This document shows, piece by piece, positions 1 to 51,077 of a stretch of 51,077 bases of DNA (within the stretch, counting starts at the first letter, position 1; the number at the start of each line of letters is the position of its first letter). Location of the stretch: sequence record ON528718. The stretch is one strand, 5' to 3'. The position numbers and the translations under genes were made by a program. The notes under the pieces were generated by a model. It searched no databases. It worked only from the letters and a program-made list of their open reading frames with translations, and was not told the DNA's origin. The DNA is from Shigella phage ESh4.

Positions 1-56
1 GGAAGGTATGCAAAACGAATGGGTTAGGGATGTTTTACGGATCGGAGAAATGAGCG

Positions 57-251
57 ATGAAGAATTGTTTACGTCAAATGCTAATAGACAAAATATTGAA
101 GTTCTGCGCCGTAAGTTCAATCTCACATGACGAATTCATGCACGCAATGTTAACGCTCATTCATTCTGACATGCGAGCGTTTAACATATCAGAGCATAAT
201 TTGTGTGATGAAGACGGAGTTTTATTGGTTACTGTAAAGCGTATTGAATAA
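57..251 (+). CDS. hypothetical protein (64 aa)
   Basis: Complete ORF with GGAGAAA RBS-like sequence upstream; followed by hairpin terminator at 255-280. Confidence 0.4.
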   Translation: MKNCLRQMLIDKILKFCAVSSISHDEFMHAMLTLIHSDMRAFNISEHNLCDEDGVLLVTVKRIE

Positions 252-254
252 CAA

Positions 255-280
255 AGGAGGCGTTAAGCCTCCTTTTTGTT
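255..280. terminator. bidirectional intrinsic terminator
   Basis: AGGAGGC-GTTAA-GCCTCCT followed by TTTTGTT; between convergent ORF 57-251 and spanin gene. Confidence 0.6.
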
Positions 281-661
281 GCCTTTGCGGTAGGAAAAGT
301 AAAGCATAGTCAAAAGACCACTGAAAATTGCAGCGCAATAGATTATAGGATCGTACCACTTCCTTTGCTCACCCTGCACGACCTGGATTTTATCAGCCTT
401 GATGGTGTTAGCCTGAATGGTTGACGTAGTAAAATCCTTCTTGCTGGAAGTGTCCACCTTATCAACCGCAGATTCCTTTATTGTAGTTTCCTGTTTTGTA
501 CTGGTGTCCTGCTTTGCGGTAACGCCAACGGCCTGCTTTACGTTCTCCGCTCCTGCCTGTGCTGTGATTTCCGGCTTGCTACCGATTAATCCGGTCAGTG
601 GCTTAACGCTTGAACATCCAGACAAAATAACAGCGATCGCGATTATTGATAACTTTCGCAT
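263..661 (-). CDS. unimolecular spanin (u-spanin-like lipoprotein with C-terminal TMD)
   Basis: N-terminal signal with lipobox LSGC, hydrophobic C-terminal segment; sits distal in holin-endolysin-spanin order as in T1 gp11. Confidence 0.55.
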   Translation of the reverse strand: MRKLSIIAIAVILSGCSSVKPLTGLIGSKPEITAQAGAENVKQAVGVTAKQDTSTKQETTIKESAVDKVDTSSKKDFTTSTIQANTIKADKIQVVQGEQRKWYDPIIYCAAIFSGLLTMLYFSYRKGNKKEA

Positions 662-663
662 AA

Positions 664-1152
664 TTACAGATCCTTAATGCAATATTTAAATTCCACCGCG
701 CGGCGGTTGCGCAGTCCTTTAGACGTTTCTTTCTTTCCAGTTTTTGGATTAGTGTATTTGGTCCATCGCCATAACTGATTGCACGCGTCCATATAACGAC
801 CGTTATTAATCAGCTTAAGCATGGTTGAATTTCTAAATGCACCAGTGCCAGCATTGTATGTGAATGAATACATCGCTGCGCGCATTGTATCAGGAATGTC
901 AACCTTTACACGCTTATCAACTTCATCCTTTGCGATCTTTATATGCTTTGCCAGTAGCGCATTGCACTCTCTCTGTGTGTACGTTTTGCCTGGTATTACG
1001 TCAGGTCCAGTTATTCCGGCGCAAACCGTCCATATCCCAGCAATATCTTTGTACGGCTTATGTTTTACTCCTTCTATTTCCTCCAGTAGCGGAGAAGTAA
1101 GGGCAAGAGCAACGCCAAAAGCCGCAGCGGTCACTCTTTGTTTTATACTCAT
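664..1152 (-). CDS. SAR endolysin, GH24 lysozyme family
   Basis: N-terminal weakly hydrophobic Ala/Gly-rich segment ([17 protein letters not shown]) followed by E-x8-D-x5-T catalytic spacing ([19 protein letters not shown]); start overlaps holin stop. Confidence 0.8.
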
Positions 1153-1367
1153 TATTTACCTCTGATCTCAATAGCTTTCTTAATATCACCGCATTCAAGC
1201 GCGTCACGTAGCGCCTTACTATCACGCCAGCGAAGATAAGCGCCCCACATACCAAATGCAGCCATCAAAACGAAGCTGGCTATTGCGATGGTTGTTTGAC
1301 CAGTTACCGCGCCAGTGATTGACGCGCCGCCAGTTCCGGAAGTTGCAGCGTTTAAAAAATCTTTCAT
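1152..1367 (-). CDS. holin (class III / pinholin-like, 71 aa)
   Basis: Single TMD ([19 protein letters not shown]), charged C-terminus, immediately upstream of the endolysin. Confidence 0.6.
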
Positions 1368-1440
1368 GATTAGATCTCCTGTAAATAAAAGTCAACAATT
1401 AATTGATTGTATCCTAACCATTGAACGCACAAAAAGGAAT

Positions 1441-1470
1441 AAAAAAAGGGCGAAGCAAAATGCCACGCCC
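1441..1470 (-). terminator. putative intrinsic terminator between early gene and lysis cassette
   Basis: GGGCG...CGCCC stem with A-run on plus strand (T-run on minus) right after phosphoesterase stop. Confidence 0.4.
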
Positions 1471-1513
1471 AATTAAATTGATGATTTATATTTATATTTT
1501 AATGATTAAAAGT

Positions 1514-2632
1514 TCAACCAGCCATTTCTGGATAATGCATAAATCGCCCTACTTCTCCGTATTCTTTATCATAAACAATAACCGCCGCACGGCGACGAGA
1601 ACGCCATCCACCGCGCGCAGCATATGCATCTTTTGCCGCCATAGTGCTATGCACTTCAACAATGCCCAAGCTTGTTTCAGTTACTGTTTGATGATGCCAG
1701 TGCCCTACGTGAGCATACATCATTTTTGAATTGCCGAAGTCTTCGCGCCAGTCTGCAGCGCACATCATTAGCAATGTTTCAGGTTTGCGGATAGTATGCC
1801 CGTGATGGTATGCCAGGAACGTTTTGCCATATTGTGTGTGATGAACTACTCGCGGAGATACATCAACATGCACTCGTGGCTCATTCTCATACGCTGCCGC
1901 CATTGCTGCGCGCAACCAGATCATGCCGCTTTGGTCGTGGTTGCCTTCAATTATCTGAATCTCGACGTTTTTGTGTTTTGATAACAGCTTTGTGATTGCT
2001 CGACGCACTGACCGGATGGCAACATAAACAAGTTTTGCGTATCGACTATCTTGATCCAGTACGTGACCGCTTGCAGGTGTCACCGCTTCAAGTCCGTCAC
2101 TATGCAGCATGTCACCACCAATCAGTAAAACAGCCTTTTCACTATCCGGCGCGCACTGGATTGAATAATCAATGAAATTATTCATTACGCGCTCCGCTGT
2201 TGCTGTATCCCAATTCTCGCCGCATTCATGCTTATGCGCCATTGCGCCCAAATGCATGTCAAAGATCGGATACAGTGATAACGTCTCGCTATAATCATTT
2301 TTTGATTCTGGTTGCGGATCAAGTCGCGGAACTTCTTCGCTAAATGCATCCATGGCGGCTTGCATTAATGCTTCTAACTGTTCGCGGTCCTTGCTTGTCT
2401 TAATCCATGTCATAACCACATTGCCATCTTGATCAATTAGCTTTGATTCTCCAGTAACACCAAAACCAGGTGATCCGATGGTTGTAACTTTACCTTGCTT
2501 TGCTAAGCGTGCCGCGCGGCGCTCAATGCTGCGAACGTTCATACCATACTCATTAGCGATCTGCTTATATGTCTTTCCCTGCTTGCGCTCATTGATAAAT
2601 TGTTCATCTGTGATTTTGATTTGCTTCATCAA
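1514..2632 (-). CDS. HTH domain fused to calcineurin-like metallophosphoesterase
   Basis: N-terminal HTH-like segment (YKQIANEYGMNVRSIERRAARL); metallophosphatase motifs GGDMLHSD, GNHD and multiple His clusters (GHWHH). Confidence 0.7.
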   Translation of the reverse strand: MMKQIKITDEQFINERKQGKTYKQIANEYGMNVRSIERRAARLAKQGKVTTIGSPGFGVTGESKLIDQDGNVVMTWIKTSKDREQLEALMQAAMDAFSEEVPRLDPQPESKNDYSETLSLYPIFDMHLGAMAHKHECGENWDTATAERVMNNFIDYSIQCAPDSEKAVLLIGGDMLHSDGLEAVTPASGHVLDQDSRYAKLVYVAIRSVRRAITKLLSKHKNVEIQIIEGNHDQSGMIWLRAAMAAAYENEPRVHVDVSPRVVHHTQYGKTFLAYHHGHTIRKPETLLMMCAADWREDFGNSKMMYAHVGHWHHQTVTETSLGIVEVHSTMAAKDAYAARGGWRSRRRAAVIVYDKEYGEVGRFMHYPEMAG

Positions 2633-2727
2633 AAATTCTCCTTATCTCATTATGACAACATATACAATAGAGATCGCCATCATAACAGGTAAGGGCAAAA
2701 GTAACAAACGCCACATGATAATAATCC

Positions 2728-2970
2728 TCATTTGTAGTATTTGCGCGGCTCGCGAATTTTCGCCATAGCCTCTTTGAAATCAATCTTTGTTGGTATTGCT
2801 GGTACGCGATGCATCTTGCGCGGTCGTTCATTGAGAAATGTCATTTTGTCGCCGCTTATAATGCTTATGTCAGCAATATCAAAATATTTTGCTATCCTGG
2901 CTATGTCTTCAGAGATCCCGCATTCCTTTGCGTGATCCCATACGGCCTGCCGACCTTGTTCAACCTTCAT
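2728..2970 (-). CDS. hypothetical protein (80 aa; track ORF 2728-3018 trimmed to ATG)
   Basis: Track ORF begins at TTG; in-frame ATG (MKVEQG...) at 2970 overlaps stop of upstream small ORF (ATGA-type coupling). Confidence 0.45.
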   Translation of the reverse strand: MKVEQGRQAVWDHAKECGISEDIARIAKYFDIADISIISGDKMTFLNERPRKMHRVPAIPTKIDFKEAMAKIREPRKYYK

Positions 2971-2998
2971 GCTTATAATATGCCTCCGCTGTTTCAAT

Positions 2999-3139
2999 TG
3001 GCGCGTGACCATATGCAACCTTAAGCAAGGTCATTGCTGCAGACCAATCAAACTGATATCCGTTAACTGAACCGCCAGCAACAGATTCGCGTGAAACTTC
3101 TTGAGCAATTTTAAAAGCGCGTGGATCGTAAACAACCAT
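2999..3139 (-). CDS. small hypothetical protein (46 aa, below track size cutoff)
   Basis: ATG at 3139 preceded by GAGGAAAACAA RBS and by promoter-like unit 3172-3218; reads MVVYDPRAFKIAQEVS... Confidence 0.45.
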
Positions 3140-3171
3140 TTTGTTTTCCTCTTGTTCGTTTTGATGAAATA

Positions 3172-3218
3172 ATTATGCCCGACACAAGGCCGGGCGTTTT
3201 AACAAAAAGTGCTATTTT
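3172..3218 (-). promoter_or_regulatory. conserved promoter-like unit (22-bp element + hairpin spacer + CATAAT)
   Basis: Sense: AAATAGCACTTTTTGTTAAAAC-GCCCGGCCTTGTGTCGGG-CATAAT; 22 bp between TTGTTA and CATAAT; stop TAG of upstream ORF lies inside element. Confidence 0.55.
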
Positions 3219-3451
3219 GACGCTAATTCGTAAAACTCTTGCAAGTCTTTACCGATCTGCTCATGCCATTTTTCAAGCGGTAGTTTTCTTGTTTCCTCAA
3301 AACTCATATCTAATGCGCTTGAAAATTCCCACGGATCGCAATCAATCATCTTTTTCACGTTAGGGTTTTTATCAAGTGCATCGCATACCATAGCGCGATA
3401 CAAAAGAAATTCGCCATATTCATTAAGTAAAACTCTTCTTTCTTTCTGCAT
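3212..3451 (-). CDS. hypothetical protein (79 aa)
   Basis: ORF track; stop codon TAG embedded in conserved element AAATAGCAC. Confidence 0.5.
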   Translation of the reverse strand: MQKERRVLLNEYGEFLLYRAMVCDALDKNPNVKKMIDCDPWEFSSALDMSFEETRKLPLEKWHEQIGKDLQEFYELASK

Positions 3452-3455
3452 GGTT

Positions 3456-4157
3456 TTAGCTCCGTTTCCTTGCGCGACGGCCTTTGACAGAAGGGCACAT
3501 ATCGCTTATTTTCACGTAATGCGTTTGCTGTTGCTCTCCGCCTTTCAGTTGGCGCATAACAAAAATAACGCTTCCTTTATTGTTGCCTTGTACGGACTCA
3601 CCAGTCAGGCCAGAAATGAAGGCAAGTCGTCCGGTGCGGGAGCATTCCACACCTCCTTCCTCGTACACCTCGCCAGTGATCCAGATGATTTCCGCAGCGT
3701 GCTTTTGCGCTTCGTAAAACCAGGCTGTCGAGTTGTCCGCTGGCAACAAAATATCAATCTGGTTGTTGTGTTCCATTTGCTCAATCGCCTTCTTAACAAA
3801 TGGCGTAATATTGCTGTACGGTGGATTCAGCCATATATGCTTATTACTACCCCACCAACGCTTTAGGCAGTTGGTTTCCTTGCTATAAAACTTCTCGCAA
3901 ACTGCGTTTTCTGCTGATGCTGCCGCGTCGAGATCGTATTTCCCATATCGTCCAGACATCCACGCAACAACCTCCGGCGGCGATTGCCACAAATCGCGCA
4001 CAATGTCCGGCGTATTGCTGCCGTTATAGCGGTTGCCAGTCACTTTGAAATATTGATTTGGTTTAACAGCCTGATAATGACCACCAGTAGCAAGAGCATT
4101 ACCAATGAATGTTTCGCGTTCTATTTGTTCAAATGTCACTTCAGTTTCTTTGCTCAT
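3456..4157 (-). CDS. dam: DNA N6-adenine methyltransferase (Dam-like)
   Basis: NPPY catalytic motif (WLNPPYSN), DLDAAAS SAM-binding-like motif; typical phage Dam size. Confidence 0.8.
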   Translation of the reverse strand: MSKETEVTFEQIERETFIGNALATGGHYQAVKPNQYFKVTGNRYNGSNTPDIVRDLWQSPPEVVAWMSGRYGKYDLDAAASAENAVCEKFYSKETNCLKRWWGSNKHIWLNPPYSNITPFVKKAIEQMEHNNQIDILLPADNSTAWFYEAQKHAAEIIWITGEVYEEGGVECSRTGRLAFISGLTGESVQGNNKGSVIFVMRQLKGGEQQQTHYVKISDMCPSVKGRRARKRS

Positions 4158-4191
4158 TTCTTAATTACCTGTTGCTTGTTGAACTGGTGTT

Positions 4192-4237
4192 ATTATGGCG
4201 CAATCCTTCGCGCCTGTTTTAACAAAAAGTGCTATTT
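4192..4237 (-). promoter_or_regulatory. conserved promoter-like unit
   Basis: Sense: AAATAGCACTTTTTGTTAAAAC-AGGCGCGAAGGATTGCGC-CATAAT, hairpin GGCGC/GCGCC in spacer; 35 nt upstream of Dam start. Confidence 0.55.
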
Positions 4238-4651
4238 CATCATGTATTCTACCGCGATCATGAATTGCTTATATCCGTATGTTACGGCAGCGAATCCGCC
4301 AAGCTCACGCACACGACGCAAGAAGGCTTTTTGCTCCTTGCTTACTTGTGATGCCTTACCCTTGCCGGACTTATTGACGCGCTTCATCTCTATTGCCGCG
4401 AAAGGGTAACGGCCTTTTAATCCAATCAGGATGATAAAATCACTTACGCCCTTAACAAGCCCAGCTTGCTGATCCATCATTGCGGTGGCGATCCCCTTTT
4501 CCCCCTCATTTTTAGTATGCCATGCCAGCAATTCAGGATGAGCATAAGTTACCCATTGAAACGCGCCTATCTGATGCGATTCTTCTTTTAGTGTATCTGT
4601 CGGATCTCTTTCGTAAAACTCCAGATAATCGCCTTTATCAGTCATTGCCAT
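4232..4651 (-). CDS. VRR-NUC domain nuclease
   Basis: VRR-NUC-like core (SDFIILIGLKGRYPFAAIEMKRV...GKASQVSKEQKAFL); start moved to ATG at 4651 with AAGGA RBS to avoid 47-nt overlap with helicase. Confidence 0.65.
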   Translation of the reverse strand: MAMTDKGDYLEFYERDPTDTLKEESHQIGAFQWVTYAHPELLAWHTKNEGEKGIATAMMDQQAGLVKGVSDFIILIGLKGRYPFAAIEMKRVNKSGKGKASQVSKEQKAFLRRVRELGGFAAVTYGYKQFMIAVEYMMK

Positions 4652-6677
4652 AATTAAATTCCTTCTTGTACAAATTATCTTCACCCTTGCTAGTCTTGCG
4701 GTGAGTTACACGCGATGGTGGCATGATGTGATTCACATATTGCATGATTTTACGTGCATTACGATAGCTCGCCACCATGCCAGCAACACGGCGATCTGGT
4801 ATGTGCTTAAGAGCAACGCTTCGCCATTTTGCGCGGCAAATTTGGCTCTCAGATTCAGGGAAAAATATCTCTCTCGCCCTGAAAGTGTCTATGCCATCGG
4901 AAAGCTCATAATTAAATATTATCCCTTTCTGGTTTTTCGTCATGTCAACCGAGAAAGATTGCACCTGAAACCAGTCGTTTTTTGTGTAGTGCTTTCCGCT
5001 TAACTTCTCGTTAGGGTCAATCAATGACATGTCGCAATGTCTGCATACCCTGGCCGCAATATCATTTTTCGTTCCACAACCGCGCTGAATAATCTTTTTA
5101 GTGCGCGGGTCAATCTGATCATCGCATGTCCTGAATTTAAAGAACCACTCGCATCTGTTGCCGTTTTCGTCTACGTGCATACAGCGACGAGCATAATAGC
5201 TATTAAGAGTTCCGCAAATAGGGCAAGGCTTCGGATCTTTACCATTTCTGAATCGCTTCTGATGCTGCGCCTGTTCAAGTATCGGATCAAAATAAAGCTC
5301 GCCTAACTCATCCATCGTTCCTGAAAAATCCATTACGAGGTGATCATCTTTCTTGAATCCTTGCTCCTTATGCCACTTCTTAAGCAGTCGCATTCCACGC
5401 CCTAAAAGCTGAATCAGCAAAGTTAGCGATCCAATCTTACGCAGAATAACAGACGTATCCCAAAACGGCACGTTAACGCCAGTAGTTAGCGCCTGAACCT
5501 GGAAGATGTATTTTACCTTCCCTTCGTATGCTTCCCTCAACCACTCCTTGCGCTGATTGTCGCCAGTCTTACCAGTAATGATCCTGTAAGTAGTTCCAGG
5601 TGGCAACGCTGCCGCTGCCTCTTTGCAATGCCTTTCTCCTGCACATGTCACAAGTACGCCGTTGCGGTTTTTACAGATCTCGTGAACTTTCGCCATGATG
5701 CGCTTTGTCATGGTCGCTTCTTCATGAATTTTTTGTTCCATCCTGCGAAGCGTTTTAGCGTCAAAGTCTGCAACGCCATCCTCACTGGATGCCTCAAACT
5801 CTGAAAGGTCATACCCTAGATCGCCAACGTCGCCAAAATTTGTTGGCACAACAGAACCGAATTTGATCAGGTAGTTGGTGTCAATATTAGTAACCTGTTC
5901 ACGCCAGAATCCTTTCTGTTTTTTGTCTTCTACCAGGATCGGGACTACGCCGCGAAACTCCGATCCAGTCATGCCAAATATGCGCAGTTCATGGCCATAT
6001 GCTTTCCTGCATCGGCGCATCATTTCCATGATAATGACAGTGTATTGTGTGCGGCCTGTTCCCTCCATTGGCAAGCCATCCTCACCAATCAGGAACTCTT
6101 CGCATTCGTTATCGCTCGTTATGTCATAATCTGGATTTGGTACTTTTTCGCCTTTCTTCGTCGTCATTTGTAAAAATGATTCGTCTTTCTCTATTGCGTC
6201 GGCAAGGTCTTCCCAATCCACCTGGTGACACTCGTCAATCCCGATAACGTGCGGAACATAGTCGCCAAGCGCTTTAAACAGTCCATTAACTACAGTTCCC
6301 TCAGAACCAACAACTATCGGAAAGTATGCGCTTTTTGTCTTCAGTCCTGCGCAATAGATGGAGTTCGGCACGCCAAGATTTGTTATCTCTTCAGAATCCT
6401 GATCCACAATCTCAGCCTGGCGAGCAAGGACCATCATTTTTAATCCCATTTTCCGGCACTGGTGAGCAACCATTGCAAACATCAATGTTTTGCCAGCCGA
6501 TACGGACGCTTTAACAAAGAATGGATGCTCATAATTTTTCATACGTTTTGCGATCTCAGCGTATGCAACGCACTGGTAATGGTAAGGCACAATCTCGCCA
6601 ACAGTGAATCGCTCCTGAATGGATTTAATTACCGCTTCACCAAGTGCTGATATTTGCTTTTCAATGTTTGGAATCAT
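4638..6677 (-). CDS. SF2 DNA helicase with C-terminal zinc-ribbon
   Basis: Walker A (SVSAGKT), DExH box (IGIDECHQV), C-terminal Cys clusters (CPICG...C..C); start set at ATG 6677 (MIPNIEK) with AAAGG RBS, track start 6701. Confidence 0.8.
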   Translation of the reverse strand: MIPNIEKQISALGEAVIKSIQERFTVGEIVPYHYQCVAYAEIAKRMKNYEHPFFVKASVSAGKTLMFAMVAHQCRKMGLKMMVLARQAEIVDQDSEEITNLGVPNSIYCAGLKTKSAYFPIVVGSEGTVVNGLFKALGDYVPHVIGIDECHQVDWEDLADAIEKDESFLQMTTKKGEKVPNPDYDITSDNECEEFLIGEDGLPMEGTGRTQYTVIIMEMMRRCRKAYGHELRIFGMTGSEFRGVVPILVEDKKQKGFWREQVTNIDTNYLIKFGSVVPTNFGDVGDLGYDLSEFEASSEDGVADFDAKTLRRMEQKIHEEATMTKRIMAKVHEICKNRNGVLVTCAGERHCKEAAAALPPGTTYRIITGKTGDNQRKEWLREAYEGKVKYIFQVQALTTGVNVPFWDTSVILRKIGSLTLLIQLLGRGMRLLKKWHKEQGFKKDDHLVMDFSGTMDELGELYFDPILEQAQHQKRFRNGKDPKPCPICGTLNSYYARRCMHVDENGNRCEWFFKFRTCDDQIDPRTKKIIQRGCGTKNDIAARVCRHCDMSLIDPNEKLSGKHYTKNDWFQVQSFSVDMTKNQKGIIFNYELSDGIDTFRAREIFFPESESQICRAKWRSVALKHIPDRRVAGMVASYRNARKIMQYVNHIMPPSRVTHRKTSKGEDNLYKKEFNYGND

Positions 6678-6687
6678 TCTAAAACCT

Positions 6688-6715
6688 TTGAGTAATGCCA
6701 TTTAGCGTGTATAAT
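6688..6715 (+). promoter_or_regulatory. sigma70-like promoter for rightward block
   Basis: TTGAGT-16bp-TATAAT upstream of ORF 6767. Confidence 0.4.
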
Positions 6716-6755
6716 ACACAATCATTAAATCATCGTTTAACAAAAAATGCTATTG
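6711..6755 (-). promoter_or_regulatory. conserved promoter-like unit (helicase)
   Basis: Sense: AATAGCATTTTTTGTTAAAC + 21 bp + TATTAT; divergent with 6688-6715. Confidence 0.5.
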
Positions 6756-6766
6756 GAGAATGAATA

Positions 6767-7240
6767 ATGAAAGAAAAGCGGATCGCGGTATCAACTGGCA
6801 AGATTGACAAACGCACAATCAATGGCAATAACGGAACTCGACGTGGTAAAGATAAGAAAAAGCGAAAGCGCCCTACAGGATACTATGTTTTAAAAGATGA
6901 AGTGCGCGCCGGGCTAAAAGCGCGACTTGATATCCTTATTGAGTATTACGGAAGTGTGTCAGCAATGGCAAAACGTCTTAACGTTAGCCAGCAAACTGTA
7001 AATCAGTGGCGTGTTCGCGGTATGATTTCAGCCGCTGGCGCTCAAAAGGTGCATAACGATTACAAAAAATATGGCTGCCAAGGCTATCGCGCGTCATTCT
7101 GCCGTCCAGATCTGCGATTTGATTCCAATGGTAAACCGCTCACAAAGAGATGTGATAAGCGTGAAATGTTGCGAGTGGTAAGAATGTCAGATTATGAACC
7201 TAGCGGATTCCTGTATAAACCTGAAAGCACTAATTGCTAA
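6767..7240 (+). CDS. HTH DNA-binding protein (Cro/YdaS-like motif)
   Basis: MAKRLNVSQQTVNQWRVRGMIS helix-turn-helix signature; basic N-terminus; GGAGAA RBS. Confidence 0.55.
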   Translation: MKEKRIAVSTGKIDKRTINGNNGTRRGKDKKKRKRPTGYYVLKDEVRAGLKARLDILIEYYGSVSAMAKRLNVSQQTVNQWRVRGMISAAGAQKVHNDYKKYGCQGYRASFCRPDLRFDSNGKPLTKRCDKREMLRVVRMSDYEPSGFLYKPESTNC

Positions 7241-7295
7241 AAACAATGCCTGGCATGATGTTATCATCTGTCAGGCTTTTTTGCTTGAGGTGTAT

Positions 7296-8228
7296 ATGAA
7301 TAACGAAAACTTTATGGTTTATCAAAAGGAAGATGTTCTCCCATATATGCAAGGATTGTGGCGTGAGGCGCTACAAAGTATTTGCGGTCTTCCAAATGAA
7401 GTTTTTAACGGCAAGCATCAATCTTGCCCCCACTGCGGCGGAAAGGATCGCTTCAGATGGACGGATAAACTTGGCGATAAAAAAGGCGATGGCGGTGCGA
7501 TCTGCAACGTGTGCGGTAATGATACCGGAATTGGTTGGATCATGAAGCTAACAGGAGAACCTTACAGCGAAGTGATCAATATTTTGGGCCGTTTTCTTGG
7601 AAAAGTTCCTCAGGACTATAGAATCAAGGCAAATAAGCGAGTATCTCGTGATTCTGGTTATTCGTTTGGGAAACAGGCAAGCCATGAATGCTGCGAGCGC
7701 GTTATGTCAAAAACGCTAAAATTTGATCGCACGCCGTTAAGCACCTATGAAGGGATATATCCTCCTGAAGATGGTCATTATGAATGCGGCGTTAAAGATG
7801 GTCGATACATTCACGCGTTACCATGTTACCTGGTGCATTCCGATGATATTGATGATGAAATGTGCAATGTGCTTTTCATTGATGAAGAAGGTAAACAGTC
7901 TTTTCTCGCAAAGGACTACACGCGCGGGTCTGTTGTGAGAACAGGAAGCACCGATAAGACGATCTATCTTTGCGTTGACTGGATTGATGCGCAACACATT
8001 CACCTTGCAACTGGTCAGGAGGTTTGGGCCTGTTTTGATGCAACTAACATTGAGATTGTGGCTTACAGGTATAAAGGCAACAGAAGAATGCGAGTTGTCT
8101 GTAAGAGCACAGATCGTGACGCGATCATTGCTGCTGAGGAAAGAGGACTTGAAATTATGATGCCGATTAATGATAATTACAGGCAAGGGATAGAGAGGAA
8201 TGTTTACAAACCTGAATCTCTTCTCTAA
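7296..8228 (+). CDS. DNA primase (zinc-ribbon, P4-type primase family)
   Basis: CPHCGGKDRFRWTD...CNVCG zinc-ribbon typical of phage primases; start at ATG 7296 with GAGGTG RBS (track start 7194 overlaps previous gene). Confidence 0.7.
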   Translation: MNNENFMVYQKEDVLPYMQGLWREALQSICGLPNEVFNGKHQSCPHCGGKDRFRWTDKLGDKKGDGGAICNVCGNDTGIGWIMKLTGEPYSEVINILGRFLGKVPQDYRIKANKRVSRDSGYSFGKQASHECCERVMSKTLKFDRTPLSTYEGIYPPEDGHYECGVKDGRYIHALPCYLVHSDDIDDEMCNVLFIDEEGKQSFLAKDYTRGSVVRTGSTDKTIYLCVDWIDAQHIHLATGQEVWACFDATNIEIVAYRYKGNRRMRVVCKSTDRDAIIAAEERGLEIMMPINDNYRQGIERNVYKPESLL

Positions 8229-8243
8229 ATGTCACTGCTACTT

Positions 8244-8268
8244 TGCCCCGCATTGCGGGGTTTTTTTT
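8244..8268 (+). terminator. rho-independent terminator after primase
   Basis: CCCCGC-ATT-GCGGGG hairpin followed by nine T. Confidence 0.75.
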
Positions 8269-8326
8269 TGCCTTAGCAAATGCTATTATCTGCATTGACA
8301 TTAACATGCAACACGGGAGAAACCGC

Positions 8327-10171
8327 ATGGCAATTTACAGAACCGGACAAGCGTCAATGGACGCTCAAGGTTATATCACTGGATACGACACGAAATGGCG
8401 AGAGCAACTAACGCTCATTCGCCCTGGTGCAACAATCTTTTTCATTGATGCACCATTTCAAGCGGCTGTGATCAGTGAAGTTATCAGCGATACACAAATA
8501 CGCGCTATCACAACTGGCGGCGCTGAAATTGGTAGAAGCAACTACATTATTTTGCTGCATGACTCAATCACTGTTGATGGCCTGGCGCAAGATGTTGCGG
8601 AAACTCTTCGCTACTACCAAAGCAAAGAAACTAAGATCGAGGAAGCTATTGAATTTTTCAAAAACTTTGACCTAAAACACTTGGAAGATCTGGCTAATCA
8701 GGTTAAAGGTGATGCAGAGAAAACGGCAGATGATCGTGCTGCTACTGAACAACTGAAAAACGACACTCAACAGATAAAGGATTCTGCTGTTGCTGAAACA
8801 AACCAGATTAAAGTAGACACTGACGCAATCAAGGAGCAAACGCAACAGATTAAAGATTCTGCGATAACGGAAGTTAATTCCGCACGCGATCAAGGTGTTT
8901 TAGCTGTAAACCAGACTAAAGATCAGGCTGTTTCAGAAATGAATCAGATAAAGGGTGATGTTTCGAATCTGAAAAACGAAGCTATTTCAGCAAGGGATTC
9001 CGCACAGCAATACATGAATGGCGCTCAGGCTGCAAATAGCGCCGCTGAAACTGCAAAAAACGGAGCTGTTACTGCGCGAAATGAGGCTGAAGAATTTGCT
9101 AAAGGCCTTAACGCTGAAAATCTGCTTAGAAAAGATGCGAACCTTTCAGATCTGTCTAACGTTGAAATTGCTCGTAAAAACTTAAAAGTACAGTCCGTTT
9201 ATAGTAAAGATCCAGCGACTAATTCAGATCCAGGGGACTATAATTCTTTCAGAAATCCAAATGAGTCGTATGAACTACGAATATCAAATAACGGAAATTG
9301 GTTAGTGGCTAATAATCAAGATGATTCAGTTTCTGCGCTATCTATTGATGCAGGTGGTACTGGAGCGTCGAATGCTTCTGACGCAAGGAAAAATATTGGA
9401 TTAAGCAATACAGATCATGTTTCATTTGAAGGAGTTAACGCAGCAAACGGTTTCTCTTGTACCGTTAGATCTAGCCCGTGGAGTGTTGGATATGATAACG
9501 CGTCGTTTTCAGGTGGATTGATATTCAATAACGATCATGGTTACGTGCCTATAATTTACGGTGGAACACAATCTACATCAGGTTACAGATTAAGGATGGG
9601 GATGGGCGTCCTTCCAAGCGGGAATACAAGCTGGCCTATGGGATTGATTCAAATCCTCGGAGACGACACATACTGGCGCGTGTTTGCGCTAGGTTACGAT
9701 GGGAATCTTCAAACCTGGACTTCAGAATCAGGCGGATGGACTGGTTCTTACGATTTTGCAAAAAATCCAACGTCTGACAGAGATCTGAAAAAAGACATCG
9801 TTTATACGGATGGAAAAGAAAGTTACGATCGCGTAATGCAATGGCTTCCGACAATGTTTAAGTATAAGCGAGATGATGTTCAGCGTTACGGACTGATTGC
9901 TCAAGACATGTTAAAAATCGATCCTCAATATGTGAAACTTGTACAAGGATCACCAGTATTTGAGGATGTGATCGGGGTTGATGACAATGGTGAAGAATAC
10001 ATTGATCGTCAGATTGAAACTGACAGAAATGATGATACATTGGCGCTTGATAGCAACGTTATGCTAACTGATATGGCTTGCGCTATGGTTTACATGGGAG
10101 GAATGATCGAAAAACAGCAAAAGGAGATAGACGAATTAAAGGCGGCTGTTGCTGCACTGCTCAATAAATAA
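8327..10171 (+). CDS. tail fibre protein with C-terminal intramolecular chaperone (peptidase S74-like) domain
   Basis: Repeated ...QQIKDSA... fibrous segments; C-terminal region (DLKKDIVYTDG...YGLIAQDM...LDSNVMLTDMACAMVYM...coiled coil) resembles the autoproteolytic chaperone domain of T5 pb1/endosialidase; ATG 8327 with GGGAGA RBS. Confidence 0.65.
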   Translation: MAIYRTGQASMDAQGYITGYDTKWREQLTLIRPGATIFFIDAPFQAAVISEVISDTQIRAITTGGAEIGRSNYIILLHDSITVDGLAQDVAETLRYYQSKETKIEEAIEFFKNFDLKHLEDLANQVKGDAEKTADDRAATEQLKNDTQQIKDSAVAETNQIKVDTDAIKEQTQQIKDSAITEVNSARDQGVLAVNQTKDQAVSEMNQIKGDVSNLKNEAISARDSAQQYMNGAQAANSAAETAKNGAVTARNEAEEFAKGLNAENLLRKDANLSDLSNVEIARKNLKVQSVYSKDPATNSDPGDYNSFRNPNESYELRISNNGNWLVANNQDDSVSALSIDAGGTGASNASDARKNIGLSNTDHVSFEGVNAANGFSCTVRSSPWSVGYDNASFSGGLIFNNDHGYVPIIYGGTQSTSGYRLRMGMGVLPSGNTSWPMGLIQILGDDTYWRVFALGYDGNLQTWTSESGGWTGSYDFAKNPTSDRDLKKDIVYTDGKESYDRVMQWLPTMFKYKRDDVQRYGLIAQDMLKIDPQYVKLVQGSPVFEDVIGVDDNGEEYIDRQIETDRNDDTLALDSNVMLTDMACAMVYMGGMIEKQQKEIDELKAAVAALLNK

Positions 10172-10186
10172 CAATATTTTTAACTC

Positions 10187-10212
10187 AAGCGCGGCTCATG
10201 CTGCGCTTTTTT
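10187..10212 (+). terminator. rho-independent terminator after tail fibre gene
   Basis: AAGCGC...GCGCTT hairpin followed by TTTTTT. Confidence 0.6.
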
Positions 10213-10349
10213 CGCCTTTATGCCAGTTGCTTACATATCGCTTACAAATGTTTTATATCTATTCCTGACAGTTAGGCGCATACTCTTTGTCGTAACATAA
10301 ATGTTGCAAACTTTTTTTTAATTTTTTTAACGTCAAAGAGGAATTTACT

Positions 10350-11048
10350 ATGTCAGATATGACTTTACTCCCTACTGGTGGTGGTTTTGGTGGCGAAGCT
10401 GGCGCGGCTGGTCTTGGCGGTGCTGTTGGCGGCCTGATTGGGTCATGGTTTGGTAACGGCTTTAATGGTCGTGGTGGTTATGGTGGTGATGGTGCGGCTG
10501 TTGCTGTCGGTGCTAACGCTGTTCTTGATGGTATTAATAACATCCAGACGGGTGTAAACAACCTGGGTCTGCAAACTCTGCAAGGCCAAAACTCCACAAA
10601 CCTTGCCGTTGAGCGCTCCGCCGCATCAACCTTTAACGGCATTACCAGCCAGAATACGCAAAACCTGCTTGCATCGGTGCAAGGCTTCGCCGGACTGAAT
10701 ACCGCGATTGTTAGCGGTACTAACCAGACGGTTGCTGCGATTAATGCTGCTGATGTTAATGCTCTTGAACGTTCCTATCAGGCACAGATTGCAGCGGAGA
10801 GATGTTGCTGCGAGACTAACCTGAACATTGAGCGGCAAGGTAACGCAACGCGAGATCTGATTCGCCAACAGTTTGCTGATTCTCAGGCTGTTTTGATTTG
10901 CGATATGAAAGCTCAGTTGCAGGAGGCTCGTTTTGCTCTTTCTCAGGCAAACCAGACCGCCGCGCTGAATTGCAAAATCAACCAGGTCGAGCAACTGGTA
11001 AACTTCAAGTTGCCTACTCCTCAGACTCCGCCTACTGGCTGTTGCTGA
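10350..11048 (+). CDS. glycine-rich protein with Cys-rich C-terminus
   Basis: N-terminal 80 aa almost pure Gly/Ala (GGGFGGEAGAAGLGG...), central Q/N/T-rich segment, CCC and terminal GCC motifs; AAGAGGA RBS. Confidence 0.5.
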   Translation: MSDMTLLPTGGGFGGEAGAAGLGGAVGGLIGSWFGNGFNGRGGYGGDGAAVAVGANAVLDGINNIQTGVNNLGLQTLQGQNSTNLAVERSAASTFNGITSQNTQNLLASVQGFAGLNTAIVSGTNQTVAAINAADVNALERSYQAQIAAERCCCETNLNIERQGNATRDLIRQQFADSQAVLICDMKAQLQEARFALSQANQTAALNCKINQVEQLVNFKLPTPQTPPTGCC

Positions 11049-11100
11049 TGCTAATAAATCAAGCGCCTTTCGGGGCGCTTTTTTATAAGGGGATATACTC

Positions 11101-11424
11101 ATGAAAATTCGTGTCGCTGGCTATCATTTACCGCGCGTGCATTTGCCGCGAGTAGTAATTGGAGGGAATGGCTATGATGGAGATTATGAACGAGATCATG
11201 AACATGATTCAGTTATGGGAAGTGTTATTGAAAGAACTAAGCACTATCCTAAAACCTGGGACGCGCACATTGACAAGCCAGGCGGCTTAATGTCGATTGT
11301 AGAAATGGAATACAAAGAGCTAATGACCGAAAAGGCAGACGGCTCGCATCATGGCATTGAGAAAGAATTAACCGATCTTGCTGCCGCTTGTATCTGCGCA
11401 TTGCGTAAAATGAAATCAATGTAA
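11101..11424 (+). CDS. hypothetical protein (possible MazG-like acidic motif, weak)
   Basis: ORF with GGGGA RBS; EMEYKE / EKELTD acidic motifs only weakly suggestive. Confidence 0.4.
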   Translation: MKIRVAGYHLPRVHLPRVVIGGNGYDGDYERDHEHDSVMGSVIERTKHYPKTWDAHIDKPGGLMSIVEMEYKELMTEKADGSHHGIEKELTDLAAACICALRKMKSM

Positions 11425-11438
11425 CAAGGTGAACCGAT

Positions 11439-11930
11439 ATGCAAAACATTAATCAAAATGGCGCTGGAGTGACTCAATTCAACGGGATGAGGCCGAAACA
11501 AATCATTGAGATTGGAGGCGTTAAATGGTCGTTACGGCGTGATGCTACTGATTCATCAATGGCGTTTCCTCACCAGAAAGTAAACTGGCTTAACGCTGGA
11601 TGTGAACCTCTTGACGGCAACATTCATTATTGTTGGATAATGGGCGTAATTGCGCCAAATATGGGTACTCTTGAGCGTCCGGCTAATGTGATGTATATCG
11701 GTTTTCATCAACAGAGGATCATGATCGCACCAAATAGCGTTACTGTTGCAGATCTAGACAGGATGCATGTTTATGTAAGCGATAGCTCAAATTTTGTTGG
11801 TGAGTTTGTAGGAAAGTTTTTAGGAATTGAACCTGAAAAGCCAGTAGCAGAAAGGGAATCAATTAGCCCGTGGCCTGTAATGCCAGAACAGCAATCAACT
11901 CCTGAAGGAAAAGAAAATGACGAAAATTGA
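11439..11930 (+). CDS. hypothetical protein (163 aa)
   Basis: ORF with AAGGTGA RBS. Confidence 0.5.
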   Translation: MQNINQNGAGVTQFNGMRPKQIIEIGGVKWSLRRDATDSSMAFPHQKVNWLNAGCEPLDGNIHYCWIMGVIAPNMGTLERPANVMYIGFHQQRIMIAPNSVTVADLDRMHVYVSDSSNFVGEFVGKFLGIEPEKPVAERESISPWPVMPEQQSTPEGKENDEN

Positions 11931-12174
11931 AGGAATTGATCAGGTAGTTAAAGACCTGTCAGAGAGAGCGCATACAATAGCTGATGAGGGTCATTCGCCA
12001 ATATCAATAATGAAATCAGCAATGTCAGATTTTAACGGGCTTGGAAGTATGAGCGGAATGTTGTCAATAATGACCACTGGAAAACTTAACGCTCATCAAA
12101 CTGAACTTGCAAAGCGAATTGCTGTTAAGGTTATTGCCGTGCTTGGGATGGCTGAAAGTGAAAAAGGGGCGTAA
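11917..12174 (+). CDS. hypothetical protein (85 aa)
   Basis: ORF overlapping previous stop; ends in loop of terminator 12161-12186. Confidence 0.5.
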   Translation: MTKIEGIDQVVKDLSERAHTIADEGHSPISIMKSAMSDFNGLGSMSGMLSIMTTGKLNAHQTELAKRIAVKVIAVLGMAESEKGA

Positions 12175-12186
12175 TGCCCCTTTTTT
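12161..12186. terminator. bidirectional intrinsic terminator
   Basis: AAAAA-GGGGC-GTAAT-GCCCC-TTTTTT between convergent genes. Confidence 0.7.
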
Positions 12187-12625
12187 ATGCGTTTAACCCT
12201 TCTCCGTTATCTCTATGCCATTGCTTATGGTGTGCTTGGCATAACCATCTAACTGATAAAGGTTTGCTGTAATCGTCATGGTGTGCAACTGATTTTTCAC
12301 TACCGCAAATTTCACACGGTGATTTTTCCACCTTCCCATCACGTAATGCGTTATTCAATGCATTGTGTGCCTTATACTTTCCTGGAAATTTATTTCTCCA
12401 TTGTTTTAAATATTCTTTGTCTTGCCGGTTTCCTCTTTTTTTATCGTAATCTCTTTTTTCATCTATGTTATCCCATCTGTTTTTTGTGACATCTTTTTTT
12501 GTACATTCTTTGCACTTATTTAAGTGTCCATCAGCCATCCGTTTATGCTTATAAAATTCTTTAAGGGGCTTTACAGCCCCGCATTTAAAGCATTTCTTAA
12601 AGCGCATAGATTCGATGTTTTCCAT
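12185..12625 (-). CDS. HNH homing endonuclease
   Basis: N-terminal Cys pairs (CFKCG...CKEC) and HNH core (CEICG...VAHHDDYSKPL...WLCQAHH). Confidence 0.75.
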   Translation of the reverse strand: MENIESMRFKKCFKCGAVKPLKEFYKHKRMADGHLNKCKECTKKDVTKNRWDNIDEKRDYDKKRGNRQDKEYLKQWRNKFPGKYKAHNALNNALRDGKVEKSPCEICGSEKSVAHHDDYSKPLSVRWLCQAHHKQWHRDNGEGLNA

Positions 12626-13094
12626 ATTGCAATCCTACACTAGCAAAAGGGATGTCGTCGTCAAAGTCCATAGGAGGCTGATTGCTTTGTCTTGGCTGTT
12701 GCGGTTGTTGCGGTTGATTCTGTTGTTGTGGCTGGCCCCATCCTCCTTGAGTTCGCTGCTGATATTGTTGCTGGCTTTCCCCACGCTGACTGAAGATAAG
12801 ATTTGCAAATCCTCCTGGCATTAAGCTTGAATACATCTTTCCGTTATATTCACGCGTCTCAATGCGCAGCGTGTCGCAAGATACAGAAATAACCTTGCCA
12901 ACCTGGAACGCCTCATCATACCAACCATTAAGTCCGTCAGTTTTCGCATTAAAAAAGAAACTGTAGTTTGTATATTGCCAGTTTCCATCTTTATCTTTGT
13001 ATCGCTCTGAAAGTTCAACCACATAAAGTGTGCTTCCGTTAGGCATTTGCTTTACTCGCGGCTCTTTTCTGATCTCACCAGTAATAATATGCAT
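12597..13094 (-). CDS. ssb: single-stranded DNA-binding protein (SSB) with 15-aa C-terminal extension
   Basis: OB-fold-like N-terminus, Gly/Gln/Pro-rich linker, canonical acidic tip DFDDDIPF, but ORF continues ASVGLQYGKHRIYAL into the HNH gene; AGGAGA RBS. Confidence 0.8.
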   Translation of the reverse strand: MHIITGEIRKEPRVKQMPNGSTLYVVELSERYKDKDGNWQYTNYSFFFNAKTDGLNGWYDEAFQVGKVISVSCDTLRIETREYNGKMYSSLMPGGFANLIFSQRGESQQQYQQRTQGGWGQPQQQNQPQQPQQPRQSNQPPMDFDDDIPFASVGLQYGKHRIYAL

Positions 13095-13138
13095 TATTTA
13101 TTCTCCTGTAAGAAAGGGGCGCAAGCGCCCCATGTCAA

Positions 13139-13795
13139 TTATTCAAAATCAGTGATACTTTGTGATTTTACTTGCTCGTCGTTTTTTGTGTCAACGTCTT
13201 GAGCGGCGAGATTTTGCTTTGGTTGCGCTGGATTAAATCCTCGTGCTTTTCCGATCTCAAGCTCTGCTTTGCGTTTTTCGTAATGCTCTTTAATTACCTG
13301 CTTGCTTGCCGGATCGCTTGCCTTCCATGCTGATTTGAGCACTTCTTGTAATTCGTTTACGCTTTCACATTTCTCAATGTCACGCTTCCAGTCATTTGCA
13401 GATTTAACGGCAATCTGTGCGTCATCGTCTGCCTGGCTTAATCCAAATGCGGCTGCGGCTGCATAACGACGAGCATATGTGAATGCAGATCCGACGCCTT
13501 GAGGATCGTTTTTAACTATTGGTAATTCAGCATAGAATTTAACCCACTGACCGGAAACATGCAGGACTGTAGTTTCAACCTTGATTCGGTTAGGTTGTTC
13601 GCTTTCAATCATATCCTGCATCAACATTAGCTCGTTATCGTTGAGTGCTGGAGTGATTGCATCAAGTACGGCATCAAGTGTTGCGTAACGGTTTTTAAGG
13701 TGCGTGTTTTGCTTATCCTTCTTCACCTTTACAAACAAACTGCGCGCCTTATGCAGTGCTGGCAAAACCTTGTCGAATTGCTCTGATAGTTTCAT
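13139..13795 (-). CDS. single-strand annealing recombinase (Erf-like)
   Basis: [18 protein letters not shown] motif and position between exonuclease and SSB. Confidence 0.55.
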
Positions 13796-13840
13796 GATTA
13801 ATTCCCGTAATTAATGGCGGCTTTCGCCGCCTTATTGCTG

Positions 13841-14119
13841 TTAGTGCTTTGTTTCTTCTTTGGTGTGTAATTTAATCAGATTTTCCATCATGCGATCAGA
13901 ACTTTCTTTTACCGCCTTGATTGCTTCATCGTTGTCTTCGCTCATTGTTGCAATAAGTACGACGTTATCGACCGCATCAATTACTTTTCTGATGTACTCC
14001 ATTTCTTCTTCGCCTGCAGTTGGATCAAGTGGCGCCACAAAGTCACGAAGCAACATAGCCATGCCAGTTGCAAAATTGTTGATATGAACTGCCACCTCTG
14101 ACACTTGCTTGTTTTCCAT
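13841..14119 (-). CDS. hypothetical protein (92 aa)
   Basis: ORF with GAGGAA RBS; extended -10 TGTTATAAT about 40 nt upstream. Confidence 0.5.
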   Translation of the reverse strand: MENKQVSEVAVHINNFATGMAMLLRDFVAPLDPTAGEEEMEYIRKVIDAVDNVVLIATMSEDNDEAIKAVKESSDRMMENLIKLHTKEETKH

Positions 14120-14157
14120 GTTTATTTCCTCACGCTTGTTGTTAACTTATGCAGTGA

Positions 14158-14166
14158 ATTATAACA
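14158..14166 (-). promoter_or_regulatory. extended -10 element (TGTTATAAT)
   Basis: TGnTATAAT on minus strand upstream of ORF 13841-14119. Confidence 0.35.
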
Positions 14167-14200
14167 CCGCATTTTTCATTTGTTTAGCTATTTGTGCTGT

Positions 14201-15262
14201 TTAAATAAGATATTGCTTAAACTGGCGGCGCACCCAATCAGGAGTATCAAGGCAAACCTCAGGCTCACCGTTTGAATACGAAGGCCAAACGTCATGTTGC
14301 TGGCACATGGCAAACTGGTTAATCACGCTCATGTACTGAATGCGCCCGATCTTCAACTGCTCGCTATTCATGCGGAAAGCCAACGGCAAATAAGGTTCTT
14401 TCTTCTCTTGCGCTAACAGTCGCACAACTATAGGTCGCTTTTCTTCTGGATACGCTTTTCTGAATAAATCACATTGCAACGCCATTTTCAAATAATAGCC
14501 GTGATTGTAAGCCAGGCGCATAAACTCAGCCGGATTCGCGCTCATTGTTGTTTTGTAGTCAGTAATCACAATCGCCTCTGGATAAATAATATCGCGGCAA
14601 ATCGGTTGACCTTTTTCATCGTAACCATCAATCAGAGTTGCTGTCACGTTCTTTGTTACGTCAACGTGATCGCATCGCACTTTGACTTTTACGCCGTTGA
14701 TTTCACCGAACAACGATAATTCACGTTGTGCTGTCTTGCTATTCATACATGCGTTATGTTCCGGTATTGATTCCAGAACCTGGCGCATTGCCACGCACGA
14801 ATCGTAATCTTTAGCCTCGATTAACTGAACCCCATCGGCCCTAGCCTGGCTTTCTGCGATCATGTCGATTAACCACATGACGTTAAGGTCTTCTCCGCAG
14901 TCAACCATCATTTTTATAAGTTCTGGGTAAGTCTTTCCGGTTGTACCTTTCAGGCCAAATGATTTCAGCTTTGCAGCAAGCGCCGTTTGGCTGGTTATCA
15001 GATCCTTAAAGTCTTCTGGCGCTGGCGCACGGCGATAGGTTTTTTCGAAAAGCTCCTTGCTTTCAAAGTTGGTATGCGACTGCGTACCAAAAACTAGCGC
15101 CTTGCTCTTATCGTCACGAGGCTTGAACTTCCACGCTGCCGGGCATGTGCTGTAAATCTCTGCCAGGCTTGAACCGCTAACATAATCAGCCGTCCACGCT
15201 TCTGGATCGTGATAAAGCTCGTTGCTCATTTCTTCGCTGGTGTACGCCATAAACTTATTCAT
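14201..15262 (-). CDS. PD-(D/E)xK family recombination exonuclease
   Basis: D...ITDYKT core typical of RecB/YqaJ-like nucleases; first gene of leftward recombination operon. Confidence 0.65.
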   Translation of the reverse strand: MNKFMAYTSEEMSNELYHDPEAWTADYVSGSSLAEIYSTCPAAWKFKPRDDKSKALVFGTQSHTNFESKELFEKTYRRAPAPEDFKDLITSQTALAAKLKSFGLKGTTGKTYPELIKMMVDCGEDLNVMWLIDMIAESQARADGVQLIEAKDYDSCVAMRQVLESIPEHNACMNSKTAQRELSLFGEINGVKVKVRCDHVDVTKNVTATLIDGYDEKGQPICRDIIYPEAIVITDYKTTMSANPAEFMRLAYNHGYYLKMALQCDLFRKAYPEEKRPIVVRLLAQEKKEPYLPLAFRMNSEQLKIGRIQYMSVINQFAMCQQHDVWPSYSNGEPEVCLDTPDWVRRQFKQYLI

Positions 15263-15291
15263 GATTTGCCCTCGTTTGTTGGTATGCCTGC

Positions 15292-15319
15292 ATTTTAGCT
15301 ATTTAATGCGTTTAGTCAA
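15292..15319 (-). promoter_or_regulatory. sigma70-like promoter (TTGACT-16-TAAAAT)
   Basis: Good -35/-10 pair 30 nt upstream of exonuclease start. Confidence 0.5.
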
Positions 15320-15429
15320 CAGTTATTTTGTTTTTTCTGTTCTAACAACGTTCCAGACGAATCGAATAACAAAATTTACATGTAAGTGATTGATAAATAT
15401 CTTTGTTGTCTTTTTGTTCCCTTGTTCCT

Positions 15430-15620
15430 CCGTTTGCGCCGGATATAGATATATAGACACACACAAACACTGACACATACACAACCACATAAAAATTACC
15501 AGGCACACAAAATCACACAAAACATAGATAACAAGAAAAAAACAAATATAAATATATATACTACTAACTTATTGATTTATATGTATGTATATATATTTAT
15601 CTGTATGTATAGCGCTCTAT
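15430..15620. repeat. low-complexity CA-rich then TA/TG-rich tract
   Basis: acacacaaacactgacacatacacaaccacata... followed by tatgtatgtatatatatttatctgtatgtata; non-coding divergent junction. Confidence 0.7.
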
Positions 15621-15690
15621 TGATGTTCACTTTTTGAGCTAAATTTAAGCCTCCGCAGATTTGAGAACACTGGAGAACAAAAAGAACAGA

Positions 15691-15733
15691 ATAGCACTTT
15701 TTGCTAAACGCCTACCGTAAGATCATGTATAGT
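15691..15733 (+). promoter_or_regulatory. conserved promoter-like unit (variant TTGCTA)
   Basis: ATAGCACTTTTTGCTAAAC + 21 bp + TATAGT, 32 nt upstream of ORF 15765. Confidence 0.5.
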
Positions 15734-15764
15734 TGCAACTAACAACAACGAAGGAGAAACCAAG

Positions 15765-15995
15765 ATGAAAAAATTAATCGCTGTTTTGATTGCGGCCGTA
15801 ACCCTGACTGGTTGTGCAAATAACCTGAAAAACGGAGACTGTGTTACTTACGCTTACGGATCCTGCATGATGCGCTTTGTTGATGGTAATAAAGTTCCAG
15901 CAGGAGAGATTGATATGCGATTCAAAGGGCTTTCGTCTGACGATAACCAGGGCAATTTCAGTGGTAAGGTATCTGTTAAATCTAGGGAGTGGTGA
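15765..15995 (+). CDS. small lipoprotein (possible Cor/Llp-like superinfection exclusion protein)
   Basis: Signal peptide with lipobox LTGC (MKKLIAVLIAAVTLTGC); 76 aa; located beside tail/host-range genes. Confidence 0.5.
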   Translation: MKKLIAVLIAAVTLTGCANNLKNGDCVTYAYGSCMMRFVDGNKVPAGEIDMRFKGLSSDDNQGNFSGKVSVKSREW

Positions 15996-15998
15996 TTC

Positions 15999-16955
15999 AT
16001 GGGGCATGGTATATATATAAATTTAAATGATGGGCGACCAGCAATGGAAATAACATCAGGATTGCGAGCACCATCATATTGTGGGGCAATACAGGCCGAC
16101 GGTGTTGACTCATCTGGCTCTGTTTTTGATTTCGGCTTACAAATGAGTCCTGGATCTAGCGCTTTTTGCCTTCCATCTCAGGCCGTTTATATTGACGATA
16201 TGGAATACATTCCAGAGGTTTATTATTTAACCAGCTTCCAAAAGGTTAATGATTCAGTAGGCAGAATAACCGTTGGAAACTTTAACGGTAGCGGCGGTCG
16301 CAGGATGAGGTTTTACGGAAATTGCTACGAAATATTACCAGCAAGCACGTATAATCAGGGGATGCTTGTAAGTGATTCAACTGATTTTTCGGCAATACCA
16401 AATAACGCGAGATTGATGAGCGCCGCATTCGTTGGTGGGATTAATGTTAATGGGTATGCTCAACTTCCAGTACCAGGAATCCCATTTGGAATGTGGGATA
16501 ATCCGAATGTGACGCTTGAATCTGATGGTAATGGAATATGGTGTCGTGATGCTAACTATAATGGTACTGATGATGTTGCTGGCAGCACATACGTTCAGTT
16601 GGTGATATTTAATAACACTCCGCCACCACCAGGACCAGGAATAACAATGAGTAATGCCTCCGGTCAGATAGTATTTTCAAGCGTTAGACGTCCATTTGTT
16701 CTTGCTGGGTTTATGGGTATTAGTGATACATGGCAGTGGTGCGGAGGTTTTTTTCCAATAATGAGAACCGGAACAATATGCAGGGTTGTCGGTGGATACA
16801 ACAACATAAGATATAAAGGTGTGTGCATGAGTGGAGGTAATGTCAGGTCATCTCCAGGCACAAGAGTTGGTAACTATTCAACTCAAGGCGGAGCAAACTT
16901 TCCATTCAATATAAATATTTCAATGCCAATACCATTTACTCCAAATATGTATTAA
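15999..16955 (+). CDS. hypothetical protein (318 aa, Gly/Asn/Ser-rich, PPPPGPG motif)
   Basis: ORF immediately after lipoprotein gene; ends at bidirectional terminator. Confidence 0.5.
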   Translation: MGHGIYINLNDGRPAMEITSGLRAPSYCGAIQADGVDSSGSVFDFGLQMSPGSSAFCLPSQAVYIDDMEYIPEVYYLTSFQKVNDSVGRITVGNFNGSGGRRMRFYGNCYEILPASTYNQGMLVSDSTDFSAIPNNARLMSAAFVGGINVNGYAQLPVPGIPFGMWDNPNVTLESDGNGIWCRDANYNGTDDVAGSTYVQLVIFNNTPPPPGPGITMSNASGQIVFSSVRRPFVLAGFMGISDTWQWCGGFFPIMRTGTICRVVGGYNNIRYKGVCMSGGNVRSSPGTRVGNYSTQGGANFPFNINISMPIPFTPNMY

Positions 16956-16978
16956 AAAAGGGGGCAATAGCCCCCTTT
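16954..16978. terminator. bidirectional intrinsic terminator
   Basis: AAAAAA-GGGGGC-AATA-GCCCCC-TTTAAA between convergent 15999-16955 and J. Confidence 0.6.
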
Positions 16979-16981
16979 AAA

Positions 16982-19900
16982 TTACCACACACCAACAACA
17001 ACTCGTCCACCATTGGGAAGGTTTACAGTGATGCCATTGTTATTTATAACAACGGTGTTATTTGTTCCATTAAAAGCAAAACTACCGTTTGAAGCATAAA
17101 GCGATCCTCTAACAGTAACATTGTTCAACTCGGCTGCTCCTGATTTGTTAATCATCCACCCCTGCACTCCAGATACGAAGTTGTTTGATTGAATAACGTT
17201 ACCGATCTTAGCATTTGTGATTGAACCGTCTTTCACCAACAGGCTGTTAATGAATACCTGGTTATTTTCCACCACAAAAGGCAACGTATACGATCCTCCA
17301 GTAGAACTTGTCATGATAGCGAACCTGTTCGCATCAAACAAAATCTGCGAAATAAGGCCGGATGAACCCTGTGAAAGCTGCATCACCATACCAGCGCTGT
17401 ACTTCTGACCGTTATATGTCAATCCCAATTTCATTGCGTACTGTGCGCCAACTCCATTAACGCCAGCCCATGAATCAAGTTTTTCAGTAAGTGCCGATTC
17501 AACATCTCCAAACTTCGCTGTTAATGCTGTATCAGCCGAAACGCGCGCCTCTGTTTCGCTTGCAATCGCCTCCTCAACCCGCGTTAATTGCCCCTGAATA
17601 TCATCATCAATCTGTGATTTCAATTCCTCAATGGCTGTTGCTCGCGTTTCCGATTCTGTTGCAATTGCCTGATCAAGCCTTGTTACTTCGCTAGTTATTT
17701 CCTCGTCAAATTCAGCCTTGAGTTGCGTCATTGCGGTAACGCGCGCCTCAGTTTCATCTGCGATCAACTGTATTGATTGCCTGAATTCGGCTTTGCGTTT
17801 TCCGTTTTCCTTCATCATAATCCTAACGTCTGCATCATTCGCCAATGCGTTTTGAATGATGCTTTGTGCCTGATCCTTGATTTTGTTTGCGCTATCAATG
17901 GCATTCTCTTTCAGATCCTTTCCTGCTTCAGTGTCAAAAATCTTATCAAGAATATCTCCTAAAACAGCCTCCACATCATCTGAAGCCATACCTCTAACAA
18001 AATTAGTCCAGCCGGAGACGTTGCCGATTCTGTCAACGCTGCGGATCCTATACCAGACAACATGACCAGCCGGAAGCGTACCGTGCCAGTATTCATATTG
18101 TGGATACGGGATCAGCGTTAGCAGGCTTGAGTTTTCAGCCGTTCCATCCGGCGACTGGTGAAGCTCAATGTATGCCGTGTCTCCGCTCCCTTCTGGCATA
18201 CCCCACTTAACACGAATGCCAAACACCTCATTGTCGGATGCTGTTAAGTTAACTGGCGCGCCTGGCTCTCCCACCTTACCAGTCAGTGAAGCTGTCACAA
18301 TTCTGGACCACGGAGAAGTAGAACCTGAAGCGGAAACAGATCTGACCCTTACTTGGTAGTTTCCTGAATAAATACCTTCAACCTCAATTTCTTTGTTTGC
18401 AGTCTGTGGTGTATTCAGCCAGTTGCCATCACCTTTTCGCCACTGCATTTCATACAGCGATGCGTAAGGTACTTTATCCCACGACACAACCATTGTTTCA
18501 ACGCTTGCACCCTGGACAATTCGCGAGTATGAGGATATTTGCACGTTTTCCGGTGCTGCCATTTTGTCAGGCTGGACAATTGACGTTGGCCTGTCGTCAA
18601 TGTTTACTCCGTAATCAATCTCGTCGTATTTGTTAGGGTCATATTCAACAGCCGTGATGGAGTATGTAAATTCATCATCACCATCACCTTTGCCGATACT
18701 CGTTACAACGTATTGCTGCAATGCAATATCAGTGCGGTCGATTGCAAAAACCGTGTCAGGTTTAACTTCAAATCCAAACCCAATATTTAGCTCAATGGTT
18801 TTTCCGTCACCGCTTACTTTTGAGATTGTGCGCTTAACTGGCTTTCCGTCCGGCTTGTTGATGATAATGAAATCACCTGGTCTAGCATCAATCTTAAACG
18901 GAACGAACACCTGCAAGCCGGAAACTTCCATCACGCGCCCTGATAGGTTTAACTTCAGGTTGCTGCTGTGAAAGTTGTCAGCAATAGCAATCACATCACC
19001 TATTGATGGGATCATGCCTTCCAGTCCAGTAGCAAAGTTTACCGTAGTGCTGCGCAAGTTGGTTTTTAGTATCCATCGACCTCGCCGATTAGCCTCACTC
19101 CTGCGTGTACATCCGATCGCTGTTATGCTTGTCGGATTGTATCCAAAGCGTAGTGCCGCCTCAGTATCAAACACGCCTTCTACGTCCTGCTGATACATGT
19201 TTTGTTCGTCGTCGAACGTCACATTGCACTGCGTGTACATGCTCTTTTCACTTGCTGTTGTGTACTGGAAATCACCATCAACAACATTGTCATTTGTGAA
19301 GATGTACGACGGATCGCGCGGCTTATCAATGACGATTGACAAGCTCTCCCCATTCCAAAAGCTCATGCCTCTGAATATTGAGCAAATATCACGAATAAGC
19401 TGATAAGCCTCAATCTGACTCTGGATAACAACATCACATAGATAGCGTGGCTCTGTGCCTCCTTTTCCGTCTGGAACTTTCTGATCGCAGTATTGCGCAG
19501 CTTCGTAAAGACTCCACTTATCAACCTGTACACCAAGCTCTCGCTGATCTAATCCGTATCGCTGGTTTGTGATAATGTCATAAAGTACCCACGCCGGATT
19601 GTTAGACCACGCTTTCTTGAACGTACCATTCCATGAGCCGTGATACTCTCGCATTACCGGATCGTAATTGCTCGGAACATTAATCAACTTCCATTTCTTC
19701 TTGATTGAAATGTTAGGGATCTGGTTAGGGAACAACTCGCTGTCAAATTCAACGTATACAAGGCCAGTCAGAGGGTAACGGAATTTTGCATCAATAACCT
19801 CAGCGTAACTTTGTAGCTTAATCAGATCAGTAACGCGAGAAGATGCGCTGTCTGCCGTTACCCTTCTAACCCTAAGCAATACGCGATCATTAAATGCCGG

Positions 19901-20437
19901 AAGGTCAATCCTTCGGCTTCTGTCGTAACCGGAACGCGTTTTACCTTCGATAGTGTCTCGCAATACTTCTTTGTAAGAGTCTCCGTCAACAGCCATATCA
20001 ACAGCATAAGTAACCTTAACGCCGACAAGATCGCCGTTATCCTCTTGCTTAATGCCTGTTGGCATTAGCATTTTGATTCTGATAGCAGATAATGTTTTGT
20101 TGGTTACGGAAATCACATAAGGATTTGACGTGGTAATATCACGCGCCAGCGTCACTTCGCTTGATGTGTCAGTAAATCCCTGGATGTAATCTTGAGTCTG
20201 TGTACCTGGGCGAAACTCTGCGCTCACACCTTGGTAGTTAACAGTTCCGTCGTCTGCAATTACCGGAACATCATCAAGATACAGATCGCGAAGTGTAAAA
20301 TCTGGATCGCACTCGCCATCGGAAACGGCAAGAAGGATTTTGATTTTGTTGATTGAGATCAGGTTATCTTCCATCTCTTTCGGAACATAAGGTTTTGATG
20401 ATCCTCCCTTACTTCCCGTTATCATATTTTCAGCCAT
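16982..20437 (-). CDS. tail tip/host specificity protein J (central tail fibre)
   Basis: 1151 aa; size, position after I/K/L/M and lambda gpJ-like organisation. Confidence 0.85.
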   Translation of the reverse strand: MAENMITGSKGGSSKPYVPKEMEDNLISINKIKILLAVSDGECDPDFTLRDLYLDDVPVIADDGTVNYQGVSAEFRPGTQTQDYIQGFTDTSSEVTLARDITTSNPYVISVTNKTLSAIRIKMLMPTGIKQEDNGDLVGVKVTYAVDMAVDGDSYKEVLRDTIEGKTRSGYDRSRRIDLPAFNDRVLLRVRRVTADSASSRVTDLIKLQSYAEVIDAKFRYPLTGLVYVEFDSELFPNQIPNISIKKKWKLINVPSNYDPVMREYHGSWNGTFKKAWSNNPAWVLYDIITNQRYGLDQRELGVQVDKWSLYEAAQYCDQKVPDGKGGTEPRYLCDVVIQSQIEAYQLIRDICSIFRGMSFWNGESLSIVIDKPRDPSYIFTNDNVVDGDFQYTTASEKSMYTQCNVTFDDEQNMYQQDVEGVFDTEAALRFGYNPTSITAIGCTRRSEANRRGRWILKTNLRSTTVNFATGLEGMIPSIGDVIAIADNFHSSNLKLNLSGRVMEVSGLQVFVPFKIDARPGDFIIINKPDGKPVKRTISKVSGDGKTIELNIGFGFEVKPDTVFAIDRTDIALQQYVVTSIGKGDGDDEFTYSITAVEYDPNKYDEIDYGVNIDDRPTSIVQPDKMAAPENVQISSYSRIVQGASVETMVVSWDKVPYASLYEMQWRKGDGNWLNTPQTANKEIEVEGIYSGNYQVRVRSVSASGSTSPWSRIVTASLTGKVGEPGAPVNLTASDNEVFGIRVKWGMPEGSGDTAYIELHQSPDGTAENSSLLTLIPYPQYEYWHGTLPAGHVVWYRIRSVDRIGNVSGWTNFVRGMASDDVEAVLGDILDKIFDTEAGKDLKENAIDSANKIKDQAQSIIQNALANDADVRIMMKENGKRKAEFRQSIQLIADETEARVTAMTQLKAEFDEEITSEVTRLDQAIATESETRATAIEELKSQIDDDIQGQLTRVEEAIASETEARVSADTALTAKFGDVESALTEKLDSWAGVNGVGAQYAMKLGLTYNGQKYSAGMVMQLSQGSSGLISQILFDANRFAIMTSSTGGSYTLPFVVENNQVFINSLLVKDGSITNAKIGNVIQSNNFVSGVQGWMINKSGAAELNNVTVRGSLYASNGSFAFNGTNNTVVINNNGITVNLPNGGRVVVGVW

Positions 20438-20482
20438 GCTTTTTCACCTTTTGTGCTATTTGATTTGTTGAATTATACGGGC

Positions 20483-20508
20483 AAAAAAAAAGCCGCGCAA
20501 CGCGCGAC
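20483..20508 (-). terminator. intrinsic terminator between I and J
   Basis: GC hairpin (GCCGCGCAACGCGCG) followed on minus strand by nine T. Confidence 0.6.
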
Positions 20509-20517
20509 TCTTTTATA

Positions 20518-21114
20518 TTAAGCCTTATCTTCTGCATAACTCCCAGCAGACCAGATAGCTCCGCCGACGGTCCTTTGACCGTATGGCAATGGTATTGGGT
20601 ATCCTGCCGCCGTTGTGTTAACTGCACCGCCAAAAGCGTAAGACGGCTTATTTTCTGCTGATTGGGATGATAACCGCGACCCGCCTTGCTGTGGTGAAAT
20701 CATCTGCATTACGCCACCCAGCACCATAGCGCCACCCATCATGAAAGCAGACGATGCAAAAGCGCCCATCAAAGCAAGTGAGGAGCCGCCAGTGAAAAAT
20801 GCAGTCGCCATAATAACCGCCCCAAGAACAACCTGAAACAACCCGCCAGACTTTGATCCTGTTGGGATGGGGATAATCCTCACTTCCTTTGCGCATTGCC
20901 ACGCTTTTTCATCGTGCTGCCCTACATTATTACCGTCAACAAATACAGCATAACGCATTCGCGATCCTACTTCGCTTTGCATGTAGTCCTTGAATCCTTC
21001 CACCTGCGAAGATAGCGCACGGATTGCTTCAGGGTATGAGTCAACAGCCAGCTTATGAAATACACCAAATCTTCGCCCTAAAGATCCAGATAATTTAATC
21101 GTTTTCAGTGTCAT
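20518..21114 (-). CDS. tail assembly protein I (lambda gpI-like)
   Basis: C-terminal Gly/Ala-rich hydrophobic region typical of gpI; start at ATG 21114 (track M is GTG at 21120). Confidence 0.6.
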   Translation of the reverse strand: MTLKTIKLSGSLGRRFGVFHKLAVDSYPEAIRALSSQVEGFKDYMQSEVGSRMRYAVFVDGNNVGQHDEKAWQCAKEVRIIPIPTGSKSGGLFQVVLGAVIMATAFFTGGSSLALMGAFASSAFMMGGAMVLGGVMQMISPQQGGSRLSSQSAENKPSYAFGGAVNTTAAGYPIPLPYGQRTVGGAIWSAGSYAEDKA

Positions 21115-21667
21115 AATCACCTCTACTTTTTCTTAACGCGACGATTGCAGGCGCTATGTACTTTAAAAATTCCTCGTGCGTGTAGTTATGCATTCGCGTT
21201 ACGTTGCAAAGCTGGCAGCAAGTGACGCAATTATCTTTAGTGTGTCCTTTTGTGTTATCTATCCTGTCGAAGCCGTTACATAGTGGATCTATGTATCCGC
21301 AGTATACGCAAGGCTTTACTAGTTCCTTAATGCAGTAATCAACATCCAAATCATTCTCAAGATTCTTTTTTTTATCTATTTTTTGGTAGCCTTTTAGTCT
21401 TAATATTTGCGGATTGTTGATTCTGTATCTTCTGCCGTATTCGCTTTTTTTAGCCTTTCCCTCTGGCGTACTGAGCAATCTTTTGTTGTATGCTCTCTGG
21501 CTTGCAAGATACTTGTCCTTGTTGTCCCCCTTCCATTTCTTTTGCCTGTCGTAGTCGCATGTTTTGCATTTATTCCTATGACCATCGGCGCAAGTCTTCG
21601 CCTTCGGAAACTCGCTTAATTTTTTAACCTCTCCGCAGACGTTGCATTTCTTCTCTACTGTCAACAT
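21095..21667 (-). CDS. HNH endonuclease inserted in tail module
   Basis: Cys pairs (CNVCG...CKTC) and HNH-type core (CVYCG...GFDRIDNTKGHTKDNCVTCCQLCN); overlaps both neighbours. Confidence 0.7.
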   Translation of the reverse strand: MLTVEKKCNVCGEVKKLSEFPKAKTCADGHRNKCKTCDYDRQKKWKGDNKDKYLASQRAYNKRLLSTPEGKAKKSEYGRRYRINNPQILRLKGYQKIDKKKNLENDLDVDYCIKELVKPCVYCGYIDPLCNGFDRIDNTKGHTKDNCVTCCQLCNVTRMHNYTHEEFLKYIAPAIVALRKSRGDYDTEND

Positions 21668-22379
21668 GTTTTAGATCCTTATGCCTAACAACTAGCGCGG
21701 TATGCTCTTGATACCAGCCAGAATATAAATCAATTCGAGACAGCTTTCCATAAGTATGGTGTAGCAGTTGGTTATCGCCCAAGTAAATCCCAGCATGATT
21801 GATAACATCGGATTGCAATATCATCATCACCATATCACCAGGTTTTGGCGGATCCCCTGTTTCAACAAAACCCTCTTTCAGATAATTTTCTTGGTAAAGA
21901 TTTTCACCGTGCTCAGGCTTCCACCATTCATATGGCTTCCTGAAATCATTCAGGATAACGCCATGTTGCTTGTGCCATGCCATAATAAGCCCCCAGCAAT
22001 CATAAGCACCAAGCGACCACGGGCGACAAATCAGGGGACGAGATTCAGGCTCTATGATTCTCATGTCACCTTCTGGCCATGACACAATAACCCATGAAAC
22101 ACCCATTTCATCACACATGCATGTGTCATGGGCGCTTGGAATTGTACTTGCCCCGTCTCCTGTGTGGCTATGCACAACAGCAATAAGCTCACCGCTTTCA
22201 CACGCCTCAACGTATTCAATTGCGTCCATCTCAAAATGATTTTCAGGATCATCATGCACGTTTGTTATTCGGTGATATTTTTGTACCCGCGACTTTTGAG
22301 TGATAACCCCGCACGCCTCGCGCGGGTATTCATCTTTTACGTGCTGCATTATTTCAAGTTTTATTTTTGCACTAATCAT
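21624..22379 (-). CDS. tail assembly protein K (JAB/MPN + NlpC/P60-like)
   Basis: JAMM-like HSHTGDGASTIPSAHD and Cys...His motifs (DCWGL...H.GIYLG); ATG 22379 with AAGGAGA RBS. Confidence 0.8.
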   Translation of the reverse strand: MISAKIKLEIMQHVKDEYPREACGVITQKSRVQKYHRITNVHDDPENHFEMDAIEYVEACESGELIAVVHSHTGDGASTIPSAHDTCMCDEMGVSWVIVSWPEGDMRIIEPESRPLICRPWSLGAYDCWGLIMAWHKQHGVILNDFRKPYEWWKPEHGENLYQENYLKEGFVETGDPPKPGDMVMMILQSDVINHAGIYLGDNQLLHHTYGKLSRIDLYSGWYQEHTALVVRHKDLKHVDSREEMQRLRRG

Positions 22380-23140
22380 CACTGATTTCTCCTTAACAGG
22401 CTTGCTACTGGCGCACCGCCAAAATCAAGCTGCTGATCTGCACCAAAACGAAGTTTGCACGCTGTTACAGTTCCGGCGCAAAAGTCTTGAGATGGATCGG
22501 TTACAGGATTGTTGTCTTTGTCAAACATTCGCGATCCATTGTATCCGCAACCCTTTCCGCTTCGATACCATCCACGCTGCGCCCAATAACAAACGCTTTG
22601 AGTTATTCGCGGAGGAATCATTATTCCATCCATATCATAAGGCGATGTCAGATCAAACTTTGCCATCATTCTATTGTAATGGCTTGGGCGCTCAATGTAA
22701 TAAACCAGCTTTCTTGAAGCGCCATCTTTAATGCTGCCATCTTTCCCCATTAATTCCGCTGGCGTGATCCAGATTGTAACCTTAGCTTGCATCATGCCGT
22801 TAAAGTTACGAATCATCGCACTCACCTGGCTATCAAGGTTTGATAGTATCAATTGTGGCTTATCAGCCTTTCCGTTGCTTGTGAAGTTGATTCCAGATAT
22901 TCCGAACGGGCGCGCGCCGTAAACCTCACCACGGAATGTAATCTCTTTTGGCGGAAGAACTCCAGTTTCTCGCGCCTGCAATAATTCTTCCGCAGTGTAT
23001 GAGATGTTCTCATTGTGTATGCGGTAAATGTTTGCGCCAAACTTTGTGCCGTCAATTTCAATTAGCGTGATAATATCGCCAGGGTAAAGGCTTTGCAGAC
23101 AATTTTCAAGATCCGCGCGACCTGTTGTTTCATTAGCCAT
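22379..23140 (-). CDS. minor tail protein L
   Basis: Position between M and K; ATG at 23140 with AAGGAGGTG RBS (track start 23173). Confidence 0.75.
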   Translation of the reverse strand: MANETTGRADLENCLQSLYPGDIITLIEIDGTKFGANIYRIHNENISYTAEELLQARETGVLPPKEITFRGEVYGARPFGISGINFTSNGKADKPQLILSNLDSQVSAMIRNFNGMMQAKVTIWITPAELMGKDGSIKDGASRKLVYYIERPSHYNRMMAKFDLTSPYDMDGIMIPPRITQSVCYWAQRGWYRSGKGCGYNGSRMFDKDNNPVTDPSQDFCAGTVTACKLRFGADQQLDFGGAPVASLLRRNQ

Positions 23141-23171
23141 AATTGCACCTCCTTTCGTGCATTGTATCATC

Positions 23172-23198
23172 AATAAAAAAGCCGCACAAAGGCGGCTT
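23172..23198 (-). terminator. hairpin-Trun attenuator between M and L
   Basis: AAGCCGC...GCGGCTT followed on minus strand by TTTTATT. Confidence 0.45.
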
Positions 23199-23201
23199 GA
23201 A

Positions 23202-23558
23202 TTATTGCATTGATGTAAATTGCTCAGTAAATGTTGCTTTCACTTCCTGAACGGTTGCTGATACAGGAGTTAACCCAACGCTACCGGATTTAACCCTGAA
23301 TAGACCAGGTTGACCGTCAGGCATAAACCATAAAAACGGCTTCAGCCTGTGCCCATTCAGGAAGTCAACAACGTCTCTGTAATCCTTGCCAACATAGACA
23401 ATAGAAAACTCCCTGCGTACCGTGTTAAACCCTCCTGACGCAACCTGCGTGTAACCATTACCAAATGAGATTTCCCTGTCGTTATTTGATGTAGTCATAG
23501 CGCCGCCGCCTCCTTGCGTTTGCGTGCACCATTTGAATTGCTCAAGTTTCACTATCAC
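23202..23558 (-). CDS. minor tail protein M
   Basis: Lambda gpM-like N-terminus (FKW...), GTG start overlapping tape-measure stop. Confidence 0.7.
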   Translation of the reverse strand: MIVKLEQFKWCTQTQGGGGAMTTSNNDREISFGNGYTQVASGGFNTVRREFSIVYVGKDYRDVVDFLNGHRLKPFLWFMPDGQPGLFRVKSGSVGLTPVSATVQEVKATFTEQFTSMQ

Positions 23559-26227
23559 CCCCGCTTAGACATAACAAATTCGTAAACTTCCCCACCCTGC
23601 GTACATGAACGCTTAATCATATCAGTGAAAATCATTTTTACGCCAGTCTCCAACCCTTTCGGATCGCTTCCGTTGTTAATATCAACGCTGATCCCGCCAA
23701 TATTAAGATTTGTTGCTCCAGATGAAACTCCGCCGCCAGTGTATGAAGTGCCGCCAACAACGCCTCCATTTGCATAACCGCGCATCATTTTGTAAAGATT
23801 TCCAACTCCGATCCGCTTCGTTGCCTCCTTCGTCATGACAAACTCGCCTTTATGGACAACACCTGCTGGCTCATACTTCCCACCATCGCCAGTGTATCCA
23901 CCAGTTGCAAATCCAACATTTTTAAGAAGGCTTCCAATCGTCCAAGTGTCACCGCCAGTCGCACCAGATATGGCATTAAAGATAACCATCTTTGTTATCA
24001 TCTGGATAATCATTTGGATGATTGACGTTGCGAAGCTCTTAAAGTTTGCCTTGCCTGTTGCAAGGAATGTAGCCATTTGGTTGGTTAGACCGTTGAGCGC
24101 CTCGCTTGCAATATCTTGCACGTTGCCGTACATATCCATTGCATCTTGTCCGTAAACCTCCCATGCGTTTTTTGCTCCTGCAATCCAGTTATTTCTTAGC
24201 TGATCCTCAGTGGCGTAATACTCCTTCAGCTTTGCTTCCATCTGCTGATAAATTTCATCGTCGATACTACCGCCGCCAGCAACATAATCAGTTCGCAACT
24301 TCTTCAACTCAAGCTCTCGCTGGATTTGCAGATCTGTAGCTCCAGACTGTCGCAAGTTCATAGCGTCAATAGCATCCGATGTTTGCTGAATGAACTTTAG
24401 CCCTTCCTGATATTGCTTGTTCTTTCTTTGTTGCAAAACAATCTGATCGCCTATCTCGGCCTTTTCTTTTGCCATAGCAAGAACTGTTTTTTGCTCGTTT
24501 AGTAACGCCTGTTCCGCTTTTGTTAGCTTACGTTTGCTTTGCGCTTCCTCTAGGATCTGGATCTGCTTTTCAATACTCCACAAAGATTGCCTCTGGCGTG
24601 AAATAACATCATTTACAGTTCGGTGCTCTTTCAGAGTTTCAAGTTGCGCCTTGAGAACATATAGCTCCTTATCAAGCTGCTCTGTTGGTGCTTTTACAAC
24701 TCCACCAACTTTTTCCTTTTGCTGCTGCGCCTTCTTCGCCTCTTCAAGCTCTTTTCGCCTGAACTCCACGTTCTCAGCCGCTCGTTTTTTCAAATCTTCG
24801 TCTGCTGTCCTTGCTACGTTCTTCTGATCCTCTATGGCTTTGTTTAAAGCCTCTTGCGCCGCTCGAACTCTGTTTAAGGAAAGGTTTTCTCTGTCGATGC
24901 GTGCTGCTCGTTCCGCCATATCCCTATTCGCATCTTTTACGATCTTTCCTATATCCTCATAGGTGTTCTTCGCAAATTGCAACATAGGATTTACATAACC
25001 AAGCTCTTTCCCCAACAGCCCGCCGGACGGTGAAGCATAATCACGTTTTGCTTTTAAGACCGCATACCATGAATCGCCAAGCTCAAGAACTTTGTTTTTG
25101 TGATCAGCAATTTCATTGTTAAGACTTACAAAACTTGATGCGTTTTTGTATTCGTTTACTTTTGCCTTTGCTTCGTCATAGGTAAATCCAACATCGACGA
25201 GTTTTTGTATAGCCTCGCTTGCTCCATCCTTAGTGCTTATATAAGCCTTTGCGATATTGTCGGCGCTCTCTCCTGTCTTGTCAGATAGCGCCTGAATTCC
25301 AGTTGCGATCCGCTCTGCAAACTCACCTGAAAGACCTGTTGCCTCCTGAACGGTTTTTGTGATCTCCTTCAGTTGTGCATTTGTTTTGTATGCATTATAT
25401 GCAGCATAACCAAGAGCACCAGTCAGCGCCGTCATTCCTACACTTAAAGGCGTGACAAATGTCATTAGCGCTTTAAACGTATTAGCAACACCGCCGAATG
25501 AGTCCTTGATTTGCCCCCCTTGCTGTATTGCGATCATCCATACTGGCATACCTGAAGCGAGAGAAGTAACAACGTCAGTGATTTGCATTGGCAATTGCGC
25601 CATTGCTTGCTTGTACTGCCCCATAGAAACGCCAAGTTTTGAGGCTTGTTTTTCCTGCTCCTTCATTTTTGCAATAAATGGCGCTGCCTCAGCACTAACT
25701 CCAAGTTGTGCGGCTCTCATTTCTACAAGCTCTGATTTTGTTTTTTCCGCTGCGTCAGCTTGCGCCTGCAATGCCGCAATAAACTTTCTTGCCTCAGCCT
25801 CTGCCCTTGCCTTGTTTTTTGCTTCCTCAAGCGCCGCGCGACCTTCTTCAGTTAGCGCCTTTTTAGTTGCGATCAGTTTGTTTTGCTGCGTCTCAAGAAT
25901 TGATCCTAACTCAAAGAATGTATCATCCGGCACAATTCCTTTTTTCCAAAGCGCATCAAGCTGTGTTGCTGCCTGGCGCAACTTATCCATTTTGCTTGCT
26001 GTCGGATCTATTGCCGACTGAATTGCTTTAAATTCCTGTTTCTGCTTCGCCAATTCCTCAGCCAATTGTTTGGCTCTTTGCCTTGCAACAACCTCTGAAT
26101 CAACAAAGCTCTCAACGCTTCCCTTTGCGTCGTCGTTTGCCTTTTTGAATTGCTGCAAAGATTTTACAGCATTGTTGAGTTGAGATACATCAACCCCAAG
26201 CGTCAATCCTGCGTATTGTTCTGACAT
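23555..26227 (-). CDS. tail tape measure protein
   Basis: 890 aa, long Ala/Lys/Glu/Gln coiled-coil region, C-terminal Gly-rich segment; GGAGGA RBS. Confidence 0.85.
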   Translation of the reverse strand: MSEQYAGLTLGVDVSQLNNAVKSLQQFKKANDDAKGSVESFVDSEVVARQRAKQLAEELAKQKQEFKAIQSAIDPTASKMDKLRQAATQLDALWKKGIVPDDTFFELGSILETQQNKLIATKKALTEEGRAALEEAKNKARAEAEARKFIAALQAQADAAEKTKSELVEMRAAQLGVSAEAAPFIAKMKEQEKQASKLGVSMGQYKQAMAQLPMQITDVVTSLASGMPVWMIAIQQGGQIKDSFGGVANTFKALMTFVTPLSVGMTALTGALGYAAYNAYKTNAQLKEITKTVQEATGLSGEFAERIATGIQALSDKTGESADNIAKAYISTKDGASEAIQKLVDVGFTYDEAKAKVNEYKNASSFVSLNNEIADHKNKVLELGDSWYAVLKAKRDYASPSGGLLGKELGYVNPMLQFAKNTYEDIGKIVKDANRDMAERAARIDRENLSLNRVRAAQEALNKAIEDQKNVARTADEDLKKRAAENVEFRRKELEEAKKAQQQKEKVGGVVKAPTEQLDKELYVLKAQLETLKEHRTVNDVISRQRQSLWSIEKQIQILEEAQSKRKLTKAEQALLNEQKTVLAMAKEKAEIGDQIVLQQRKNKQYQEGLKFIQQTSDAIDAMNLRQSGATDLQIQRELELKKLRTDYVAGGGSIDDEIYQQMEAKLKEYYATEDQLRNNWIAGAKNAWEVYGQDAMDMYGNVQDIASEALNGLTNQMATFLATGKANFKSFATSIIQMIIQMITKMVIFNAISGATGGDTWTIGSLLKNVGFATGGYTGDGGKYEPAGVVHKGEFVMTKEATKRIGVGNLYKMMRGYANGGVVGGTSYTGGGVSSGATNLNIGGISVDINNGSDPKGLETGVKMIFTDMIKRSCTQGGEVYEFVMSKRG

Positions 26228-26244
26228 TATTAATCCTCCAGGTA

Positions 26245-26268
26245 ATAAAAAAGCGCCCGTAGGCGCTT
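26245..26268 (-). terminator. hairpin-Trun attenuator upstream of tape measure gene
   Basis: GCGCC-TACG-GGCGC followed on minus strand by TTTTTTATT, then RBS. Confidence 0.45.
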
Positions 26269-26895
26269 ATTTTGAATGCATCATTTCAAGTGCTTTTTGC
26301 TCCATGATTCGCAAGTCGTTTAGCGCCATCTCGCGATCCTCAACCTTGTAAATCTCAAAAAGCATAGGCAAGACATTATAATCAAATCCGTAAGCGCCAC
26401 CGCCTGAACATCTCCATTGTGTTTGCATTGCGCAAAATATATCCCATGATTGCATCATGCTTTCATCAAATATAACCTCTGGCGGATCTTCTCCTTCATA
26501 GTCTGCCCTTGTAAGGCCAACAGCCTCAAGCTCTGCATCTGTCGGCGGTTTCTGATAAAACAGGTAAACCGCCCTTTTTAGTTTTTTACTCGCTGCCCCG
26601 CAAGCGCTTTCATGTATGCGCTAGTTAATCCGATTGCTGTCGCTGGGTAGTAATCAAGAAGCTGTTTAATATTTTCTTCGTTAAATTCATCATCAAGATT
26701 CCAACCGGAAGCAAGGAAGGTGATCATTTCAACATCGCTCATCGGGGTGTCGGACGTGTAGCGTTCGTGAATCTCACTTGTTTTTCGGTGGCGAACTGTG
26801 AAGATAATTGTTTGATCTTCTCCGTTAGGCATTGCAAATTTCACTGGTAATTTAAAGTCAGGAAGCGGCCCAAGAGTTAATTTCATTTTTGACAT
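26267..26895 (-). CDS. tail assembly chaperone GT fusion via -1 programmed frameshift
   Basis: Slippery heptamer A_AAA_AAC (plus coords 26581-26587) overlapping G stop; -1 frame is open and runs into track ORF 26267-26458. Confidence 0.55.
26578..26895 (-). CDS. tail assembly chaperone G (zero-frame product)
   Basis: 105-aa ORF between major tail and tape measure genes; AAGGAGAAAGAA RBS. Confidence 0.7.
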   Translation of the reverse strand: MSKMKLTLGPLPDFKLPVKFAMPNGEDQTIIFTVRHRKTSEIHERYTSDTPMSDVEMITFLASGWNLDDEFNEENIKQLLDYYPATAIGLTSAYMKALAGQRVKN

Positions 26896-26906
26896 TTCTT
26901 TCTCCT

Positions 26907-26952
26907 TGATAGCACTTTTTGTTAAAAGAATTGATTATGAATCGTGTATCAT
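26907..26952 (+). promoter_or_regulatory. conserved promoter-like unit in inverted (antisense) orientation
   Basis: Plus strand ATAGCACTTTTTGTTAAAAG + 22 bp + TATCAT, pointing rightward into the leftward tail operon. Confidence 0.4.
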
Positions 26953-26965
26953 GATTGTACAGTAA

Positions 26966-26989
26966 CAAAAAAAGGGGCGCAACGCCCCT
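26966..26989 (-). terminator. intrinsic terminator after major tail protein gene
   Basis: GGGGCG-CAAC-GCCCC followed on minus strand by TTTTTTT. Confidence 0.7.
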
Positions 26990-26994
26990 TGTGA

Positions 26995-27657
26995 TTATGC
27001 TACTTGAGAAGGTAGGAAGGTGAATCGACCTTTCAGGGATACAGACAGGGAAACAGTTTCCATTTCGTTAACGGTCGTTTGTGGGATCTCGTTAAACGAA
27101 AGGACACCAGCCCAGCAACGCATTTCTTTTGCTTTTGGTACATACATGCGAAGCGCCGTTACAGCGCCTGACTCATCTGCTGAACGCAATAGCGGATAGA
27201 TCGCGTTATCGTATTCGTGCGCAAAAGTGTAGGTAAGAGAAACGGCGCTCTTATAGGTAGGTAACTGCTGTTCCTGGTCGTCTGCCAAACACTGATAAGT
27301 ATAGTATTGCTGTTCGCCGCCGTCCTGCGACAAATCCTGAACGCAAGGGATCTCAGTCCATGCATCAATCTTGGCAAAAGATGCAGTGCCGCCAGTCGGG
27401 AACACGTTCTGATCGGTAGTATCAACACCCTCAAGAGTCACGCTTGTTTCTTCACCGTCAGCCTTTACACGCATAACACGATCAATCAGCTTGCCCCAGG
27501 AGGACGCAGTGATGATTACATAATCGCCTTTCTTGTACGCAGTGCCACCAGATGCAACAGTGAAAACGGGATCTTTAGCGTTTGACACTGCGGTTGCTTG
27601 GATTTCGCTGCCGCGATTGCTCTCAACGAAAATTTGCGATCCATTTGGTAAATGCAT
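26995..27657 (-). CDS. major tail protein (gpV-like)
   Basis: 220 aa ORF upstream of G/GT with its own terminator; AAGGAG RBS. Confidence 0.7.
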   Translation of the reverse strand: MHLPNGSQIFVESNRGSEIQATAVSNAKDPVFTVASGGTAYKKGDYVIITASSWGKLIDRVMRVKADGEETSVTLEGVDTTDQNVFPTGGTASFAKIDAWTEIPCVQDLSQDGGEQQYYTYQCLADDQEQQLPTYKSAVSLTYTFAHEYDNAIYPLLRSADESGAVTALRMYVPKAKEMRCWAGVLSFNEIPQTTVNEMETVSLSVSLKGRFTFLPSQVA

Positions 27658-27662
27658 AATTT

Positions 27663-28061
27663 TTACTCCTTTGTTTCAATTCTAACATAAAATCTTATTG
27701 GGAGAAGCCATCCGCTTTCACTCTTGAGCGGCTTGTGAACTCTTGCACCCTCATATATATAACCATGCTCCAACATTTTACCATCGTAAAAGAATTGCGC
27801 AATCTCTTTAGCGAGCACACGCGGTCTGTCAGTTCCGTAACCTGGCGGGAACACAATGCCAACCTGAATCATTCCGATATAGGAAACACATTTGCGATCC
27901 AATGACAAGTATTCTGTGTCAACTTCGGTATAGTCAAATTTCAACCACGGCGAACCGTCACCAGGTGGAGTAAACTCTACGTTTTCATAAGCGATCATGA
28001 ATCTGTTCTCGTATTCAGTCGCCAGCGCCTTACGCGCCGATAGCATTAATTCATAGTGCAT
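27663..28061 (-). CDS. tail terminator protein (gpU-like)
   Basis: Position immediately upstream of major tail gene; 132 aa. Confidence 0.5.
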   Translation of the reverse strand: MHYELMLSARKALATEYENRFMIAYENVEFTPPGDGSPWLKFDYTEVDTEYLSLDRKCVSYIGMIQVGIVFPPGYGTDRPRVLAKEIAQFFYDGKMLEHGYIYEGARVHKPLKSESGWLLPIRFYVRIETKE

Positions 28062-28494
28062 TTTTTGCCCTCGACTCTTTTATTGCCTCAGCCATATAAG
28101 ATCTCAACTTAACCGCTACAATCCCAAGCACACCCGCTGGCGCTTGTTTTGAATGACCGTATTCAAGCGCATTAGCGTAAATAAGCATATTTGAAAAATA
28201 AATAGCCCTTACCGCTCCGCCACCTCTCAATATTGCGTATATAGCTCTCTTACCTTCCGCGATCGTTTTGTCGCCGTGCTTATCGTACTGGTTAAGAGCA
28301 TGCAATGGCGGCTTATTTGCTGTTACCTGCCAGTTTCCACGGTAACGACCAGTATCTACCGGAGAACGCTTAACCAAATCTGTGTGTACTTTTTCTGCGA
28401 ATAACTCCATGCAATCTTTTAGTCCACTATCAACGGCGTTTATCCACGCATCAATGTTGCCGTGAAATTCCCTTATCGTGTAGTTTTTAGCCAT
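28051..28494 (-). CDS. head-tail joining protein (HK97 gp10-like)
   Basis: DTGRYRGNW motif region and position in neck module. Confidence 0.5.
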   Translation of the reverse strand: MAKNYTIREFHGNIDAWINAVDSGLKDCMELFAEKVHTDLVKRSPVDTGRYRGNWQVTANKPPLHALNQYDKHGDKTIAEGKRAIYAILRGGGAVRAIYFSNMLIYANALEYGHSKQAPAGVLGIVAVKLRSYMAEAIKESRAKNAL

Positions 28495-28858
28495 GCACAG
28501 AAATCCTTCTCAAAACAGGCCGATAAGCAACAGTGACATTGGTTTGCCTGATTGGCCTTGCTTCAACTACAACATATAATTCACCATCAACATCAATATG
28601 ATACCCGCTCTTAATTTCAACTTTATTGTTAAAAACTCCCAACTTATCTGTTACTCGTATTGTCTCGCCGTCAACCTCTCGGACTTTTGGGGATCGAATT
28701 AAACCCTTAATCATTACACTAATCTCTGGCTTTTCTACTTCTTCGCCTCCGATGATTTCAACGCTTCCACGCTGCGTTATGCACTTAAACTCACCGTTGC
28801 TATCACTAAATAAGTTAATTCCTTCGGTTGCCATTCTTGCGATCTCGTTATAGTTCAT
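28487..28858 (-). CDS. head-tail adaptor / head closure protein
   Basis: Position and size (123 aa) in neck module. Confidence 0.45.
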
Positions 28859-29271
28859 TTGCAGCGCCTCCGAAATCCAGTCACAAGGCCAAATCCACCG
28901 CCTTTCTTACGATTTAGCGTTTCGTACATTTTCCCCCATGGAGTTTGTCTAATCTCTTTTCCGCCAGAGTCGCCTGACACTCGATCAAAAGTCTGGCTAA
29001 ATTCACCAGTCAGGGAAAATGACGCAACTCGCCTAGAGTAACTTTCTACGCTTTCCCCTTCTTGCTTCATGGCTCCATCAAGCGTCATAAGGTGCAACGT
29101 ATAAAGAGCAACCGCTTTAGGATATGACTCTTTAAACCGCTTCTTGCAAACAAATTCCTTTGCAAGCTCAATCCATGCCACCATTAAATCTGGATCAATC
29201 TGCTTCATCGGTGGCGCTAATTTCACGATTTGCTGCGTGATTTCTGCGTCAGTGAAAAATTCATCAACCAT
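28855..29271 (-). CDS. head-tail connector protein
   Basis: Position in neck module, overlapping start/stop with neighbours. Confidence 0.45.
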
Positions 29272-29318
29272 TTTGTTTCCTCCAGATATGACAAAGGGCG
29301 CTTATAGCGCCCTCTTTA

Positions 29319-29591
29319 TTAATAGATGCCGCCGTCTTCAAGTTCGGCTTTGCTCTTGCCCTCTCGCGGGTCTTTTTTACGTTTGCTTGCTGCGCTCTGT
29401 TTGATTTCTTCGTTCAATGCGGAGTTATCTTTGACCTCCAGATCGCCTTTTGCAATTAGATATTCAAACGCGCTTGTTTTCAACTTTGATTCTTCTACGT
29501 CAAACTCTTTGCCTGGATGATAATGCTCACCATCAACAATGATAAGGCATACGCCGGAAACCTTTAGCGTTACAGTTTTTTCTTTAGCCAT
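29319..29591 (-). CDS. hypothetical protein (90 aa)
   Basis: ORF with GGAGG RBS directly after capsid terminator. Confidence 0.5.
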   Translation of the reverse strand: MAKEKTVTLKVSGVCLIIVDGEHYHPGKEFDVEESKLKTSAFEYLIAKGDLEVKDNSALNEEIKQSAASKRKKDPREGKSKAELEDGGIY

Positions 29592-29604
29592 TTCATAACC
29601 TCCA

Positions 29605-29634
29605 ATAAAAAAGGGAATCCAGTTAAGGATTCCC
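29605..29634 (-). terminator. intrinsic terminator after major capsid gene
   Basis: GGGGAATCC-TTAACT-GGATTCCC followed on minus strand by TTTTTTATTGG and RBS. Confidence 0.7.
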
Positions 29635-29647
29635 CAATGTTATACGA

Positions 29648-30622
29648 TTAACCTGATTTTTTCAAGCCAGTAATAAGCACTAGCGTAAACGGACGGTAAA
29701 TCGTCAGGCCAGTACATTTTGAAGTGCACGGAACTTTGAAATGCAGATCTTTTGGCTGCGCCGGAAGCATGTTAAATGCTTCTGGAATCTCGATCGACAT
29801 ATTCATTGGGTCTTTCTCATATACCAGGCAACCTTTAGTTCCAGCGCCATCAATATCCTCAAGCTCTGCGATTGAGTCGATGGTGATTCCGCTGTTTTGT
29901 TTCTGGAAGTATTCCAGATAACTTTCAGTGGTGTTTTCCATTCGAACGGAAAGAACCTTGCGCATAGACGGCGGAATCAGGATGTTGGTTGCTCGGTGCT
30001 GACCATTGGTGATGGTCTGAATGGTTTCAATAGCCTTTTCCAGTTCATCAGATGCTGCCTGCGGGAACTTAGTGTTTTCATCAGCACTTAACCAGCCAGT
30101 TGACACGATCTTTGTCAGGTTAGGGTGTTCAAACACCGAAAGAATCTTATGCGGCTTTGAACCCTTAAACACCAGGCGGTTAACCTCCTGATCATGAGCG
30201 TTTTGCGCTGCGTTTGCCTTGCGAGTGGAAAGGCTCTTACCAGTGCGCTGACCAGCCTTGATTTCGTCAATGGAGATCAAGAACGCGTTACCCAGGCGGA
30301 ATACTTTACCGAATTCGCTAGACATCAGCGCGTCAACGGTCGGCAGGTCGTCGGTGTAATCAGCGATAATTTTTGCGTAACCAACTTTGTCAAACATCTG
30401 ATATTCAAAAGTCTTATCAGTATCAGAAAGCTCATTAGTTACAGGGAATACACGAAGCGCTGAACCTGCCGGATATTCTTTCTCGTAAGCATTAGAGCGA
30501 ATCTTATGCAGTTCTTGAGCGGCCCAAATACCCATATCGGACGCATCACCTTTAACGCCGCGAGTAGCCAGATAGCTAGAAACAATATCCGCATCTAGCT
30601 GATCAAATTTTTCTTTTTCCAT
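29648..30622 (-). CDS. major capsid protein
   Basis: 324 aa, flanked by strong promoter-like sequence upstream and terminator downstream; T1-type capsid gene position. Confidence 0.75.
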   Translation of the reverse strand: MEKEKFDQLDADIVSSYLATRGVKGDASDMGIWAAQELHKIRSNAYEKEYPAGSALRVFPVTNELSDTDKTFEYQMFDKVGYAKIIADYTDDLPTVDALMSSEFGKVFRLGNAFLISIDEIKAGQRTGKSLSTRKANAAQNAHDQEVNRLVFKGSKPHKILSVFEHPNLTKIVSTGWLSADENTKFPQAASDELEKAIETIQTITNGQHRATNILIPPSMRKVLSVRMENTTESYLEYFQKQNSGITIDSIAELEDIDGAGTKGCLVYEKDPMNMSIEIPEAFNMLPAQPKDLHFKVPCTSKCTGLTIYRPFTLVLITGLKKSG

Positions 30623-30665
30623 TTTCTTCCTCCATATATAAAGGTCGTTAGTATGTAACGGACCA

Positions 30666-30693
30666 ATGATAGCATTTTTTGTTAAACGTGCAA
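30666..30693 (-). promoter_or_regulatory. sigma70-like promoter for major capsid gene (TTGCAC-16-TATCAT)
   Basis: Built from an inverted copy of the conserved element (plus 30669-30687). Confidence 0.45.
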
Positions 30694-30705
30694 CATAATT
30701 TTGTG

Positions 30706-31140
30706 TTATGGGTCAATGCTTACCCCGACAATATATGAATCATGATCAACCTTTACATGTTCGCCAGTAAATATCCAACCAATCAGCAAGTCGCCTTCAC
30801 TGTATGCCACATCTCCATCTTGCGTTACAAATACTTTATCTCCATATTCTGGCGCTTCGCTCTCAGAAGTTAAGCACCAAACATTACCACGACTAACCAC
30901 ATTAACTGGATCGCCCTCCTCATATATGCACGAGTCCGGCGGCCTTACTGCCACTCCAATAACCAGATCACCATTAACACTGACTATTTTATATCCGCTT
31001 GATATATATGATAACCTTACAATCTTACCTGGTGAAATAAACTCGTCTCCACATACAAAAGAACCATTAATCACCATTATTGAAGAATCAACCATGCATC
31101 CTGGCGACTCAGCGCCAACAATGACTGAATAATCACTCAT
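30706..31140 (-). CDS. capsid-associated protein, paralog A (decoration-like)
   Basis: Shares motifs with 31186-31698 (GVAV..., E.G...NV...G.VW.L....AP.[FY]G); same module. Confidence 0.5.
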   Translation of the reverse strand: MSDYSVIVGAESPGCMVDSSIMVINGSFVCGDEFISPGKIVRLSYISSGYKIVSVNGDLVIGVAVRPPDSCIYEEGDPVNVVSRGNVWCLTSESEAPEYGDKVFVTQDGDVAYSEGDLLIGWIFTGEHVKVDHDSYIVGVSIDP

Positions 31141-31154
31141 GAGAACTCCAAATA

Positions 31155-31178
31155 TAAAAAAGGCGCTCAGTGAGCGCC
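31155..31178 (-). terminator. intrinsic terminator
   Basis: GGCGCTC-ACT-GAGCGCC followed on minus strand by TTTTTTATATTTGGAG. Confidence 0.65.
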
Positions 31179-31185
31179 ATATTTA

Positions 31186-31698
31186 TTAACCTGCTGAAAC
31201 TGCCGGAACTTTTTGCACCTGAACCTCTACCAGCTTCAAGTCTTGAAACTTGGTGAAATCACCAGTCGCGATCCAGTTTGTTTCGATAGTGCCAGACGTG
31301 GTATCAACCTGACCATCATCAGACAGTTTGATTGTAGTGCCGAACGCTGGCGCGGAAGCGTCTTTAGCCAGCATCCAAACACGCCCTTCAGTCATTACGT
31401 TGATTCCGCCGCCAGATTCATAAATCATTCGACCGTCAGACGAAGTTGTCTGAAAGTGAGATCGAATTGCAACGCCGTAAGCCTTGCCGCTTGCCGCCAT
31501 CGGCTTAATTAGCTTATTGCCCATAGCGTCAACTCCGCCATGCTGGACCGCCACACCAACAAAAACAGACTGATTCTGATTGCCTGCCGCATTCTCAAGA
31601 ACACAAGCGCCATCAATATTATAAGCTGAAGTGTCAGAAACCTGACCAGGTAACGCACGAGACATTACAGCAAAATAACTTGCTCCAATTGTAGCCAT
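31186..31698 (-). CDS. capsid-associated protein, paralog B (decoration-like)
   Basis: Paralogous to 30706-31140; followed by terminator. Confidence 0.5.
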   Translation of the reverse strand: MATIGASYFAVMSRALPGQVSDTSAYNIDGACVLENAAGNQNQSVFVGVAVQHGGVDAMGNKLIKPMAASGKAYGVAIRSHFQTTSSDGRMIYESGGGINVMTEGRVWMLAKDASAPAFGTTIKLSDDGQVDTTSGTIETNWIATGDFTKFQDLKLVEVQVQKVPAVSAG

Positions 31699-31710
31699 GT
31701 TTATTTCTCC

Positions 31711-32823
31711 TTATTTAAGTTTTTTCAAACGCGCAGTCGGATCAAGGGAGTCGGTTTTTTCACTCTTGCCAGATTCGAAAGAGTCGCCCTTAACAGATTT
31801 ACGCTGCGCCGCCATTTTATCAGACTGCTTCGCAAGGTCAAAAGCTGTTTCAATATATGCATCGGCTTTTTCTGAAATATCAGCGCCAGTGACTTCTTTG
31901 ACGTAAGCAACCTTAATCGCTTTAGCGTCCAAGCCGTCACACTTGATGCCAATTTCAGTTGCATCTGCAACCAGCTTGGCGTGTTCTTCTGCGTCAGTCT
32001 TCGCCTTCTTAACAGCTTCTGCAATCTGCGCCGGAATGCCATCGACTTTAGTTTTCAGGGCGTCGCGCTCTGCCTCAAGGCCATCAGCTTTTTCGGTTGC
32101 AGCTTTTGCATCTGCCTTTAACGCCTCAATATGATCAGCAACGGCCTTTGGAACATCAAATTCTACCGCGCCATCAAGTTTAATTTTTACTGTCATTTCC
32201 TCATCTCCTTTGTCATTTAGAACCTCGTCACTATACGGAAAATCTTGTTCACTATCAAGATTTAATTTGGCAATGCCAGCACGACCACGAAAGACAAGTG
32301 CAATGTGATTAACACGGATATTCGTCTGAATGGCGTCAAATTTAACCCAATCAGGAGAATCTGGATTCCAGTCTTCCTTGAGATCTTCCTCAAACAAGTA
32401 ATCACCGGTTTTATTATTACCCCAGCCTGGCTTGTCAATATCAACCGATGTGTAACCAACTGAAATTTCCGCCGTGTCTTTCTTTTTTGCGCTCTCAATT
32501 GCTCGCTTTGAGTAAATGCTTAACGGAACTTCAACGCCAATCCCATTTGGAACACCAGCGCCAGCGCATGAACCAACAACAACCTGATCCGCATTATCTG
32601 GCGTCACTGTGACGTGACCGATAGTGATTGGCTTGCCTGCGAACGTAGCAAGCGAATCAGCCTTAAACACTTCTGACGCTGGTCGGAACTCTCGTCTGAT
32701 TCCATACGGCGTGCGGTACTCCTGCAAGCCAATTCGCGCCACAATTGGGCGATCCACTAAAAATCCATTATCATCAAAATGCGCCTTAACTTGGACGCTA
32801 TCAAATCTTTGTTTTGCCTTCAT
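31711..32823 (-). CDS. head scaffolding protein (possibly with N-terminal protease-like domain)
   Basis: C-terminal half Ala/Lys/Glu/Asp-rich coiled coil; position between minor head and capsid genes. Confidence 0.5.
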   Translation of the reverse strand: MKAKQRFDSVQVKAHFDDNGFLVDRPIVARIGLQEYRTPYGIRREFRPASEVFKADSLATFAGKPITIGHVTVTPDNADQVVVGSCAGAGVPNGIGVEVPLSIYSKRAIESAKKKDTAEISVGYTSVDIDKPGWGNNKTGDYLFEEDLKEDWNPDSPDWVKFDAIQTNIRVNHIALVFRGRAGIAKLNLDSEQDFPYSDEVLNDKGDEEMTVKIKLDGAVEFDVPKAVADHIEALKADAKAATEKADGLEAERDALKTKVDGIPAQIAEAVKKAKTDAEEHAKLVADATEIGIKCDGLDAKAIKVAYVKEVTGADISEKADAYIETAFDLAKQSDKMAAQRKSVKGDSFESGKSEKTDSLDPTARLKKLK

Positions 32824-32826
32824 TAA

Positions 32827-33591
32827 TTACTCTCCTTTATTATTCCAATCTGGAATCGCCCAGCAACGGCAACCCCACGGCTCACCAGGGAAATCATGAA
32901 TTGCATCAAGCGCTATTCTTTTACCTTCCCATAATACATGCTGCAATCGCTCTCTATCATCTAACATCCCATGCCAGAAATAATGAGTCACCTTAGCATC
33001 ATAAAGGCGCTGGCGCATCAGGCGACTATTCCACGCGCCGATAATGTTTTCTGATCTAGTTTTACCCCAGGAGCTATAAACAGCAAATCTCTTTTCTGCA
33101 AGATCATTAACCTGTTTATCATTGCTTCCGCGAAAGTTTGCATTGCGAATGTTTGTTGACCAGTCAGAAACAATGTTTGTGAATAACTTCCTTAGCGATG
33201 ATTCTGTAAGGCCGTGCCATTGACCGTAAAGCGTCTGATACCACTCCTCGTTAGCGTTAGCGCCAACCGCGATCAAAACAATTACCGCCGTATTATTCTT
33301 TCCGCCAGTTGACTTGGCAACATTTATGAACTGCTTCGCATTGAATTTATAAATGGTCAACGCGATTGCAGGAAGAGTTGAAACAATGCCAGCTATAAGG
33401 TCAGTTGCCAGACTGTTAATTTCATCTTCTGCGCTGTTGATCTCATTATCTGTTGCGTCAAACTTCATCGCCTTTGTTCGCTTGCGCATGAGAACCACAA
33501 GATCTCTAATTGCCTCCTGAATTGAGCGGCTAAATTGCCGCTCGCTTGCTTCAGGAAAGCGCCATTGTTTAACGACGCCCTTCACTTTCAT
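32827..33591 (-). CDS. minor head protein (Mu F-like / SPP1 gp7-like)
   Basis: WHGMLDDRERLQH...CRCW motif region; directly downstream of portal. Confidence 0.65.
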   Translation of the reverse strand: MKVKGVVKQWRFPEASERQFSRSIQEAIRDLVVLMRKRTKAMKFDATDNEINSAEDEINSLATDLIAGIVSTLPAIALTIYKFNAKQFINVAKSTGGKNNTAVIVLIAVGANANEEWYQTLYGQWHGLTESSLRKLFTNIVSDWSTNIRNANFRGSNDKQVNDLAEKRFAVYSSWGKTRSENIIGAWNSRLMRQRLYDAKVTHYFWHGMLDDRERLQHVLWEGKRIALDAIHDFPGEPWGCRCWAIPDWNNKGE

Positions 33592-34871
33592 TACTCATTC
33601 CCCTGTGTGCCTGGCTCCGGCTCAGTTGGCTCCGGCAGCTTGATTTTATTAGTGTCCTTTAGTTTAACGCTTGGGGCGATTGCTCGCAACGTGTCTCGCG
33701 CTTCTTCAACATCAAGGAACTGACCATCAATAGCCTTGCTGATTGAGTCGATATTCTTATTCAGAATTTCAGCCTGATCTTTATCGCTAGGCACGCTCAA
33801 AGGTGAAAACTCAATGCTCCACTCCTGCTCACTAATGATGAACGGCAATAGAAATTCAAGGATGGGCTTGTAATCCTCGACGCGTTTTCGCTCAATAAGT
33901 TTATAGAATGTTTCAAGCGCCGTGTTTTGGCTTGCGCTAACGCCGCCAACGTTTTTATTTTTCAGGATGATTTCATGAATACCTGAAAGGGAAACGATGC
34001 GATCCATTTTCTTTTCCAGAAAAGAATCAACGCCGCTAATGTCAGAATTAAGAACATCATATTCCTCATCCTCAGCATCAATACCAATTGCTTTTCCAAC
34101 ACCGCCCTCGTCGTCAACCTGCGCAAGTCTCAGGCGTGCCGCGCTAACACCTTCCTCATCATCGCACAAGTCAGCGAGTCCTTTAGCTTTCCATACTGCC
34201 TGTTGCTTCCGCCGCAATAATTGCGTTGCCAATGTTTCACAATAATTATAATCAACAATAGCCTCAACAAGTCTCTTGTTAAGAACTGACTCACCCCAGC
34301 CATCATTGCTGCGTCGCTTTGCGTTAGGTATCCGCTCACCGTCAATAATGCAAACGCGCGTATAGTGTACTTGGTATTCCGGCAAGTCTCCGCCTGGCGT
34401 TACAGTGTAAAGCACTGGCTCACCATAGCGAACCTTGCGGGGATTAGTTTCGCGCGCTTCAACGCGAATCTGATAACGATCATAAACGCGCACATCTTCC
34501 AGCATGGCACCAGGCTTTACAGGTGATTTGAGCGCTCGCCCATCCTGAACAAGAGCAATGATTGCAGATCCACCAAACAAACGCGACCAACAAAGCGCAT
34601 CAATAATTTTTGCATTGAGTCGCTTCTCATCCCACAAAGAACGGAATGCTGCCTCGTCTGCCACGCCGTCAACAGTAAAGCCAGGGGAAACCATTTCCTC
34701 TGGTACTACGTCAATAATCCTTTTTGCCAGACCATCTTTTTCGTAAAAGTCAGCGAGTGTCTTGTATGGCATTGATTGCATGTAGAATGGTTGCTCTACT
34801 CGCGATTTGCAATTCTCGCCTTTAAAGATCTCATTATAGCCGTCAGCCTTAACGATTCGTGATTTACTCAT
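33591..34871 (-). CDS. portal protein
   Basis: 426 aa, acidic C-terminal region, position directly after TerL. Confidence 0.75.
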   Translation of the reverse strand: MSKSRIVKADGYNEIFKGENCKSRVEQPFYMQSMPYKTLADFYEKDGLAKRIIDVVPEEMVSPGFTVDGVADEAAFRSLWDEKRLNAKIIDALCWSRLFGGSAIIALVQDGRALKSPVKPGAMLEDVRVYDRYQIRVEARETNPRKVRYGEPVLYTVTPGGDLPEYQVHYTRVCIIDGERIPNAKRRSNDGWGESVLNKRLVEAIVDYNYCETLATQLLRRKQQAVWKAKGLADLCDDEEGVSAARLRLAQVDDEGGVGKAIGIDAEDEEYDVLNSDISGVDSFLEKKMDRIVSLSGIHEIILKNKNVGGVSASQNTALETFYKLIERKRVEDYKPILEFLLPFIISEQEWSIEFSPLSVPSDKDQAEILNKNIDSISKAIDGQFLDVEEARDTLRAIAPSVKLKDTNKIKLPEPTEPEPGTQGNE

Positions 34872-34884
34872 TATCTTTCCTCCA

Positions 34885-34909
34885 ATAAAAAAGGCTGGAT
34901 TTACCAGCC
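34885..34909 (-). terminator. hairpin-Trun attenuator between TerL and portal
   Basis: GGCTGG-TAAAT-CCAGCC followed on minus strand by TTTTTTATTGGAGG. Confidence 0.6.
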
Positions 34910-34939
34910 TTTGATTATATATTGGTTTGTCGATTCGTG

Positions 34940-36508
34940 CTATTTGTTCCGCAAACCTGCCAATTTTTTCATTCTTCCTACCGGATCATCTGCCATGTTC
35001 ATTTCAATGTTAACAGCATCAATGATGTTATCAACAATATCATCATGAGGATGGCTATCATCGAATGTAAACGCCGCAACTTCAGCGAGAATCTCAGCCA
35101 GCATAGGATGAGATTCTGGAAGTGCCACGCGTCCGGCGCGCATTACTGGTGCTGCGTCCATTGCGCGAGTAACCTTGTCTTTATCTCGCTGAACTGGATT
35201 GATCTTGATCATGATTTTTTTCGCTGCGCTCTGAATCAAGCCAGTGCCAGATGACTTGTCTTCAACATGAATCCTTCGCAACGTTCCGCATTCTTTATTG
35301 CGCTTCCAGCACTGATTAACGAACGCAACAAAATTCGTCTCAAGGTCCGGTGCTTCCCATTTTCCGCGAACGCCATCAATGAAGTAGACACGATCTTTAT
35401 ACATCCCCCAATAACAGATCACGGAATAGTCGTTAAGCTCACCTGTTTTCTGCGCGGTATCAACCGTGATAAATGTATATTCAAAGCGATCCGGTTTTGG
35501 TAGTGTGCATTTCTCGCTGCTGCCGTAATACTGAAACCACTCTGTTTTAAACACGTTGCCGCCAAGCGCAACAGGCTGTTGCTGATACTGACTAGCGAAC
35601 GTGTACGGATCAGCATTTCGAAGTGCAAGTAATTCCTCCGCGCTTTCCTTAGCAGGCCAGAATGAATAATGAGCAACTCCATCAATCATCACTGGCTTAC
35701 TGGACAAAACATCGCGATCAAACTCAGGCTTTAACCAATCAGGAAGCGTTTCGCGATATTCCTTAGTAACTAGCGCCGGAATACTGACCACCTTAAACTG
35801 GATGCCGCCCATGCCGCCGTTTGTCATGAACCATGTTGAATCATTGACGTGTAGCCGTTGCTGGACCATTACGATTGGCGTTGTGTCCTTCATTCTACGC
35901 GATCGCACCGTGTTCTTTAGGCGCATGTGTCCGGCTTCGCGCTTCACCTTAGAAAGCATATCATCCGGTTTGTCTGGATCATCAAGAACCAGCATACCAG
36001 TAAATCCATCGTCCATGTAGCCGCCACGCAGACCAGTAACCTGACCACCGATAGAGCGCGAGTTAACTTGCAATTTAACCTTGCCACCATCGGTTACAAT
36101 TAAATCCTTTGCGCTCGCCTTCGCCAGTTTTCCAGGCCATAGCTCCTGCCATTCTGGAGAACCAATAATCTCTTTGATGCGGTTGCTATTCTGCTGGACA
36201 AGGCCATCACTAAACGAAAGATTAAGATTTCGCACCTTCTTACTTTTCAATGACGCATAAGGTGACATGTGGATCGAGAATATCTCTGTTTTACCGCTGC
36301 CTGGCGTTATGTTGAAAATTACGTTTTGTGACTCGCCTTTGATGATTTTTTCAACTTCGCTGCATAGGTAGCTGAAATGCCAGTTTCCTAAGAATTTCTG
36401 ACCTTGCAATAATTGAAACCAAATGCGGATCATCTTTTCGAATGAATATTCGCTCATTTCCTTAACGGCGCGTTTCTGCGCCGCTGTTAAGTCTTCCCAA
36501 ATCAGCAT
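34940..36508 (-). CDS. terL: terminase large subunit
   Basis: Walker A-like ITPGSGKT, Walker B-like LVLDDPD, C-terminal nuclease-like acidic residues; 522 aa. Confidence 0.85.
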   Translation of the reverse strand: MLIWEDLTAAQKRAVKEMSEYSFEKMIRIWFQLLQGQKFLGNWHFSYLCSEVEKIIKGESQNVIFNITPGSGKTEIFSIHMSPYASLKSKKVRNLNLSFSDGLVQQNSNRIKEIIGSPEWQELWPGKLAKASAKDLIVTDGGKVKLQVNSRSIGGQVTGLRGGYMDDGFTGMLVLDDPDKPDDMLSKVKREAGHMRLKNTVRSRRMKDTTPIVMVQQRLHVNDSTWFMTNGGMGGIQFKVVSIPALVTKEYRETLPDWLKPEFDRDVLSSKPVMIDGVAHYSFWPAKESAEELLALRNADPYTFASQYQQQPVALGGNVFKTEWFQYYGSSEKCTLPKPDRFEYTFITVDTAQKTGELNDYSVICYWGMYKDRVYFIDGVRGKWEAPDLETNFVAFVNQCWKRNKECGTLRRIHVEDKSSGTGLIQSAAKKIMIKINPVQRDKDKVTRAMDAAPVMRAGRVALPESHPMLAEILAEVAAFTFDDSHPHDDIVDNIIDAVNIEMNMADDPVGRMKKLAGLRNK

Positions 36509-37029
36509 TATATCTTCTCCAGAATGTCAATTACCGCCTCTTTGACTTCCTCCGCCGTTACAGCGTCAACGCTTGCGCTTGTATTATTCTCAATGGTAAC
36601 GGTAGCTGGCTTTTCAATGCCGATCTCTTTACCAATGAATCCGGCGTTAACAATATTGTTTGCAGCAAGCTGGAATTTTTGCTCGTAAACAACGCCGTCG
36701 ATAAAGTCCATAACCTCGCTGAATCCTGGCTCACGTCGCCATTTTTCAAGTACGGAAGCAGAAAGGCCAGCGAATAATCGGAATCCGTTTAAGGTGAACA
36801 CGCGCGGCTTGTAAATCTTGCTTTCGTATACGTCACCCTGAAAGGATGCCGTTTCCGCAGCCTGTATATGATTTTCCTCGGCCCACGTAAAGTAACGAAC
36901 AGCAAGATCAAATACCTGTTCCGGCGTGTACTTGTGCGCCTTTGTCATTTTTGCAATATCGCCATATTGCTTATTATATAGTTTTTTAAAATTGCAAGCC
37001 TTTACTGCTGGCTCAACGTTTTTAGCCAT
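36508..37029 (-). CDS. terminase small subunit (candidate)
   Basis: Gene immediately upstream of TerL; ATG at 37029 with AAGGAGGG RBS (track ORF extends to 37200). Confidence 0.55.
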   Translation of the reverse strand: MAKNVEPAVKACNFKKLYNKQYGDIAKMTKAHKYTPEQVFDLAVRYFTWAEENHIQAAETASFQGDVYESKIYKPRVFTLNGFRLFAGLSASVLEKWRREPGFSEVMDFIDGVVYEQKFQLAANNIVNAGFIGKEIGIEKPATVTIENNTSASVDAVTAEEVKEAVIDILEKI

Positions 37030-37058
37030 AATTCGCCCTCCTTTATAACAAAGCCTCA

Positions 37059-37064
37059 TTATAG
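37059..37064 (-). promoter_or_regulatory. -10-like TATAAT upstream of terminase genes
   Basis: TATAAT on minus strand between terminator 37079-37102 and TerS RBS; no clear -35. Confidence 0.3.
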
Positions 37065-37078
37065 ACAAATTGCAGACA

Positions 37079-37102
37079 ATAAAAAACCCGCCATTTGGCG
37101 GG
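37079..37102 (-). terminator. intrinsic terminator separating early region from packaging genes
   Basis: CCCGCC-AAAT-GGCGGG followed on minus strand by TTTTTTATT. Confidence 0.65.
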
Positions 37103-37109
37103 TAGTTTG

Positions 37110-37349
37110 TCAATACTTGTATTTTACTTTTTCTGGATTTGTTTTCATAGCGCTGTGAATCTTGCCACCGATTGATAAGTAGTGACCGCGAACCTGCCAA
37201 ACTTTCTGCTCTTCATCCCAAAACGCTAAAGCAAATTCTCCTTTTTTTGACTTATAGCGAACGCCAACAGCCAACACGAAAGATACAGCAACAAAACCGA
37301 TTAGAACACCAACAATTAAAGCAACCAAACCAATAATTACAGAACTCAT
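37110..37349 (-). CDS. small membrane protein (79 aa)
   Basis: N-terminal TMD (VIIGLVALIVGVLIGFVAVSFVLAV). Confidence 0.45.
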   Translation of the reverse strand: MSSVIIGLVALIVGVLIGFVAVSFVLAVGVRYKSKKGEFALAFWDEEQKVWQVRGHYLSIGGKIHSAMKTNPEKVKYKY

Positions 37350-37531
37350 GATATTTTCCTTACAAGATCTATTGAAAACTGGTGAGTGTCTTGATTAGCG
37401 CCGGACAACTCTTTTGCTCTTGCTGCTGCCTCAAGCTCTCCGCGCGCTTCAACCTCACATTCAAAACTTTGTTTGCATGACGAGCAATTACGCCCCATTC
37501 GCCTGATCGTCAGCTTTACTTTGTACTTCAT
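37346..37531 (-). CDS. hypothetical protein (61 aa, Cys pair)
   Basis: ORF track; overlapping stop/start with neighbours. Confidence 0.4.
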   Translation of the reverse strand: MKYKVKLTIRRMGRNCSSCKQSFECEVEARGELEAAARAKELSGANQDTHQFSIDLVRKIS

Positions 37532-37721
37532 CTTTTACGATCTCGCGTTTGATGCAATTGATATTGTGAACTGGGTACAAGTATTCACCAATTCGAATGA
37601 ATTTGCCATCATCATCAATTTCATCCTCATTCACGGTAACAGAAAAGCTATTGCAAGCGTAACCATTTAATGGATTCATCACCATACTATTAAACATGAA
37701 AGTTAATTTGTACTTTTCCAT
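37488..37721 (-). CDS. hypothetical protein (77 aa)
   Basis: ATG at 37721 with AGGTGA RBS (track start 37799). Confidence 0.4.
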   Translation of the reverse strand: MEKYKLTFMFNSMVMNPLNGYACNSFSVTVNEDEIDDDGKFIRIGEYLYPVHNINCIKREIVKDEVQSKADDQANGA

Positions 37722-37867
37722 ATATTCACCTATAAAAAAGGCGATACGTCTTACGGTAAAAACCTGCATATCGCCGTTGTTGCGTGGCAACCGCGCCACC
37801 CGTTCGGCACTAACGCCGCTCTTATGTAAACACCGAAGATGTTAACCAATCAGGAAATCGTTGTCAA

Positions 37868-38098
37868 TCATTCGCGGTCAAACGCGTTTCCCCATCGCCC
37901 ACGAAGATAACCACACAACCAGATGAATTGGGTAATTGTCAGCATTGGCGCAACTGGCTGATAATGTTCGGAAATAATGCCCTTCATAACTTCATCAACA
38001 TACTTCCCGCGCTTTTCAACATCCGCCTTCATTGCCTCGCCGCACTTCTTAGCCTGGCGTTTTGCAGCGTTGAATTGTGCCTCGTTCATTCCAAACAT
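37868..38098 (-). CDS. hypothetical protein (76 aa)
   Basis: ORF track; start overlaps stop of small upstream ORF. Confidence 0.45.
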   Translation of the reverse strand: MFGMNEAQFNAAKRQAKKCGEAMKADVEKRGKYVDEVMKGIISEHYQPVAPMLTITQFIWLCGYLRGRWGNAFDRE

Positions 38099-38226
38099 TA
38101 CAGACCTCTACCCTTCCACAAGTTGTACATTTCGAAATAATGCATTGCCGTTTCAGTGTCGCCGCGCTCTAATGCTTCATCTTGCTTCTGTGCGCACCAC
38201 TGCGACGGTTTTATGTAGTTATCCAT
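38098..38226 (-). CDS. small hypothetical protein (42 aa, below track cutoff)
   Basis: ATG at 38226 with AGGTGA RBS; MDNYIKPSQWCAQKQDE...; stop overlaps next start. Confidence 0.3.
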   Translation of the reverse strand: MDNYIKPSQWCAQKQDEALERGDTETAMHYFEMYNLWKGRGL

Positions 38227-38296
38227 TGAATCACCTTACCTAAAAAATGCCTCGTCAAAATGCGTCCTGTTCGCTGTATGAGGCATTCAATTTTAA

Positions 38297-38611
38297 TTAA
38301 AAATCGTCGAGCAACTCACGAAAGTTGTTAAGCGTTGCAACTTTAGCGCAATCCCACTCCGTCGACCCGGCTTCTTCCCACGGAGAACAAGGCCCGTGAT
38401 TTGTCATGTCGTCGATTAGTGATGAAATTTCATCAACAACAATCTCTTTCAAATGCTCTCGGTGCTCTATGTCTTCAACTGGCTCAAAAGCCTGAATTAC
38501 GCCACCCAAAACGCGTTGCTGTTCTTTCGCATCGTCGAGCGTGTCACAAATTGCTCTGCGCTCCTGCTTGTTTTCGTTTGTCCCGATCTGGTAGTAGTGA
38601 ATGAAAATCAT
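38297..38611 (-). CDS. hypothetical protein (104 aa)
   Basis: ORF track. Confidence 0.45.
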   Translation of the reverse strand: MIFIHYYQIGTNENKQERRAICDTLDDAKEQQRVLGGVIQAFEPVEDIEHREHLKEIVVDEISSLIDDMTNHGPCSPWEEAGSTEWDCAKVATLNNFRELLDDF

Positions 38612-38916
38612 TTATATTTCTCCGCTACATGCTTTGCAACTGATTGTGCGTAATTGGCAAATGCCGACTCCACGCTTTCATTCTTTCGCTTCCAGTTGTG
38701 AACTTTTAAAGCCGTGTATCCATTCTCAGCAAGCCATTTTGCAGTTTCTGCCGCGTCAGTCGGACGTGGTGAGAATTTTTGCTCAAGCTGAGTAAAAAGC
38801 TCTCTTGCAACCTCATGATCAATCATCATTTCATCGGTTGATCCGCAAAGCGCACGAGAACCTACAGCATGCAGGAGTTTCTTTGCTTGTTCTTCTGAAA
38901 GGTTAATCGTGATCAT
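38608..38916 (-). CDS. hypothetical protein (102 aa)
   Basis: ATG 38916 with AGAGGA RBS, overlapping stop of upstream ORF. Confidence 0.45.
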   Translation of the reverse strand: MITINLSEEQAKKLLHAVGSRALCGSTDEMMIDHEVARELFTQLEQKFSPRPTDAAETAKWLAENGYTALKVHNWKRKNESVESAFANYAQSVAKHVAEKYK

Positions 38917-39125
38917 TCCTCTACTACCTCGCATTCGTCATGGTTTACGCCGATGTTATCACCGATTCTAATTTCTTCTGTGTTGCGGATTGCTAACACG
39001 CAGTAAGAACCATCGCGAAAGAATCCGTCAACCTCTACAATGTCTCCAACTTTGAACCCGCATTGCTCAAGGGTAATGCTTCCGTCGTTGTGGTCAATGT
39101 CAACATTGGTGATTCGAATTTTCAT
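38913..39125 (-). CDS. hypothetical protein (70 aa)
   Basis: ORF downstream of promoter-like unit 39158-39202. Confidence 0.5.
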   Translation of the reverse strand: MKIRITNVDIDHNDGSITLEQCGFKVGDIVEVDGFFRDGSYCVLAIRNTEEIRIGDNIGVNHDECEVVEE

Positions 39126-39157
39126 TTTGATTTCCTCTGTTTCGCTTCAATGAGGAC

Positions 39158-39202
39158 ACTTTAACAAATGCCCTCGCGGAAGTTTTAACAAAAAGTGCTA
39201 TT
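39158..39202 (-). promoter_or_regulatory. conserved promoter-like unit
   Basis: Sense AATAGCACTTTTTGTTAAAAC + 22 bp + TAAAGT; upstream gene stop TAA abuts element. Confidence 0.45.
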
Positions 39203-39488
39203 AGCTCATGTAATAGATTTCATCGCGCACAAAATCGTCAAAATCAGATTGCGTTAATGGTCGATCCTCTAGTGCGGCCTGCTCAATCATTTCAACAAGG
39301 GCGCAATCCATATCAAGGTAATGCGCATCAAGATCATACCATGAAGCCATTTGACGCGCCCAGGAGCGGCAATTCTTGAGTCCGTAACGTCGGATACAGT
39401 TTGCCGTGTGAAATGAGTCATTCCAACCACACTCAAGCGCTGCCTTTTCGAATGCGTTAATCAACATCTTACGATTGCTTTTAGCCAT
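39201..39488 (-). CDS. hypothetical protein (95 aa)
   Basis: ORF track. Confidence 0.5.
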   Translation of the reverse strand: MAKSNRKMLINAFEKAALECGWNDSFHTANCIRRYGLKNCRSWARQMASWYDLDAHYLDMDCALVEMIEQAALEDRPLTQSDFDDFVRDEIYYMS

Positions 39489-39531
39489 TTGTTTCCTCCT
39501 TTTAGCGCCACAGAAGCGGCGCTGTTAAACA

Positions 39532-39729
39532 TTATTTCTTCCCAGTCAGGATGTAACGCTTGCCATTTTTAAATCCATCGCCGTAGCCGTAATATGCGCC
39601 AGCCAGGAAGATAATCATTCCGCCGATTGACTCAACAATACCGCTATACCCATAAGCCAAGTGGGAACCAGCGATAATGGCAATAAAAGTGATAATTACT
39701 CTTTTCATACGTGATCCCATACTTCGCAC
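39532..39729 (-). CDS. small membrane protein (65 aa)
   Basis: Two hydrophobic segments (VIITFIAIIAGSHLAYGY, IGGMIIFLAGAYYGYG). Confidence 0.4.
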   Translation of the reverse strand: MRSMGSRMKRVIITFIAIIAGSHLAYGYSGIVESIGGMIIFLAGAYYGYGDGFKNGKRYILTGKK

Positions 39730-39968
39730 TTTTTGACAACCAGCAAACGCAGTTTGTAAGGTCGGAACTTGTGCAACTTTTTAGCGTACTCACGCGCTTC
39801 ACTGTAGCTATTGAACTCCATAGCCCAAAAGCCGAAAGCGTCATCCGTCAGATATTCCCAATCGCCACTGATAACGCGGCGGCGTTGCAGGTAATAAATC
39901 TTGCATTCTGTGCAAGCAACGATCCGGTATTCAGGTTTAAAGATTCGTTTTAGTGCGTTAAAAACCAT
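39705..39968 (-). CDS. hypothetical protein (87 aa)
   Basis: ORF track. Confidence 0.4.
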   Translation of the reverse strand: MVFNALKRIFKPEYRIVACTECKIYYLQRRRVISGDWEYLTDDAFGFWAMEFNSYSEAREYAKKLHKFRPYKLRLLVVKKCEVWDHV

Positions 39969-40081
39969 AGTGCGGCCCTCACTGAATAAATAACTAAGAG
40001 AATCAAGAATAACACAATCATGATTTCATGAAAATCAAATGGCGGCTTTGGATTTGTTGCGTTGTTGTTATTTCCCAGCAT
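39950..40081 (-). CDS. small membrane protein (43 aa, trimmed from track ORF)
   Basis: ATG 40081 with AAGGGA RBS; C-terminal TMD (IMIVLFLILLVIYSV). Confidence 0.3.
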   Translation of the reverse strand: MLGNNNNATNPKPPFDFHEIMIVLFLILLVIYSVRAALWFLTH

Positions 40082-40472
40082 TTCGCGCAATCCCTTTGTA
40101 CATGACGTAAAAATCATTACCAGGCTTTTTGAACTTGATCGCATTTCGCACAAGTCGGCGCATACGTCGCGCATCGTATCGCGCTCGCTGAAATGGCATT
40201 TTCATTGTCTTAACATGGCAGCCGCGATGATCGCTGATTCGCTTAAGCTCAATCAAAACTCCTTGAGTCGCCACCACACAATAATGATCAAAGCCAAGTC
40301 GTCGAGTAATGATATAGCCATTCTTGATGCGTGGTCGGTTAAACTCTTTTAACGATCCGATATAGCGATCGGAAGCCGTTACAATCTCACCTTTACGAAT
40401 GCCGCATCGCTCATCATACACCCAGGTTACAACAAATTTTGTGCCTACGCGGATTTTGTGAAGATCTAACAT
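40068..40472 (-). CDS. hypothetical protein (134 aa)
   Basis: ATG 40472 with AAAGGA RBS, 30 nt downstream of TATAAT of unit 40503-40548. Confidence 0.5.
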   Translation of the reverse strand: MLDLHKIRVGTKFVVTWVYDERCGIRKGEIVTASDRYIGSLKEFNRPRIKNGYIITRRLGFDHYCVVATQGVLIELKRISDHRGCHVKTMKMPFQRARYDARRMRRLVRNAIKFKKPGNDFYVMYKGIARNAGK

Positions 40473-40502
40473 GTTCAAGTCCTTTCGTTGATTGGTGTTT
40501 GC

Positions 40503-40548
40503 ATTATAGCGAGGCATTGCGCCCCGCTTTTAGCAATTCGTGCTATTT
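40503..40548 (-). promoter_or_regulatory. conserved promoter-like unit (variant)
   Basis: Sense AAATAGCACGAATTGCTAAAAG + 22 bp + TATAAT; kinase stop TAG inside element. Confidence 0.55.
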
Positions 40549-41133
40549 GATCTTGATGTGTTGCCACTGGACCGTTTTGATGATCTCGTCAACAGTTTTT
40601 TCTGGCTCGCCATCAATCATTGTGAAGTCGTAATGTTTGACGCGGTAATGGTATCCGCTCAGGTCAATATAGTTTCGTGAATCGCCATCAAAAGTGAATC
40701 CCTCGCGATGCAGTCGGCAAATGTGAACCTCATGGCCTGCCTTAACTAGCGGCTTGATTTCCTCAGGGAATCCGCCGTCACTAATTACAACAGCTAAATC
40801 TCTGTACATCTCGTGTACTTGCTCAACCATGCGATTTCCGAAATATTGCTTGCCAAAAGCTGGCTTCATAACTTCTTCGCTAATCCAGATCATGAACTGG
40901 CGAGGAGACTTGCCTTGCAAGATTGCTTGAGGCTTTTCTTTCTGCTCGCGGTCGTTATACAGATCAATGAACTCGTCATATCGGTAAACGCCAAGCATGG
41001 AAAACGCAATATCAAACATAGGCTGTTTAAACGACGCTTTAACCGCTGCGTAACGATGGCCCGTTAGGTATGCCGCAAGAGTATCCTTGCCAACTCCTGG
41101 CGGTCCGTTAAGGATGATAATGTCGCGTTTCAT
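40543..41133 (-). CDS. deoxynucleoside monophosphate kinase-like P-loop kinase
   Basis: Walker A GPPGVGKDT (GKDT as in T4 gp1 dNMP kinase), size about 200 aa; start set at ATG 41133. Confidence 0.55.
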   Translation of the reverse strand: MKRDIIILNGPPGVGKDTLAAYLTGHRYAAVKASFKQPMFDIAFSMLGVYRYDEFIDLYNDREQKEKPQAILQGKSPRQFMIWISEEVMKPAFGKQYFGNRMVEQVHEMYRDLAVVISDGGFPEEIKPLVKAGHEVHICRLHREGFTFDGDSRNYIDLSGYHYRVKHYDFTMIDGEPEKTVDEIIKTVQWQHIKIK

Positions 41134-41134
41134 A

Positions 41135-41272
41135 TTAGTTGTCTCCATATCGGCTTGAATGTTTACCTGGGTGCTGGCGCTTCTTGCGATAGCGTTGATT
41201 CATCTCGCGGTGCTCGTCGTAGCTGTAGCGCTTCTTCTTTGTTACGATTTTTTCGAAGTTTCGCATCTTCAT
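41135..41272 (-). CDS. small basic protein (45 aa, below track cutoff)
   Basis: ATG 41272 with AGGAGA RBS; MKMRNFEKIVTKKKRYSYDEHREMNQRYRKKRQ... Confidence 0.3.
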   Translation of the reverse strand: MKMRNFEKIVTKKKRYSYDEHREMNQRYRKKRQHPGKHSSRYGDN

Positions 41273-41327
41273 GATCTCCTGTTGTTATCTCAATATAGCG
41301 CACTGCATGAATGCGCTATAGCAAGAA

Positions 41328-41513
41328 TCACCACTTAAAGCCGCTTTCATCCCGCACAATCTGGTAAAGCGCCACCCAAAACCACACAAACCAGAACATC
41401 AGAACAAGAGGCTGATCTTTATCAGTGCAATCACACTCTTTAACCAATGTTAGGGAGATGAATAAACCTGAAATATAAAAGAAAACCACTAAAAATACAA
41501 GTAACCAAATCAT
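41328..41513 (-). CDS. small membrane protein (61 aa)
   Basis: Two TMDs (MIWLLVFLVVFFYISGLFISL, LVLMFWFVWFWVALY). Confidence 0.4.
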   Translation of the reverse strand: MIWLLVFLVVFFYISGLFISLTLVKECDCTDKDQPLVLMFWFVWFWVALYQIVRDESGFKW

Positions 41514-41773
41514 TTGTTGACTCCTTCAATTACCAGCGTGTAAAGCAGAACTGGATTTTGCATGTCGCGGCGGCGCGGCTCTAGTGGCGAATCGTTCCAT
41601 GCACATTTCCCGTTTGCCACAATATGACCCACCAAGTCACTAAGTTTTGAGATTCCATCTCGACTGATAACATTGTACCCAATATCCTCGCCGTCAATAG
41701 AATGGATAGCAAAGAAGCTCGGCGCACCATCAATCCTGTCTACTGCTTTGAAAAACTCAACTTTATTAGCCAT
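41510..41773 (-). CDS. hypothetical protein (87 aa)
   Basis: ORF downstream of promoter-like unit 41805-41851. Confidence 0.5.
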   Translation of the reverse strand: MANKVEFFKAVDRIDGAPSFFAIHSIDGEDIGYNVISRDGISKLSDLVGHIVANGKCAWNDSPLEPRRRDMQNPVLLYTLVIEGVNK

Positions 41774-41804
41774 GATTTAATCCTCGTTTGTTGTAGATGG
41801 GCTT

Positions 41805-41851
41805 ACTATACCGAAAGCCCGATAATCTGTTTTTGCAAAAAGTGCTATTTT
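41805..41851 (-). promoter_or_regulatory. conserved promoter-like unit (variant TTGCAA)
   Basis: Sense AAAATAGCACTTTTTGCAAAAAC + 22 bp + TATAGT; upstream gene stop TAG inside element. Confidence 0.5.
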
Positions 41852-42384
41852 AATTCATCCACGCCGTGCGATTGGATGTGATTATGTGGCTTGTCGTATT
41901 CCGTGACCTGATAGGTTGTGATTCCCAGGCTGCGGAAGTGCTTAACCACGTTCGGCGAATCATCAAAAGCGCACACAATGTTTTCCAGTCCGATAGCGCG
42001 CAAGACTTCTTCTTTGATGATTGTGTCTTTGCGATTGTCTTCCTTGCGGCGCATGATTAACGCATCGTACTTGATGCCGTTTTCGTTAAGCCATTTGCAG
42101 GTGTCCTCCATCACTTCATCGCTACGTCCGGTCAGGATAACCACGGCAAATCCTGACATCCACAATCCGTTAACCACTGCAACCGTGCTTTTAATCGGCG
42201 AATCTCCAACAGCCGCTTTATTGAACTCAGACCAGCTTTCTGTAAGGTGTAAATCTTCTGTCGGCAGCAGGTGCAAGCGATGCGTTCCGTCTGATAACGT
42301 TCCGTCCAGGTCAACGATAACAATCGGCTTGCTCGTGGAAAAATGGTATTTGCTGCCCCAAAGTTCAAATTCGTATTTTTTCAT
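41845..42384 (-). CDS. HAD-family phosphatase (polynucleotide kinase 3'-phosphatase-like)
   Basis: HAD motif I VIVDLDGTL, later SGR and RKD...KEE and DD signature resembling T4 Pnkp phosphatase domain; ATG 42384 with GGAG RBS. Confidence 0.6.
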   Translation of the reverse strand: MKKYEFELWGSKYHFSTSKPIVIVDLDGTLSDGTHRLHLLPTEDLHLTESWSEFNKAAVGDSPIKSTVAVVNGLWMSGFAVVILTGRSDEVMEDTCKWLNENGIKYDALIMRRKEDNRKDTIIKEEVLRAIGLENIVCAFDDSPNVVKHFRSLGITTYQVTEYDKPHNHIQSHGVDELK

Positions 42385-42566
42385 TTTACGCTCCATTTGT
42401 CGCCATCATATGTTGGATCATCAAGTTTTATCTCGCGTATTGTTACTTCGTCGTAACAATCCGGAAGCGTCTCAGCGTGCTGTTCTGCCTTATCAAATGC
42501 GCTGAAGGCTCCCTCAAAGTATTCTCCGTCGTAGTAAATATCACCATGCACAACGTAGACAATCAT
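42381..42566 (-). CDS. hypothetical protein (61 aa)
   Basis: ORF track, translationally coupled. Confidence 0.45.
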   Translation of the reverse strand: MIVYVVHGDIYYDGEYFEGAFSAFDKAEQHAETLPDCYDEVTIREIKLDDPTYDGDKWSVK

Positions 42567-42784
42567 TCTTTCACTTCCTCAAATTCAGCAATTACCATAG
42601 CGTACGCCATAACCTTAGTGCCTTCTCCGCCGTTCAGGAACATTCGATGCCCCTTACTATTGCTCACGTAAAAAGATCCGGTTGATGATTTCAACTTTTG
42701 CGCCATATAGATTTCACCAGGCTTGAACATTCCAGCACAACCATAGTTAACGGAAACGCATTTCATCTTCTTGTTAATGTACAT
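42563..42784 (-). CDS. hypothetical protein (73 aa, trimmed)
   Basis: Track start is TTG inside promoter unit; ATG 42784 with GAAGGGGA RBS lies 30 nt downstream of TATAAT. Confidence 0.45.
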   Translation of the reverse strand: MYINKKMKCVSVNYGCAGMFKPGEIYMAQKLKSSTGSFYVSNSKGHRMFLNGGEGTKVMAYAMVIAEFEEVKE

Positions 42785-42814
42785 CGTTTTATCCCCTTCG
42801 TTGAAAGTGAGGCC

Positions 42815-42859
42815 ATTATACCTGGCCCCGCATTTGAGTTTTAACAATTCGTGCTATTT
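42815..42859 (-). promoter_or_regulatory. conserved promoter-like unit (variant)
   Basis: Sense AAATAGCACGAATTGTTAAAAC + 21 bp + TATAAT with GGCC...GGCC dyad around -10. Confidence 0.55.
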
Positions 42860-43748
42860 ACACTTTGACCTTCCACTTAACCATCGTTCCGCGCTTGATG
42901 CTAATCTCACCAGCAACGGTACGGTTTTTAGCGCCGCCATAGTGAAGCAGAAGAATAACAACATCATCATGAATCTCGATCGTCTTTGGCTTTGCCGTCA
43001 CCTCAAACCACATACCATCATCAAGCTGAACGCCTTTTAGTGTGGCGGCAACTGGCATATCTTCAATGGCGCCCTGCGTTACGATTTCTTGATTGGCAAA
43101 GGCGCTCTTATCAATACGCCAGCCTCCAGGTGCTTTCATTTTAACGGCTGCATTGTGGATCTCCTCGCCAATGGTTTTTTGAATTGACGTCTTCCCGCCG
43201 CCGAATGGTGTTTCCCCAAACAAGTGTTTTGTAATGTCTTCCACGTAGTACACCTTATCTTCTTCATTGTGTGGATTGAATTTGTTATGAGCGTTGACAA
43301 AGAAATCAACCTTAAGCTCTGATTTCTGACCGTCGCTATAAACGCCGTTGTCTTGTGACGTATAGCGAATCGTTGAGTTACCAACCGTGCGGAATACGAT
43401 CGGATACTTGATGTTATCCACGCTTAAGCACCACAATTTTTTATAGTCGCAGGTTTTCATATCTACCGTATGAATCTCTGCGCGTTCCGGTGAGCGCACT
43501 GGCAACACCTGGCCTTTATATGGCTTGTAGTGAAAACATGTGTATCCTGGCATTGCGTAACCGTAGTCTCTGAGTGAGTTGTAGTGTTTATTGTGCGCTT
43601 CAATTAAGTGTTCAATCTCCATTTTTGAAACATCAGGCTTTCCGTATTCGTTAAACTTAGTGCATGTATTTTTGTCTGAAAACATGAAGTGACCAACGCC
43701 GCGAGATTCGAAGGTGATTGGGAATTTAATGTTAGCAAGTTTTAACAT
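42858..43748 (-). CDS. hypothetical protein (296 aa)
   Basis: Largest unassigned early ORF; CAGGAGAAATAACC RBS. Confidence 0.55.
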   Translation of the reverse strand: MLKLANIKFPITFESRGVGHFMFSDKNTCTKFNEYGKPDVSKMEIEHLIEAHNKHYNSLRDYGYAMPGYTCFHYKPYKGQVLPVRSPERAEIHTVDMKTCDYKKLWCLSVDNIKYPIVFRTVGNSTIRYTSQDNGVYSDGQKSELKVDFFVNAHNKFNPHNEEDKVYYVEDITKHLFGETPFGGGKTSIQKTIGEEIHNAAVKMKAPGGWRIDKSAFANQEIVTQGAIEDMPVAATLKGVQLDDGMWFEVTAKPKTIEIHDDVVILLLHYGGAKNRTVAGEISIKRGTMVKWKVKV

Positions 43749-43803
43749 GGTTATTTCTCCTGATTGGTTTAACTGGGCGACGCCGTGCCGCCCTATGTGA
43801 TTT

Positions 43804-43849
43804 ATTATGCCTGGTTATCGTTTTTGAGTTTTAACAAAAAATGCTATTT
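43804..43849 (-). promoter_or_regulatory. conserved promoter-like unit
   Basis: Sense AAATAGCATTTTTTGTTAAAAC + 22 bp + CATAAT. Confidence 0.55.
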
Positions 43850-44033
43850 AGAATTTTACCTCTTCCACAAGCTCAACCATTTTATAACCAAGCCGATAAG
43901 AGTCACCGAACAACAAGATCCCCATAAATTCATCGTGGATTATTGACTCTTTGCCAACCGTTCTAAGCTCGCCGTTGTGAATCACAGTATCGCCGATCTT
44001 GATTTCTGATTTATGGACTAATTTCGTTTTCAT
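43848..44033 (-). CDS. hypothetical protein (61 aa)
   Basis: ORF track; stop TAA abuts conserved element. Confidence 0.45.
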   Translation of the reverse strand: MKTKLVHKSEIKIGDTVIHNGELRTVGKESIIHDEFMGILLFGDSYRLGYKMVELVEEVKF

Positions 44034-44048
44034 TTATTCACCTGCTAA

Positions 44049-44234
44049 TTAAAAGAAAGCTACATAGTTTGCAATGCCTTTGGCGTCGTCGTTTGGCATT
44101 GCCTTTACAGCCAGGTCATAACCTGATTCTACCTTCTGCTTTGCTGTTTCTTCGTTGTAACCCCAGATAACTAGGATTTTAACTACGTTTTCTTTGTTCA
44201 GGACTTTAAGGTCTTTGGTGATGCGACGTGCCAT
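44049..44234 (-). CDS. hypothetical protein (61 aa, trimmed)
   Basis: ATG 44234 with GAGGAAAACAAAA RBS downstream of unit 44268-44313 (track M is TTG). Confidence 0.45.
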   Translation of the reverse strand: MARRITKDLKVLNKENVVKILVIWGYNEETAKQKVESGYDLAVKAMPNDDAKGIANYVAFF

Positions 44235-44267
44235 TTTTGTTTTCCTCAATCTCGTTTCGATGAGGCT

Positions 44268-44313
44268 ATTATGCCAGGCTTTGCACCTGGCGTTTTAACA
44301 AAAAGTGCTATTT
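44268..44313 (-). promoter_or_regulatory. conserved promoter-like unit with CCAGG/CCTGG hairpin
   Basis: Sense AAATAGCACTTTTTGTTAAAAC-GCCAGGTGCAAAGCCTGG-CATAAT, near-identical to unit 48478-48524. Confidence 0.55.
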
Positions 44314-44317
44314 CCGC

Positions 44318-44566
44318 TCAGAGTCCAACATTCTCCTCATCGAATGCAGCCACAAGCCTTGCAAATACAGGATCTCCAGGCATTTCAATTTCAATGACCT
44401 TGATTTCCCTCCCGCATAGGCTTGTGTAAATCTCGCTCGCATCAGATAGCATGTCGCTAAACTCCTGCGCGGTGATTTCACATGCGGTCAAGTGGAAATC
44501 AACCGGTTTGTTAAAGCCCACCTCATCAATTTTTTCCATCAGCTCATCAAGAGTAAGTTTGCTCAT
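44318..44566 (-). CDS. hypothetical protein (82 aa, trimmed)
   Basis: ATG 44566 with GAGGAG RBS, overlapping stop of upstream ORF. Confidence 0.45.
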   Translation of the reverse strand: MSKLTLDELMEKIDEVGFNKPVDFHLTACEITAQEFSDMLSDASEIYTSLCGREIKVIEIEMPGDPVFARLVAAFDEENVGL

Positions 44567-44567
44567 T

Positions 44568-45038
44568 TTATTTCTCCTCATCGTTAAGGTATGTTTCTTT
44601 AATGATCGCGTGAAAGTCTGCGATCGCCTTAGCAAGTGTTTCATATTCATCTGGCGAGTAGTTCGCTAGGTTTGGTGAGACTTTAAGCATCGACTCAGCA
44701 ACCTGGCGTTTTGCTTTCGCTACAGCCTTCTCAAGCGCGGCCTTGTTGTATACCCTGCGATTAGGCGCACTAACAATCGCCACATCAAAGTAATTTTCCC
44801 CGAAATATTTGTGATCAGGGCCGTAAGGTTTCTTTGAAACTGAAACCCTCCCTTTCTCCGCCACTTCTGGAACTCGCCCCATAATCTGACGCAGATATGA
44901 TCCGGCATTGCTGGCTGACTTCTTGCCCTCCAGGTGCTGCCTTACCCATCTTTCAGGTATCTGGATCGATTCGTGCAATCCAGATGCGAGCGCAGTAGCA
45001 ACCTTGCGAAGCTCATTTGTAAATACAGATTCACTCAT
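44568..45038 (-). CDS. hypothetical protein (156 aa), first gene of leftward early operon
   Basis: ORF with GAGAGGG RBS downstream of TTGACA-17-AATAAT promoter. Confidence 0.5.
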   Translation of the reverse strand: MSESVFTNELRKVATALASGLHESIQIPERWVRQHLEGKKSASNAGSYLRQIMGRVPEVAEKGRVSVSKKPYGPDHKYFGENYFDVAIVSAPNRRVYNKAALEKAVAKAKRQVAESMLKVSPNLANYSPDEYETLAKAIADFHAIIKETYLNDEEK

Positions 45039-45069
45039 GCTTTATACCCTCTCGTGATTCAGTGGCTGC

Positions 45070-45098
45070 ATTATTATTTACCATTCCTGGCGTGTCAA
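45070..45098 (-). promoter_or_regulatory. sigma70-like early promoter (TTGACA-17-AATAAT)
   Basis: Perfect -35 TTGACA on minus strand, 17-bp spacer, AATAAT; 30 nt upstream of ORF 44568-45038. Confidence 0.5.
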
Positions 45099-45229
45099 AT
45101 GTTTTTTATTGTTATTGGCAGTTTTTCAATGTTGTCTTTTCATAGCACAACAAGATTCTCGTTTTTCTCCTTATAAATCAATGTTATTTTGGCGTGTTAT
45201 CTAAAAATGCGCGGATTCGCCCCTACCCC

Positions 45230-45370
45230 ATATATACATACCTGCCAACACACAACCACATACAATCACCAAAAATACATCAGACATCAATATGACCACA
45301 TAACATACATAACAGATAGTAATTTATAGATACATATAAATAAATAATCCTTATTTTTTAGTATGTTATA
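45230..45370. repeat. low-complexity CA-rich / TA-rich tract
   Basis: ccaacacacaaccacatacaatcacc...cataacatacataacagatag...; shares the 13-mer acacaaccacata with region 15430-15620. Confidence 0.6.
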
Positions 45371-45422
45371 TGGATTTCTCTTGTTATTTTTTGTTATGCG
45401 ATTCCACGCCGGAATAACACGC

Positions 45423-45460
45423 ATAACAGCGATAACAGAAGATAACAGATGTGCGCGCCA
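45423..45460. repeat. ATAACAG direct repeats (3-4 copies)
   Basis: cATAACAGcgATAACAGaagATAACAGatg; iteron-like. Confidence 0.5.
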
Positions 45461-45579
45461 GGATTGCCGAAAAGGACGCAAGAGGACCGCGTTTATCTAT
45501 CCCCTCCACACAAAAAGTTAATCAACTGATTAAAATTGATCAAACTCAAAGTCTCACAATCCAGGTGATCGCGAATGAG

Positions 45580-45619
45580 TTATTCCTGTTATTCCTGATT
45601 AATGGAATAGATGGAATAA
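45580..45619. promoter_or_regulatory. operator-like array of four TTATTCC half-sites
   Basis: TTATTCCTG TTATTCCTG attaat GGAATAGAT GGAATAAT: two direct repeats and two inverted copies with 9-bp period, just upstream of promoter unit 45632-45677. Confidence 0.5.
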
Positions 45620-45631
45620 TCGCCAGTTGAG

Positions 45632-45677
45632 AAATAGCACTTTTTGTTAAAACTGAATCCGCCTGATCGGGTACATT
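45632..45677 (+). promoter_or_regulatory. conserved promoter-like unit (first rightward gene)
   Basis: AAATAGCACTTTTTGTTAAAAC + 22 bp + TACATT, 40 nt upstream of ORF 45717. Confidence 0.5.
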
Positions 45678-45716
45678 ACACACATCGAAACGAGACACCC
45701 ATCAGGAGACGGTAAG

Positions 45717-45989
45717 GTGAACATCAGCAAAACCACTTTCAACTTTGCAAAGCGTCACGGTCTGGATCTGACTGTTGAAGACTTCGGCGATGTTCTGCAA
45801 CTCTGCATTTGGGAAGCGGATAACGATTGCGAGTGGCTTTGCTCTTATCGTATCAATTACGATTGCTTAACCTGGCACGGTAATATCTATCTGCCGCAAG
45901 AAGTGAAAGAGGAATTGCCAGCTACCATCAATAATGAAGTGTTTTTGCGCAAAGTCCTGAAGTTTATTGCTGATGAGATCAAGAAATGA
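45717..45989 (+). CDS. hypothetical protein (90 aa)
   Basis: ORF with AGGAGACGG RBS, GTG start. Confidence 0.5.
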   Translation: MNISKTTFNFAKRHGLDLTVEDFGDVLQLCIWEADNDCEWLCSYRINYDCLTWHGNIYLPQEVKEELPATINNEVFLRKVLKFIADEIKK

Positions 45990-46231
45990 TTAGTGAAGTG
46001 GATTTTGAACTTGCCGAGGCCCAGGTAAGGGCCAAAAAGATGGGTTTGCGTATACTGACGAAAACCGTGGAGTTTCCGTCGATGCCGTTCGCATCATTCC
46101 ATAAAGTGACGGTGTTCAGTAGCAAACGCGAGTTTAACGCGCTAATCCCTGCTGGTGATGATAAGCGCATGGCAAAATTTATTAACGAGTCCTGTGATGT
46201 TCTGATGGCAGTTAAACACGATCAACAATGA
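45986..46231 (+). CDS. hypothetical protein (81 aa)
   Basis: ORF track, ATGA overlap with upstream gene. Confidence 0.5.
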   Translation: MISEVDFELAEAQVRAKKMGLRILTKTVEFPSMPFASFHKVTVFSSKREFNALIPAGDDKRMAKFINESCDVLMAVKHDQQ

Positions 46232-46244
46232 AGGAGAAATAAAG

Positions 46245-46511
46245 ATGGCGCGAATCAATGCACCTATTCCAGTTAAGCGCAAAGCACGACTGCTTAACAA
46301 TGGATGTTACGCCCTGCGGCCTGATTTTAAAAAACGCACCTTTCCGGTTATCGTCAACGTGTCGCACGTAAGCCGTAGCGGGAATCTGGCCTTTGTTAAC
46401 GGTGAAGATCTGGCGGCGCTTGGATTCTATGGCGGTATTTACGGCGAACCGCTCGGATTCTGGCTTGTAAATCCGTCAACTGGAGAACGTGAAATCGAAT
46501 TCCTGGACTAA
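46245..46511 (+). CDS. hypothetical protein (88 aa)
   Basis: ORF with GGAGAAATAAAG RBS; stop TAA abuts conserved element. Confidence 0.5.
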   Translation: MARINAPIPVKRKARLLNNGCYALRPDFKKRTFPVIVNVSHVSRSGNLAFVNGEDLAALGFYGGIYGEPLGFWLVNPSTGEREIEFLD

Positions 46512-46555
46512 ATAGCATTTTTTGTTAAAACCGATGCGCCTATGATTGGTATATT
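46510..46555 (+). promoter_or_regulatory. conserved promoter-like unit
   Basis: AAATAGCATTTTTTGTTAAAAC + 22 bp + TATATT; -10 lies in loop of CGATGCGC...GCGCATCG dyad. Confidence 0.55.
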
Positions 46556-46586
46556 ATGCGCATCGACAACGAACGAGGATTTAAAA

Positions 46587-46751
46587 ATGGAAACACAGGT
46601 TGATGTTAAAGTTATTAAGCGCGACAAATCTCACGAGAAAGGAATCTTTAAGAAAGGCACTATCATCACCATTGATCTTGAGGATATGGAGGCTTACCAC
46701 TCAGGTCTAACTTGGAACGTGCGCAAATGTGAAAACGGCCTGTTCAAGTAA
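46587..46751 (+). CDS. hypothetical protein (54 aa, trimmed)
   Basis: ATG 46587 with GAGGA RBS; track start 46542 would lie inside the promoter unit. Confidence 0.4.
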   Translation: METQVDVKVIKRDKSHEKGIFKKGTIITIDLEDMEAYHSGLTWNVRKCENGLFK

Positions 46752-46783
46752 AATGGCTTTGAAACATACATGGAGATCATCTA

Positions 46784-46984
46784 ATGGCAAAGAAATTAAA
46801 ACTTAAATGCGTAGAAACTTATAACTCAACTTGGAAATTCACGCGAGGGAAAGAATACCCAATAATGGGAAATCTCAAAGAAGATCCTCATTTAATTTCA
46901 GATAATTGTTTAATGGAATGCAACGATGGATATATCGGTGCTGGTGTTCCAGGCCATAAATTTAAGCTGAAAAATAAGAAATGA
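46784..46984 (+). CDS. hypothetical protein (66 aa)
   Basis: ORF track; Lys-rich. Confidence 0.45.
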   Translation: MAKKLKLKCVETYNSTWKFTRGKEYPIMGNLKEDPHLISDNCLMECNDGYIGAGVPGHKFKLKNKK

Positions 46985-47080
46985 GGCTATTTATTTTCAA
47001 AAACGCTTGGATGGTGGCGGTTGCAAATGACCATTATGGTGGAGACGGCAAGCGAGCAAATCGCCATAGCTATTTCAACT

Positions 47081-47124
47081 AATAGCACGAATTGCTAAAC
47101 AATATTTCTCAAACCTGGTATAGT
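47081..47124 (+). promoter_or_regulatory. conserved promoter-like unit (variant)
   Basis: AATAGCACGAATTGCTAAAC + 21 bp + TATAGT. Confidence 0.5.
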
Positions 47125-47154
47125 TACCACGCCAAATATAATGAGGATTGCATA

Positions 47155-47382
47155 ATGAAAGCTAAAGTCACTAACATCATGCACACTGTTGATGCACATC
47201 ACCGCGTCGCCATTAAGATGGATAAATCTTGCGGAATCAACCAGTTAACCATCACGAGTGGTAAAGGTGTGTTTGTTGTTGGCTCACATCCAGGTAGTAA
47301 AATCCGCAAATATACACGCGAAGAATTGATTAAATTGCTTGAAGAAAACAGCATGTTTATTGAAAGCTGGAAAGCTGTATGA
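47155..47382 (+). CDS. hypothetical protein (75 aa, trimmed)
   Basis: ATG 47155 with GAGGA RBS downstream of unit 47081-47124. Confidence 0.45.
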   Translation: MKAKVTNIMHTVDAHHRVAIKMDKSCGINQLTITSGKGVFVVGSHPGSKIRKYTREELIKLLEENSMFIESWKAV

Positions 47383-47389
47383 TTAATCA

Positions 47390-47417
47390 ATGGGAGATTT
47401 CCGCCTCCCATTTTATC
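47390..47417 (+). terminator. possible hairpin terminator/attenuator
   Basis: ATGGGAG-N8-CTCCCAT followed by TTTATC. Confidence 0.35.
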
Positions 47418-47429
47418 AATGGGGAATAA

Positions 47430-47543
47430 ATGATTAAGGCGCTTGATATTTTATTTGGTGTTATGATTGGCCTTGTGGGTTTGCTTGTTTTTACTGCCGG
47501 GCTTGTAATTATTATTGCTGTTATTAAGGAGTTTATTAAATGA
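47430..47543 (+). CDS. small membrane protein (37 aa, below track cutoff)
   Basis: ATG 47430 with GGGGAATAA RBS; single TMD (ILFGVMIGLVGLLVFTAGLVIIIAVI); stop overlaps next start. Confidence 0.35.
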   Translation: MIKALDILFGVMIGLVGLLVFTAGLVIIIAVIKEFIK

Positions 47544-47764
47544 GTCAAGACGGTTTTTTTGAGCGACTGCAAAAAGCGGAAGATGCCGGACTGAATAAAG
47601 AGGCTGCGCTTGAAGTGGCATATAAGATCAGGACGCTTGATGATGCGCTTGGTGAAATGGATATGGATCATGAATGTGGCGCTGCGTTTGCAGATCCAAC
47701 GATGATTGTTAATGATTGTGGATGCAATTTTGATCCTAACTGTGCGCGATGCTTTCCGTTTTGA
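47540..47764 (+). CDS. hypothetical protein (74 aa, Cys-rich C-terminus)
   Basis: ORF with AAGGAG RBS; HECG...CGC...CARC motifs. Confidence 0.45.
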   Translation: MSQDGFFERLQKAEDAGLNKEAALEVAYKIRTLDDALGEMDMDHECGAAFADPTMIVNDCGCNFDPNCARCFPF

Positions 47765-47773
47765 GGTGATGAA

Positions 47774-48484
47774 ATGTATAAAGGTTTAATTTTCTCTTTG
47801 TTTGATGGATCTGGTAAAGCCGTTAAAGATTGGGCCGACGCTGGATATAAGTGCATTTGCTTTAATGCTGACGGTGGCGATCATGGTGATTACCAGTCAG
47901 TGCGCATACAGCATGAGAATATCGAATACGTTAACTTCTGGATTGATGAAAGATTTTACCACCGCGCGCGCTGGGAGGAATGGGGTATTCCTGACTTTAT
48001 TATGGCATTTCCTCCTTGCACACAATTAGCAAATAGCGGATCTCGTCATTGGGCTAAAAAGCGCGTGGAAAATCCTAACTTCCAGGATGAGGCCGCAGAC
48101 ACTTGCAAAATTGCGGCGCATATCGCTGATTATTTCGGTGTTCCGTACATGATAGAGAATCCTGTAGGAAAGTTATCAACGTTATGGCGGAAGCCTGATT
48201 ATACTTTCCATCCGTGCGATTATGCTGGCTATCTGCCGGAAGATGATAAGCATCCCGACTTCCCTGATATTATTCCGGCGCGGGATCGCTACTTTAAGAA
48301 AACATGCCTTTGGACTGGAAACGGATTTGTTATTCCTCCGCGCGCAACAATCCTTCCTAAAGAGGGCGACAAGGATAATCCTGGCTGGGCCAAAACTGGC
48401 GGAAAATCATCTCGCACAAAGATGATTCGCTCCCTCACACCGCGCGGTTTTGCTCGCGCCGTCTTTGAAGTAAACGCAAAATAG
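47774..48484 (+). CDS. DNA cytosine-5 methyltransferase-like protein (compact)
   Basis: Motif I-like LFDGSG, motif IV-like FPPCTQLANSG (Pro-Cys), motif VI-like MIENPVG; 236 aa; stop TAG inside conserved element. Confidence 0.5.
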   Translation: MYKGLIFSLFDGSGKAVKDWADAGYKCICFNADGGDHGDYQSVRIQHENIEYVNFWIDERFYHRARWEEWGIPDFIMAFPPCTQLANSGSRHWAKKRVENPNFQDEAADTCKIAAHIADYFGVPYMIENPVGKLSTLWRKPDYTFHPCDYAGYLPEDDKHPDFPDIIPARDRYFKKTCLWTGNGFVIPPRATILPKEGDKDNPGWAKTGGKSSRTKMIRSLTPRGFARAVFEVNAK

Positions 48485-48524
48485 CACTTTTTGTTAAAAG
48501 CCAGGTGTAAAAGCCTGGCATAAT
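48478..48524 (+). promoter_or_regulatory. conserved promoter-like unit with CCAGG/CCTGG hairpin
   Basis: AAATAGCACTTTTTGTTAAAAG-CCAGGTGTAAAAGCCTGG-CATAAT; 31 nt upstream of ORF 48556. Confidence 0.55.
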
Positions 48525-48555
48525 CACTTCACCGAAACGAAAGGAGGAATAAACG

Positions 48556-48942
48556 ATGAAAGTTATCTGCAATAAAACCAACGTTTTGATGAACGGTCGT
48601 TATAAAGCTGTATACGAAAAAATTGCTGGTAGCGATGATGTGATCGAGTTGGAACAATTCCAGGTAAAGAGCATTACAAAGGGTAGCAAGTGGCAAAACG
48701 CTGTTGAGTCTGACTATCGTCATATCAAGACAAAAACAATTAAATGCACCTTTGTAGATCACAAGATCCCGTGTAAAAAGCATTTCAAAGAAGGAAAGCG
48801 TTACCAGATTGAGCAAGGTCGCGCTCTTGGTGCTGTTGCTGGTTATGTTTTTGATGAAGCTGGCGACCGCTGGACGCTATACCGCGAAGAAGTAGGATTT
48901 TCCGCTGGTGGCTGTCATTTGTTTGAGGCTATGTATAAGTGA
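48556..48942 (+). CDS. hypothetical protein (128 aa)
   Basis: ORF with AAAGGAGGAATAAACG RBS. Confidence 0.5.
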   Translation: MKVICNKTNVLMNGRYKAVYEKIAGSDDVIELEQFQVKSITKGSKWQNAVESDYRHIKTKTIKCTFVDHKIPCKKHFKEGKRYQIEQGRALGAVAGYVFDEAGDRWTLYREEVGFSAGGCHLFEAMYK

Positions 48943-49160
48943 TCAAGACTGAATATCGCTATAAGGTGACTTATTCAGCAACAAAAACCTTCAAGCCTGG
49001 CGATATAGTCAGGCCAATAAAGAAAACGACGGTTGGATGGCTGATTGGTCTTTCTTACCACAAATCACTTTATTTTGATTTTGCTGATTCCGTAACCGCG
49101 CATTGCCATAGCGCAAGGGAACCAGAAAAAATCTTGGTTAGCATAGAGCGGATCAAATAG
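48939..49160 (+). CDS. hypothetical protein (73 aa)
   Basis: ORF track; stop TAG inside conserved element. Confidence 0.45.
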   Translation: MIKTEYRYKVTYSATKTFKPGDIVRPIKKTTVGWLIGLSYHKSLYFDFADSVTAHCHSAREPEKILVSIERIK

Positions 49161-49200
49161 CATTTTTTGTTAAATGCGGGTAGCATTGTTGCGGTATTAT
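49155..49200 (+). promoter_or_regulatory. conserved promoter-like unit
   Basis: AAATAGCATTTTTTGTTAAATG + 22 bp + TATTAT. Confidence 0.55.
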
Positions 49201-49228
49201 TGCCGCATCAAAAAAGGAGTTATCATCA

Positions 49229-50812
49229 ATGAATTTTTCGTTTGAAACCAATAAACTAACACCAAAACAAATTATCGAATTAGCTGATGCACAAGGATTG
49301 TCTCCGGTGCGCGTGTCCATTCAGGCAAACGGATACCGTCAATCGTCCAGCTTTTGGGGTGAGGTTAATGATGTTAATAACGGAAACGATCGCTACCCTG
49401 TAATTTCTCTTGGCAATGATGTTGATATTGTTGGAAAGTTAGCGCGCAACATTGCTCGCTCTGTTCAATTCCCTGAATCATCGGCCTATATGCATTTTAT
49501 CGGCTGCGTGTCTGCTGCAATGCTTGGGCGATTCACGGTTGAGTATCACGGAACGGATCAGCCAACCGCTCTTTATGTTGTCACAAGTCAGCCTCCTTCA
49601 ACTGGTAAATCTGCCGTTAACAGCCTGGCTCTTGCTCCAATGGTTGCAGAAGTGGAAAGAATTAACGATCAGCGAAAGAAGGAAAGAAAAAAGATTCAGG
49701 CAAAGTTGGCAGGTCTTGCAAAAGAGATGAAAAGCGAGCGCTCCGGCGCTGATATGGAATCTCTGTACCAGGAGAAAGAAGATCTGGAAGAAAAACTGGA
49801 AAAGATGTGTGACATCGTTTTCCCTGTGTCCGACACCACGCCGGAAGGACTTGCAAGAATCAACAATCGCCAGGGTAACTTTGCTGTGATTTCAGACGAG
49901 GCAACAAGTATTAACAGCCTTTTAGGTCTGACATATGCCAATAGCGAACGTAAAACCAACAGCGAACTTGTTCTGAAAGCATGGGATCATGGTCATGTTT
50001 CTATAGCTCGTGCAAACGCTGACAACAATATGAGTTTTAAAGCTCTTGGCTGCATGGCGGTAATTGCCCAGGATGAAACAATCAATGCCATCATGGATGC
50101 AGGATCGCGAGGTATTGGTGTAAGTGAGCGTTATTTGCTTGTGCGTGAAGAATCATTTTTAGGTCGTCGAAAGTTTGTTGATGATAACGGTGATTCGACT
50201 TATGAGCCTGTTGATGGAGAACTGAAAAGCCAATATTTTAAGCTGATCCATAACATCATGAGTGAATCAAACATCCAGCTTAAGATCAGTAAATCAGCAA
50301 TGCGAGTTCTTAACATGGCTCGTCAGGAGATGGAGCCGCACCTTGCTGATGGAGGAAAGTATTCGCATACAATGCTGCGCGGTGCGCTTGGCAAAATGGA
50401 TAAGCAGGTGATCAGGATTGCTTCGGTTTTGCACACTATCCGCAATTGGTTTAATCCTGGTGGATACCCTCAGAAGTCGAAAGAGATTGAAGTTGAAACC
50501 GTTCAGGAAGCACTGTTGATGTTTAGCGAGTTGAGCAAAACATACATTAGCGCCGCCAACGCTTCTGGCTATGCTGGTGATGATGCTGAGATGGGTAAAC
50601 TAATCGAGATTATCACTCGACACGGTAAGGCTAACAAGGGGATCTTGAATGTGCGCGCCATATATGAGGCTGCACGAAAAGTTAAGCCGTTTGTTGGTCA
50701 GGCTGGCGTAATGAAGCGTATGGAAACGCAACTGCTGCCGATGCTTGAAGAAAGAAATTATATTTGTGTGATTAATGGCGTTGTTTTTGTAAATCCAACA
50801 TTGCTGGGGTAA
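49229..50812 (+). CDS. P-loop NTPase (DUF3987-like; possible replication/helicase-associated ATPase)
   Basis: Walker A-like VVTSQPPSTGKSAV and Walker B-like NFAVISDEAT; 527 aa; AAAAAAGGAG RBS. Confidence 0.5.
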   Translation: MNFSFETNKLTPKQIIELADAQGLSPVRVSIQANGYRQSSSFWGEVNDVNNGNDRYPVISLGNDVDIVGKLARNIARSVQFPESSAYMHFIGCVSAAMLGRFTVEYHGTDQPTALYVVTSQPPSTGKSAVNSLALAPMVAEVERINDQRKKERKKIQAKLAGLAKEMKSERSGADMESLYQEKEDLEEKLEKMCDIVFPVSDTTPEGLARINNRQGNFAVISDEATSINSLLGLTYANSERKTNSELVLKAWDHGHVSIARANADNNMSFKALGCMAVIAQDETINAIMDAGSRGIGVSERYLLVREESFLGRRKFVDDNGDSTYEPVDGELKSQYFKLIHNIMSESNIQLKISKSAMRVLNMARQEMEPHLADGGKYSHTMLRGALGKMDKQVIRIASVLHTIRNWFNPGGYPQKSKEIEVETVQEALLMFSELSKTYISAANASGYAGDDAEMGKLIEIITRHGKANKGILNVRAIYEAARKVKPFVGQAGVMKRMETQLLPMLEERNYICVINGVVFVNPTLLG

Positions 50813-50814
50813 TT

Positions 50815-51077
50815 ATGTTTCTTCTGGATCTGTATCGCTGGTGTGAGTCATTCGAATGGTTTACACGTCAACATATAGCAAAATTTATCTTTCAGCATAG
50901 AGAATGTGAGCGGCTCGCAAGGGCCGCAGGATTTACGCCGAGAATGTTTGCGACTGCCGTTTCAAAAGAGTTTTGCGCAAGAATGATGACCGCTGGTTAT
51001 CTTGATGGAGTTGGCGGAAAGTTCTGGTGTAAGAAAGGATCCGCAAATAGACCTTTCTCGTTTGAACTTTACAGCCT
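50815..51077 (+). CDS. hypothetical protein, 3'-truncated by window end
   Basis: ATG 50815 just after previous stop; open to end of window (MFLLDLYRWCESFEWF...). Confidence 0.35.
   Translation, partial: MFLLDLYRWCESFEWFTRQHIAKFIFQHRECERLARAAGFTPRMFATAVSKEFCARMMTAGYLDGVGGKFWCKKGSANRPFSFELYS

Follow-up and report, generated by a model that had tools for sequence, protein, structure and literature searches.

An HTH-linked metallophosphoesterase of a T1-type phage as a candidate DNA-acting nuclease

In this study, we analyzed a phosphoesterase gene in a window of 51,077 nt (the whole stretch of DNA presented here), which is a Hanrivervirus-like phage of T1 type. We found that the gene encodes an ordinary member of PHROG 704, in which an N-terminal helix-turn-helix (HTH) domain is joined to a metallophosphoesterase (MPE) core, and that it differs from its kin in minor points only. 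We put at about an even chance the proposal that this product is an accessory nuclease that is tethered by its HTH and acts on DNA. The gene itself is already known as a conserved gene of the Drexlerviridae and is annotated in hundreds of genomes. In the literature searched, we found neither a biochemical assay for any member of the HTH-MPE family nor a functional study of this phosphoesterase family in Drexlerviridae or T1, or of the combination of HTH and metallophosphoesterase.

Gene structure and domain architecture

The coding sequence lies on the minus strand at 1514..2629 and encodes 371 aa from an ATG at 2629, with the stop codon at 1514-1516. The ORF listing gave 1514..2632 (372 aa) with a TTG as the start, and this TTG (2632), one codon 5' of the ATG, was also used in the preliminary description. 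The ATG at 2629 is almost certainly the biological start, because a ribosome-binding site read from the sequence (AAGGAG; 2638..2643, minus strand) is located 8 nt upstream of it (5 nt upstream of the TTG), the relatives all start with MKQ or MSQ, and a CDS of 1116 nt is annotated in relatives. By sequence comparison, the ORF is not a chance reading frame, since it matches PHROG 704 ('DNA repair exonuclease') over its full length (E 2.5e-151; residues 6-371 on profile positions 3-389 of 390), 99%-identical proteins are present in many deposited phages, and the motif residues do not vary among 124 representatives. Compared with some of these 99%-identical relatives, the C-terminus is 5 aa shorter. 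At the nucleotide level, the gene is 97% identical to Hanrivervirus genomes, in which it is annotated as a putative phosphoesterase or DNA repair exonuclease.

The gene is the last one of a transcription unit headed by a conserved promoter unit (3172..3217, minus strand), which consists of a 22-bp element (3196-3217), a GC hairpin (3177-3195) and the hexamer CATAAT (3172-3177). On the 3' side, an intrinsic terminator (GGGCGUGGCAUUUUGCUUCGCCC followed by U7; 1441..1470, minus strand; -14.6 kcal/mol) divides it from the holin-endolysin-spanin cassette, and the T1 record has a terminator annotated in the same position after the phosphoesterase gene.

The preliminary description had read the product as a calcineurin-like phosphoesterase core fused to an HTH at its N-terminal side, and this was borne out, every segment that it quoted being present. 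The HTH (residues 1-47; 2489..2629, minus strand) is a compact tri-helical bundle with helices at residues 8-16, 21-28 and 32-44 and a net charge of +7. The HTH segment quoted earlier, TYKQIANEYGMNVRSIERRAARLAKQGK, corresponds to residues 20-47, and the putative recognition helix, VRSIERRAARLAK, is fairly conserved among unrelated phages. The window protein itself matched HTH_28 below the cut-off (E 0.0026; 18.2 bits vs 25), and stronger matches to HTH families were obtained for family representatives (Sigma70_r4_2, 1.5e-9; GerE, 2.4e-8; HTH_8, 2.6e-7). Almost all Pfam matches in the 124 representatives were to HTH families and Metallophos. We propose that this HTH binds DNA.

A linker with low pLDDT (residues 48-57; 2459..2488, minus strand) follows, whose length is variable in relatives and which carries an insertion of 7-8 aa (HGHGN...) in Klebsiella/T1-type members. 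Next come a beta-hairpin (58-78, with the invariant W75) and a helix (82-97), which together form a hairpin-helix module (2339..2458, minus strand), and then the MPE core with a beta-sandwich fold (residues 114-365; 1535..2290, minus strand), in which two low-confidence loops (179-195 and 328-342) are predicted near the presumed active site. In the AF2 models the HTH is independent of the MPE core. Some homologues, namely that of Campylobacter phage NCTC12673 (317 aa) and P0125, P0200 and P0269, have no HTH and retain the hairpin-helix module together with the core. The HTH is a separate domain, as the earlier reading had supposed, and not a structural part of the phosphoesterase fold. Some homologues work without it, so that the catalytic module does not depend on being tethered to DNA.

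Catalytic centre and comparison with Mre11/SbcD

All five motifs of the calcineurin-like superfamily (DxH / GD / GNH[DE] / H / GHxH) are present on the minus strand, and their conservation was counted in 124 diverse representatives sharing 30-57% identity. Motif I (IFDMHLG, 2246..2266, in which FDMHLG is residues 123-128) contains the invariant D124 and H126. Motif II (GGDMLHSD, residues 171-178; 2096..2119) contains the invariant G172 and D173, with H176 and D178 kept in at least 90% of the representatives. Motif III (GNHD, residues 229-232; 1934..1945) has N230 and H231 invariant, motif IV (HHGH, residues 275-278; 1796..1807) has H276 invariant, and motif V (GHWHH, residues 309-313; 1691..1705) has H312 invariant and H310 in at least 90%. 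From these motifs, the protein reads as a catalytically intact, binuclear metallophosphoesterase. A further conserved loop, TPASGHVLDQDSR (2042..2080, minus strand), is specific to the family and of low pLDDT, with T184 invariant and L191, D192, D194 and R196 in at least 90%; it presumably forms part of the substrate site.

The PF00149 score of the window protein (14.2 bits) is under the gathering threshold of 21.5, and E 0.01 or better was reached in only 29 of the 124 relatives. The family is too divergent for this Pfam model, and so such scores do not contradict the fold. Some Jerseyvirus homologues are labelled as lambda PPase-like, PPP-type protein phosphatases. The signature of PPP-type Ser/Thr phosphatases is GDxHG / GDxVDRG / GNHE, and it was not found in the window protein, which reads FDMHLG / GGDMLHSD / GNHD. 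Its versions of motifs I and II (DxHLG and GDxLH) resemble those of Mre11/SbcD instead.

The likeness to Mre11/SbcD thus comprises the binuclear metallophosphoesterase fold, the five motifs and these two motif versions, and a nuclease chemistry is likely to be common to both. One could go further and regard the protein as an SbcD/Mre11 orthologue that pairs with an SbcC/Rad50 ATPase of phage or host and processes double-strand breaks and hairpins, as the PHROG 704 label, RefSeq product names and the GenBank note of T1 (HHpred 99% to SbcD 4LTY) suggest; however, such an HHpred score is expected between any MPE proteins, and we consider orthology very unlikely. First, the capping domain and the C-terminal Rad50-binding region are absent: the window protein ends about 55 residues past motif V, and about 175 residues are alignable to Mre11/SbcD. 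Second, the HTH and the hairpin-helix module are both foreign to SbcD/Mre11, and the TPxSGHxLDxDxR loop is specific to the HTH-MPE family. Third, sequence support is marginal. The best PDB match of a 9-sequence profile was T. maritima Mre11/SbcD over motifs I-II, with DxHLG...W and GDLLH aligned (hmmsearch E 0.17), LuxR-type HTHs also being marginal matches; the single-protein search of PDB gave a chance match only (E 1.4), and comparison of the family profile with E. coli SbcD by hhalign gave a probability of 9.6%. Finally, no SbcC/Rad50-like gene was found in the window's set of 37 ORFs with 150 aa or more, by Pfam scans of its replication and recombination genes, or among the 70 annotated features inspected in the 97%-identical slyngel genome. 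The 'DNA repair exonuclease' label is based on a generic resemblance in fold to SbcD/Mre11, whose defining features are not shown by the family, and we suggest annotation as 'HTH domain-containing metallophosphoesterase (putative nuclease)' and not as SbcD.

A stand-alone, Rad50-independent MPE nuclease is represented by PdeM and the Pseudomonas 'Nuclease MPE' (ligase-associated DNA damage response endonuclease). NCBIfam search of the window protein gave sub-threshold matches only, and weak local matches were seen around motif III (TIGR04123, E 3e-4; PDB 6nvo, E about 1). The PdeM model TIGR04123 was matched at 20.2 bits against a cut-off of 150 and over residues 208-239 only. PdeM differs in having about 210 aa and no HTH, and its similarity to the window protein is confined to about 30 residues.

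Family distribution and genomic context

Analysis of the occurrence of the family revealed that its gene is present in 2046 of 50,697 phage records (about 4%), 1955 of them at coverage of at least 80%, and that it matches 5308, 3796 and 1324 protein clusters at E 1e-3, 1e-10 and 1e-30, respectively, nearly all with an N-terminal HTH. The architecture, previously called uncommon, is thus the usual one in a very large family of phage proteins. Members are named 'winged helix-turn-helix domain-containing protein' or 'metallophosphoesterase' at NCBI, and fold comparison with viral structures returned only generic labels of phage homologues (uncharacterised, phosphoesterase, DNA polymerase II small subunit). 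T1 ORF16 (AAP49983.1) and bas01_0050 of phage Bas1 share the same HTH, hairpin-helix and MPE architecture with PHROG 704 and the window protein, show full-length homology to the latter (57% and 59% identity, respectively) and are encoded at the same gene position; bas01_0050, with its same synteny, is the orthologue. A homing-endonuclease gene inserted downstream in kin is absent from this place in the window. The lambdoid version of the protein is 65-67% identical to that of the window, vs 57% for T1's.

Within the Drexlerviridae, the gene is syntenic in three subfamilies (Tunavirinae, Braunvirinae and Tempevirinae), where it lies 3' of helicase, VRR-NUC and Dam genes and 5' of the lysis cassette; in both the window and T1, helicase, VRR-NUC and Dam are in its neighbourhood. 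Among the phages examined, however, the neighbourhood varies. In lambdoid prophages the gene sits between an O-like initiator (Lin1244_N / 'O') and DnaB helicase, in Dhillonvirus it adjoins terS, and in the Campylobacter phage the homologue without HTH adjoins DNA ligase, a point in common with the ligase-associated PdeM. In environmental phages the gene is close to DNA polymerase, RNR, a faint match to DNMK dNMP-kinase and a weak match to dGTP_diPhyd_N, and in unrelated phages and contexts the gene is often next to Ant or superinfection-immunity genes. In many genomes the surrounding genes belong to DNA metabolism, which leans towards a nuclease; because the neighbourhood is not conserved, guilt by association is weak. 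We propose that HTH-MPE is an accessory gene of tailed phages that is horizontally mobile.

The lambdoid and Dhillonvirus positions could point to a non-catalytic scaffold of the replisome or packaging machinery, similar to the B-subunits of eukaryotic polymerases, which are inactivated phosphoesterases, with the HTH recognizing an origin or pac site. Such a role seems most improbable to us, as the metal-binding and catalytic residues are all invariant, lambdoid prophages already encode an initiator, the terminase genes of the window (34940-37200) are distant from the phosphoesterase gene, and the orthologue is dispensable. More specific candidates were also rejected: a replication initiator or helicase loader in lambdoid prophages, given the O-like initiator already there and the invariant catalytic centre, and, for the window phage, a packaging nuclease as suggested by the terS neighbour in Dhillonvirus, given the distance of about 32 kb to the terminase genes.

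The combination of a nuclease, a flexible linker and a small HTH, as well as the variable genomic context, is shared with the homing endonucleases I-TevI (GIY-YIG, linker and HTH) and I-HmuI (HNH and NUMOD/HTH), and two family representatives matched the NUMOD-like Pfam model of I-HmuI. However, the catalytic fold of these enzymes is another one, their domain order is opposite, and the HTH-MPE gene is syntenic in Drexlerviridae rather than sporadic. A homing endonuclease was rejected, since synteny of the gene is kept between T1, Bas01 and Hanrivervirus and true HNH or GIY-YIG genes are inserted beside it.

Proposed function and regulatory alternatives

In the mechanism we propose, the HTH would keep the enzyme bound to duplex DNA, with no sequence preference or at a target that is common to many hosts and phages and not specific to T1. 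Targeting of the enzyme to DNA had been suggested before, and it is the most economical reading of the architecture, from which we infer it. The metal centre would cut phosphodiester bonds by a chemistry like that of Mre11/SbcD, without Rad50/SbcC or a capping domain, and during infection the enzyme would damage or degrade the host chromosome, or process DNA ends and intermediates. T4 gp46/gp47 provide a precedent for an enzyme of the Mre11/Rad50 type in host-DNA breakdown and recombination. The PDB profile match to T. maritima Mre11/SbcD and the HHpred result in the T1 note also lean towards a nuclease, whereas the low hhalign probability with E. coli SbcD speaks against it.

A preprint reports that the orthologue bas01_0050, described there as a putative nucleic acid-targeting phosphoesterase, is toxic when expressed in E. 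coli and dispensable for plaque formation, and that Bas1 escapers of the DRT7 defence are mutated in this gene, with four published escape mutations of missense or frameshift type (bioRxiv 10.64898/2026.02.16.706125). An attack on host DNA would account for this toxicity, for the dispensability and for the role as the determinant of DRT7/UG10 sensitivity. Toxicity and the link with DRT7 are insufficient proof of DNA as the substrate, and both the substrate and the choice of the DNA attacked are what we infer. A phage-encoded MPE with the five motifs that is likewise toxic to its host (in our family, toxicity refers to the orthologue) is Gp48 of the cluster A mycobacteriophage A10ZJ24, which damages host genomic DNA and thereby aids infection (PMC12287305). 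In contrast with the window protein, A10ZJ24 Gp48 is small, begins at motif I (its D10G mutant is inactive), lacks the HTH and hairpin-helix, and belongs to a different host and phage lineage.

For the family as a whole, we offer a more tentative and possible, rather than probable, proposal: HTH-MPE would be a Rad50-independent, DNA-tethered, Mre11-like nuclease of many siphophages that nicks or degrades the host chromosome, its products being sensed by DRT7/UG10. If so, the classical host-DNA-degradation phenotype of T1 would be due to a function of this kind, and the DRT7/UG10 reverse-transcriptase defence would sense the resulting DNA damage or products, in parallel with lambda Gam. The substrate of the family, once known, would explain how DRT7 is triggered and could reveal a way in which phages commonly damage host DNA. 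With about 4% of sequenced phages and thousands of clusters, the biochemistry of the whole family matters more than the gene of the window.

A different function is conceivable if the HTH serves in transcriptional (auto)regulation, like the HTH fused to some anti-CRISPR proteins, and the MPE acts in host takeover or counter-defence on a substrate other than DNA, such as signalling nucleotides, (p)ppGpp-like molecules, capped RNA or phosphoproteins. The gene does behave as a mobile accessory cassette, often near Ant or superinfection-immunity genes, and a genetic interaction links its orthologue with a defence system. A sigma-70-like match (TTGTTA-17-TATGAT with TG; 2679-2707) is also located just 5' of it; however, such matches show no excess over chance (3 found vs 6.4 expected), and no operator-like inverted repeat was found upstream of the gene. 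Moreover, the recognition helix is fairly conserved in unrelated phages, which is unexpected for phage-specific operators, and none of the PADLOC defence-protein profiles was matched, even at an E of up to 1. As to the substrate, the DxHLG and GDxLH motifs fit Mre11/SbcD and not PPP phosphatases (in part established motif knowledge), and toxicity from expression alone is more easily explained by DNA damage. We therefore consider this alternative rather unlikely.

The preliminary description had also made the protein a candidate factor for the promoter units, with the HTH recognizing the 22-bp element AAATAGCACTTTTTGTTAAAAC and the protein acting there as activator or repressor or being targeted to it. 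The element is real and strongly over-represented (12 copies at up to 3 mismatches vs 0 expected), its layout is fixed, a -10-like hexamer following its TTGTTA by 21-22 nt, one copy (3196-3217) heads the phosphoesterase operon, in T1 and Bas01 a copy starts exactly at the phosphoesterase stop codon, and the protein carries a basic HTH. On the other hand, 0 copies were found even at 3 mismatches in the complete genomes of Jerseyvirus Ent3 and Dhillonvirus 'rolling' and in four lambdoid prophage loci, although full-length HTH-MPE (39-66% identity) is encoded in each of them. Among the loci examined, the element was confined to T1-like ones. There is thus no phyletic coupling between the protein and the element, and the window protein is nearer to the lambdoid version than to T1's. 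Besides, Bas1 has the element yet tolerates mutation of the phosphoesterase gene, the phage encodes a dedicated Cro/C2-like regulator (6767-7240), and a pure regulator would need no invariant catalytic centre. Recognition of the element by this protein is accordingly highly improbable; of the original interpretation, the HTH-phosphoesterase fusion stands, but the rarity of the architecture and the link to the promoter units do not. As a literal string, the 22-bp element had no match in the literature searched.

Immediately upstream of the phosphoesterase gene, we also noted an unannotated mini-ORF (2642..2731, minus strand) that encodes a hydrophobic peptide of 29 aa, MRIIIMWRLLLLPLPVMMAISIVYVVIMR, and whose stop codon overlaps the ribosome-binding site of the phosphoesterase gene. 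Analogous mini-ORFs are located upstream of the phosphoesterase gene in T1, Dhillonvirus and Jerseyvirus.

Domain architecture and spread of the family

The 2-kb region around the gene for the helix-turn-helix metallophosphoesterase (HTH-MPE) was 94-97% identical in DNA to Hanrivervirus genomes, among them slyngel, KarlJaspers, pSf-1 and herni, this genus being T1-like and part of the Drexlerviridae. The ORF listing gave a minus-strand frame of 372 aa (1514..2632) with a TTG start. An ATG follows one codon later at 2629, with AAGGAG upstream at 2638-2643, and in relatives the annotated CDS has 1116 nt and the proteins begin MKQIKITD. Thus, the product should have 371 aa. The position of the stop codon was polymorphic (region 1514-1530 of the window): among 99%-identical relatives the C-terminus reads ...PEMAG* (this phage), ...PEMAD* or ...PEMADRTFNY* (376 aa; homologues P0001 vs P0009).

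Structure prediction and conserved motifs confirmed the N-terminal HTH and phosphoesterase core named in the preliminary description, and the peptide segments quoted there were all in place. Pfam matches of the protein itself were below threshold (HTH_28, E 0.0026; Metallophos, E 0.062). An AlphaFold2 model built from 29 homologues (mean pLDDT 73.9) has three N-terminal helices (8-16, 21-28 and 32-44), a linker modelled with low confidence (51-57), then a beta-hairpin at 58-78 and a helix at 82-95, and an alpha/beta core (114-365); the N-terminal topology was unchanged when residues 1-112 were modelled separately. W75 is invariant in the hairpin-helix module, which remains with the catalytic core. 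The HTH is an independent domain, linker length varies among relatives, and some homologues lack the HTH and begin at the hairpin (the 317-aa protein of Campylobacter phage NCTC12673 and the proteins P0125, P0200 and P0269). On these grounds the N-terminal segment does not belong to the phosphoesterase fold itself. Residues 1-47 contain 12 K/R against 5 D/E. Targeting of the enzyme to DNA by this domain, as first suggested, is plausible, with DNA binding itself presumed.

The view that this architecture is uncommon did not hold. This is a known gene with annotations in many genomes, and members carry NCBI names such as 'winged helix-turn-helix domain-containing protein' and 'metallophosphoesterase'. 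By tblastn, HTH-MPE was found in 2046 of 50,697 phage records, with at least 80% of its length covered in 1955; the records include Drexlerviridae (T1 ORF16, 57% identity; Bas01, 59%), lambdoid phages mEp010 and mEp013 and E. coli prophages (65-67%), Dhillonvirus, Kagunavirus and Jerseyvirus (39-47%), and Vibrio, Roseobacter, Flavobacterium and other phages. When 1.84 billion cluster representatives were searched exhaustively with a profile, the thresholds E 1e-3, 1e-10 and 1e-30 gave 5308, 3796 and 1324 clusters, respectively. Pfam matches in 124 representatives were nearly all to Metallophos or HTH models, the latter including HTH_1 (24), HTH_8 (17), Sigma70_r4_2 (13; best E 1.5e-9), GerE (8; best 2.4e-8) and others. 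On these counts, the fusion is the usual arrangement across a very large family of phage proteins. Genes 79-100% identical to those of E. coli/Salmonella T1-like phages also occurred in 20 records labelled 'Campylobacter phage' and one labelled 'Streptococcus phage' (e.g., MG065643 'Campylobacter phage E6', MG065673 'A119' and P0051 'Streptococcus phage MBBL140'); these host labels are probably wrong, reflecting contaminating coliphages or mislabelled records.

Catalytic centre and candidate function

Across the 124 representatives (30-57% identity to the query), D124 and H126 (motif I), G172 and D173 (II), N230 and H231 (III), H276 (IV) and H312 (V) were invariant, and H310, H176, D178 and D232 were kept in at least 90%. 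A family-specific loop, TPxSGHxLDxDxR (184-196), was as conserved as the motif residues. This conservation indicates an active enzyme under strong constraint, and a non-catalytic scaffold is accordingly the least credible of the readings considered.

Motifs I and II (DxHLG...W and GDxLH) are those of Mre11/SbcD, and the sole PDB sequence-profile match, T. maritima Mre11 (E 0.17), aligned over exactly these segments. On the other hand, hhalign of the family profile against E. coli SbcD gave a probability of 9.6%, the capping domain and Rad50-binding tail of Mre11/SbcD are missing (the chain stops about 55 residues past motif V), and neither the window nor the inspected slyngel features included a gene for an SMC-like ATPase partner. 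It is therefore very unlikely that HTH-MPE is a true SbcCD-type repair subunit. Orthology to SbcD/Mre11 is not demonstrated, and the common label 'DNA repair exonuclease' (PHROG 704, RefSeq), which overstates the SbcD relationship, is better taken as a fold-level analogy because the extra domains are missing and the similarity is marginal. The PPP protein-phosphatase signature was absent from the sequence.

Experimental anchors come from related proteins. A 2026 preprint on DRT7/UG10 defence reverse transcriptases describes Bas1 escape mutants, toxicity in E. coli of bas01_0050 expressed from pBAD33, and lambda escapers of DRT7 with mutations in gam (bioRxiv 10.64898/2026.02.16.706125). The bas01_0050 gene is the orthologue of the gene studied here (tblastn match H46; 59% identity over the full length; same syntenic position). 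The escaper mutations and the toxicity indicate that plaque formation does not require it, that it harms the host by itself and that it is the determinant of DRT7 sensitivity. Gp48 of mycobacteriophage A10ZJ24, a different and smaller phage metallophosphoesterase, is active as a phosphodiesterase and, besides being toxic, disrupts the genomic DNA of its host (PMC12287305). For the HTH-MPE family, the literature searched yielded no biochemical work.

The best explanation, at about even odds, is that HTH-MPE is a nuclease with a binuclear-metal centre that works on DNA in the infected cell. The HTH would tether the enzyme to DNA and the metal centre would cut it without Rad50, so that host DNA might be damaged or degraded, or DNA ends and intermediates processed. 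The main alternative, a regulatory or autoregulatory HTH joined to an enzyme that hydrolyses something other than DNA, appears unlikely.

Transcription unit and the 22-bp element

The HTH-MPE gene is the final gene in a small minus-strand transcription unit, which starts with a copy of the 22-bp element (3196-3217) followed by CATAAT, takes in a pair of small ORFs and a hydrophobic mini-ORF of 29 aa, and ends at a terminator (hairpin plus U7; 1441-1470; -14.6 kcal/mol) before the holin-endolysin-spanin cassette. Small hydrophobic ORFs lie directly upstream of the HTH-MPE gene in four phage groups: Hanrivervirus (29 aa, MRIIIMWRLLLLPLPVMMAISIVYVVIMR; 2642-2731, minus strand), T1 (23 aa, MKLYFAVVLTPLISFSVMYFIIM; L003 4919-4990) and Dhillonvirus (26 aa; L008 4850-4930), all three absent from the annotations inspected, and Jerseyvirus (59 aa; L007 4747-4926), annotated 'immunity to superinfection'. 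The first two peptides share a C-terminus ...S.V.Y..IM. These ORFs may encode a conserved membrane mini-protein that travels with the gene.

The element AAATAGCACTTTTTGTTAAAAC occurs in 12 copies at no more than 3 mismatches in the window, with 0 expected: seven on the minus strand (3196-3217, 4216-4237, 39182-39203, 41829-41850, 42838-42859, 43828-43849 and 44292-44313) and five on the plus strand (26907-26928, 45632-45653, 46510-46531, 48479-48500 and 49155-49176). All are co-oriented with neighbouring ORFs except the copy at 26907, which opposes the surrounding genes. Each of the 11 co-oriented copies precedes a short spacer, a -10-like hexamer (CATAAT, TATAAT or similar), an RBS and a start codon. 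In most copies this layout is fixed: the spacer measures about 16-18 nt, usually being rich in GC and able to fold into a hairpin, and a stretch with a 'CGAAACGA'-like motif separates the hexamer from the RBS. Judged by this layout, the 11 co-oriented copies look like promoter units; in the T1 GenBank record, the hairpins are annotated as terminators. The element is also found in slyngel, phiE31-2, T1 and Bas01, and in T1 and Bas01 one copy begins right at the HTH-MPE stop codon. As a string, it was not found in the literature searched.

The preliminary description proposed HTH-MPE as a candidate factor for these units, a role that now appears very improbable. At no more than 3 mismatches, the element was absent from the complete genomes of Jerseyvirus Ent3 and Dhillonvirus 'rolling' and from four lambdoid prophage loci, all of which encode HTH-MPE. 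Bas1 carries the element yet tolerates mutation of the gene, a strong but not decisive argument since the frameshifted alleles may still yield a truncated product with the HTH only. Furthermore, the phage encodes a Cro/C2-like regulator.

Genomic context and probable exchange

The neighbourhood of the HTH-MPE gene was not conserved across phages. In the window, T1 and Bas01 it follows helicase, VRR-NUC and Dam genes and precedes lysis genes; in lambdoid prophages it is flanked by O-like initiator/Ant and DnaB helicase genes; in Jerseyvirus it lies in an island amid tail genes with an immunity peptide, an HNH gene and Ant; and in Dhillonvirus it sits between the lysis cassette and terS. In environmental phages it marks the border between tail or lysis genes and replication or nucleotide-metabolism genes, and in a Campylobacter myovirus it adjoins DNA ligase. 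Overall, it behaves as a self-contained accessory cassette, tending to DNA-metabolism or lysis gene surroundings. The Ant anti-repressor gene accompanies it in both lambdoid and Jerseyvirus contexts. The window protein is closer to its lambdoid homologues (L004-L006 and L009, from E. coli lambdoid prophages and mEp013; 65-67%) than to the T1 copy (57%), which points to horizontal exchange of the gene between temperate and virulent phages.

Homing-endonuclease genes (HNH, GIY-YIG) were recurrently inserted directly downstream, in T1 (L003 6207-6689), Bas01 (L021 4204-4689), Jerseyvirus Ent3 (L007 6159-6659), a Vibrio phage (L010 5064-5573) and an environmental phage (L018 7148-7852), and this 3' flank looks like a recurrent homing site. 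Henu8 too has an HNH gene in the region, and in the window the flank is only a 146-nt spacer with the terminator (1368-1513).

Elsewhere in the phage, two helicase-like proteins were seen, a DUF3987 protein (527 aa; E 1.7e-43; 49229-50812, plus strand), whose T1 counterpart is annotated 'putative ATPase', and a ResIII/Helicase_C protein (687 aa; 4638-6701, minus strand). RecE-like (PDDEXK) and Erf proteins and an SSB lie at 12597-15262, the SSB being assigned by synteny with slyngel (its 165-aa ORF, 12597-13094, gave no Pfam match). No gene annotated as a DNA polymerase was seen. Finally, roughly half of the contexts examined place the HTH-MPE gene beside a lysis cassette or a gene annotated for lysis (holin, endolysin or spanin), on either side and in unrelated phages as well (window 1-1367; L008 3562-4753; L010 2238-2711 and 5911-6282; L017 4211-5056; L020 7827-8321).

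Follow-up and report, generated by a model that had tools for sequence, protein, structure and literature searches.

In the 51,077-nucleotide stretch of DNA from the T1-like Shigella phage ESh4 analysed here (record ON528718; hereafter the window), a promoter cassette recurs whose every unit, judging from its sequence, has a somewhat better than even chance of being a class II sigma-70 promoter of the kind activated by MarA/SoxS/Rob, and through which the phage probably uses host stress activators to turn on about 19 early transcription units. The sequence match to the marbox, its orientation and spacing, the missing -35, the lack of a phage AraC-like protein and the presence of cassettes in phages without the candidate regulator are direct observations, from which we infer activator binding and activator dependence in vivo.

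All 15 copies of the 22-base element listed in a preliminary description are present, with positions and strands as given there. The 22-mer AAATAGCACTTTTTGTTAAAAC has 12 matches in the window at up to three mismatches, against 0.00 expected from 100 shuffles of the window, and 16 at up to six; the copy at 47081-47124, TAATAGCACGAATTGCTAAACA, was verified by reading the sequence directly. Beyond the listed 15 lie two strong copies on the plus strand (26909-26928 and 30669-30688), both antisense to structural genes, two variant units with good geometry (7224-7243 on the plus strand before the primase gene, and 14181-14200 on the minus strand) and two degenerate boxes without a usable -10 (34924-34943 and 20440-20459, both minus), where chance would supply none. 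The orientation toward the downstream gene that had been claimed for every copy fails at the two antisense copies.

The units proved promoter-like as proposed: they have a good -10 and lack a usable -35, the hexamer at the -35 position being AAAACn, which matches TTGACA at about two of six positions. The gap from the end of the 20-bp box to the start of the -10-like hexamer is 18 bp, or 17 bp in five units of the window, equivalent to the 21-22 bp after TTGTTA first described. Start codons lie 28-39 nt past the -10 in most units, and 55 nt past it in one. The original placement of the 22-mer at -55 to -34 was wrong; with +1 set 7 nt past the hexamer, it occupies -52 to -31. Since the upstream block is conserved at a fixed spacing, a protein contact overlapping the -35 position is indicated. 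The earlier interpretation is therefore partly supported: an activator-dependent, -35-less promoter was right in kind, whereas the phage regulators and the MotA analogy it put forward are unsupported, the box differing from the MotA box in sequence and centring near -41 rather than -30. An UP-element-like reading fares no better, as the block has invariant G4, C5, C7 and G13, a misfit to an A/T-only UP consensus. The strict conservation of the cassette is explicable without any phage RNA polymerase, which need not be invoked.

The box, ATAGCACnnnTTGYTAAAAC, matches both published consensus sequences of the MarA/SoxS/Rob marbox. The older of them, AYNGCACNNWNNRYYAAAY, reportedly that of Martin et al. 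1999, has 17 matches in the window at up to one mismatch, against 1.35 expected. The published search pattern gcannwwntgnnaaa (PMC12052159) has 21 exact matches in the window against 1.72 expected, 18 of them being the repeat; it matches once in lambda and never in T7. Over 73 units, positions left free by the pattern also conform to the consensus (A1 in 70, T2 in 67, C7 in 66 and T15 in 71), and position 14, a Y, is C in 39 and T in 34. An A lies 7 nt past the hexamer in 61 of the 73, and a G is conserved at -14 in 60. With +1 at that A, G4, A6, G13, Y14, A16 and A17 fall at -47, -45, -38, -37, -35 and -34, which are the bases contacted by Rob in the cryo-EM structure of its complex with micF.

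By definition, class II promoters combine a canonical -10 with a forward marbox that overlaps the -35 and clusters near -41, and their -35 is not recognisable. The host MarA/SoxS/Rob(/RamA) promoters of this class in Enterobacteriaceae (micF, lpxL P1, rfaY P1) share all of this arrangement with the phage units, together with a 20-bp asymmetric box whose A-site is GCAC and whose B-site is YAAA. Read directly, the E. coli micF promoter is ACAGCACTGAATGTCAAAAC, 18 bp and TAGAAT, identical to the phage units in box orientation and box-to--10 gap. Host marboxes, however, are degenerate, scattered and present once per regulon promoter, whereas this virulent phage carries about 19 near-perfect copies that would drive most early units, couples each unit with a conserved leader and a hairpin embedded in it, and points two copies antisense into late genes.

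The marbox identity of the repeat, as read from sequence, appears to be new, although the repeat itself is known from relatives: the 21-nt direct repeats aaATAGCACnnnTTGnTAAAA described in 2024 in phage TLS, and also in T1, Rtp and Rogue1, are the same element (PMC11447400). In the portion of that paper available to us, the function of the repeat is left open, with a stoperator, an enhancer site or an UP element suggested, and that portion makes no mention of a fixed 18-bp link to a -10, of marbox identity, of hairpins or of podovirus copies. A comparison among relatives, which the preliminary description had proposed as an alignment, bore out the element's conservation, with 13-21 matches per genome and fewer than one in shuffles across six Drexlerviridae genomes representing four E. 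coli lineages and Klebsiella KP36. Of 100 units in these six genomes, 74 have a box-to--10 gap of 18 bp, 12 one of 17 bp and 4 one of 19 bp. The pattern also occurs in two unrelated-looking podoviruses, IME_EC2 (Murrayvirus; 6 matches against 0.06 expected) and C130_2 (Hungariovirus; 8 against 0.18), most of whose units have a -10 at 18 bp and between which megablast detected no nucleotide similarity. Only replication and recombination enzymes are common to all cassette-bearing lineages; because both podoviruses have a T1-like replication module, their cassettes may have moved with it and are not fully independent evidence. All credible hosts of the cassette phages are Enterobacteriaceae. Some 19 to 20 near-identical records carry the label 'Campylobacter phage', and a single C130_2 relative carries 'Stutzerimonas phage', labels that, if correct, would count against an Enterobacteriaceae-specific reader.

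With good -10 hexamers and the G at -14 kept in most units, the promoters might fire without any activator. On this account, which we find quite unlikely, holoenzyme alone would act on the -10, A/T-rich upstream DNA would serve as an UP-like contact for the alpha-CTD, and the box would be kept for some other reason or by recent duplication. The box does contain T and A tracts, and UP elements are among the possibilities raised in the available portion of the TLS paper (PMC11447400). Binding of the alpha-CTD to A-tract minor grooves nevertheless leaves the invariant G/C at positions 4, 5, 7 and 13 unexplained. Compared by eye, the box also fails to align with the UP consensus, nnAAAWWTWTTTTnnnAAAnnn. 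Recent duplication is ruled out by the motif's identity among subfamilies whose proteins are 50-70% identical, as well as in two further genera, and the strict 18-bp phasing points to a protein bridging to RNA polymerase.

Among the 880 six-frame ORFs of the window we found no MarA/Rob-like (AraC-like) protein (best E 0.58). The regulators first proposed, the HTH protein at 6767-7240 and the phosphoesterase at 1514-2632, do not fit the role, as IME_EC2 carries cassettes without a homologue of either and C130_2 without the HTH protein (tblastn E for the HTH protein 3.2 in IME_EC2 and 0.11 in C130_2). These absences together favour a host-encoded reader. Gene 6767..7240 (+) encodes a Cro/YdaS-like 'transcriptional regulator' with a single HTH that is not AraC-like, and it is unlikely, in our estimate, that this protein reads the box as a dimer on TAGCA-N5-TGCTA centred near -42, either activating some 19 units in the manner of lambda cI at PRM or Mu Mor/C or else shutting them off later, with the marbox resemblance a coincidence. 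That partial palindrome does lie in the box and counts against a host activator, its 5-bp arms being perfectly complementary in the TTGCTA variants by direct reading. The regulator is kept at 55-71% identity across five phages, T1, TLS, KP36 and Rogue1 among them, and matches PHROG 'transcriptional regulator' families. Its own sigma-70-like promoter, TTGAGT-16-TATAAT at 6688..6715 (+), also read directly, and a reverse-complement marbox (6734-6753) in leader DNA that its transcript would cross suggest autoregulation; beside this box, the conserved protein could bind as a repressor or competitor. Yet near-invariant A1, C7, T11, A17 and A18 make conservation asymmetric and break the dyad, the mix of C and T at position 14 is that of the marbox where a palindrome requires C, both podoviruses have the 18-bp geometry without the regulator, and neither the micF spacing nor the perfect agreement with two marbox consensus sequences would be accounted for. 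T4 MotA/AsiA middle promoters, Mu Mor/C and lambda cI at PRM resemble the ESh4 units in having a -10 without a usable -35 and a protein site overlapping or abutting the -35 at fixed spacing, but their activators are phage-encoded and their boxes different (the MotA box centres at -30), whereas ESh4 has no identifiable phage activator and its box is a predicted host-factor site.

Each unit is given below as box, gap and downstream hexamer or element. Leftward, unit 3165..3215 (-) has marbox ATAGCACTTTTTGTTAAAAC at 3215-3196, an 18 bp spacer containing a hairpin, CATAAT at 3177-3172 and a predicted +1 at the A at 3165, before ORF 2960-3139 and then the phosphoesterase and lysis genes. Unit 4185..4235 (-), before the Dam-like methyltransferase gene 3456-4157, has a perfect marbox at 4235-4216, an 18 bp spacer with hairpin GGCGC/GCGCC and CATAAT at 4197-4192. 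The -10 of unit 6704..6753 (-) (marbox ATAGCATTTTTTGTTAAACG, 17 bp, TGTATTAT; helicase gene 4638-6701) overlaps that of the divergent regulator promoter. The variant 14151..14200 (-) (ACAGCACAAATAGCTAAACA, 17 bp, TATAAT) stands before ORF 13841-14119, with the Erf and SSB genes lying downstream. Three units have the -10 inside a hairpin: 39151..39201 (-) (marbox, 18 bp, TAAAGT; GAGGGCA/GTCCTC; ORF 38913-39125), 41798..41848 (-) (ATAGCACTTTTTGCAAAAAC, 18 bp, TATAGT; GGGCTT/AAGCCC; ORF 41510-41773) and 42808..42857 (-) (ATAGCACGAATTGTTAAAAC, 17 bp, TATAAT; GGGGCCA/GGCCTC; ORF 42563-42784). Unit 40496..40546 (-) (ATAGCACGAATTGCTAAAAG, 18 bp, TATAAT) precedes ORF 40068-40472; unit 43797..43847 (-) (ATAGCATTTTTTGTTAAAAC, 18 bp, CATAAT), with hairpin GGGCGGCACGGCGTCGCCC in its 5' leader, precedes ORF 42858-43748; and unit 44261..44311 (-) (perfect marbox, 18 bp spacer with hairpin CCAGG/CCTGG, CATAAT, leader ATCGAAACGA) precedes ORF 44049-44234. 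The sole near-consensus sigma-70 promoter of the early region, TTGACA-17-AATAAT at 45070..45098 (-), precedes the first leftward gene, 44568-45038 (DUF7174).

The first rightward unit, 45634..45684 (+) (perfect marbox, 18 bp, TACATT, leader ATCGAAACGA), precedes ORF 45717-45989 (phrog_6147, unknown function). It is followed by 46512..46562 (+) (ATAGCATTTTTTGTTAAAAC, 18 bp, TATATT, the -10 inside an 8-bp inverted repeat GATGCGC/GCGCATC; ORF 46587-46751), 47082..47131 (+) (ATAGCACGAATTGCTAAACA, 17 bp, TATAGT; ORF 47155-47382), 48481..48531 (+) (ATAGCACTTTTTGTTAAAAG, 18 bp spacer with hairpin CCAGG/CCTGG, CATAAT; ORF 48556-48942) and 49157..49207 (+) (ATAGCATTTTTTGTTAAATG, 18 bp, TATTAT inside hairpin GCGG/CCGC; putative helicase gene 49229-50812). 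Elsewhere, unit 15691..15740 (+) (ATAGCACTTTTTGCTAAACG, 17 bp, TGTATAGT) precedes ORF 15765-15995, at the T1 cor position, and the variant 7224..7274 (+) (AAAGCACTAATTGCTAAAAA, 18 bp, TATCAT), before the primase gene, has its -10 in the hairpin loop of a true terminator, GCCTGGCA...TGTCAGGC and then TTTTTT. The antisense unit 26909..26959 (+) (marbox, 18 bp, TGTATCAT), between the major-tail and tape-measure-chaperone genes, is directed into a bidirectional terminator, GGGGCGCAACGCCCC, and keeps its position in T1 and JakobBernoulli; the other, 30669..30719 (+), upstream of the major capsid gene, has marbox ATAGCATTTTTTGTTAAACG and a weak -10, and keeps its position in T1, TLS and JakobBernoulli. 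Of the degenerate boxes, 34924..34943 (-) (ATAGCACGAATCGACAAACC) lies ahead of the portal gene, with a terminator after it and no -10 at a distance of 17-19 bp, and is probably a relic; that at 20440..20459 (-) (ATAGCACAAAAGGTGAAAAA), also lacking a -10, overlaps the J-like tail gene at its start and is kept in relatives.

Most units hold a GC-rich hairpin that either encloses the -10 (36 of 71 hairpins) or lies within the spacer (24 of 71); it varies in sequence, keeps its pairing and is placed in the cassette's only free sequence, the 18-bp spacer and 6-nt discriminator. Its mean folding energy, -8.6 kcal/mol, compares with -3.7 for shuffled sequence (p = 3e-16) and -5.6 when spacer and discriminator are drawn from different units (p = 3e-7). 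Three of these hairpins are annotated as terminators in the T1 GenBank record. The hairpin would form only in read-through transcripts from the upstream gene, which it probably terminates or 3'-stabilises; transcripts initiated at the unit would lack its 5' arm and so escape it. The PeSLs (promoter-early stem-loops) of T4-like phages, described as composite terminator/early-promoter motifs, are likewise repeated promoter and stem-loop cassettes flanking small early genes in variable regions, with mosaicism breakpoints nearby. The promoters of PeSLs are of the ordinary sigma-70 early kind and have the stem-loop beside them, whereas the ESh4 promoter has a predicted activator box in place of a -35 and nests the hairpin within itself.

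PeSLs have been implicated in shuffling, and 4 of 11 early-region homology breakpoints between ESh4 and JakobBernoulli lie within 30 nt of a cassette, where 0.9 would be expected (P about 0.009). The boxes might be mainly recombination modules shuffling small early genes, or else decoys, dozens to thousands of which on replicating DNA would titrate MarA/SoxS/Rob off host stress genes, as their being far nearer consensus than typical degenerate host marboxes would suit. We hold it very unlikely that either is the main role, with promoter activity secondary: neither needs the fixed 18-bp distance to a -10, the gene-directed orientation or a start codon about 30 nt downstream, and both are compatible with promoter function without replacing it.

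In the class II reading that we prefer, the asymmetric 20-bp box, forward at about -50 to -31, would replace the -35 element and be bound by a monomer of a host MarA-family activator: Rob, which is constitutively expressed at a high level, or MarA, SoxS and, in Klebsiella, RamA, which are stress-induced. Its two helix-turn-helix motifs would lie on GCAC (-47 to -44) and GYTAAA (-38 to -33), and by touching sigma-70 region 4 and the alpha subunit C-terminal domain it would recruit RNA polymerase to the -10 hexamer (-12 to -7; G at -14), transcription starting at the A of the conserved leader, AUCGAAACGA, that follows. Against this, MarA and SoxS are scarce and Rob largely sequestered in unstressed cells, T1-like phages grow fast on laboratory strains, and reported class II activation by RamA and MarA is only 2-4 fold; we found no transcriptome of a T1-like phage in the literature. 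A perfect marbox copy in exactly the position that it takes in class II promoters of the host nevertheless indicates that the phage probably uses MarA/SoxS/Rob.

The window is the complete or near-complete genome of a T1-like phage that belongs to the Tempevirinae, a subfamily of the Drexlerviridae, and sits close to Hanrivervirus; Shigella phage pSf-1 and the Escherichia phages damhaus, vojen and JakobBernoulli are 92-95% identical to it. All 15 promoter-like copies listed in the preliminary description are real, that at 47081 having been verified by reading the sequence, and the 22-mer they share has 12 matches in the window at up to three mismatches, with none expected, and 16 at up to six. 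Each unit is built from a 20-bp core, hereafter the box (ATAGCAC-nnn-TTGYTAAAAC), a spacer, a -10-like hexamer and a leader, and the fixed distance noted earlier between element and hexamer is borne out, the hexamer starting 17-18 bp past the core. We propose that these units are most likely class II marbox promoters, in which the binding site of the E. coli activators MarA, SoxS and Rob overlaps the -35 position, read by these host proteins and fused to an insulating hairpin.

The preliminary description also placed a ribosome-binding site and start codon 25-45 bp after the hexamer; a Shine-Dalgarno sequence and start codon are indeed present, and the distance is 28-39 nt in most units. Orientation toward the downstream gene applies to the listed copies but fails for two strong copies absent from that list, 26909 and 30669 (+), which are antisense to structural genes. 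Also missing from it were a variant unit at 7224 (+), which precedes the primase gene, a second variant unit at 14200 (-) and degenerate boxes at 34943 and 20459 (-). The last of these, ATAGCACAAAAGGTGAAAAA at 20440-20459 (-), overlaps the J-like tail-tip gene at its start codon and has no -10 at the usual distance, yet the same site is kept across subfamilies in T1, TLS and JakobBernoulli. The antisense boxes, 26909-26959 (+) after the major tail gene and 30669-30719 (+) before the major capsid gene, point into the late operon; both sites recur in T1 (18850-, 15086-) and JakobBernoulli and one in TLS (15042-), and the 26909-26959 unit is predicted to give a short RNA running into a bidirectional terminator. 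These two boxes may drive antisense RNAs or act through transcriptional interference.

The core agrees at all ten specified positions with gcannwwntgnnaaa, a search pattern defined from MarA ChIP-seq (PMC12052159), which has 21 exact matches in the window against 1.72 expected. Across six Drexlerviridae genomes (the window, JakobBernoulli, T1, TLS, Klebsiella phage KP36 and Rogue1) the pattern occurs 13-21 times per genome, against fewer than one in shuffled sequence, and lambda and T7 contain one match and none, respectively. An older 20-bp marbox consensus, AYnGCACnnWnnRYYAAAYn, has 17 matches at up to one mismatch in the window against 1.35 expected, and the core agrees with it at every specified position but 19. 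This sole systematic deviation, A for Y, recurs in the micF promoter of E. coli. Over 73 units drawn from five genomes, the positions of the box that the search pattern did not force (A1, T2, C7 and T15) follow the consensus, and at position 14, a Y in the consensus, 39 units have C and 34 have T. Comparison across related Drexlerviridae, a check suggested earlier for the element, finds box and spacing conserved in all six genomes. As a rough estimate, the probability that an unrelated conserved 20-mer would fit one of a few hundred E. coli factor motifs as closely as here, orientation and spacing included, would be well below 1%.

The geometry of the units can be set beside that of known class II promoters. 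Of 100 gaps measured from the box to the best -10 hexamer in the six genomes, 74 are 18 bp long, 12 are 17 bp and four are 19 bp, and in every unit GCAC lies distal to the -10 and YAAA proximal, which is the forward orientation. Because the box stops 18 bp short of the hexamer, it covers roughly -50 to -31. The defining features of class II promoters are a forward marbox that overlaps the -35 position, clustering near -41, together with a canonical -10 and no recognizable -35; in Salmonella class II promoters, -35 matches average 1.9. The hexamer at this position in the phage units, AAAACn, matches TTGACA at about two of six bases, and the earlier argument that TTGTTA is no canonical -35 stands, with 21-22 bp separating it from the -10. 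The -10 itself follows tATAaT, with T at position 1 in 60 and at position 3 in 62 of the 73 units (A2 and T6 were imposed by unit selection), and is accompanied by a G at -14 in 60/73 and an A 7 nt past the hexamer in 61/73. Taking that A as +1 places G4, A6, G13, Y14, A16 and A17 of the box at -47, -45, -38, -37, -35 and -34, and the bases at these six positions are the Rob contacts reported in the Rob-micF transcription activation complex. The micF promoter is the structural paradigm of class II activation by Rob, SoxS and RamA, and in MG1655 it reads ACAGCACTGAATGTCAAAAC, 18 bp, TAGAAT, start; its orientation and 18-bp gap are identical to those of the phage units, micF being the sole class II promoter compared directly. 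The units combine the sequence features of the class: an asymmetric 20-bp marbox, forward orientation near -41, the micF gap, and a canonical -10 with no -35. We hold with high confidence that the boxes would bind MarA, SoxS and Rob in vitro and with moderate confidence, somewhat better than even, that these proteins would be their main readers in vivo.

Two other readings had been offered for the block upstream of the -10. The UP element has an A/T-only consensus at -59 to -38 with A-tracts at both subsites; compared by eye with that consensus, the box contradicts it at G4, C5 and G13, which the pattern fixes, and at C7 (66/73 units), and its T-runs fall where the proximal subsite has A's. 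The analogy with T4 middle promoters also breaks down: MotA-dependent promoters carry a TGCTTtA box that has its centre at -30 and lies 11-13 bp away from the -10, in phages with MotA and AsiA genes, whereas the conserved block here ends 18 bp before the -10 and has another sequence, and neither gene appears in the annotation of the close relative JakobBernoulli. That annotation, of a genome 92-95% identical to the window, likewise lists no phage RNA polymerase gene, in agreement with the earlier statement that none is present, and the units, with their sigma-70-type -10 hexamers, do not match the promoters of single-subunit phage RNA polymerases, which lack sigma-70 elements. Sigma-54 promoters carry TGGCAC-N5-TTGC at -24/-12 and start about 12 nt downstream; the phage TAGCAC-N3-TTGY lacks the GG, is 2 bp short in spacing and has its conserved -10 a further 22 bp on, and we reject this class. 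Sigma-32, considered for the CCCCAT that is frequent after the -10, was rejected as well, no CTTGAAA being seen by eye at 13-15 bp. The stoperators of mycobacteriophage L5 are asymmetric sites inside the transcription units of a temperate phage, bound by its repressor and without a fixed link to a -10; the present units do not fit this type, as the phage is virulent and its -10 phasing is fixed at 17-19 bp, and neither a repressor nor an integrase is annotated in close relatives. Canonical sigma-70 promoter-like sites are depleted from 38 to 51 kb (38000-51077), where a simple scan gave 12 against 27.5 +/- 5.1 in shuffles, a second reason for rejecting TTGTTA as a -35. The sole near-consensus site in this region, TTGACA-17-AATAAT at 45098-45070 (-), lies ahead of the first leftward gene (DUF7174), and no function was found for any of the early proteins adjoining the first promoters.

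With E. coli MarA and the N-terminal domain of Rob as queries, phmmer and hmmsearch found no AraC/MarA-like protein among 880 six-frame ORFs of the window (best E 0.58). Of the two phage proteins put forward earlier as cognate regulators, that encoded at 6767-7240 (+) is Cro/YdaS-like, contains one HTH and is 55-71% identical among five Drexlerviridae, and in the phosphoesterase at 1514-2632 the match to HTH_28 is weak and misses the cut-off (E 0.0026). Neither candidacy is supported by comparison with two podoviruses with P22-like structural genes, found by scanning viral contigs for the motif: IME_EC2 (Murrayvirus) has six exact pattern matches against 0.06 expected and C130_2 (Hungariovirus) has eight matches against 0.18, with the -10 at 18 bp in most of their units and the same leader in some. 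Both genomes lack a homologue of the 6767-7240 protein and a MarA-like protein, and the phosphoesterase is absent from IME_EC2. Megablast detected no nucleotide similarity between the two, and the proteins shared by every lineage are limited to the helicase, primase, exonuclease VIII, Erf, VRR-NUC and Dam. We therefore favor a host-encoded reader, on the grounds that no phage ORF is MarA-like, that the podovirus cassettes occur without the regulator and that so few proteins are common. Rob, which is constitutively present at a high level, is for that reason the natural candidate for immediate early expression. The T1-like replication and recombination module in both podoviruses suggests that siphovirus and podovirus lineages have exchanged modules, and since IME_EC2 and C130_2 carry its replication genes, the cassettes may have travelled with the module. 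Some records (MG065649, MG065687, OR754315) bear host labels that look doubtful, the 'Campylobacter phage' records being 97% identical to this coliphage genus and the 'Stutzerimonas phage' record 95.5% identical to Escherichia phage C130_2; if true, these labels would weaken the argument for a host factor.

Properties of the activators and of the units temper this reading. MarA and SoxS are scarce without stress, Rob is mostly sequestered, and RamA or MarA is reported to activate class II promoters 2-4 fold; given the good -10 and the G at -14, substantial activator-independent activity is possible. The box also contains a partial palindrome, TAGCA-N5-TGCTA, so the 6767-7240 regulator could still bind it as a competitor or shut-off factor. 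A dimeric operator on this palindrome is disfavored, however, as A1, C7, T11, A17 and A18 break the dyad, and the asymmetric conservation of the box argues against a simple dimer operator. The regulator gene has its own promoter, TTGAGT-16-TATAAT at 6688-6715 (+), whose -10 overlaps, face to face, the TATTAT -10 of the divergent helicase unit (-) within 6688-6766, so that the regulator transcript would cross the box, as the reverse complement, from about +12 to +31. An occupied box could therefore block transcription of the regulator, and the arrangement would suit autoregulation or a switch.

Besides the marbox and -10, the cassettes carry embedded hairpins. The sequence of spacer and discriminator varies across units, while self-complementarity is kept within each: the mean folding energy of spacer, hexamer and next 8 nt is -8.6 kcal/mol, against -3.7 for shuffled sequence (p = 3e-16) and -5.6 for cross-unit pairing (p = 3e-7). 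Among 71 units, the hairpin encloses the -10 in its loop in 36 and lies within the spacer in 24, and 10 have none. GC-rich inverted repeats occur, for example, at 39151-39182, 41798-41829, 44261-44292 and 46532-46562, and also in T1, TLS and KP36. The T1 record annotates three in-spacer hairpins as rho-independent terminators, the T-rich -10 region serving as tail, but the -10-enclosing class has AUCGAAACGA downstream and no U-run, which speaks against ordinary intrinsic terminators; that reading is limited to some of the in-spacer hairpins and the 7224 unit. The latter (7224-7295), between the regulator and primase genes, is a promoter inside a clear terminator, with a variant box, 18 bp, and TATCAT in the loop of a hairpin GCCTGGCA...TGTCAGGC followed by TTTTTT; here read-through RNA would be terminated and unit-started RNA spared. 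A transcript started by a unit has its 5' end at or within the 3' arm and can form no hairpin, and the hairpin would therefore act on read-through RNA only. We envisage that it insulates each unit, through termination or 3' stabilization of read-through RNA. The arms are polar, the 5' arm G-rich and the 3' arm C-rich, which suggests a function on one strand or on RNA.

Downstream, a conserved leader, A-U-C-G-A-A-A-C-G/A-A, starts at the predicted +1; as (C)ATCGAAACGA it lies 7-17 nt past the -10, for example at 44261-44251, 45684-45694 and 48531-48541, and is also present in KP36, Rogue1 and C130_2. Rfam gave no match anywhere in the window, the leader included. Over window positions 39100-47010, four of 11 homology breakpoints relative to JakobBernoulli lie no more than 30 nt from a cassette, where 0.9 would be expected. 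For the one genome pair compared, this recalls the PeSL motifs of T4-like phages, cassettes of promoter and stem-loop repeated at the borders of variable small early genes; the repeats may serve as crossover points for shuffling small early genes.

The repeat itself has been described before. The 2024 re-annotation of TLS reports a 21-nt direct repeat, aaATAGCACnnnTTGnTAAAA, which occurs 21 times, oriented with transcription and about 76 nt ahead of start codons, and the same repeat in T1, Rtp and Rogue1 (PMC11447400). There the authors recognize three sigma-70-like promoters only, offer stoperators, enhancer sites or UP elements as options for the repeat, and list its function as an open question (PMC11447400). 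The observation itself is thus a rediscovery. Our literature search found the repeat sequence described in the TLS paper alone, no link of marboxes, MarA, SoxS or Rob to phage promoters, and no Drexlerviridae transcription-start or transcriptome data. From the literature searched, the marbox reading appears to be new, and it offers a concrete answer to the question posed for T1-like phages, testable with existing reagents.

A broader proposal can be advanced only tentatively, and we consider it rather doubtful in its full form: that T1-like phages, and at least two podovirus genera sharing their replication module, would wire essentially all early transcription to host MarA/SoxS/Rob by way of some 20 perfect class II marboxes in each genome. 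If so, the host's stress state (bile, salicylate, oxidants) would tune early expression, and replicating boxes would titrate a limited activator pool, turning off the early promoters and the two late-region antisense promoters. Titration would then act as a copy-number timer for the early-to-late switch and would blunt the host stress and efflux response. The marbox reading, if correct, would explain why conventional finders report almost no promoters in these genomes and would supply compact, strong, activator-responsive promoter/insulator cassettes. It would also mean that a large family of virulent enterobacterial phages in therapeutic use requires multidrug-resistance regulators or is tuned by them, which would tie the susceptibility to these phages, and their timing, to exposure to antibiotics and stress.

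Follow-up and report, generated by a model that had tools for sequence, protein, structure and literature searches.

A 21-nt intergenic direct repeat was reported in phages TLS, T1, Rtp and Rogue1 in a re-annotation of phage TLS (German, Kropinski, Misra and co-authors 2024, PMC11447400), whose authors left its function as an unanswered question; their suggestions were an enhancer site, an UP element and a stoperator. The 22-mer examined here is the same sequence, aaATAGCACnnnTTGnTAAAA: it occurs in the same AAA, TTT and GAA subtypes, lies along the direction of transcription and is found ~76 nt before start codons. Several features reported here were not part of the TLS report: the overlap with stop codons, the -10 box and leader at fixed spacing, the hairpins and how they relate to an upstream gene, the junctions of indels, and copies in antisense orientation.

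The promoter-early stem-loops (PeSLs) of T4-like phages are the closest precedent for the whole unit (Arbiol et al. 2010, PMC2839356; Comeau et al. 2014, PMC4122927). Promoter and terminator activity of PeSLs has been measured, and the formation of mini-circles was observed (PMC2839356). PeSLs, like the unit here, are repeated intergenic composite cassettes that start with the stop codon of the upstream gene; they also carry an early promoter. In both, the usual place of the stem-loop is between -35 and -10 or over the -10 box, and a Shine-Dalgarno sequence and ATG come after it. Both are concentrated among small variable genes, flank indels of close relatives and serve as homology for cassette shuffling, with crossovers within the motif. 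PeSLs, however, possess consensus sigma-70 -35 and -10 boxes and often polyG/polyC stems, whereas the unit here has an invariant 22-mer in place of the -35. The stop codon is part of that invariant motif, while in PeSLs it merely falls within an AT-rich stretch. The phage family also differs (Drexlerviridae), and the unit is known from sequence while PeSL activities were measured.

UP elements of strong sigma-70 promoters have an A/T-only consensus at -59 to -38. The 22-mer is likewise upstream of a core promoter, and the spacing of its T-tract and A-tract is as in the UP consensus. The fit to an UP element is poor: the invariant AGCAC is not UP-like, the 22-mer spans -52 to -31, and its tracts are shifted ~7 bp towards the -10 box relative to the consensus. 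The stoperators of L5 are 13-bp repressor sites of a temperate phage that block elongation and lack a -10 box, leader or hairpin. As with the 22-mer, stoperators of mycobacteriophage L5 are numerous asymmetric sites oriented along transcription and placed at or over gene ends (Brown et al. 1997, cited in PMC11447400). In contrast to these bare sites, strong copies of the 22-mer all carried promoter-like parts (-10 box, leader); the phage family here is virulent, and repressor and integrase were absent from the annotations examined. In the morons of lambdoid phages a gene likewise moves together with a promoter and a terminator of its own; their arrival is ascribed to illegitimate recombination, and they have no conserved flanking linker (PMC2839356, discussion), whereas here the conserved linker is itself the exchange site.

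The window, the whole stretch of 51,077 nucleotides that was analysed, is from Shigella phage ESh4 (ON528718), a T1-like siphophage (Drexlerviridae, Hanrivervirus) with ~95% identity to phage vojen. A weight-matrix scan identified 19 copies of the unit, which is ordered as follows: 22-mer aAATAGCAC-N3-TTGyTAAAAc, 18-nt spacer, YATAAT -10 box, CA start site, leader ATCGAAACGA, ribosome-binding site and ATG. Counted from the presumed transcription start, the 22-mer occupies -52 to -31 and the spacer, which is free to vary in sequence, -30 to -13. The downstream half consists of G at -14, YATAAT at -12 to -7, CA at -1/+1, the leader, and ATG at about +27. At up to 3 mismatches the 22-mer was found 12 times in the window against 0 expected, and AAATAGCAC 10 times against 0.69 expected. 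Among 500 unique copies, the distance from the 22-mer to the -10 box was 18 nt in 413, and the second-position A and final T of the -10 box were invariant; G-14 was conserved in 82%, C-1 in 78% and A+1 in 87%. Every strong copy had a -10 box 18 nt downstream as well as the conserved leader. Orientation was the same as that of the downstream gene in 17 of the 19 window copies, with ATG about 76-80 nt from position 1. The other two copies are antisense, conserved and point against late genes: 26907..26928 (+) lies within the minus-strand tail operon, between the major tail protein terminator and the chaperone gene ribosome-binding site, and is kept in T1 and other divergent relatives; 30667..30688 (+) lies 5' of the minus-strand major capsid gene 29648-30622.

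A sequence-only reading of the window had proposed that the stop codon of the upstream gene is built into the element, and all ten ORF ends it listed were confirmed. Six ORFs ended on the in-element TAG at positions 4-6. On the minus strand, copies 3196..3217 and 4216..4237, both exact consensus, supplied the stops of ORF 3212-3451 (TAG 3212-3214; unit extending to the ATG at 3139; spacer hairpin -13.0 kcal/mol, z=-2.7) and of ORF 4232-4684, a VRR-NUC homologue (TAG 4232-4234; hairpin -11.4, z=-3.0). Copy 40527..40548 (-), of the GAA subtype, ended ORF 40543-41148 (TAG 40543-40545; hairpin -14.5), and 41829..41850 (-) ended the polynucleotide kinase (PNK) gene 41845-42396 (TAG 41845-41847), with an indel junction at positions 1-4. 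On the plus strand, 48479..48500 ended the DNA methyltransferase gene 47774-48484 (TAG 48482-48484; hairpin -14.8) and 49155..49176 ended ORF 48939-49160 (TAG 49158-49160; hairpin -15.5), ahead of helicase gene 49229-50812, which this unit would drive. Where the annotation of vojen contained a homologue, AAATAGCA ended 7/7 TAG-terminated window genes.

The other four ORFs ended on a TAA at the 5' edge of the element. At 39182..39203 (-), TAATAGCAC..., the TAA at positions 1-3 (39201-39203) was the stop of ORF 39201-39488 (hairpin -17.5). In the remaining three the TAA spanned positions 0-2, made of one T and the first two element A: 42838..42859 (-), GAA subtype, with TAA 42858-42860 ending ORF 42858-43748 and an indel junction at position 0/1; 43828..43849 (-), with TAA 43848-43850 ending ORF 43848-44033 and a hairpin 3' of the -10 box; and 46510..46531 (+), with TAA 46509-46511 ending ORF 46245-46511 and the unit at 46511-46590. 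Two further in-element stops were absent from the earlier list. The Cro-like regulator gene 6767-7240 stopped on TAA at positions 17-19 of the weak copy 7222..7243 (+; weight-matrix score 14.9), followed by a canonical terminator hairpin (-18.1), and a mini-ORF stopped at the weak copy 47080..47101 (+; TAATAGCACGAATTGCTAAACA; score 19.2), whose positions 1-3 supply its TAA. Altogether, 12 of the 13 or 14 window copies with a same-strand upstream gene had its stop in or against the 22-mer. The sole copy with the upstream stop outside the element was 44292..44313 (-), exact consensus with a hairpin of -15.4, where the TGA at -7 (44318-44320) ends 4 nt before the element. Three copies in divergent regions were without a hairpin: 6734..6755 (-; CAATAGCAT...; MFE -5.1, z=0.1), which has no same-strand upstream gene and would drive helicase gene 4638-6701; 15689..15710 (+; GAATAGCAC...), 5' of ORF 15765-15995; and 45632..45653 (+; exact consensus), which opens the rightward gene block and has no real upstream gene.

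Two of the sites named in the earlier reading fared less well. TerL (34940-36508) does stop on AAATAGCAC, at the TAG of 34924..34945 (-), but what follows is a borderline or relic copy: its score of 10.9 is in the range of shuffled sequences, the 3' half is degenerate, the distance to the -10 box is wrong, and it is followed by a true terminator. The isolated AAATAGCAC 9-mer in the J leader, 20453..20461 (-), is not a copy of the unit, having 7/22 mismatches, a score below the weight-matrix threshold and a position downstream of a TATAAT.

The survey was extended to 124 related loci, in which upstream genes were also counted per unrelated protein family (106). Of 454 unique copies, 371 were preceded on the same strand by an ORF of 50 aa or more; among these the stop began at position 4 in 212, at 0 in 43, at 1 in 32 and at 17 in 28. 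By family, the commonest stop position was 4 in 55, 0 in 18, 1 in 11, 17 in 10 and 10 in 2, and lay upstream of the element in 10. Stops were thus inside or against the element in 96/106 families, 55 of them on TAG. The reading-frame split of family stops was 66:20:11 (chi-square p=2e-12; p-values are approximate even after clustering, because copies and loci share ancestry).

The spacer folded more strongly than expected: mean folding energy was -12.0 kcal/mol compared to -7.0 for shuffles (n=439). The hairpin was strong only with an upstream gene. Cluster medians were -13.6 kcal/mol with an upstream ORF (95 clusters) and -6.3 without (40 clusters; p=4e-7), and in the window 12/13 copies with an upstream gene folded at -10.5 or stronger compared to 0/5 without one. 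The hairpins are GC-rich and form within the spacer or with the -10 box in the loop; both placements are present in the window. Helices begin at about position 23, ~16 nt past the TAG, and copies whose upstream gene stops at position 17 had later and weaker hairpins. Most hairpins have no U-tract and are therefore not canonical terminators. The sense strand folded slightly more stably than the antisense strand, and G-U pairs were not enriched on the sense strand. The dependence of the hairpin on an upstream gene and its start ~16 nt past the TAG give circumstantial support to the idea, raised in the sequence-only reading, of a combined signal for translation stop and transcription restart, in which the promoter activity is a prediction.

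That reading had also suggested shuffling of gene-plus-promoter cassettes and proposed a comparison of relatives, which came out positive. In 27/49 independent clean-indel events the gene presence/absence breakpoint coincided with the element's 5' edge or lay within the unit (p=6e-4 compared to random gene junctions; p=4e-15 compared to random bases). The pattern that the reading had named as refuting, an element at variable distance from stop codons with unrelated indel breakpoints, is not what the relatives showed. Because genes abut the unit, an indel can leave genes intact only by breaking close to a unit edge, and homology-driven exchange is proven by the unit-to-unit events only. The unit was the repeat in 10 of the 12 events with junction repeats of at least 16 bp, and at least 7 cassettes were cleanly flanked by two units. 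In at least 3 events the 22-mer was the only sequence shared at the junction, and the crossover therefore took place inside it; shared junction lengths were 20 nt between loci L093 and L113, 24 nt between L047 and L054, and up to 37 nt between L005 and L043. A 424-bp two-gene cassette in pSf-1, egaa and herni has two flanking units that match window 46511-46590. An extra 53-aa gene is present between the PNK gene and element 41829 in vojen, pSf-1 and egaa, an extra 50-aa gene lies 5' of element 42838 in pSf-1, and a 1.1-kb replacement in herni begins at position 0 of element 44292. More than one partner gene family was seen at 37/42 element-bearing junctions compared to 75/146 element-free junctions (p=1e-5). 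Among homologous genes, the annotation of vojen names an Erf-like annealing protein and exonuclease VIII. The shuffling part of the earlier claim is supported, and as a precedent homology-driven PeSL shuffling comes closer than moron accretion.

Taken together, the data are best explained by a composite cassette that T1-like phages carry repeatedly at gene junctions, with the 22-mer as its upstream recognition box; we consider this probable. Other readings of the stop overlap can be weighed on the conservation of the box. TAG was kept in 93% of copies without an upstream ORF and in 89% of copies with one. Since it is equally kept where no gene precedes, the box is conserved at the DNA level and its use as a stop is secondary: stop function is not the reason for the conservation of ATAGCAC. 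It is quite unlikely, though in line with this equal conservation, that the overlap is a by-product alone, with the box kept for DNA recognition, ORFs running to the first in-frame stop of a compact genome, and neither selection on the stop site nor a role in recombination. Orthologous upstream genes did shift their stop among positions 0, 1, 4, 10 and 17 between phages, and junctions without the element were also tightly packed (median gap 2 nt). However, frame-neutral run-on predicts similar numbers of TAG at position 4 and TAA at position 17, and the family counts were 55 and 10 (p=1e-8); families in the frame without an in-element stop piled up exactly at position 0 rather than spreading upstream. 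The dependence of hairpin strength and position on the upstream ORF and its stop, the cassettes flanked by two units and the crossovers within the 22-mer, which put the element to use in recombination, also speak against it. Conversely, TAG and the A-rich 5' edge might be kept as a built-in stop for any gene landing upstream, so that more recombinants are viable and selection for stopping shapes the box. AAA at positions 1-3 was indeed more frequent where an ORF ends there (62%) than otherwise (34%), the element offers stops in two frames and gains the third by a single T at position 0, a deletion junction made a new TAA from the T of an old TGA plus the element AA, and a mobile mini-gene family almost always terminates on the element TAG. 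We nevertheless consider such a fail-safe highly unlikely as the force behind the box: TAG was kept equally in first-of-operon, divergent and antisense copies that need no stop, even if homogenisation among copies could hide such selection, and per-position information showed ATAGCAC conserved en bloc, including bases irrelevant to stopping.

The remaining alternatives concern what the unit is and what reads it. No consensus -35 was found in the unit: the -10 box is 21-22 bp away from TTGTTA, the hexamer most like a -35, TTAAAA, matches at 4/6 positions with a spacing of 18-19 bp, and a sigma-70 consensus scan called only two of the units. Lack of a consensus -35 means that a phage or host factor may be needed, and the 22-mer could bind a dedicated regulator, host or phage-encoded, as a stoperator-like roadblock or activator site, with stops there since regulation acts at gene ends. 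The site is asymmetric and has many copies mostly along transcription; its centre falls at -41.5, and its distance from the -10 box is rigid. A stoperator and an enhancer were both raised by the TLS authors (PMC11447400). A candidate phage-encoded regulator is the HTH protein 6767-7240, the only one identified in the window, which is a weak Cro/YdaS-like match. We still regard this as very unlikely. The units precede genes expected first in transcription, and no polymerase or sigma factor is known from T1-like phages. The motif is probably unlike the L5 stoperator, and the hairpins, indel junctions and frame bias are left unexplained by a regulator. Moreover, the variable region of the T4-like Klebsiella phage KP15 carries two T1-type units, and no homologues of their flanking genes were found among the T1-like loci compared; recognition by host machinery is therefore favoured. 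This occurrence in an unrelated phage family without the neighbouring genes, together with a 5' edge that coincides with stops, would also fit a small mobile element that inserts at or beside stop codons, which is extremely unlikely given that 0/49 indel events were the unit alone (inserts were genes, or genes plus unit), that terminal repeats and target duplications were not seen at the junctions inspected, and that orientation and distance to the downstream gene are fixed.

In the favoured gene-junction model, host RNA polymerase would initiate the next gene at the unit, and the hairpin would act on transcripts arriving from the upstream gene, as an attenuator or 3'-end stabiliser; we infer both activities from the sequence. 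Because the genome is so tightly packed, the upstream ORF would be trimmed back to the cassette and use its stops: the TAG that is invariant in ATAGCAC, or else a TAA that the A-rich 5' edge completes. This would release the ribosome ~16 nt ahead of the hairpin. With its 20-90 bp of conserved sequence the unit would offer portable homology with which the phage recombination system deletes, inserts and exchanges gene-plus-promoter cassettes, and a stop within the invariant box would survive every such exchange. The protein that reads the 22-mer and the reason for the TAG-frame preference are likewise inferred. The model gives no account of the two conserved antisense copies facing late genes. 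A broader reading, which we regard as unlikely, would make the unit a gene-end/gene-start linker used universally by enterobacterial phages, made of a host-read invariant box, stop, attenuator and promoter, and exchanged across unrelated phage families. If so, it would be a common currency for gene movement between virulent phages sharing a host, and the conserved antisense copies in the late operon would represent a further, regulatory use of the box.

Drexlerviridae are much used in phage therapy collections. Cassette shuffling would account for the gain and loss of their variable early genes and would extend PeSL-type shuffling via regulatory cassettes from T4-like myoviruses to a siphovirus family. 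The open question of the TLS repeat becomes a specific model, which predicts where transcription starts, that the hairpin acts on transcripts from upstream, and which recombination products form, and in which the distance from stop to hairpin can be varied. For annotation, a TAG stop in one of these genomes is nearly always that of the ATAGCAC box; for engineering, the units mark natural insertion points tolerant of added genes. As a minor observation, a mini-ORF homologous to that ending at copy 47080(+) was an indel between loci L025 and L070.

In the window, the stop codon of the preceding gene commonly lies in or against the conserved 22-mer, as the sequence-only reading had proposed, and the same arrangement was found across related loci. 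All ten ORF ends it had listed were correct: six have the TAG of element positions 4-6 as their stop, one stops on a TAA spanning positions 1-3, and the remaining three stop on a TAA made of one T and the element's first two A. Two further cases were added, each at a weak copy (copies are named by the 22-mer start): at copy 7222 a Cro-like regulator gene (6767-7240) stops on the TAA of positions 17-19, and at copy 47080 a mini-ORF stops on the TAA of positions 1-3. The phage is a T1-like siphophage (Drexlerviridae, genus Hanrivervirus) that shares ~93-96% identity with Escherichia phages vojen, egaa and herni and with Shigella phage pSf-1, and its gene map was taken from the vojen annotation, which runs in reverse orientation. 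All seven TAG-terminated window genes with a vojen homologue end in AAATAGCA.

The element is strongly enriched. AAATAGCAC occurs 10 times in the window against 0.69 expected, and the 22-mer AAATAGCACTTTTTGTTAAAAC gave 12 matches with up to 3 mismatches against none expected. A weight-matrix scan of the window located 19 copies, with scores exceeding nearly all shuffles. Two other sites had been assigned to the element: the TerL gene does end at a copy, which is borderline or a relic, and the J-leader 9-mer does not count as a copy. The TerL/portal gap (34871-34945, minus strand) holds a degenerate ATAGCAC box, TATATAAT a few nucleotides on and then a canonical terminator, and may be a decayed unit. 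The regulator gene 6767-7240 (plus strand) is flanked by divergent unit 6734 and by the weak unit and terminator at 7222; its product, annotated as a transcriptional regulator in the relatives, had matches to the Cro/YdaS-type HTH that were weak and fell short of Pfam thresholds.

The anatomy of the unit was worked out from 500 unique copies, drawn from the window, from four related genomes and from 120 IMG/VR stretches. In 413 of them a -10 hexamer (T/C-A-T-A-A/G-T, its second-position A and final T invariant) lies 18 nt past the 22-mer; G occurs at -14 in 82%, C at -1 in 78% and A at +1 in 87%. Downstream of the presumed start come a conserved leader, ATCGAAACGA, a purine-rich stretch and the ATG. 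This fixed -10 and start-site geometry places the 22-mer at -52 to -31. The unit is laid out like a promoter and is predicted to be active as one. TTGTTA was ruled out as a -35 box because its spacer to the -10 box would be 21-22 bp, which is too far. A sigma-70 consensus scan of 38500-50000 called just two of the units, and promoter-like sites there were fewer than in shuffled sequence. Among known motifs compared by eye, sigma-54 (-24/-12), CRP, the DnaA box, IHF, Fis, the PhoB box and the T4 MotA box were rejected for wrong spacing or sequence; Lrp has a degenerate consensus, and agreement with it at 12 of 15 positions was taken as chance.

Stop use was then counted across the family. A same-strand ORF of at least 50 aa lies upstream of 371 of the 454 copies with unique upstream context, and these ORFs stop at position 4 (212), 0 (43), 1 (32) or 17 (28), with few elsewhere. 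Clustering sorted the upstream proteins into 106 unrelated families. Position 4 was the most frequent stop in 55 of them, position 0 in 18, 1 in 11, 17 in 10 and 10 in 2, and in another 10 families the usual stop lay before the element; the reading-frame split by family was 66:20:11 (p=2e-12). The position-4 TAG was favored over the position-17 TAA in 55 against 10 families (p=1e-8), and stop position varied between orthologues in different phages. When copies were located by positions 7-22 alone and positions 1-6 read afterwards, TAG was present in 93% of copies without an upstream ORF and 89% with one; among positions 1-6, AA at positions 1-2 was the sole part commoner where an ORF ends there. 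Because TAG is just as frequent without an upstream ORF, it is as DNA that the ATAGCAC box is conserved, its role as a stop being secondary.

The spacer between the 22-mer and the -10 box folds into a hairpin. Mean folding energy of positions 19-68 was -12.0 kcal/mol compared to -7.0 for dinucleotide shuffles. The median was -13.6 for clusters with an upstream ORF and -6.3 for clusters that have none (p=4e-7), and 12 of 13 window copies with an upstream gene folded at -10.5 or stronger, against none of 5 without. The helix starts near position 23, ~16 nt past the TAG, and copies with a position-17 stop have later and weaker hairpins. Sense-strand folds were slightly more stable than antisense ones, and G-U pairs showed no enrichment on the sense strand. 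We infer that the hairpin acts for the upstream transcript and that an early stop frees it to fold; it may serve as an attenuator. True terminators with a U-tract are found at copies 7222 and 34924, and most copies are without one. The proposal of a combined translation-stop and transcription-restart signal thus has circumstantial support.

The alternative proposal, cassette-like shuffling of gene and promoter units, is supported by indel junctions, a unit-flanked cassette and crossovers in the 22-mer. Between the window and four relatives, breakpoints fell at element position 0-4 in copies 41829, 42838 and 44292. In general, breakpoints at the unit's edge are partly forced, because genes abut it. 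At copy 42838 the new TAA consists of the T of the old TGA and the element's AA. The window has ELK-TAG at the end of the polynucleotide kinase gene where vojen has ELK-TGA, and the 53-aa gene that follows the kinase gene in vojen has been lost from the window across an AAAT repeat of 4 bp. In pSf-1, egaa and herni, a 424-bp two-gene cassette lies between two copies of unit 46511-46590. Two lost mini-genes of ~50 aa are homologous to each other. They occupy separate loci, and the element TAG is nearly always their stop; vojen gp13 (related locus L001, 5031-5192) and pSf-1 gp39 and gp43 (L002, 19232-19384 and 20440-20601) each lie directly upstream of an element. Their family pattern is MxTWxLLI...C.EAR.Q...LC..K, and both copies are absent from the window.

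Over all loci, a unit held a junction of 27 of the 49 clean indel events (p=6e-4 compared to random gene junctions), the unit was the junction repeat in 10 of 12 events with repeats of at least 16 bp, and at least three crossovers lay within the 22-mer. More than one partner family was seen at 37 of 42 gene junctions with the element and 75 of 146 without, where the controls also take in conserved structural modules. Such partner counts, like those of window junction stops and antisense copies, are approximate, since the greedy ORF set has some spurious or absent genes. An autonomous mobile element should leave unit-only indels; there were none among the 49 events, and this explanation was rejected. 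Two insertions, both within conserved modules and not in the relatives, may be selfish inserts: 12186-12646 carries a 145-aa ORF with weak matches to the small Pfam families DUF6510 and Stc1, and 21115-21665, between tail genes, carries a 189-aa ORF that matched nothing in Pfam.

The 22-mer corresponds to the TLS 21-nt direct repeat aaATAGCACnnnTTGnTAAAA, found also in T1, Rtp and Rogue1, whose function the TLS paper named an open question (PMC11447400). The whole T1-type unit shares the layout of the promoter-early stem-loops (PeSLs) of T4-like phages, for which promoter and terminator activity has been measured and which mediate cassette shuffling (PMC2839356). We rate the Drexlerviridae units as PeSL-type cassettes in which a non-canonical invariant box supplies the stop codon, with a predicted promoter/attenuator. 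Our literature search found no paper linking the 21-nt repeat with PeSLs, no report of PeSLs outside T4-like phages bar a few passing mentions, and nothing relevant on the element sequence or on Drexlerviridae start sites or transcriptomes.

Two T1-type units were also seen in Klebsiella phage KP15, a T4-like myovirus (Straboviridae, Slopekvirus; record 10042-10425, minus strand; L021, L125 and L126). Both units combine an ATAGCA box with TTGTTAAA, a hairpin and the CATCGAAAC leader; the in-element TAG is the stop of KP15_14, and KP15_13B stops on a TAA at positions 1-3. GenBank annotates them as putative middle promoters, and a scan of KP15's first 50 kb found the remaining promoters there to be ordinary. 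By tblastn, the genes flanking the KP15 units had no homologue in the T1-like loci analysed here.

Two plus-strand copies lie antisense to the minus-strand late genes and may be antisense promoters or a source of short RNA: 26907-26928, with the major tail protein terminator on one side and the chaperone gene on the other, and 30667-30688, upstream of the major capsid gene. Copy 26907 is conserved in T1 and in several divergent relatives (L008, L009, L022, L052, L065, L076, L118), where its -10 box keeps the normal distance.

Follow-up and report, generated by a model that had tools for sequence, protein, structure and literature searches.

A protein with a candidate glycine-zipper membrane anchor and a predicted long coiled coil, encoded next to the lateral tail-fibre gene of Shigella phage ESh4

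Introduction

The HK97 moron protein gp15, lactococcal Sie2009, and T4 Imm are bitopic membrane proteins that exclude superinfecting phage. Here we describe a gene, which we call gene A, that shares several features with the genes for these proteins. It lies in the 51,077-nucleotide stretch of Shigella phage ESh4 DNA that we analysed (sequence record ON528718; referred to throughout as the window), which belongs to a T1-like phage (Drexlerviridae, Hanrivervirus-type). Like them, gene A is a small to medium-sized, probably non-essential accessory gene at a module border, with a terminator and a putative promoter of its own in the manner of a moron; it is patchily distributed among related phages, and its product begins with a hydrophobic segment that may act as an anchor. 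It differs from them in that there is no detectable homology and in that a predicted 166-residue coiled coil, a CCC motif, and a Cys-tipped Pro/Thr tail are found only in the gene A protein.

Glycine zippers are typical of homo-oligomeric channels. The N-terminal segment of the gene A protein has the pattern GxxxGxxxGxxxG within a small-residue-rich, weakly hydrophobic stretch, in common with the SlyB hairpin, the VacA N terminus, CdzC/D, and the class II microcins. In contrast to these proteins, the gene A zipper makes up only the first 15% of the chain, a very long helix comes after it, a signal peptide, lipobox, and double-glycine leader are all absent, and distant relatives have an aromatic transmembrane (TM) helix in its place. 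A double-glycine leader, as in a microcin precursor, was considered by eye and rejected because the N-terminal tag is too short and the distant members have no conserved cleavage context.

Results

Gene A is a functional gene flanked by its own expression signals

The gene A open reading frame (ORF; Table 1) starts with ATG and encodes 232 amino acids, and both of the terminal sequences quoted in the initial annotation of this region matched its translation exactly. We found 230 close homologues of gene A and, by profile search, 121 representative clusters, and dN/dS for gene A against 26 homologues was 0.0 to 0.23, with the Gly-rich part constrained as well. These homologues and ratios establish that gene A is a functional gene under strong purifying selection and not a chance ORF. 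Gly makes up 35% and Ala 15% of residues 1 to 60 of the product, with conserved L/I/V/F/W in between; the Gly/Ala-rich N-terminal tract is thus present as claimed, but it extends over ~48 residues (10 to 57) and not 80. The chain contains seven cysteines, at positions 152 to 154 (CCC), 184, 208, and 231 to 232 (in the terminal GCC).

Gene A had been described as lying directly after the tail-fibre gene. It does follow that gene, but a terminator hairpin and a promoter-like region with a 5' hairpin lie between the two. The hairpin consists of AAGCGCGGC-TCAT-GCTGCGCTT followed by a T run, with a 9-bp stem of -15.7 kcal/mol (RNAfold); JenP1 has an equivalent terminator, and that of the window separates gene A from the fibre transcript. 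At the -10 position of the promoter-like region, the CATACT of the window is replaced in diverged homologous loci by TATACT, TATGCT, TAGAAT, TATTCT, or TAAATT. The -35 element is weak in the window's phage, and several of the diverged loci have good -35 boxes (e.g., TTGTCA-16-TAGAAT). Since a consensus promoter scan of the window did not report the CATACT site, the promoter-like site, which would serve gene A, is one that we infer from this comparison.

A conserved stem-loop lies 3' of the -10 hexamer, and its motif has no other match in the window. Across 13 diverged loci, in segments hand-picked around the hairpin, four of its five base pairs showed compensatory double changes and none was broken, and the element probably forms a hairpin at the 5' end of the mRNA or serves as a palindromic operator. 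The claim of a strong ribosome-binding site was borne out by a Shine-Dalgarno sequence, AAAGAGGA, 7 nt 5' of the ATG. The terminator directly 3' of gene A consists of AAGCGCC-TTTC-GGGGCGCTT and then TTTTT, and a hairpin or terminator between gene A and the next gene is also present in JenP1, Yersinia phage X1, eiAU, and three further loci (L007, L011, and L013). Taken together, the flanking terminators, the promoter-like -10 hexamer, the 5' hairpin, and the strong Shine-Dalgarno sequence suggest that gene A is an independent high-expression unit.

Table 1. Features of the gene A locus in the window
Feature	Position	Strand	Basis
Lateral tail-fibre gene, Peptidase_S74 C terminus	8243..10171		
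Terminator hairpin after lateral tail-fibre gene	10187..10212	+	RNAfold
-10-like hexamer CATACT, promoter-like site of gene A	10279..10284	+	Comparison with diverged loci
Conserved stem-loop GTAACA-TAAA-TGTTGC	10292..10307	+	Covariation
Shine-Dalgarno sequence AAAGAGGA	10335..10342	+	Direct sequence reading
Gene A, 232-aa protein, PHROG 9288 member	10350..11048	+	ATG ORF; profile match; homologues; dN/dS
Residues 1-54: tag MSDMTLLP, zipper segment, Gly/aromatic linker	10350..10511	+	Conservation, hydropathy
Residues 55-220: predicted continuous amphipathic alpha-helix, ~25 nm	10512..11009	+	AF2; hydropathy periodicity
Tri-cysteine codons 152-154, TGT TGC TGC	10803..10811	+	Conservation
Residues 221-232: Pro/Thr-rich tail LPTPQTPPTGCC, and stop codon	11010..11048	+	Homologue comparison
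Intrinsic terminator directly 3' of gene A	11061..11085	+	Terminator scan; RNAfold
Gene B, 107 aa, PHROG 9157	11101..11424	+	Synteny
Gene C, 163 aa, PHROG 8329	11439..11930	+	Synteny
Gene D, 85 aa	11917..12174	+	Synteny

The gene A protein belongs to a large family

The gene A protein matches PHROG 9288 over its full length (residues 1 to 232; E = 1.6e-123). Its counterparts in phages slyngel and egaa are 100% and 99.6% identical to it, respectively. All 40 of the diverse relatives that we compared match the same profile, 17 of them match PHROG 16490 too, and a distant homologue in locus L077 matches PHROG 16490 with an E value of 6e-35. The PHROG 9288/16490 family comprises at least 6,900 sequence clusters and reaches phages of Clostridium perfringens, six of which were found to carry gene A homologues. 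It may represent a very large cross-phylum family of phage membrane proteins, uncharacterised to date, that extends from T1-like coliphages to Clostridium phages and uncultured gut phages. Its members occur in thousands of gut phage genomes and in model-tractable coliphages, among them BASEL phage Bas07, in which a nonsense mutation is naturally present.

Sequence and profile searches of Pfam, NCBIfam, PADLOC, and PDB yielded no characterised homologue, and in this sense the protein is of an unrecognised type, as the initial annotation had it. The sole other PHROG match was a weak one to a tape-measure family (E = 0.007). An origin from the tape measure or tail fibre of the window itself was rejected, BLASTP having returned short Gly-rich pieces only. 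A Foldseek search of BFVD with the AF2 model returned no matches because a single helix is uninformative.

A zipper segment, a long helix, and a cysteine-bearing tail

The protein can be divided into four parts: the conserved N-terminal tag MSDMTLLP, in a short acidic N-terminal tail, the glycine zipper, a helix (residues 55 to 220), and a Pro/Thr tail with a GCC end. The hydrophobic segment of the zipper (residues 17 to 37, including the sequence GGLIGSWFGNG) contains G23, G27, G31, and G35, each separated from the next by three residues, in agreement with the glycine-zipper pattern (G/A/S)xxxGxxxG (Kim et al. 2005). All 31 close homologues keep G27 and G31, which are at least 90% conserved among 82 sequences; hydropathy peaks in this segment in 74 of the 82 family members, and the family profile weakly matches the SlyB glycine-zipper segment (E = 0.88). 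Residues 1 to 54 are predicted to be disordered in isolation, with a pLDDT below 50 in the AF2 monomer model. The Kyte-Doolittle (KD) value of the segment is only 1.13 in the gene A protein, making it marginally hydrophobic, and its summed membrane-insertion cost on the Hessa scale is ~+5 kcal/mol, so that it may fail to insert spontaneously or through Sec/YidC. In distant homologues the zipper position is occupied by a true TM helix (mean KD over 15 residues, 1.85; e.g., AWIFFLFFLLAW), as is the case in thousands of relatives, and in the homologues from gut phages and C. perfringens phages this helix is followed by a WGG.GFG linker, as in gene A. We propose that the N-terminal segment is a candidate membrane anchor and oligomerisation element.

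With an alignment of 82 sequences, AF2 predicted an uninterrupted helix of 166 residues, with a pLDDT above 90 over residues ~120 to 210; this run superseded an earlier one made with 31 close sequences (pLDDT, 58). The model is that of a monomer, the oligomeric state lying outside its reach; we propose that this part could form a homo-oligomeric coiled-coil stalk. The heptad-like character ascribed to it in the initial annotation was not recovered: there is no 3.5-residue periodicity, and the family-averaged hydropathy peaks at 3.65 to 3.70 residues for positions 61 to 155 and at 3.35 for positions 151 to 220. The helix is composed of 38% QNST and 13% charged residues (6.9% D/E versus 6.2% K/R), and its conserved motifs are QGFAGLNT, CCCETN, EG.ATR.LI, and LICD. 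The CCC motif is nearly invariant between Enterobacteria and Clostridium phages: it is at least 90% conserved among the 82 sequences, whose identities range from 21 to 87%, and is kept in the homologues from Clostridium phages. C153 falls on the hydrophobic stripe of the helix and is in register with C208 (i+55). Of the 31 close homologues, 9 have neither C208 nor the terminal GCC, so that the vicinal terminal cysteines covary with C208, and Cys/Gly-rich ends are found in distant members as well (e.g., GCGNNCGC and CHNGCHGCC).

Predictions of topology were contradictory. In homologues with a true TM helix, the net charge is ~-3 in the N-terminal tail and ~-1 in the C-terminal flank, which would weakly favour an N-out/C-in orientation, whereas the composition of the gene A protein would favour C-out. 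Both the low-charge helix rich in Q/N/T/S/A and the Pro/Thr tail fit extracellular or virion fibre proteins better.

Known protein classes with similar features

The Gly-rich N terminus had been likened to a colicin or bacteriocin translocation domain. Colicin T domains also have a Gly-rich N terminus followed by a long helical region, but their receptor-binding hairpin is not predicted in the gene A protein. A T domain is disordered and variable; the Gly-rich tract of the gene A protein, predicted to be disordered in the monomer model, is conserved, hydrophobic, and zipper-patterned. This identity was rejected. The tract is a hydrophobic GxxxG zipper, replaced by a TM helix in distant homologues; there is no cytotoxic Pfam or NCBIfam domain, the protein ending after the helix in its 12-residue Pro/Thr/Cys tail; and none of the neighbours (genes B, C, and D and the tail-fibre gene) has a family match suggesting immunity, lysis, or export. 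A gp38-type adhesin was also rejected, as the Gly-rich tract is N terminal and conserved, the C-terminal two-thirds are a single helix, and no adhesin was matched in Pfam or PHROG. Fibre, needle, and fibritin families were set aside because gene A matched no fibre family.

The i-spanins of the lambda Rz type share with the predicted architecture of the gene A protein an N-terminal membrane segment, a long coiled coil, and cysteines for possible interchain disulfides; the predicted ~25-nm rod would span the Gram-negative periplasm, and the Pro-rich, Cys-bearing end recalls Rz1. They differ in that phage JakobBernoulli lyses its host without the gene A product and in that phages of Clostridium, which is monoderm, have the family in abundance, the six C. 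perfringens phages with homologues being at odds with the restriction of spanins to diderm hosts. An i-spanin or u-spanin was rejected on these grounds and because gene A is not part of the lysis cassette, where a u-spanin is already present, and has no lipobox ORF inside or next to it. This cassette (holin, endolysin, and u-spanin; 263 to 1367, minus strand) is ~9 kb from gene A, and its u-spanin is T1 gp11-like, with the lipobox LSGC and a C-terminal TM helix. Finally, influenza HA2 resembles the predicted gene A protein in that a hydrophobic N-terminal peptide rich in Gly and Ala leads directly into a long coiled coil, and phmmer gave weak matches to it (E, ~0.05) that were lost when the family profile was used. 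The gene A protein differs from HA2 in having no C-terminal membrane anchor, second heptad region, or precursor cleavage, and a class I fusion protein was rejected because its helix is single and uninterrupted, with no hairpin or C-terminal hydrophobic segment.

Gene A is probably dispensable, and its link to the tail fibre is positional

In T1-like, 9g-like, eiAU, and T5-like genomes, and likewise in a contig of a gut siphovirus, gene A comes after the lateral tail-fibre gene. Its location is not conserved within the structural module, as in the myovirus Yersinia phage PY100 it is found in the early/replication region, over 25 kb away from its tail-fibre genes and beside dam and ssb, and in C. 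perfringens phage 17DYC it is likewise in the early/replication region, 14 genes past the holin. In nearly every lineage gene A borders genes of replication, recombination, or nucleotide metabolism: SSB and recombinase in the window, dam and ssb in PY100, DNA polymerase in JenP1, RecT/YqaJ in locus L007, recombination genes, ThyX, and SSB in 17DYC, and primase in locus L086. The gene is missing from T1 and Sfin-1, the T5-like phages have it only as decayed pseudogene relics next to the tail-fibre genes, and in JakobBernoulli it carries a premature stop (TAA) at codon 78. JakobBernoulli forms plaques, including on O16-restored K-12 (PMC8594841). Gene A is therefore probably a dispensable accessory gene.

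The proposed association with the tail fibre or the virion was not upheld by the separate transcription unit, the early-region loci of PY100 and 17DYC, the absence of the gene from T1, the JakobBernoulli stop codon, and the T5-like relics; the link of gene A to the tail fibre is positional only. The suggestion that the product interacts with the host envelope fared better, being plausible at the membrane in view of the conserved hydrophobic glycine-zipper N terminus, without the role of a tail-fibre partner. As regards virion composition, the Sfin-1 virion proteome comes from a phage without gene A, virion proteins are not marked as such in the PY100 GenBank record, and the eiAU publication contains no mass spectrometry.

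Gene A is the first gene of a conserved cassette

Gene A is followed by genes B, C, and D in a conserved four-gene cassette (10350 to 12174) that occupies an accessory hot spot between convergent operons, empty in T1. The four genes are coinherited in Drexlerviridae, Nonagvirus/Seuratvirus, eiAU, PY100, and metagenomic phages. Homologues of gene B lie 3' of gene A in all 31 close viral loci and in JenP1, X1, eiAU, L013, and L011; gene D is kept in 28 of the 31 close loci, and the distribution of gene C in the phage collection matches that of gene A, outside the T5-like phages. In the gene B protein, the N-terminal half is rich in His and a pair of helices is conserved at the C terminus; profile searches gave no protein-family match for it, and a homologue search with it added nothing new. 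An ExxE...ExxD pattern seen by eye in gene B raised the idea of a MazG-like protein, for which no profile support was found. PADLOC profiles matched none of the A, B, C, and D proteins at E values up to 1. In the Firmicute phages, the neighbours of gene A proved unrelated to B, C, and D by hhalign (probabilities of 0.5% or lower), showing that B to D are not universal partners of gene A.

Discussion

We tentatively favour, at somewhat less than an even chance, the reading that the gene A product is a coiled coil that is abundant, oligomeric, anchored in the membrane, and absent from virions and that works at the envelope of the host. The N-terminal segment would insert into the cytoplasmic membrane, where its GxxxG faces would drive homo-oligomerisation, and the long helix would form a parallel coiled-coil stalk with the core cysteines C153 and C208 directed toward the oligomer axis. 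These cysteines might lock the oligomer through interchain disulfides or a shared metal ion. The protein would thus be a stoichiometric envelope device and not an enzyme, and the likeliest type of role would be the control of membrane traffic or occupancy, as for the superinfection-exclusion proteins, possibly with B to D as partners. A non-virion and non-essential product is suggested by the early-region loci of PY100 and 17DYC, the absence of gene A from T1, the nonsense codon of JakobBernoulli, and the T5-like relics. Also in favour of this reading, the window has a full set of lysis functions at another site.

Other readings account for parts of the same evidence. The head fibres of phi29 and the side tail fibres of lambda are dispensable in the laboratory, and the gene A product might similarly be an accessory virion fibre or whisker: a trimeric 25-nm coiled-coil fibre on the tail or head, cross-linked by its cysteines. 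The recurrent position after the lateral tail-fibre gene, the low-charge composition of a protein that is mostly one long helix, and expression signals suited to an abundant product would all fit such a decoration protein, with which its dispensability is also compatible, and the next gene in the Firmicute phages weakly resembles BclA_C (TNF-like knob). We nevertheless consider this unlikely, since the myovirus PY100 carries the gene and its cassette far from its tail-fibre genes and 17DYC has it among early/replication genes, T1 and Sfin-1 do without it, a terminator divides it from the fibre gene, neither the adjacent fibre nor any fibre family resembles it, and a membrane-type hydrophobic N terminus, which is a TM helix in thousands of relatives, would be unexpected in a fibre. 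Less probable still is a membrane disruptor acting at lysis or after release, in which the protein would remain a cytoplasmic rod until holin triggering or lysis, whereupon the zipper tip would insert into a membrane in the manner of a fusion peptide, microcin, or "disruptin" and the oligomer would be oxidised and cross-linked. The earlier bacteriocin idea falls under this heading. The zipper, too weakly hydrophobic for cotranslational insertion, does resemble pore-forming and fusion peptides that insert posttranslationally, residues 23 to 77 gave the only PDB sequence matches, to the HA2 fusion peptide and the start of its coiled coil, and the cysteines would oxidise outside the cytoplasm. 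These matches are not significant, however, and are gone with a profile query, the window already has a complete lysis cassette 9 kb away, distant members have a constitutive TM anchor, no toxin domain, immunity gene, or export gene was found, and C. perfringens phages, among which the family is common, infect a monoderm host that offers no outer-membrane step.

The remaining alternatives draw on the gene neighbourhood. The phi29 protein p16.7 is a membrane organiser of phage replication, and by analogy the gene A protein could tether or organise the replication/recombination module, with its N terminus out and its coiled coil and Cys tail in the cytoplasm, where it would bind metal and recruit partners. 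The genes that adjoin it in nearly every lineage are of the right kind, the flank charges around the true TM helix favour the required C-in orientation, and the vicinal-Cys and Cys/His-rich tails of the family, together with the His-rich gene B protein, would fit metal binding in a reducing compartment. But the helix lacks a basic character, searches returned no DNA-binding motif or domain, the composition is atypical for cytoplasmic coiled coils, and the border with the replication module may merely reflect the gathering of accessory genes at module junctions; we regard this reading as improbable. We are equally doubtful that gene A encodes the membrane effector of a phage-borne, abortive-infection-like cassette for excluding competitors, in which A would be a latent glycine-zipper pore and B to D its sensor and regulators. 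The coinheritance of the four genes and their place in a hot spot that is empty in T1 speak for such a system, as does the zipper, a motif typical of homo-oligomeric channels. Against it stand the failure of all four proteins to match PADLOC, the unrelated neighbours of gene A in the Firmicute-phage branch, the terminator between A and B to D, and signals for an abundant product, which would be unusual for a latent toxin.

Gene A should not be named a tail-fibre accessory or a "sugar-binding protein". Within the preferred reading of a membrane-anchored coiled coil, there is a small chance that the protein represents a new phage-host membrane device, with an invariant tri-cysteine ring in a 25-nm coiled coil anchored by a single membrane segment. 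Possible forms of such a device are a redox- or metal-gated oligomeric pore or a tether linking the membrane with the early/replication programme. If the membrane-device reading is true, one of the larger orphan protein families of tailed phages would gain a name and a function that can be tested.

A gene with its own transcription signals

Gene A, the open reading frame (ORF) 3' of the lateral tail fiber gene in the T1-like siphovirus ESh4, lies exactly where the initial annotation placed it, with the N- and C-terminal sequences quoted there, and has the strong ribosome-binding site claimed for it, a Shine-Dalgarno sequence (AAAGAGGA) 7 nt 5' of the ATG. It is a functional gene: pairwise dN/dS was 0.0 to 0.23 against 26 homologous loci, with the Gly-rich N-terminus likewise constrained, 230 homologues of ~230 aa were present in a collection of 5.8 billion proteins, and a profile search returned 121 representative clusters.

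Features around gene A in ESh4
Feature	Position	Strand	Remarks
u-spanin, T1 gp11-like	263-661	-	lysis cassette; lipobox LSGC and C-terminal TM helix
Endolysin	664-1152	-	lysis cassette
Holin	1152-1367	-	lysis cassette
Lateral tail fiber gene	8243-10171	+	5' neighbor of gene A; Peptidase_S74 intramolecular chaperone
Terminator hairpin after tail fiber gene	10187-10212	+	-15.7 kcal/mol
Promoter-like site	10279-10284	+	-10-like hexamer CATACT
Stem-loop	10292-10307	+	7 nt past hexamer
Gene A	10350-11048	+	ATG at 10350, stop 11046-11048; 232 codons
Strong terminator after gene A	11061-11085	+	
Genes B, C, and D	11101-12174	+	conserved; travel with A in Gram-negative phage lineages
HNH-like ORF	12185-12625	-	146 aa

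The hexamer and stem-loop layout recurs at diverged homologous loci, where the hexamers differ and the stem changes are compensatory (GTAAC/GTTAC, GTAGC/GCTAC, GTGGC/GCCAC). Across 13 sequences, the aligned windows of which were picked by hand, four of the five pairs showed double changes and none was broken. The stem-loop is probably a 5'-terminal mRNA-stabilizing hairpin or a palindromic operator of gene A. In six further lineages, a hairpin or terminator also lies between A and the following gene. The terminators on both sides, the promoter-like site, and the conserved hairpin indicate that gene A is a separately controlled unit, and one that is probably highly expressed.

Shigella phage SFP17 and the Escherichia/Salmonella phages vojen, slyngel, and JakobBernoulli (Drexlerviridae, Tempevirinae, Hanrivervirus) share 92 to 96% nucleotide identity with ESh4. 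On the 3' side of gene A come three small conserved genes, then an opposite-strand HNH-type ORF and convergent SSB, recombinase, and exonuclease genes; a complete lysis cassette is located away from gene A on the minus strand. The mechanical start of the tail fiber ORF is a TTG at 8243, but every tail fiber PHROG profile leaves out the residues before 29 (MAIYRTGQ...), which makes the ATG near 8327 the probable true start. The HNH-like ORF, between gene D and SSB, contains pairs of cysteines and a motif resembling HNH (CEICGS...HHDDYSKP...CQAHHKQWH). JakobBernoulli lacks a gene there, SSB coming directly after D, so that the ORF has the look of a homing endonuclease insertion.

Position relative to the tail fiber gene and dispensability

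The position after the tail fiber gene had been taken to suggest a host-envelope-interacting or virion-associated protein. The two genes are indeed adjacent in ESh4, but other lineages place gene A elsewhere, and the evidence across genomes says that the adjacency is positional. In the Yersinia myovirus PY100, the cassette headed by gene A is ORF29 to ORF32 at 10 to 12 kb, adjoining dam and ssb, and the tail fiber genes are at 37 to 41 kb. In the Clostridium perfringens phage vB_CpeS-17DYC, the homologue lies 14 genes past the holin gene, among early genes and before recombination, ThyX, and SSB genes. T1 lacks the cassette, its tail fiber gene being followed directly by a bidirectional terminator and SSB, and Sfin-1 has no room for it. 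Across lineages, gene A commonly borders the replication/recombination module.

The gene is also dispensable. The copy in JakobBernoulli (BASEL Bas07; locus L001 6734-7441, MZ501079.1) is interrupted by an in-frame TAA (codon 78), because of which the record splits it into a “hypothetical protein” and a “putative sugar-binding protein”; this phage plaques robustly on K-12 and O16-restored K-12 (PMC8594841). We found no support for the sugar-binding label on the C-terminal half. T5-like Salmonella phages carry a pseudogene copy after ltf; that of rokbiter (locus L015 3788-4510) has an in-frame stop and a frameshift, with loss of CCC (residues 152 to 154), and SE24 and many other T5-like phages have gene A fragments only. 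In ~90 T5-like Epseptimavirus records, decayed relics lie directly 3' of the L-shaped tail fiber gene, and these may be scars left when tail fiber modules were exchanged with phages of the T1-like or 9g-like type.

Family and gene cassette

Over its full length, the gene A product belongs to PHROG 9288 (E 1.6e-123), a family annotated “unknown function,” and it has no match in Pfam, NCBIfam, PADLOC, or PDB by single sequence and profile; distant relatives also match PHROG 16490, and those of the distant branch are labeled “hypothetical” in every source. Gene A occurs in 231 records of the cultured-phage collection, including Hanrivervirus-type T1-like phages, Nonagvirus/Seuratvirus (9g-like), Edwardsiella phage eiAU, the PY100 group, and T5-like Epseptimavirus. 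The distant branch is very large: when its homologue from a gut viral contig was used as the query, at least 6,902 sequence clusters were matched, nearly all from ~50-kb uncultured Caudoviricetes, together with six C. perfringens phages. The gene A sequence itself is not new, being annotated as hypothetical in many genomes; what is added here is that the proteins form a cross-phylum superfamily, recognizable by its defined architecture and invariant CCC and set apart from the tail fiber. Two records (MG065637.1 and MG065675.1, “Campylobacter phage A15b/A118,” host C. jejuni) contain gene A at 99% identity, with matching flanks, and their names or hosts look unreliable.

Gene A heads a conserved four-gene cassette (A, 232 aa; B, 107 aa; C, 163 aa; D, 85 aa), each member of which is homologous among ESh4, JenP1, Yersinia X1/PY100, eiAU, and one metagenomic contig. 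A-B-C was found at all 31 close viral loci and the full set at 28; in the phage collection, C has 139 records versus 231 for A, and the distributions are equal except for ~90 T5-like phages with A only. B, C, and D have no family or PDB match. In every lineage, gene B has a His-rich N-terminal half, with a conserved ExExxE...ExExxD helix pair. Other neighbors surround the homologue in the Firmicute-phage branch, where a gut phage (L077 3723-6822) and a C. perfringens phage (L099 6277-9138) have a common module: upstream, two proteins with Met/Gln/Asn/Pro-rich low-complexity N-termini, and downstream, a Cys-containing, weakly BclA_C-like protein and a helical protein of ~175 to 200 aa. Comparison of these neighbors with B, C, and D by hhalign revealed no relationship. 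A 76-aa sigma-70 region-4-only protein precedes the module in L077.

Protein architecture

In alignments of close (31), distant (40), and mixed (82) members, the protein opens with a conserved tag (M-[ST]-D-M-x-L-[LI]-P). Next comes a hydrophobic small-residue-rich segment with a glycine zipper (G23-x3-G27-x3-G31-x3-G35, “GGLIGSWFGNG”), in which G27 and G31 are both conserved to 90% or more. A Gly/aromatic linker leads to the motifs, in order QGFAGLNT, CCC(E)T, EG.ATR.LI, and L(I)CD(A)K, and a variable Pro/Thr-rich tail ends the protein. The Gly/Ala-rich tract initially described is present but covers approximately residues 10 to 57 and not 80 residues; residues 1 to 60 are 35% Gly and 15% Ala, the remainder being largely conserved Leu/Ile/Val/Phe/Trp. 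In 74 of the 82 members, hydropathy peaks in the N-terminal segment. It is marginally hydrophobic in the enterobacterial branch (Kyte-Doolittle value, 1.13; summed Hessa-scale insertion cost, ~+5 kcal/mol), and at the homologous position the gut-phage/Clostridium branch has an unmistakable transmembrane helix (e.g., TWVWVFFLFFLLAW or AWIFFLFFLLAW; mean Kyte-Doolittle value over 15 residues, 1.85), followed by the same W-G-G-x-G-F-G linker.

With the 82-sequence alignment, AlphaFold2 predicted a single uninterrupted helix at 55 to 220 (166 residues, ~25 nm; pLDDT >90 for ~120 to 210) with both ends disordered; the model from a shallower alignment had this topology too, with less confidence. The heptad character once attributed to this part is absent, family-averaged hydropathy peaking at 3.65 to 3.70 residues (61 to 155) and 3.35 residues (151 to 220). 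There are seven cysteines (152 to 154, 184, 208, and 231 to 232), and the tri-cysteine is at least 90% conserved over the whole family. C153 and C208, 55 residues apart, both occupy the recurrent hydrophobic position of an ~11-residue repeat and would face the axis if the oligomer were parallel. C208 comes and goes with the terminal GCC (both missing in 9 of the 31 close homologues), and C184 is missing too in the three members without CCC. Distant members have Cys/Gly- or Cys/His-rich C-terminal tails (GCGNNCGC, FCCNPCGC, CHNGCHGCC), with a median of 10 Cys.

The glycine zipper is the only named feature that fits. The proposed likeness to colicin translocation domains was not supported: there is no cytotoxic domain and no immunity- or lysis-like neighbor, and the Gly tract of gene A, although predicted to be disordered in the monomer model, is conserved and hydrophobic and not variable like a colicin tract. 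Kinship with fiber or needle proteins, also mentioned initially, was not upheld, similarity to tail fiber, tape measure, or needle proteins being limited to short Gly-rich pieces. A gp38-type adhesin was rejected (Gly-rich part at the wrong end, no adhesin profile match). The sole PDB sequence matches were weak ones to the influenza HA2 fusion peptide and coiled-coil start (E ~0.05; residues 23 to 77, 10350-10580). A profile query did not recover them, so that shared composition probably accounts for the resemblance, and a class I fusion protein was rejected, there being neither a hairpin nor a C-terminal anchor.

Proposed role

We group gene A with phage accessory membrane proteins and tentatively favor, at somewhat less than even odds, an abundant, dispensable, nonvirion accessory protein, a membrane-anchored coiled coil acting at the envelope. 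The N-terminal segment would anchor it in the cytoplasmic membrane and aid oligomerization, the 166-residue amphipathic helix would form a parallel coiled-coil stalk, and the core cysteines would lock the stalk through disulfides or around a metal. The product would act stoichiometrically at the envelope, most likely in a superinfection exclusion-type role, possibly with B to D, by analogy with phage “moron”-type membrane proteins. Of this picture, conservation, the anatomy of the transcription unit, the predicted helix, the transmembrane helix of relatives, and the nonstructural location and dispensability of the gene come from the analysis; that the weakly hydrophobic zipper inserts, the oligomeric state, the cysteine chemistry, the topology, and the phenotype are inferred. 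Evidence on topology conflicts: charges flanking the true transmembrane helices (N-tail net, ~-3) favor C-in, whereas the low-charge Q/N/T/S/A-rich helix and Pro/Thr tail look extracytoplasmic.

An accessory virion fiber, perhaps with a minor decoration role, which the long helix and the ESh4 gene order might suggest, is unlikely given the locations in PY100 and vB_CpeS-17DYC. The other readings are less probable still. The frequent border with replication genes would suit a membrane tether for the replication module, and the companionship of B to D a pore effector of a phage-borne exclusion cassette, although the Firmicute-phage homologue has other neighbors; we give each little credence. A lysis-stage or released membrane disruptor, compatible with the weakly hydrophobic segment, is equally improbable beside a complete lysis cassette elsewhere, and a spanin was rejected: gene A is outside that cassette, has no lipoprotein partner, and occurs in phages of monoderm hosts.

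No surprising mechanism is demonstrated for gene A, and it is doubtful that our favored accessory protein represents a genuinely new type of membrane device. The family is nevertheless large, and it is experimentally tractable because Bas07 is a natural mutant.
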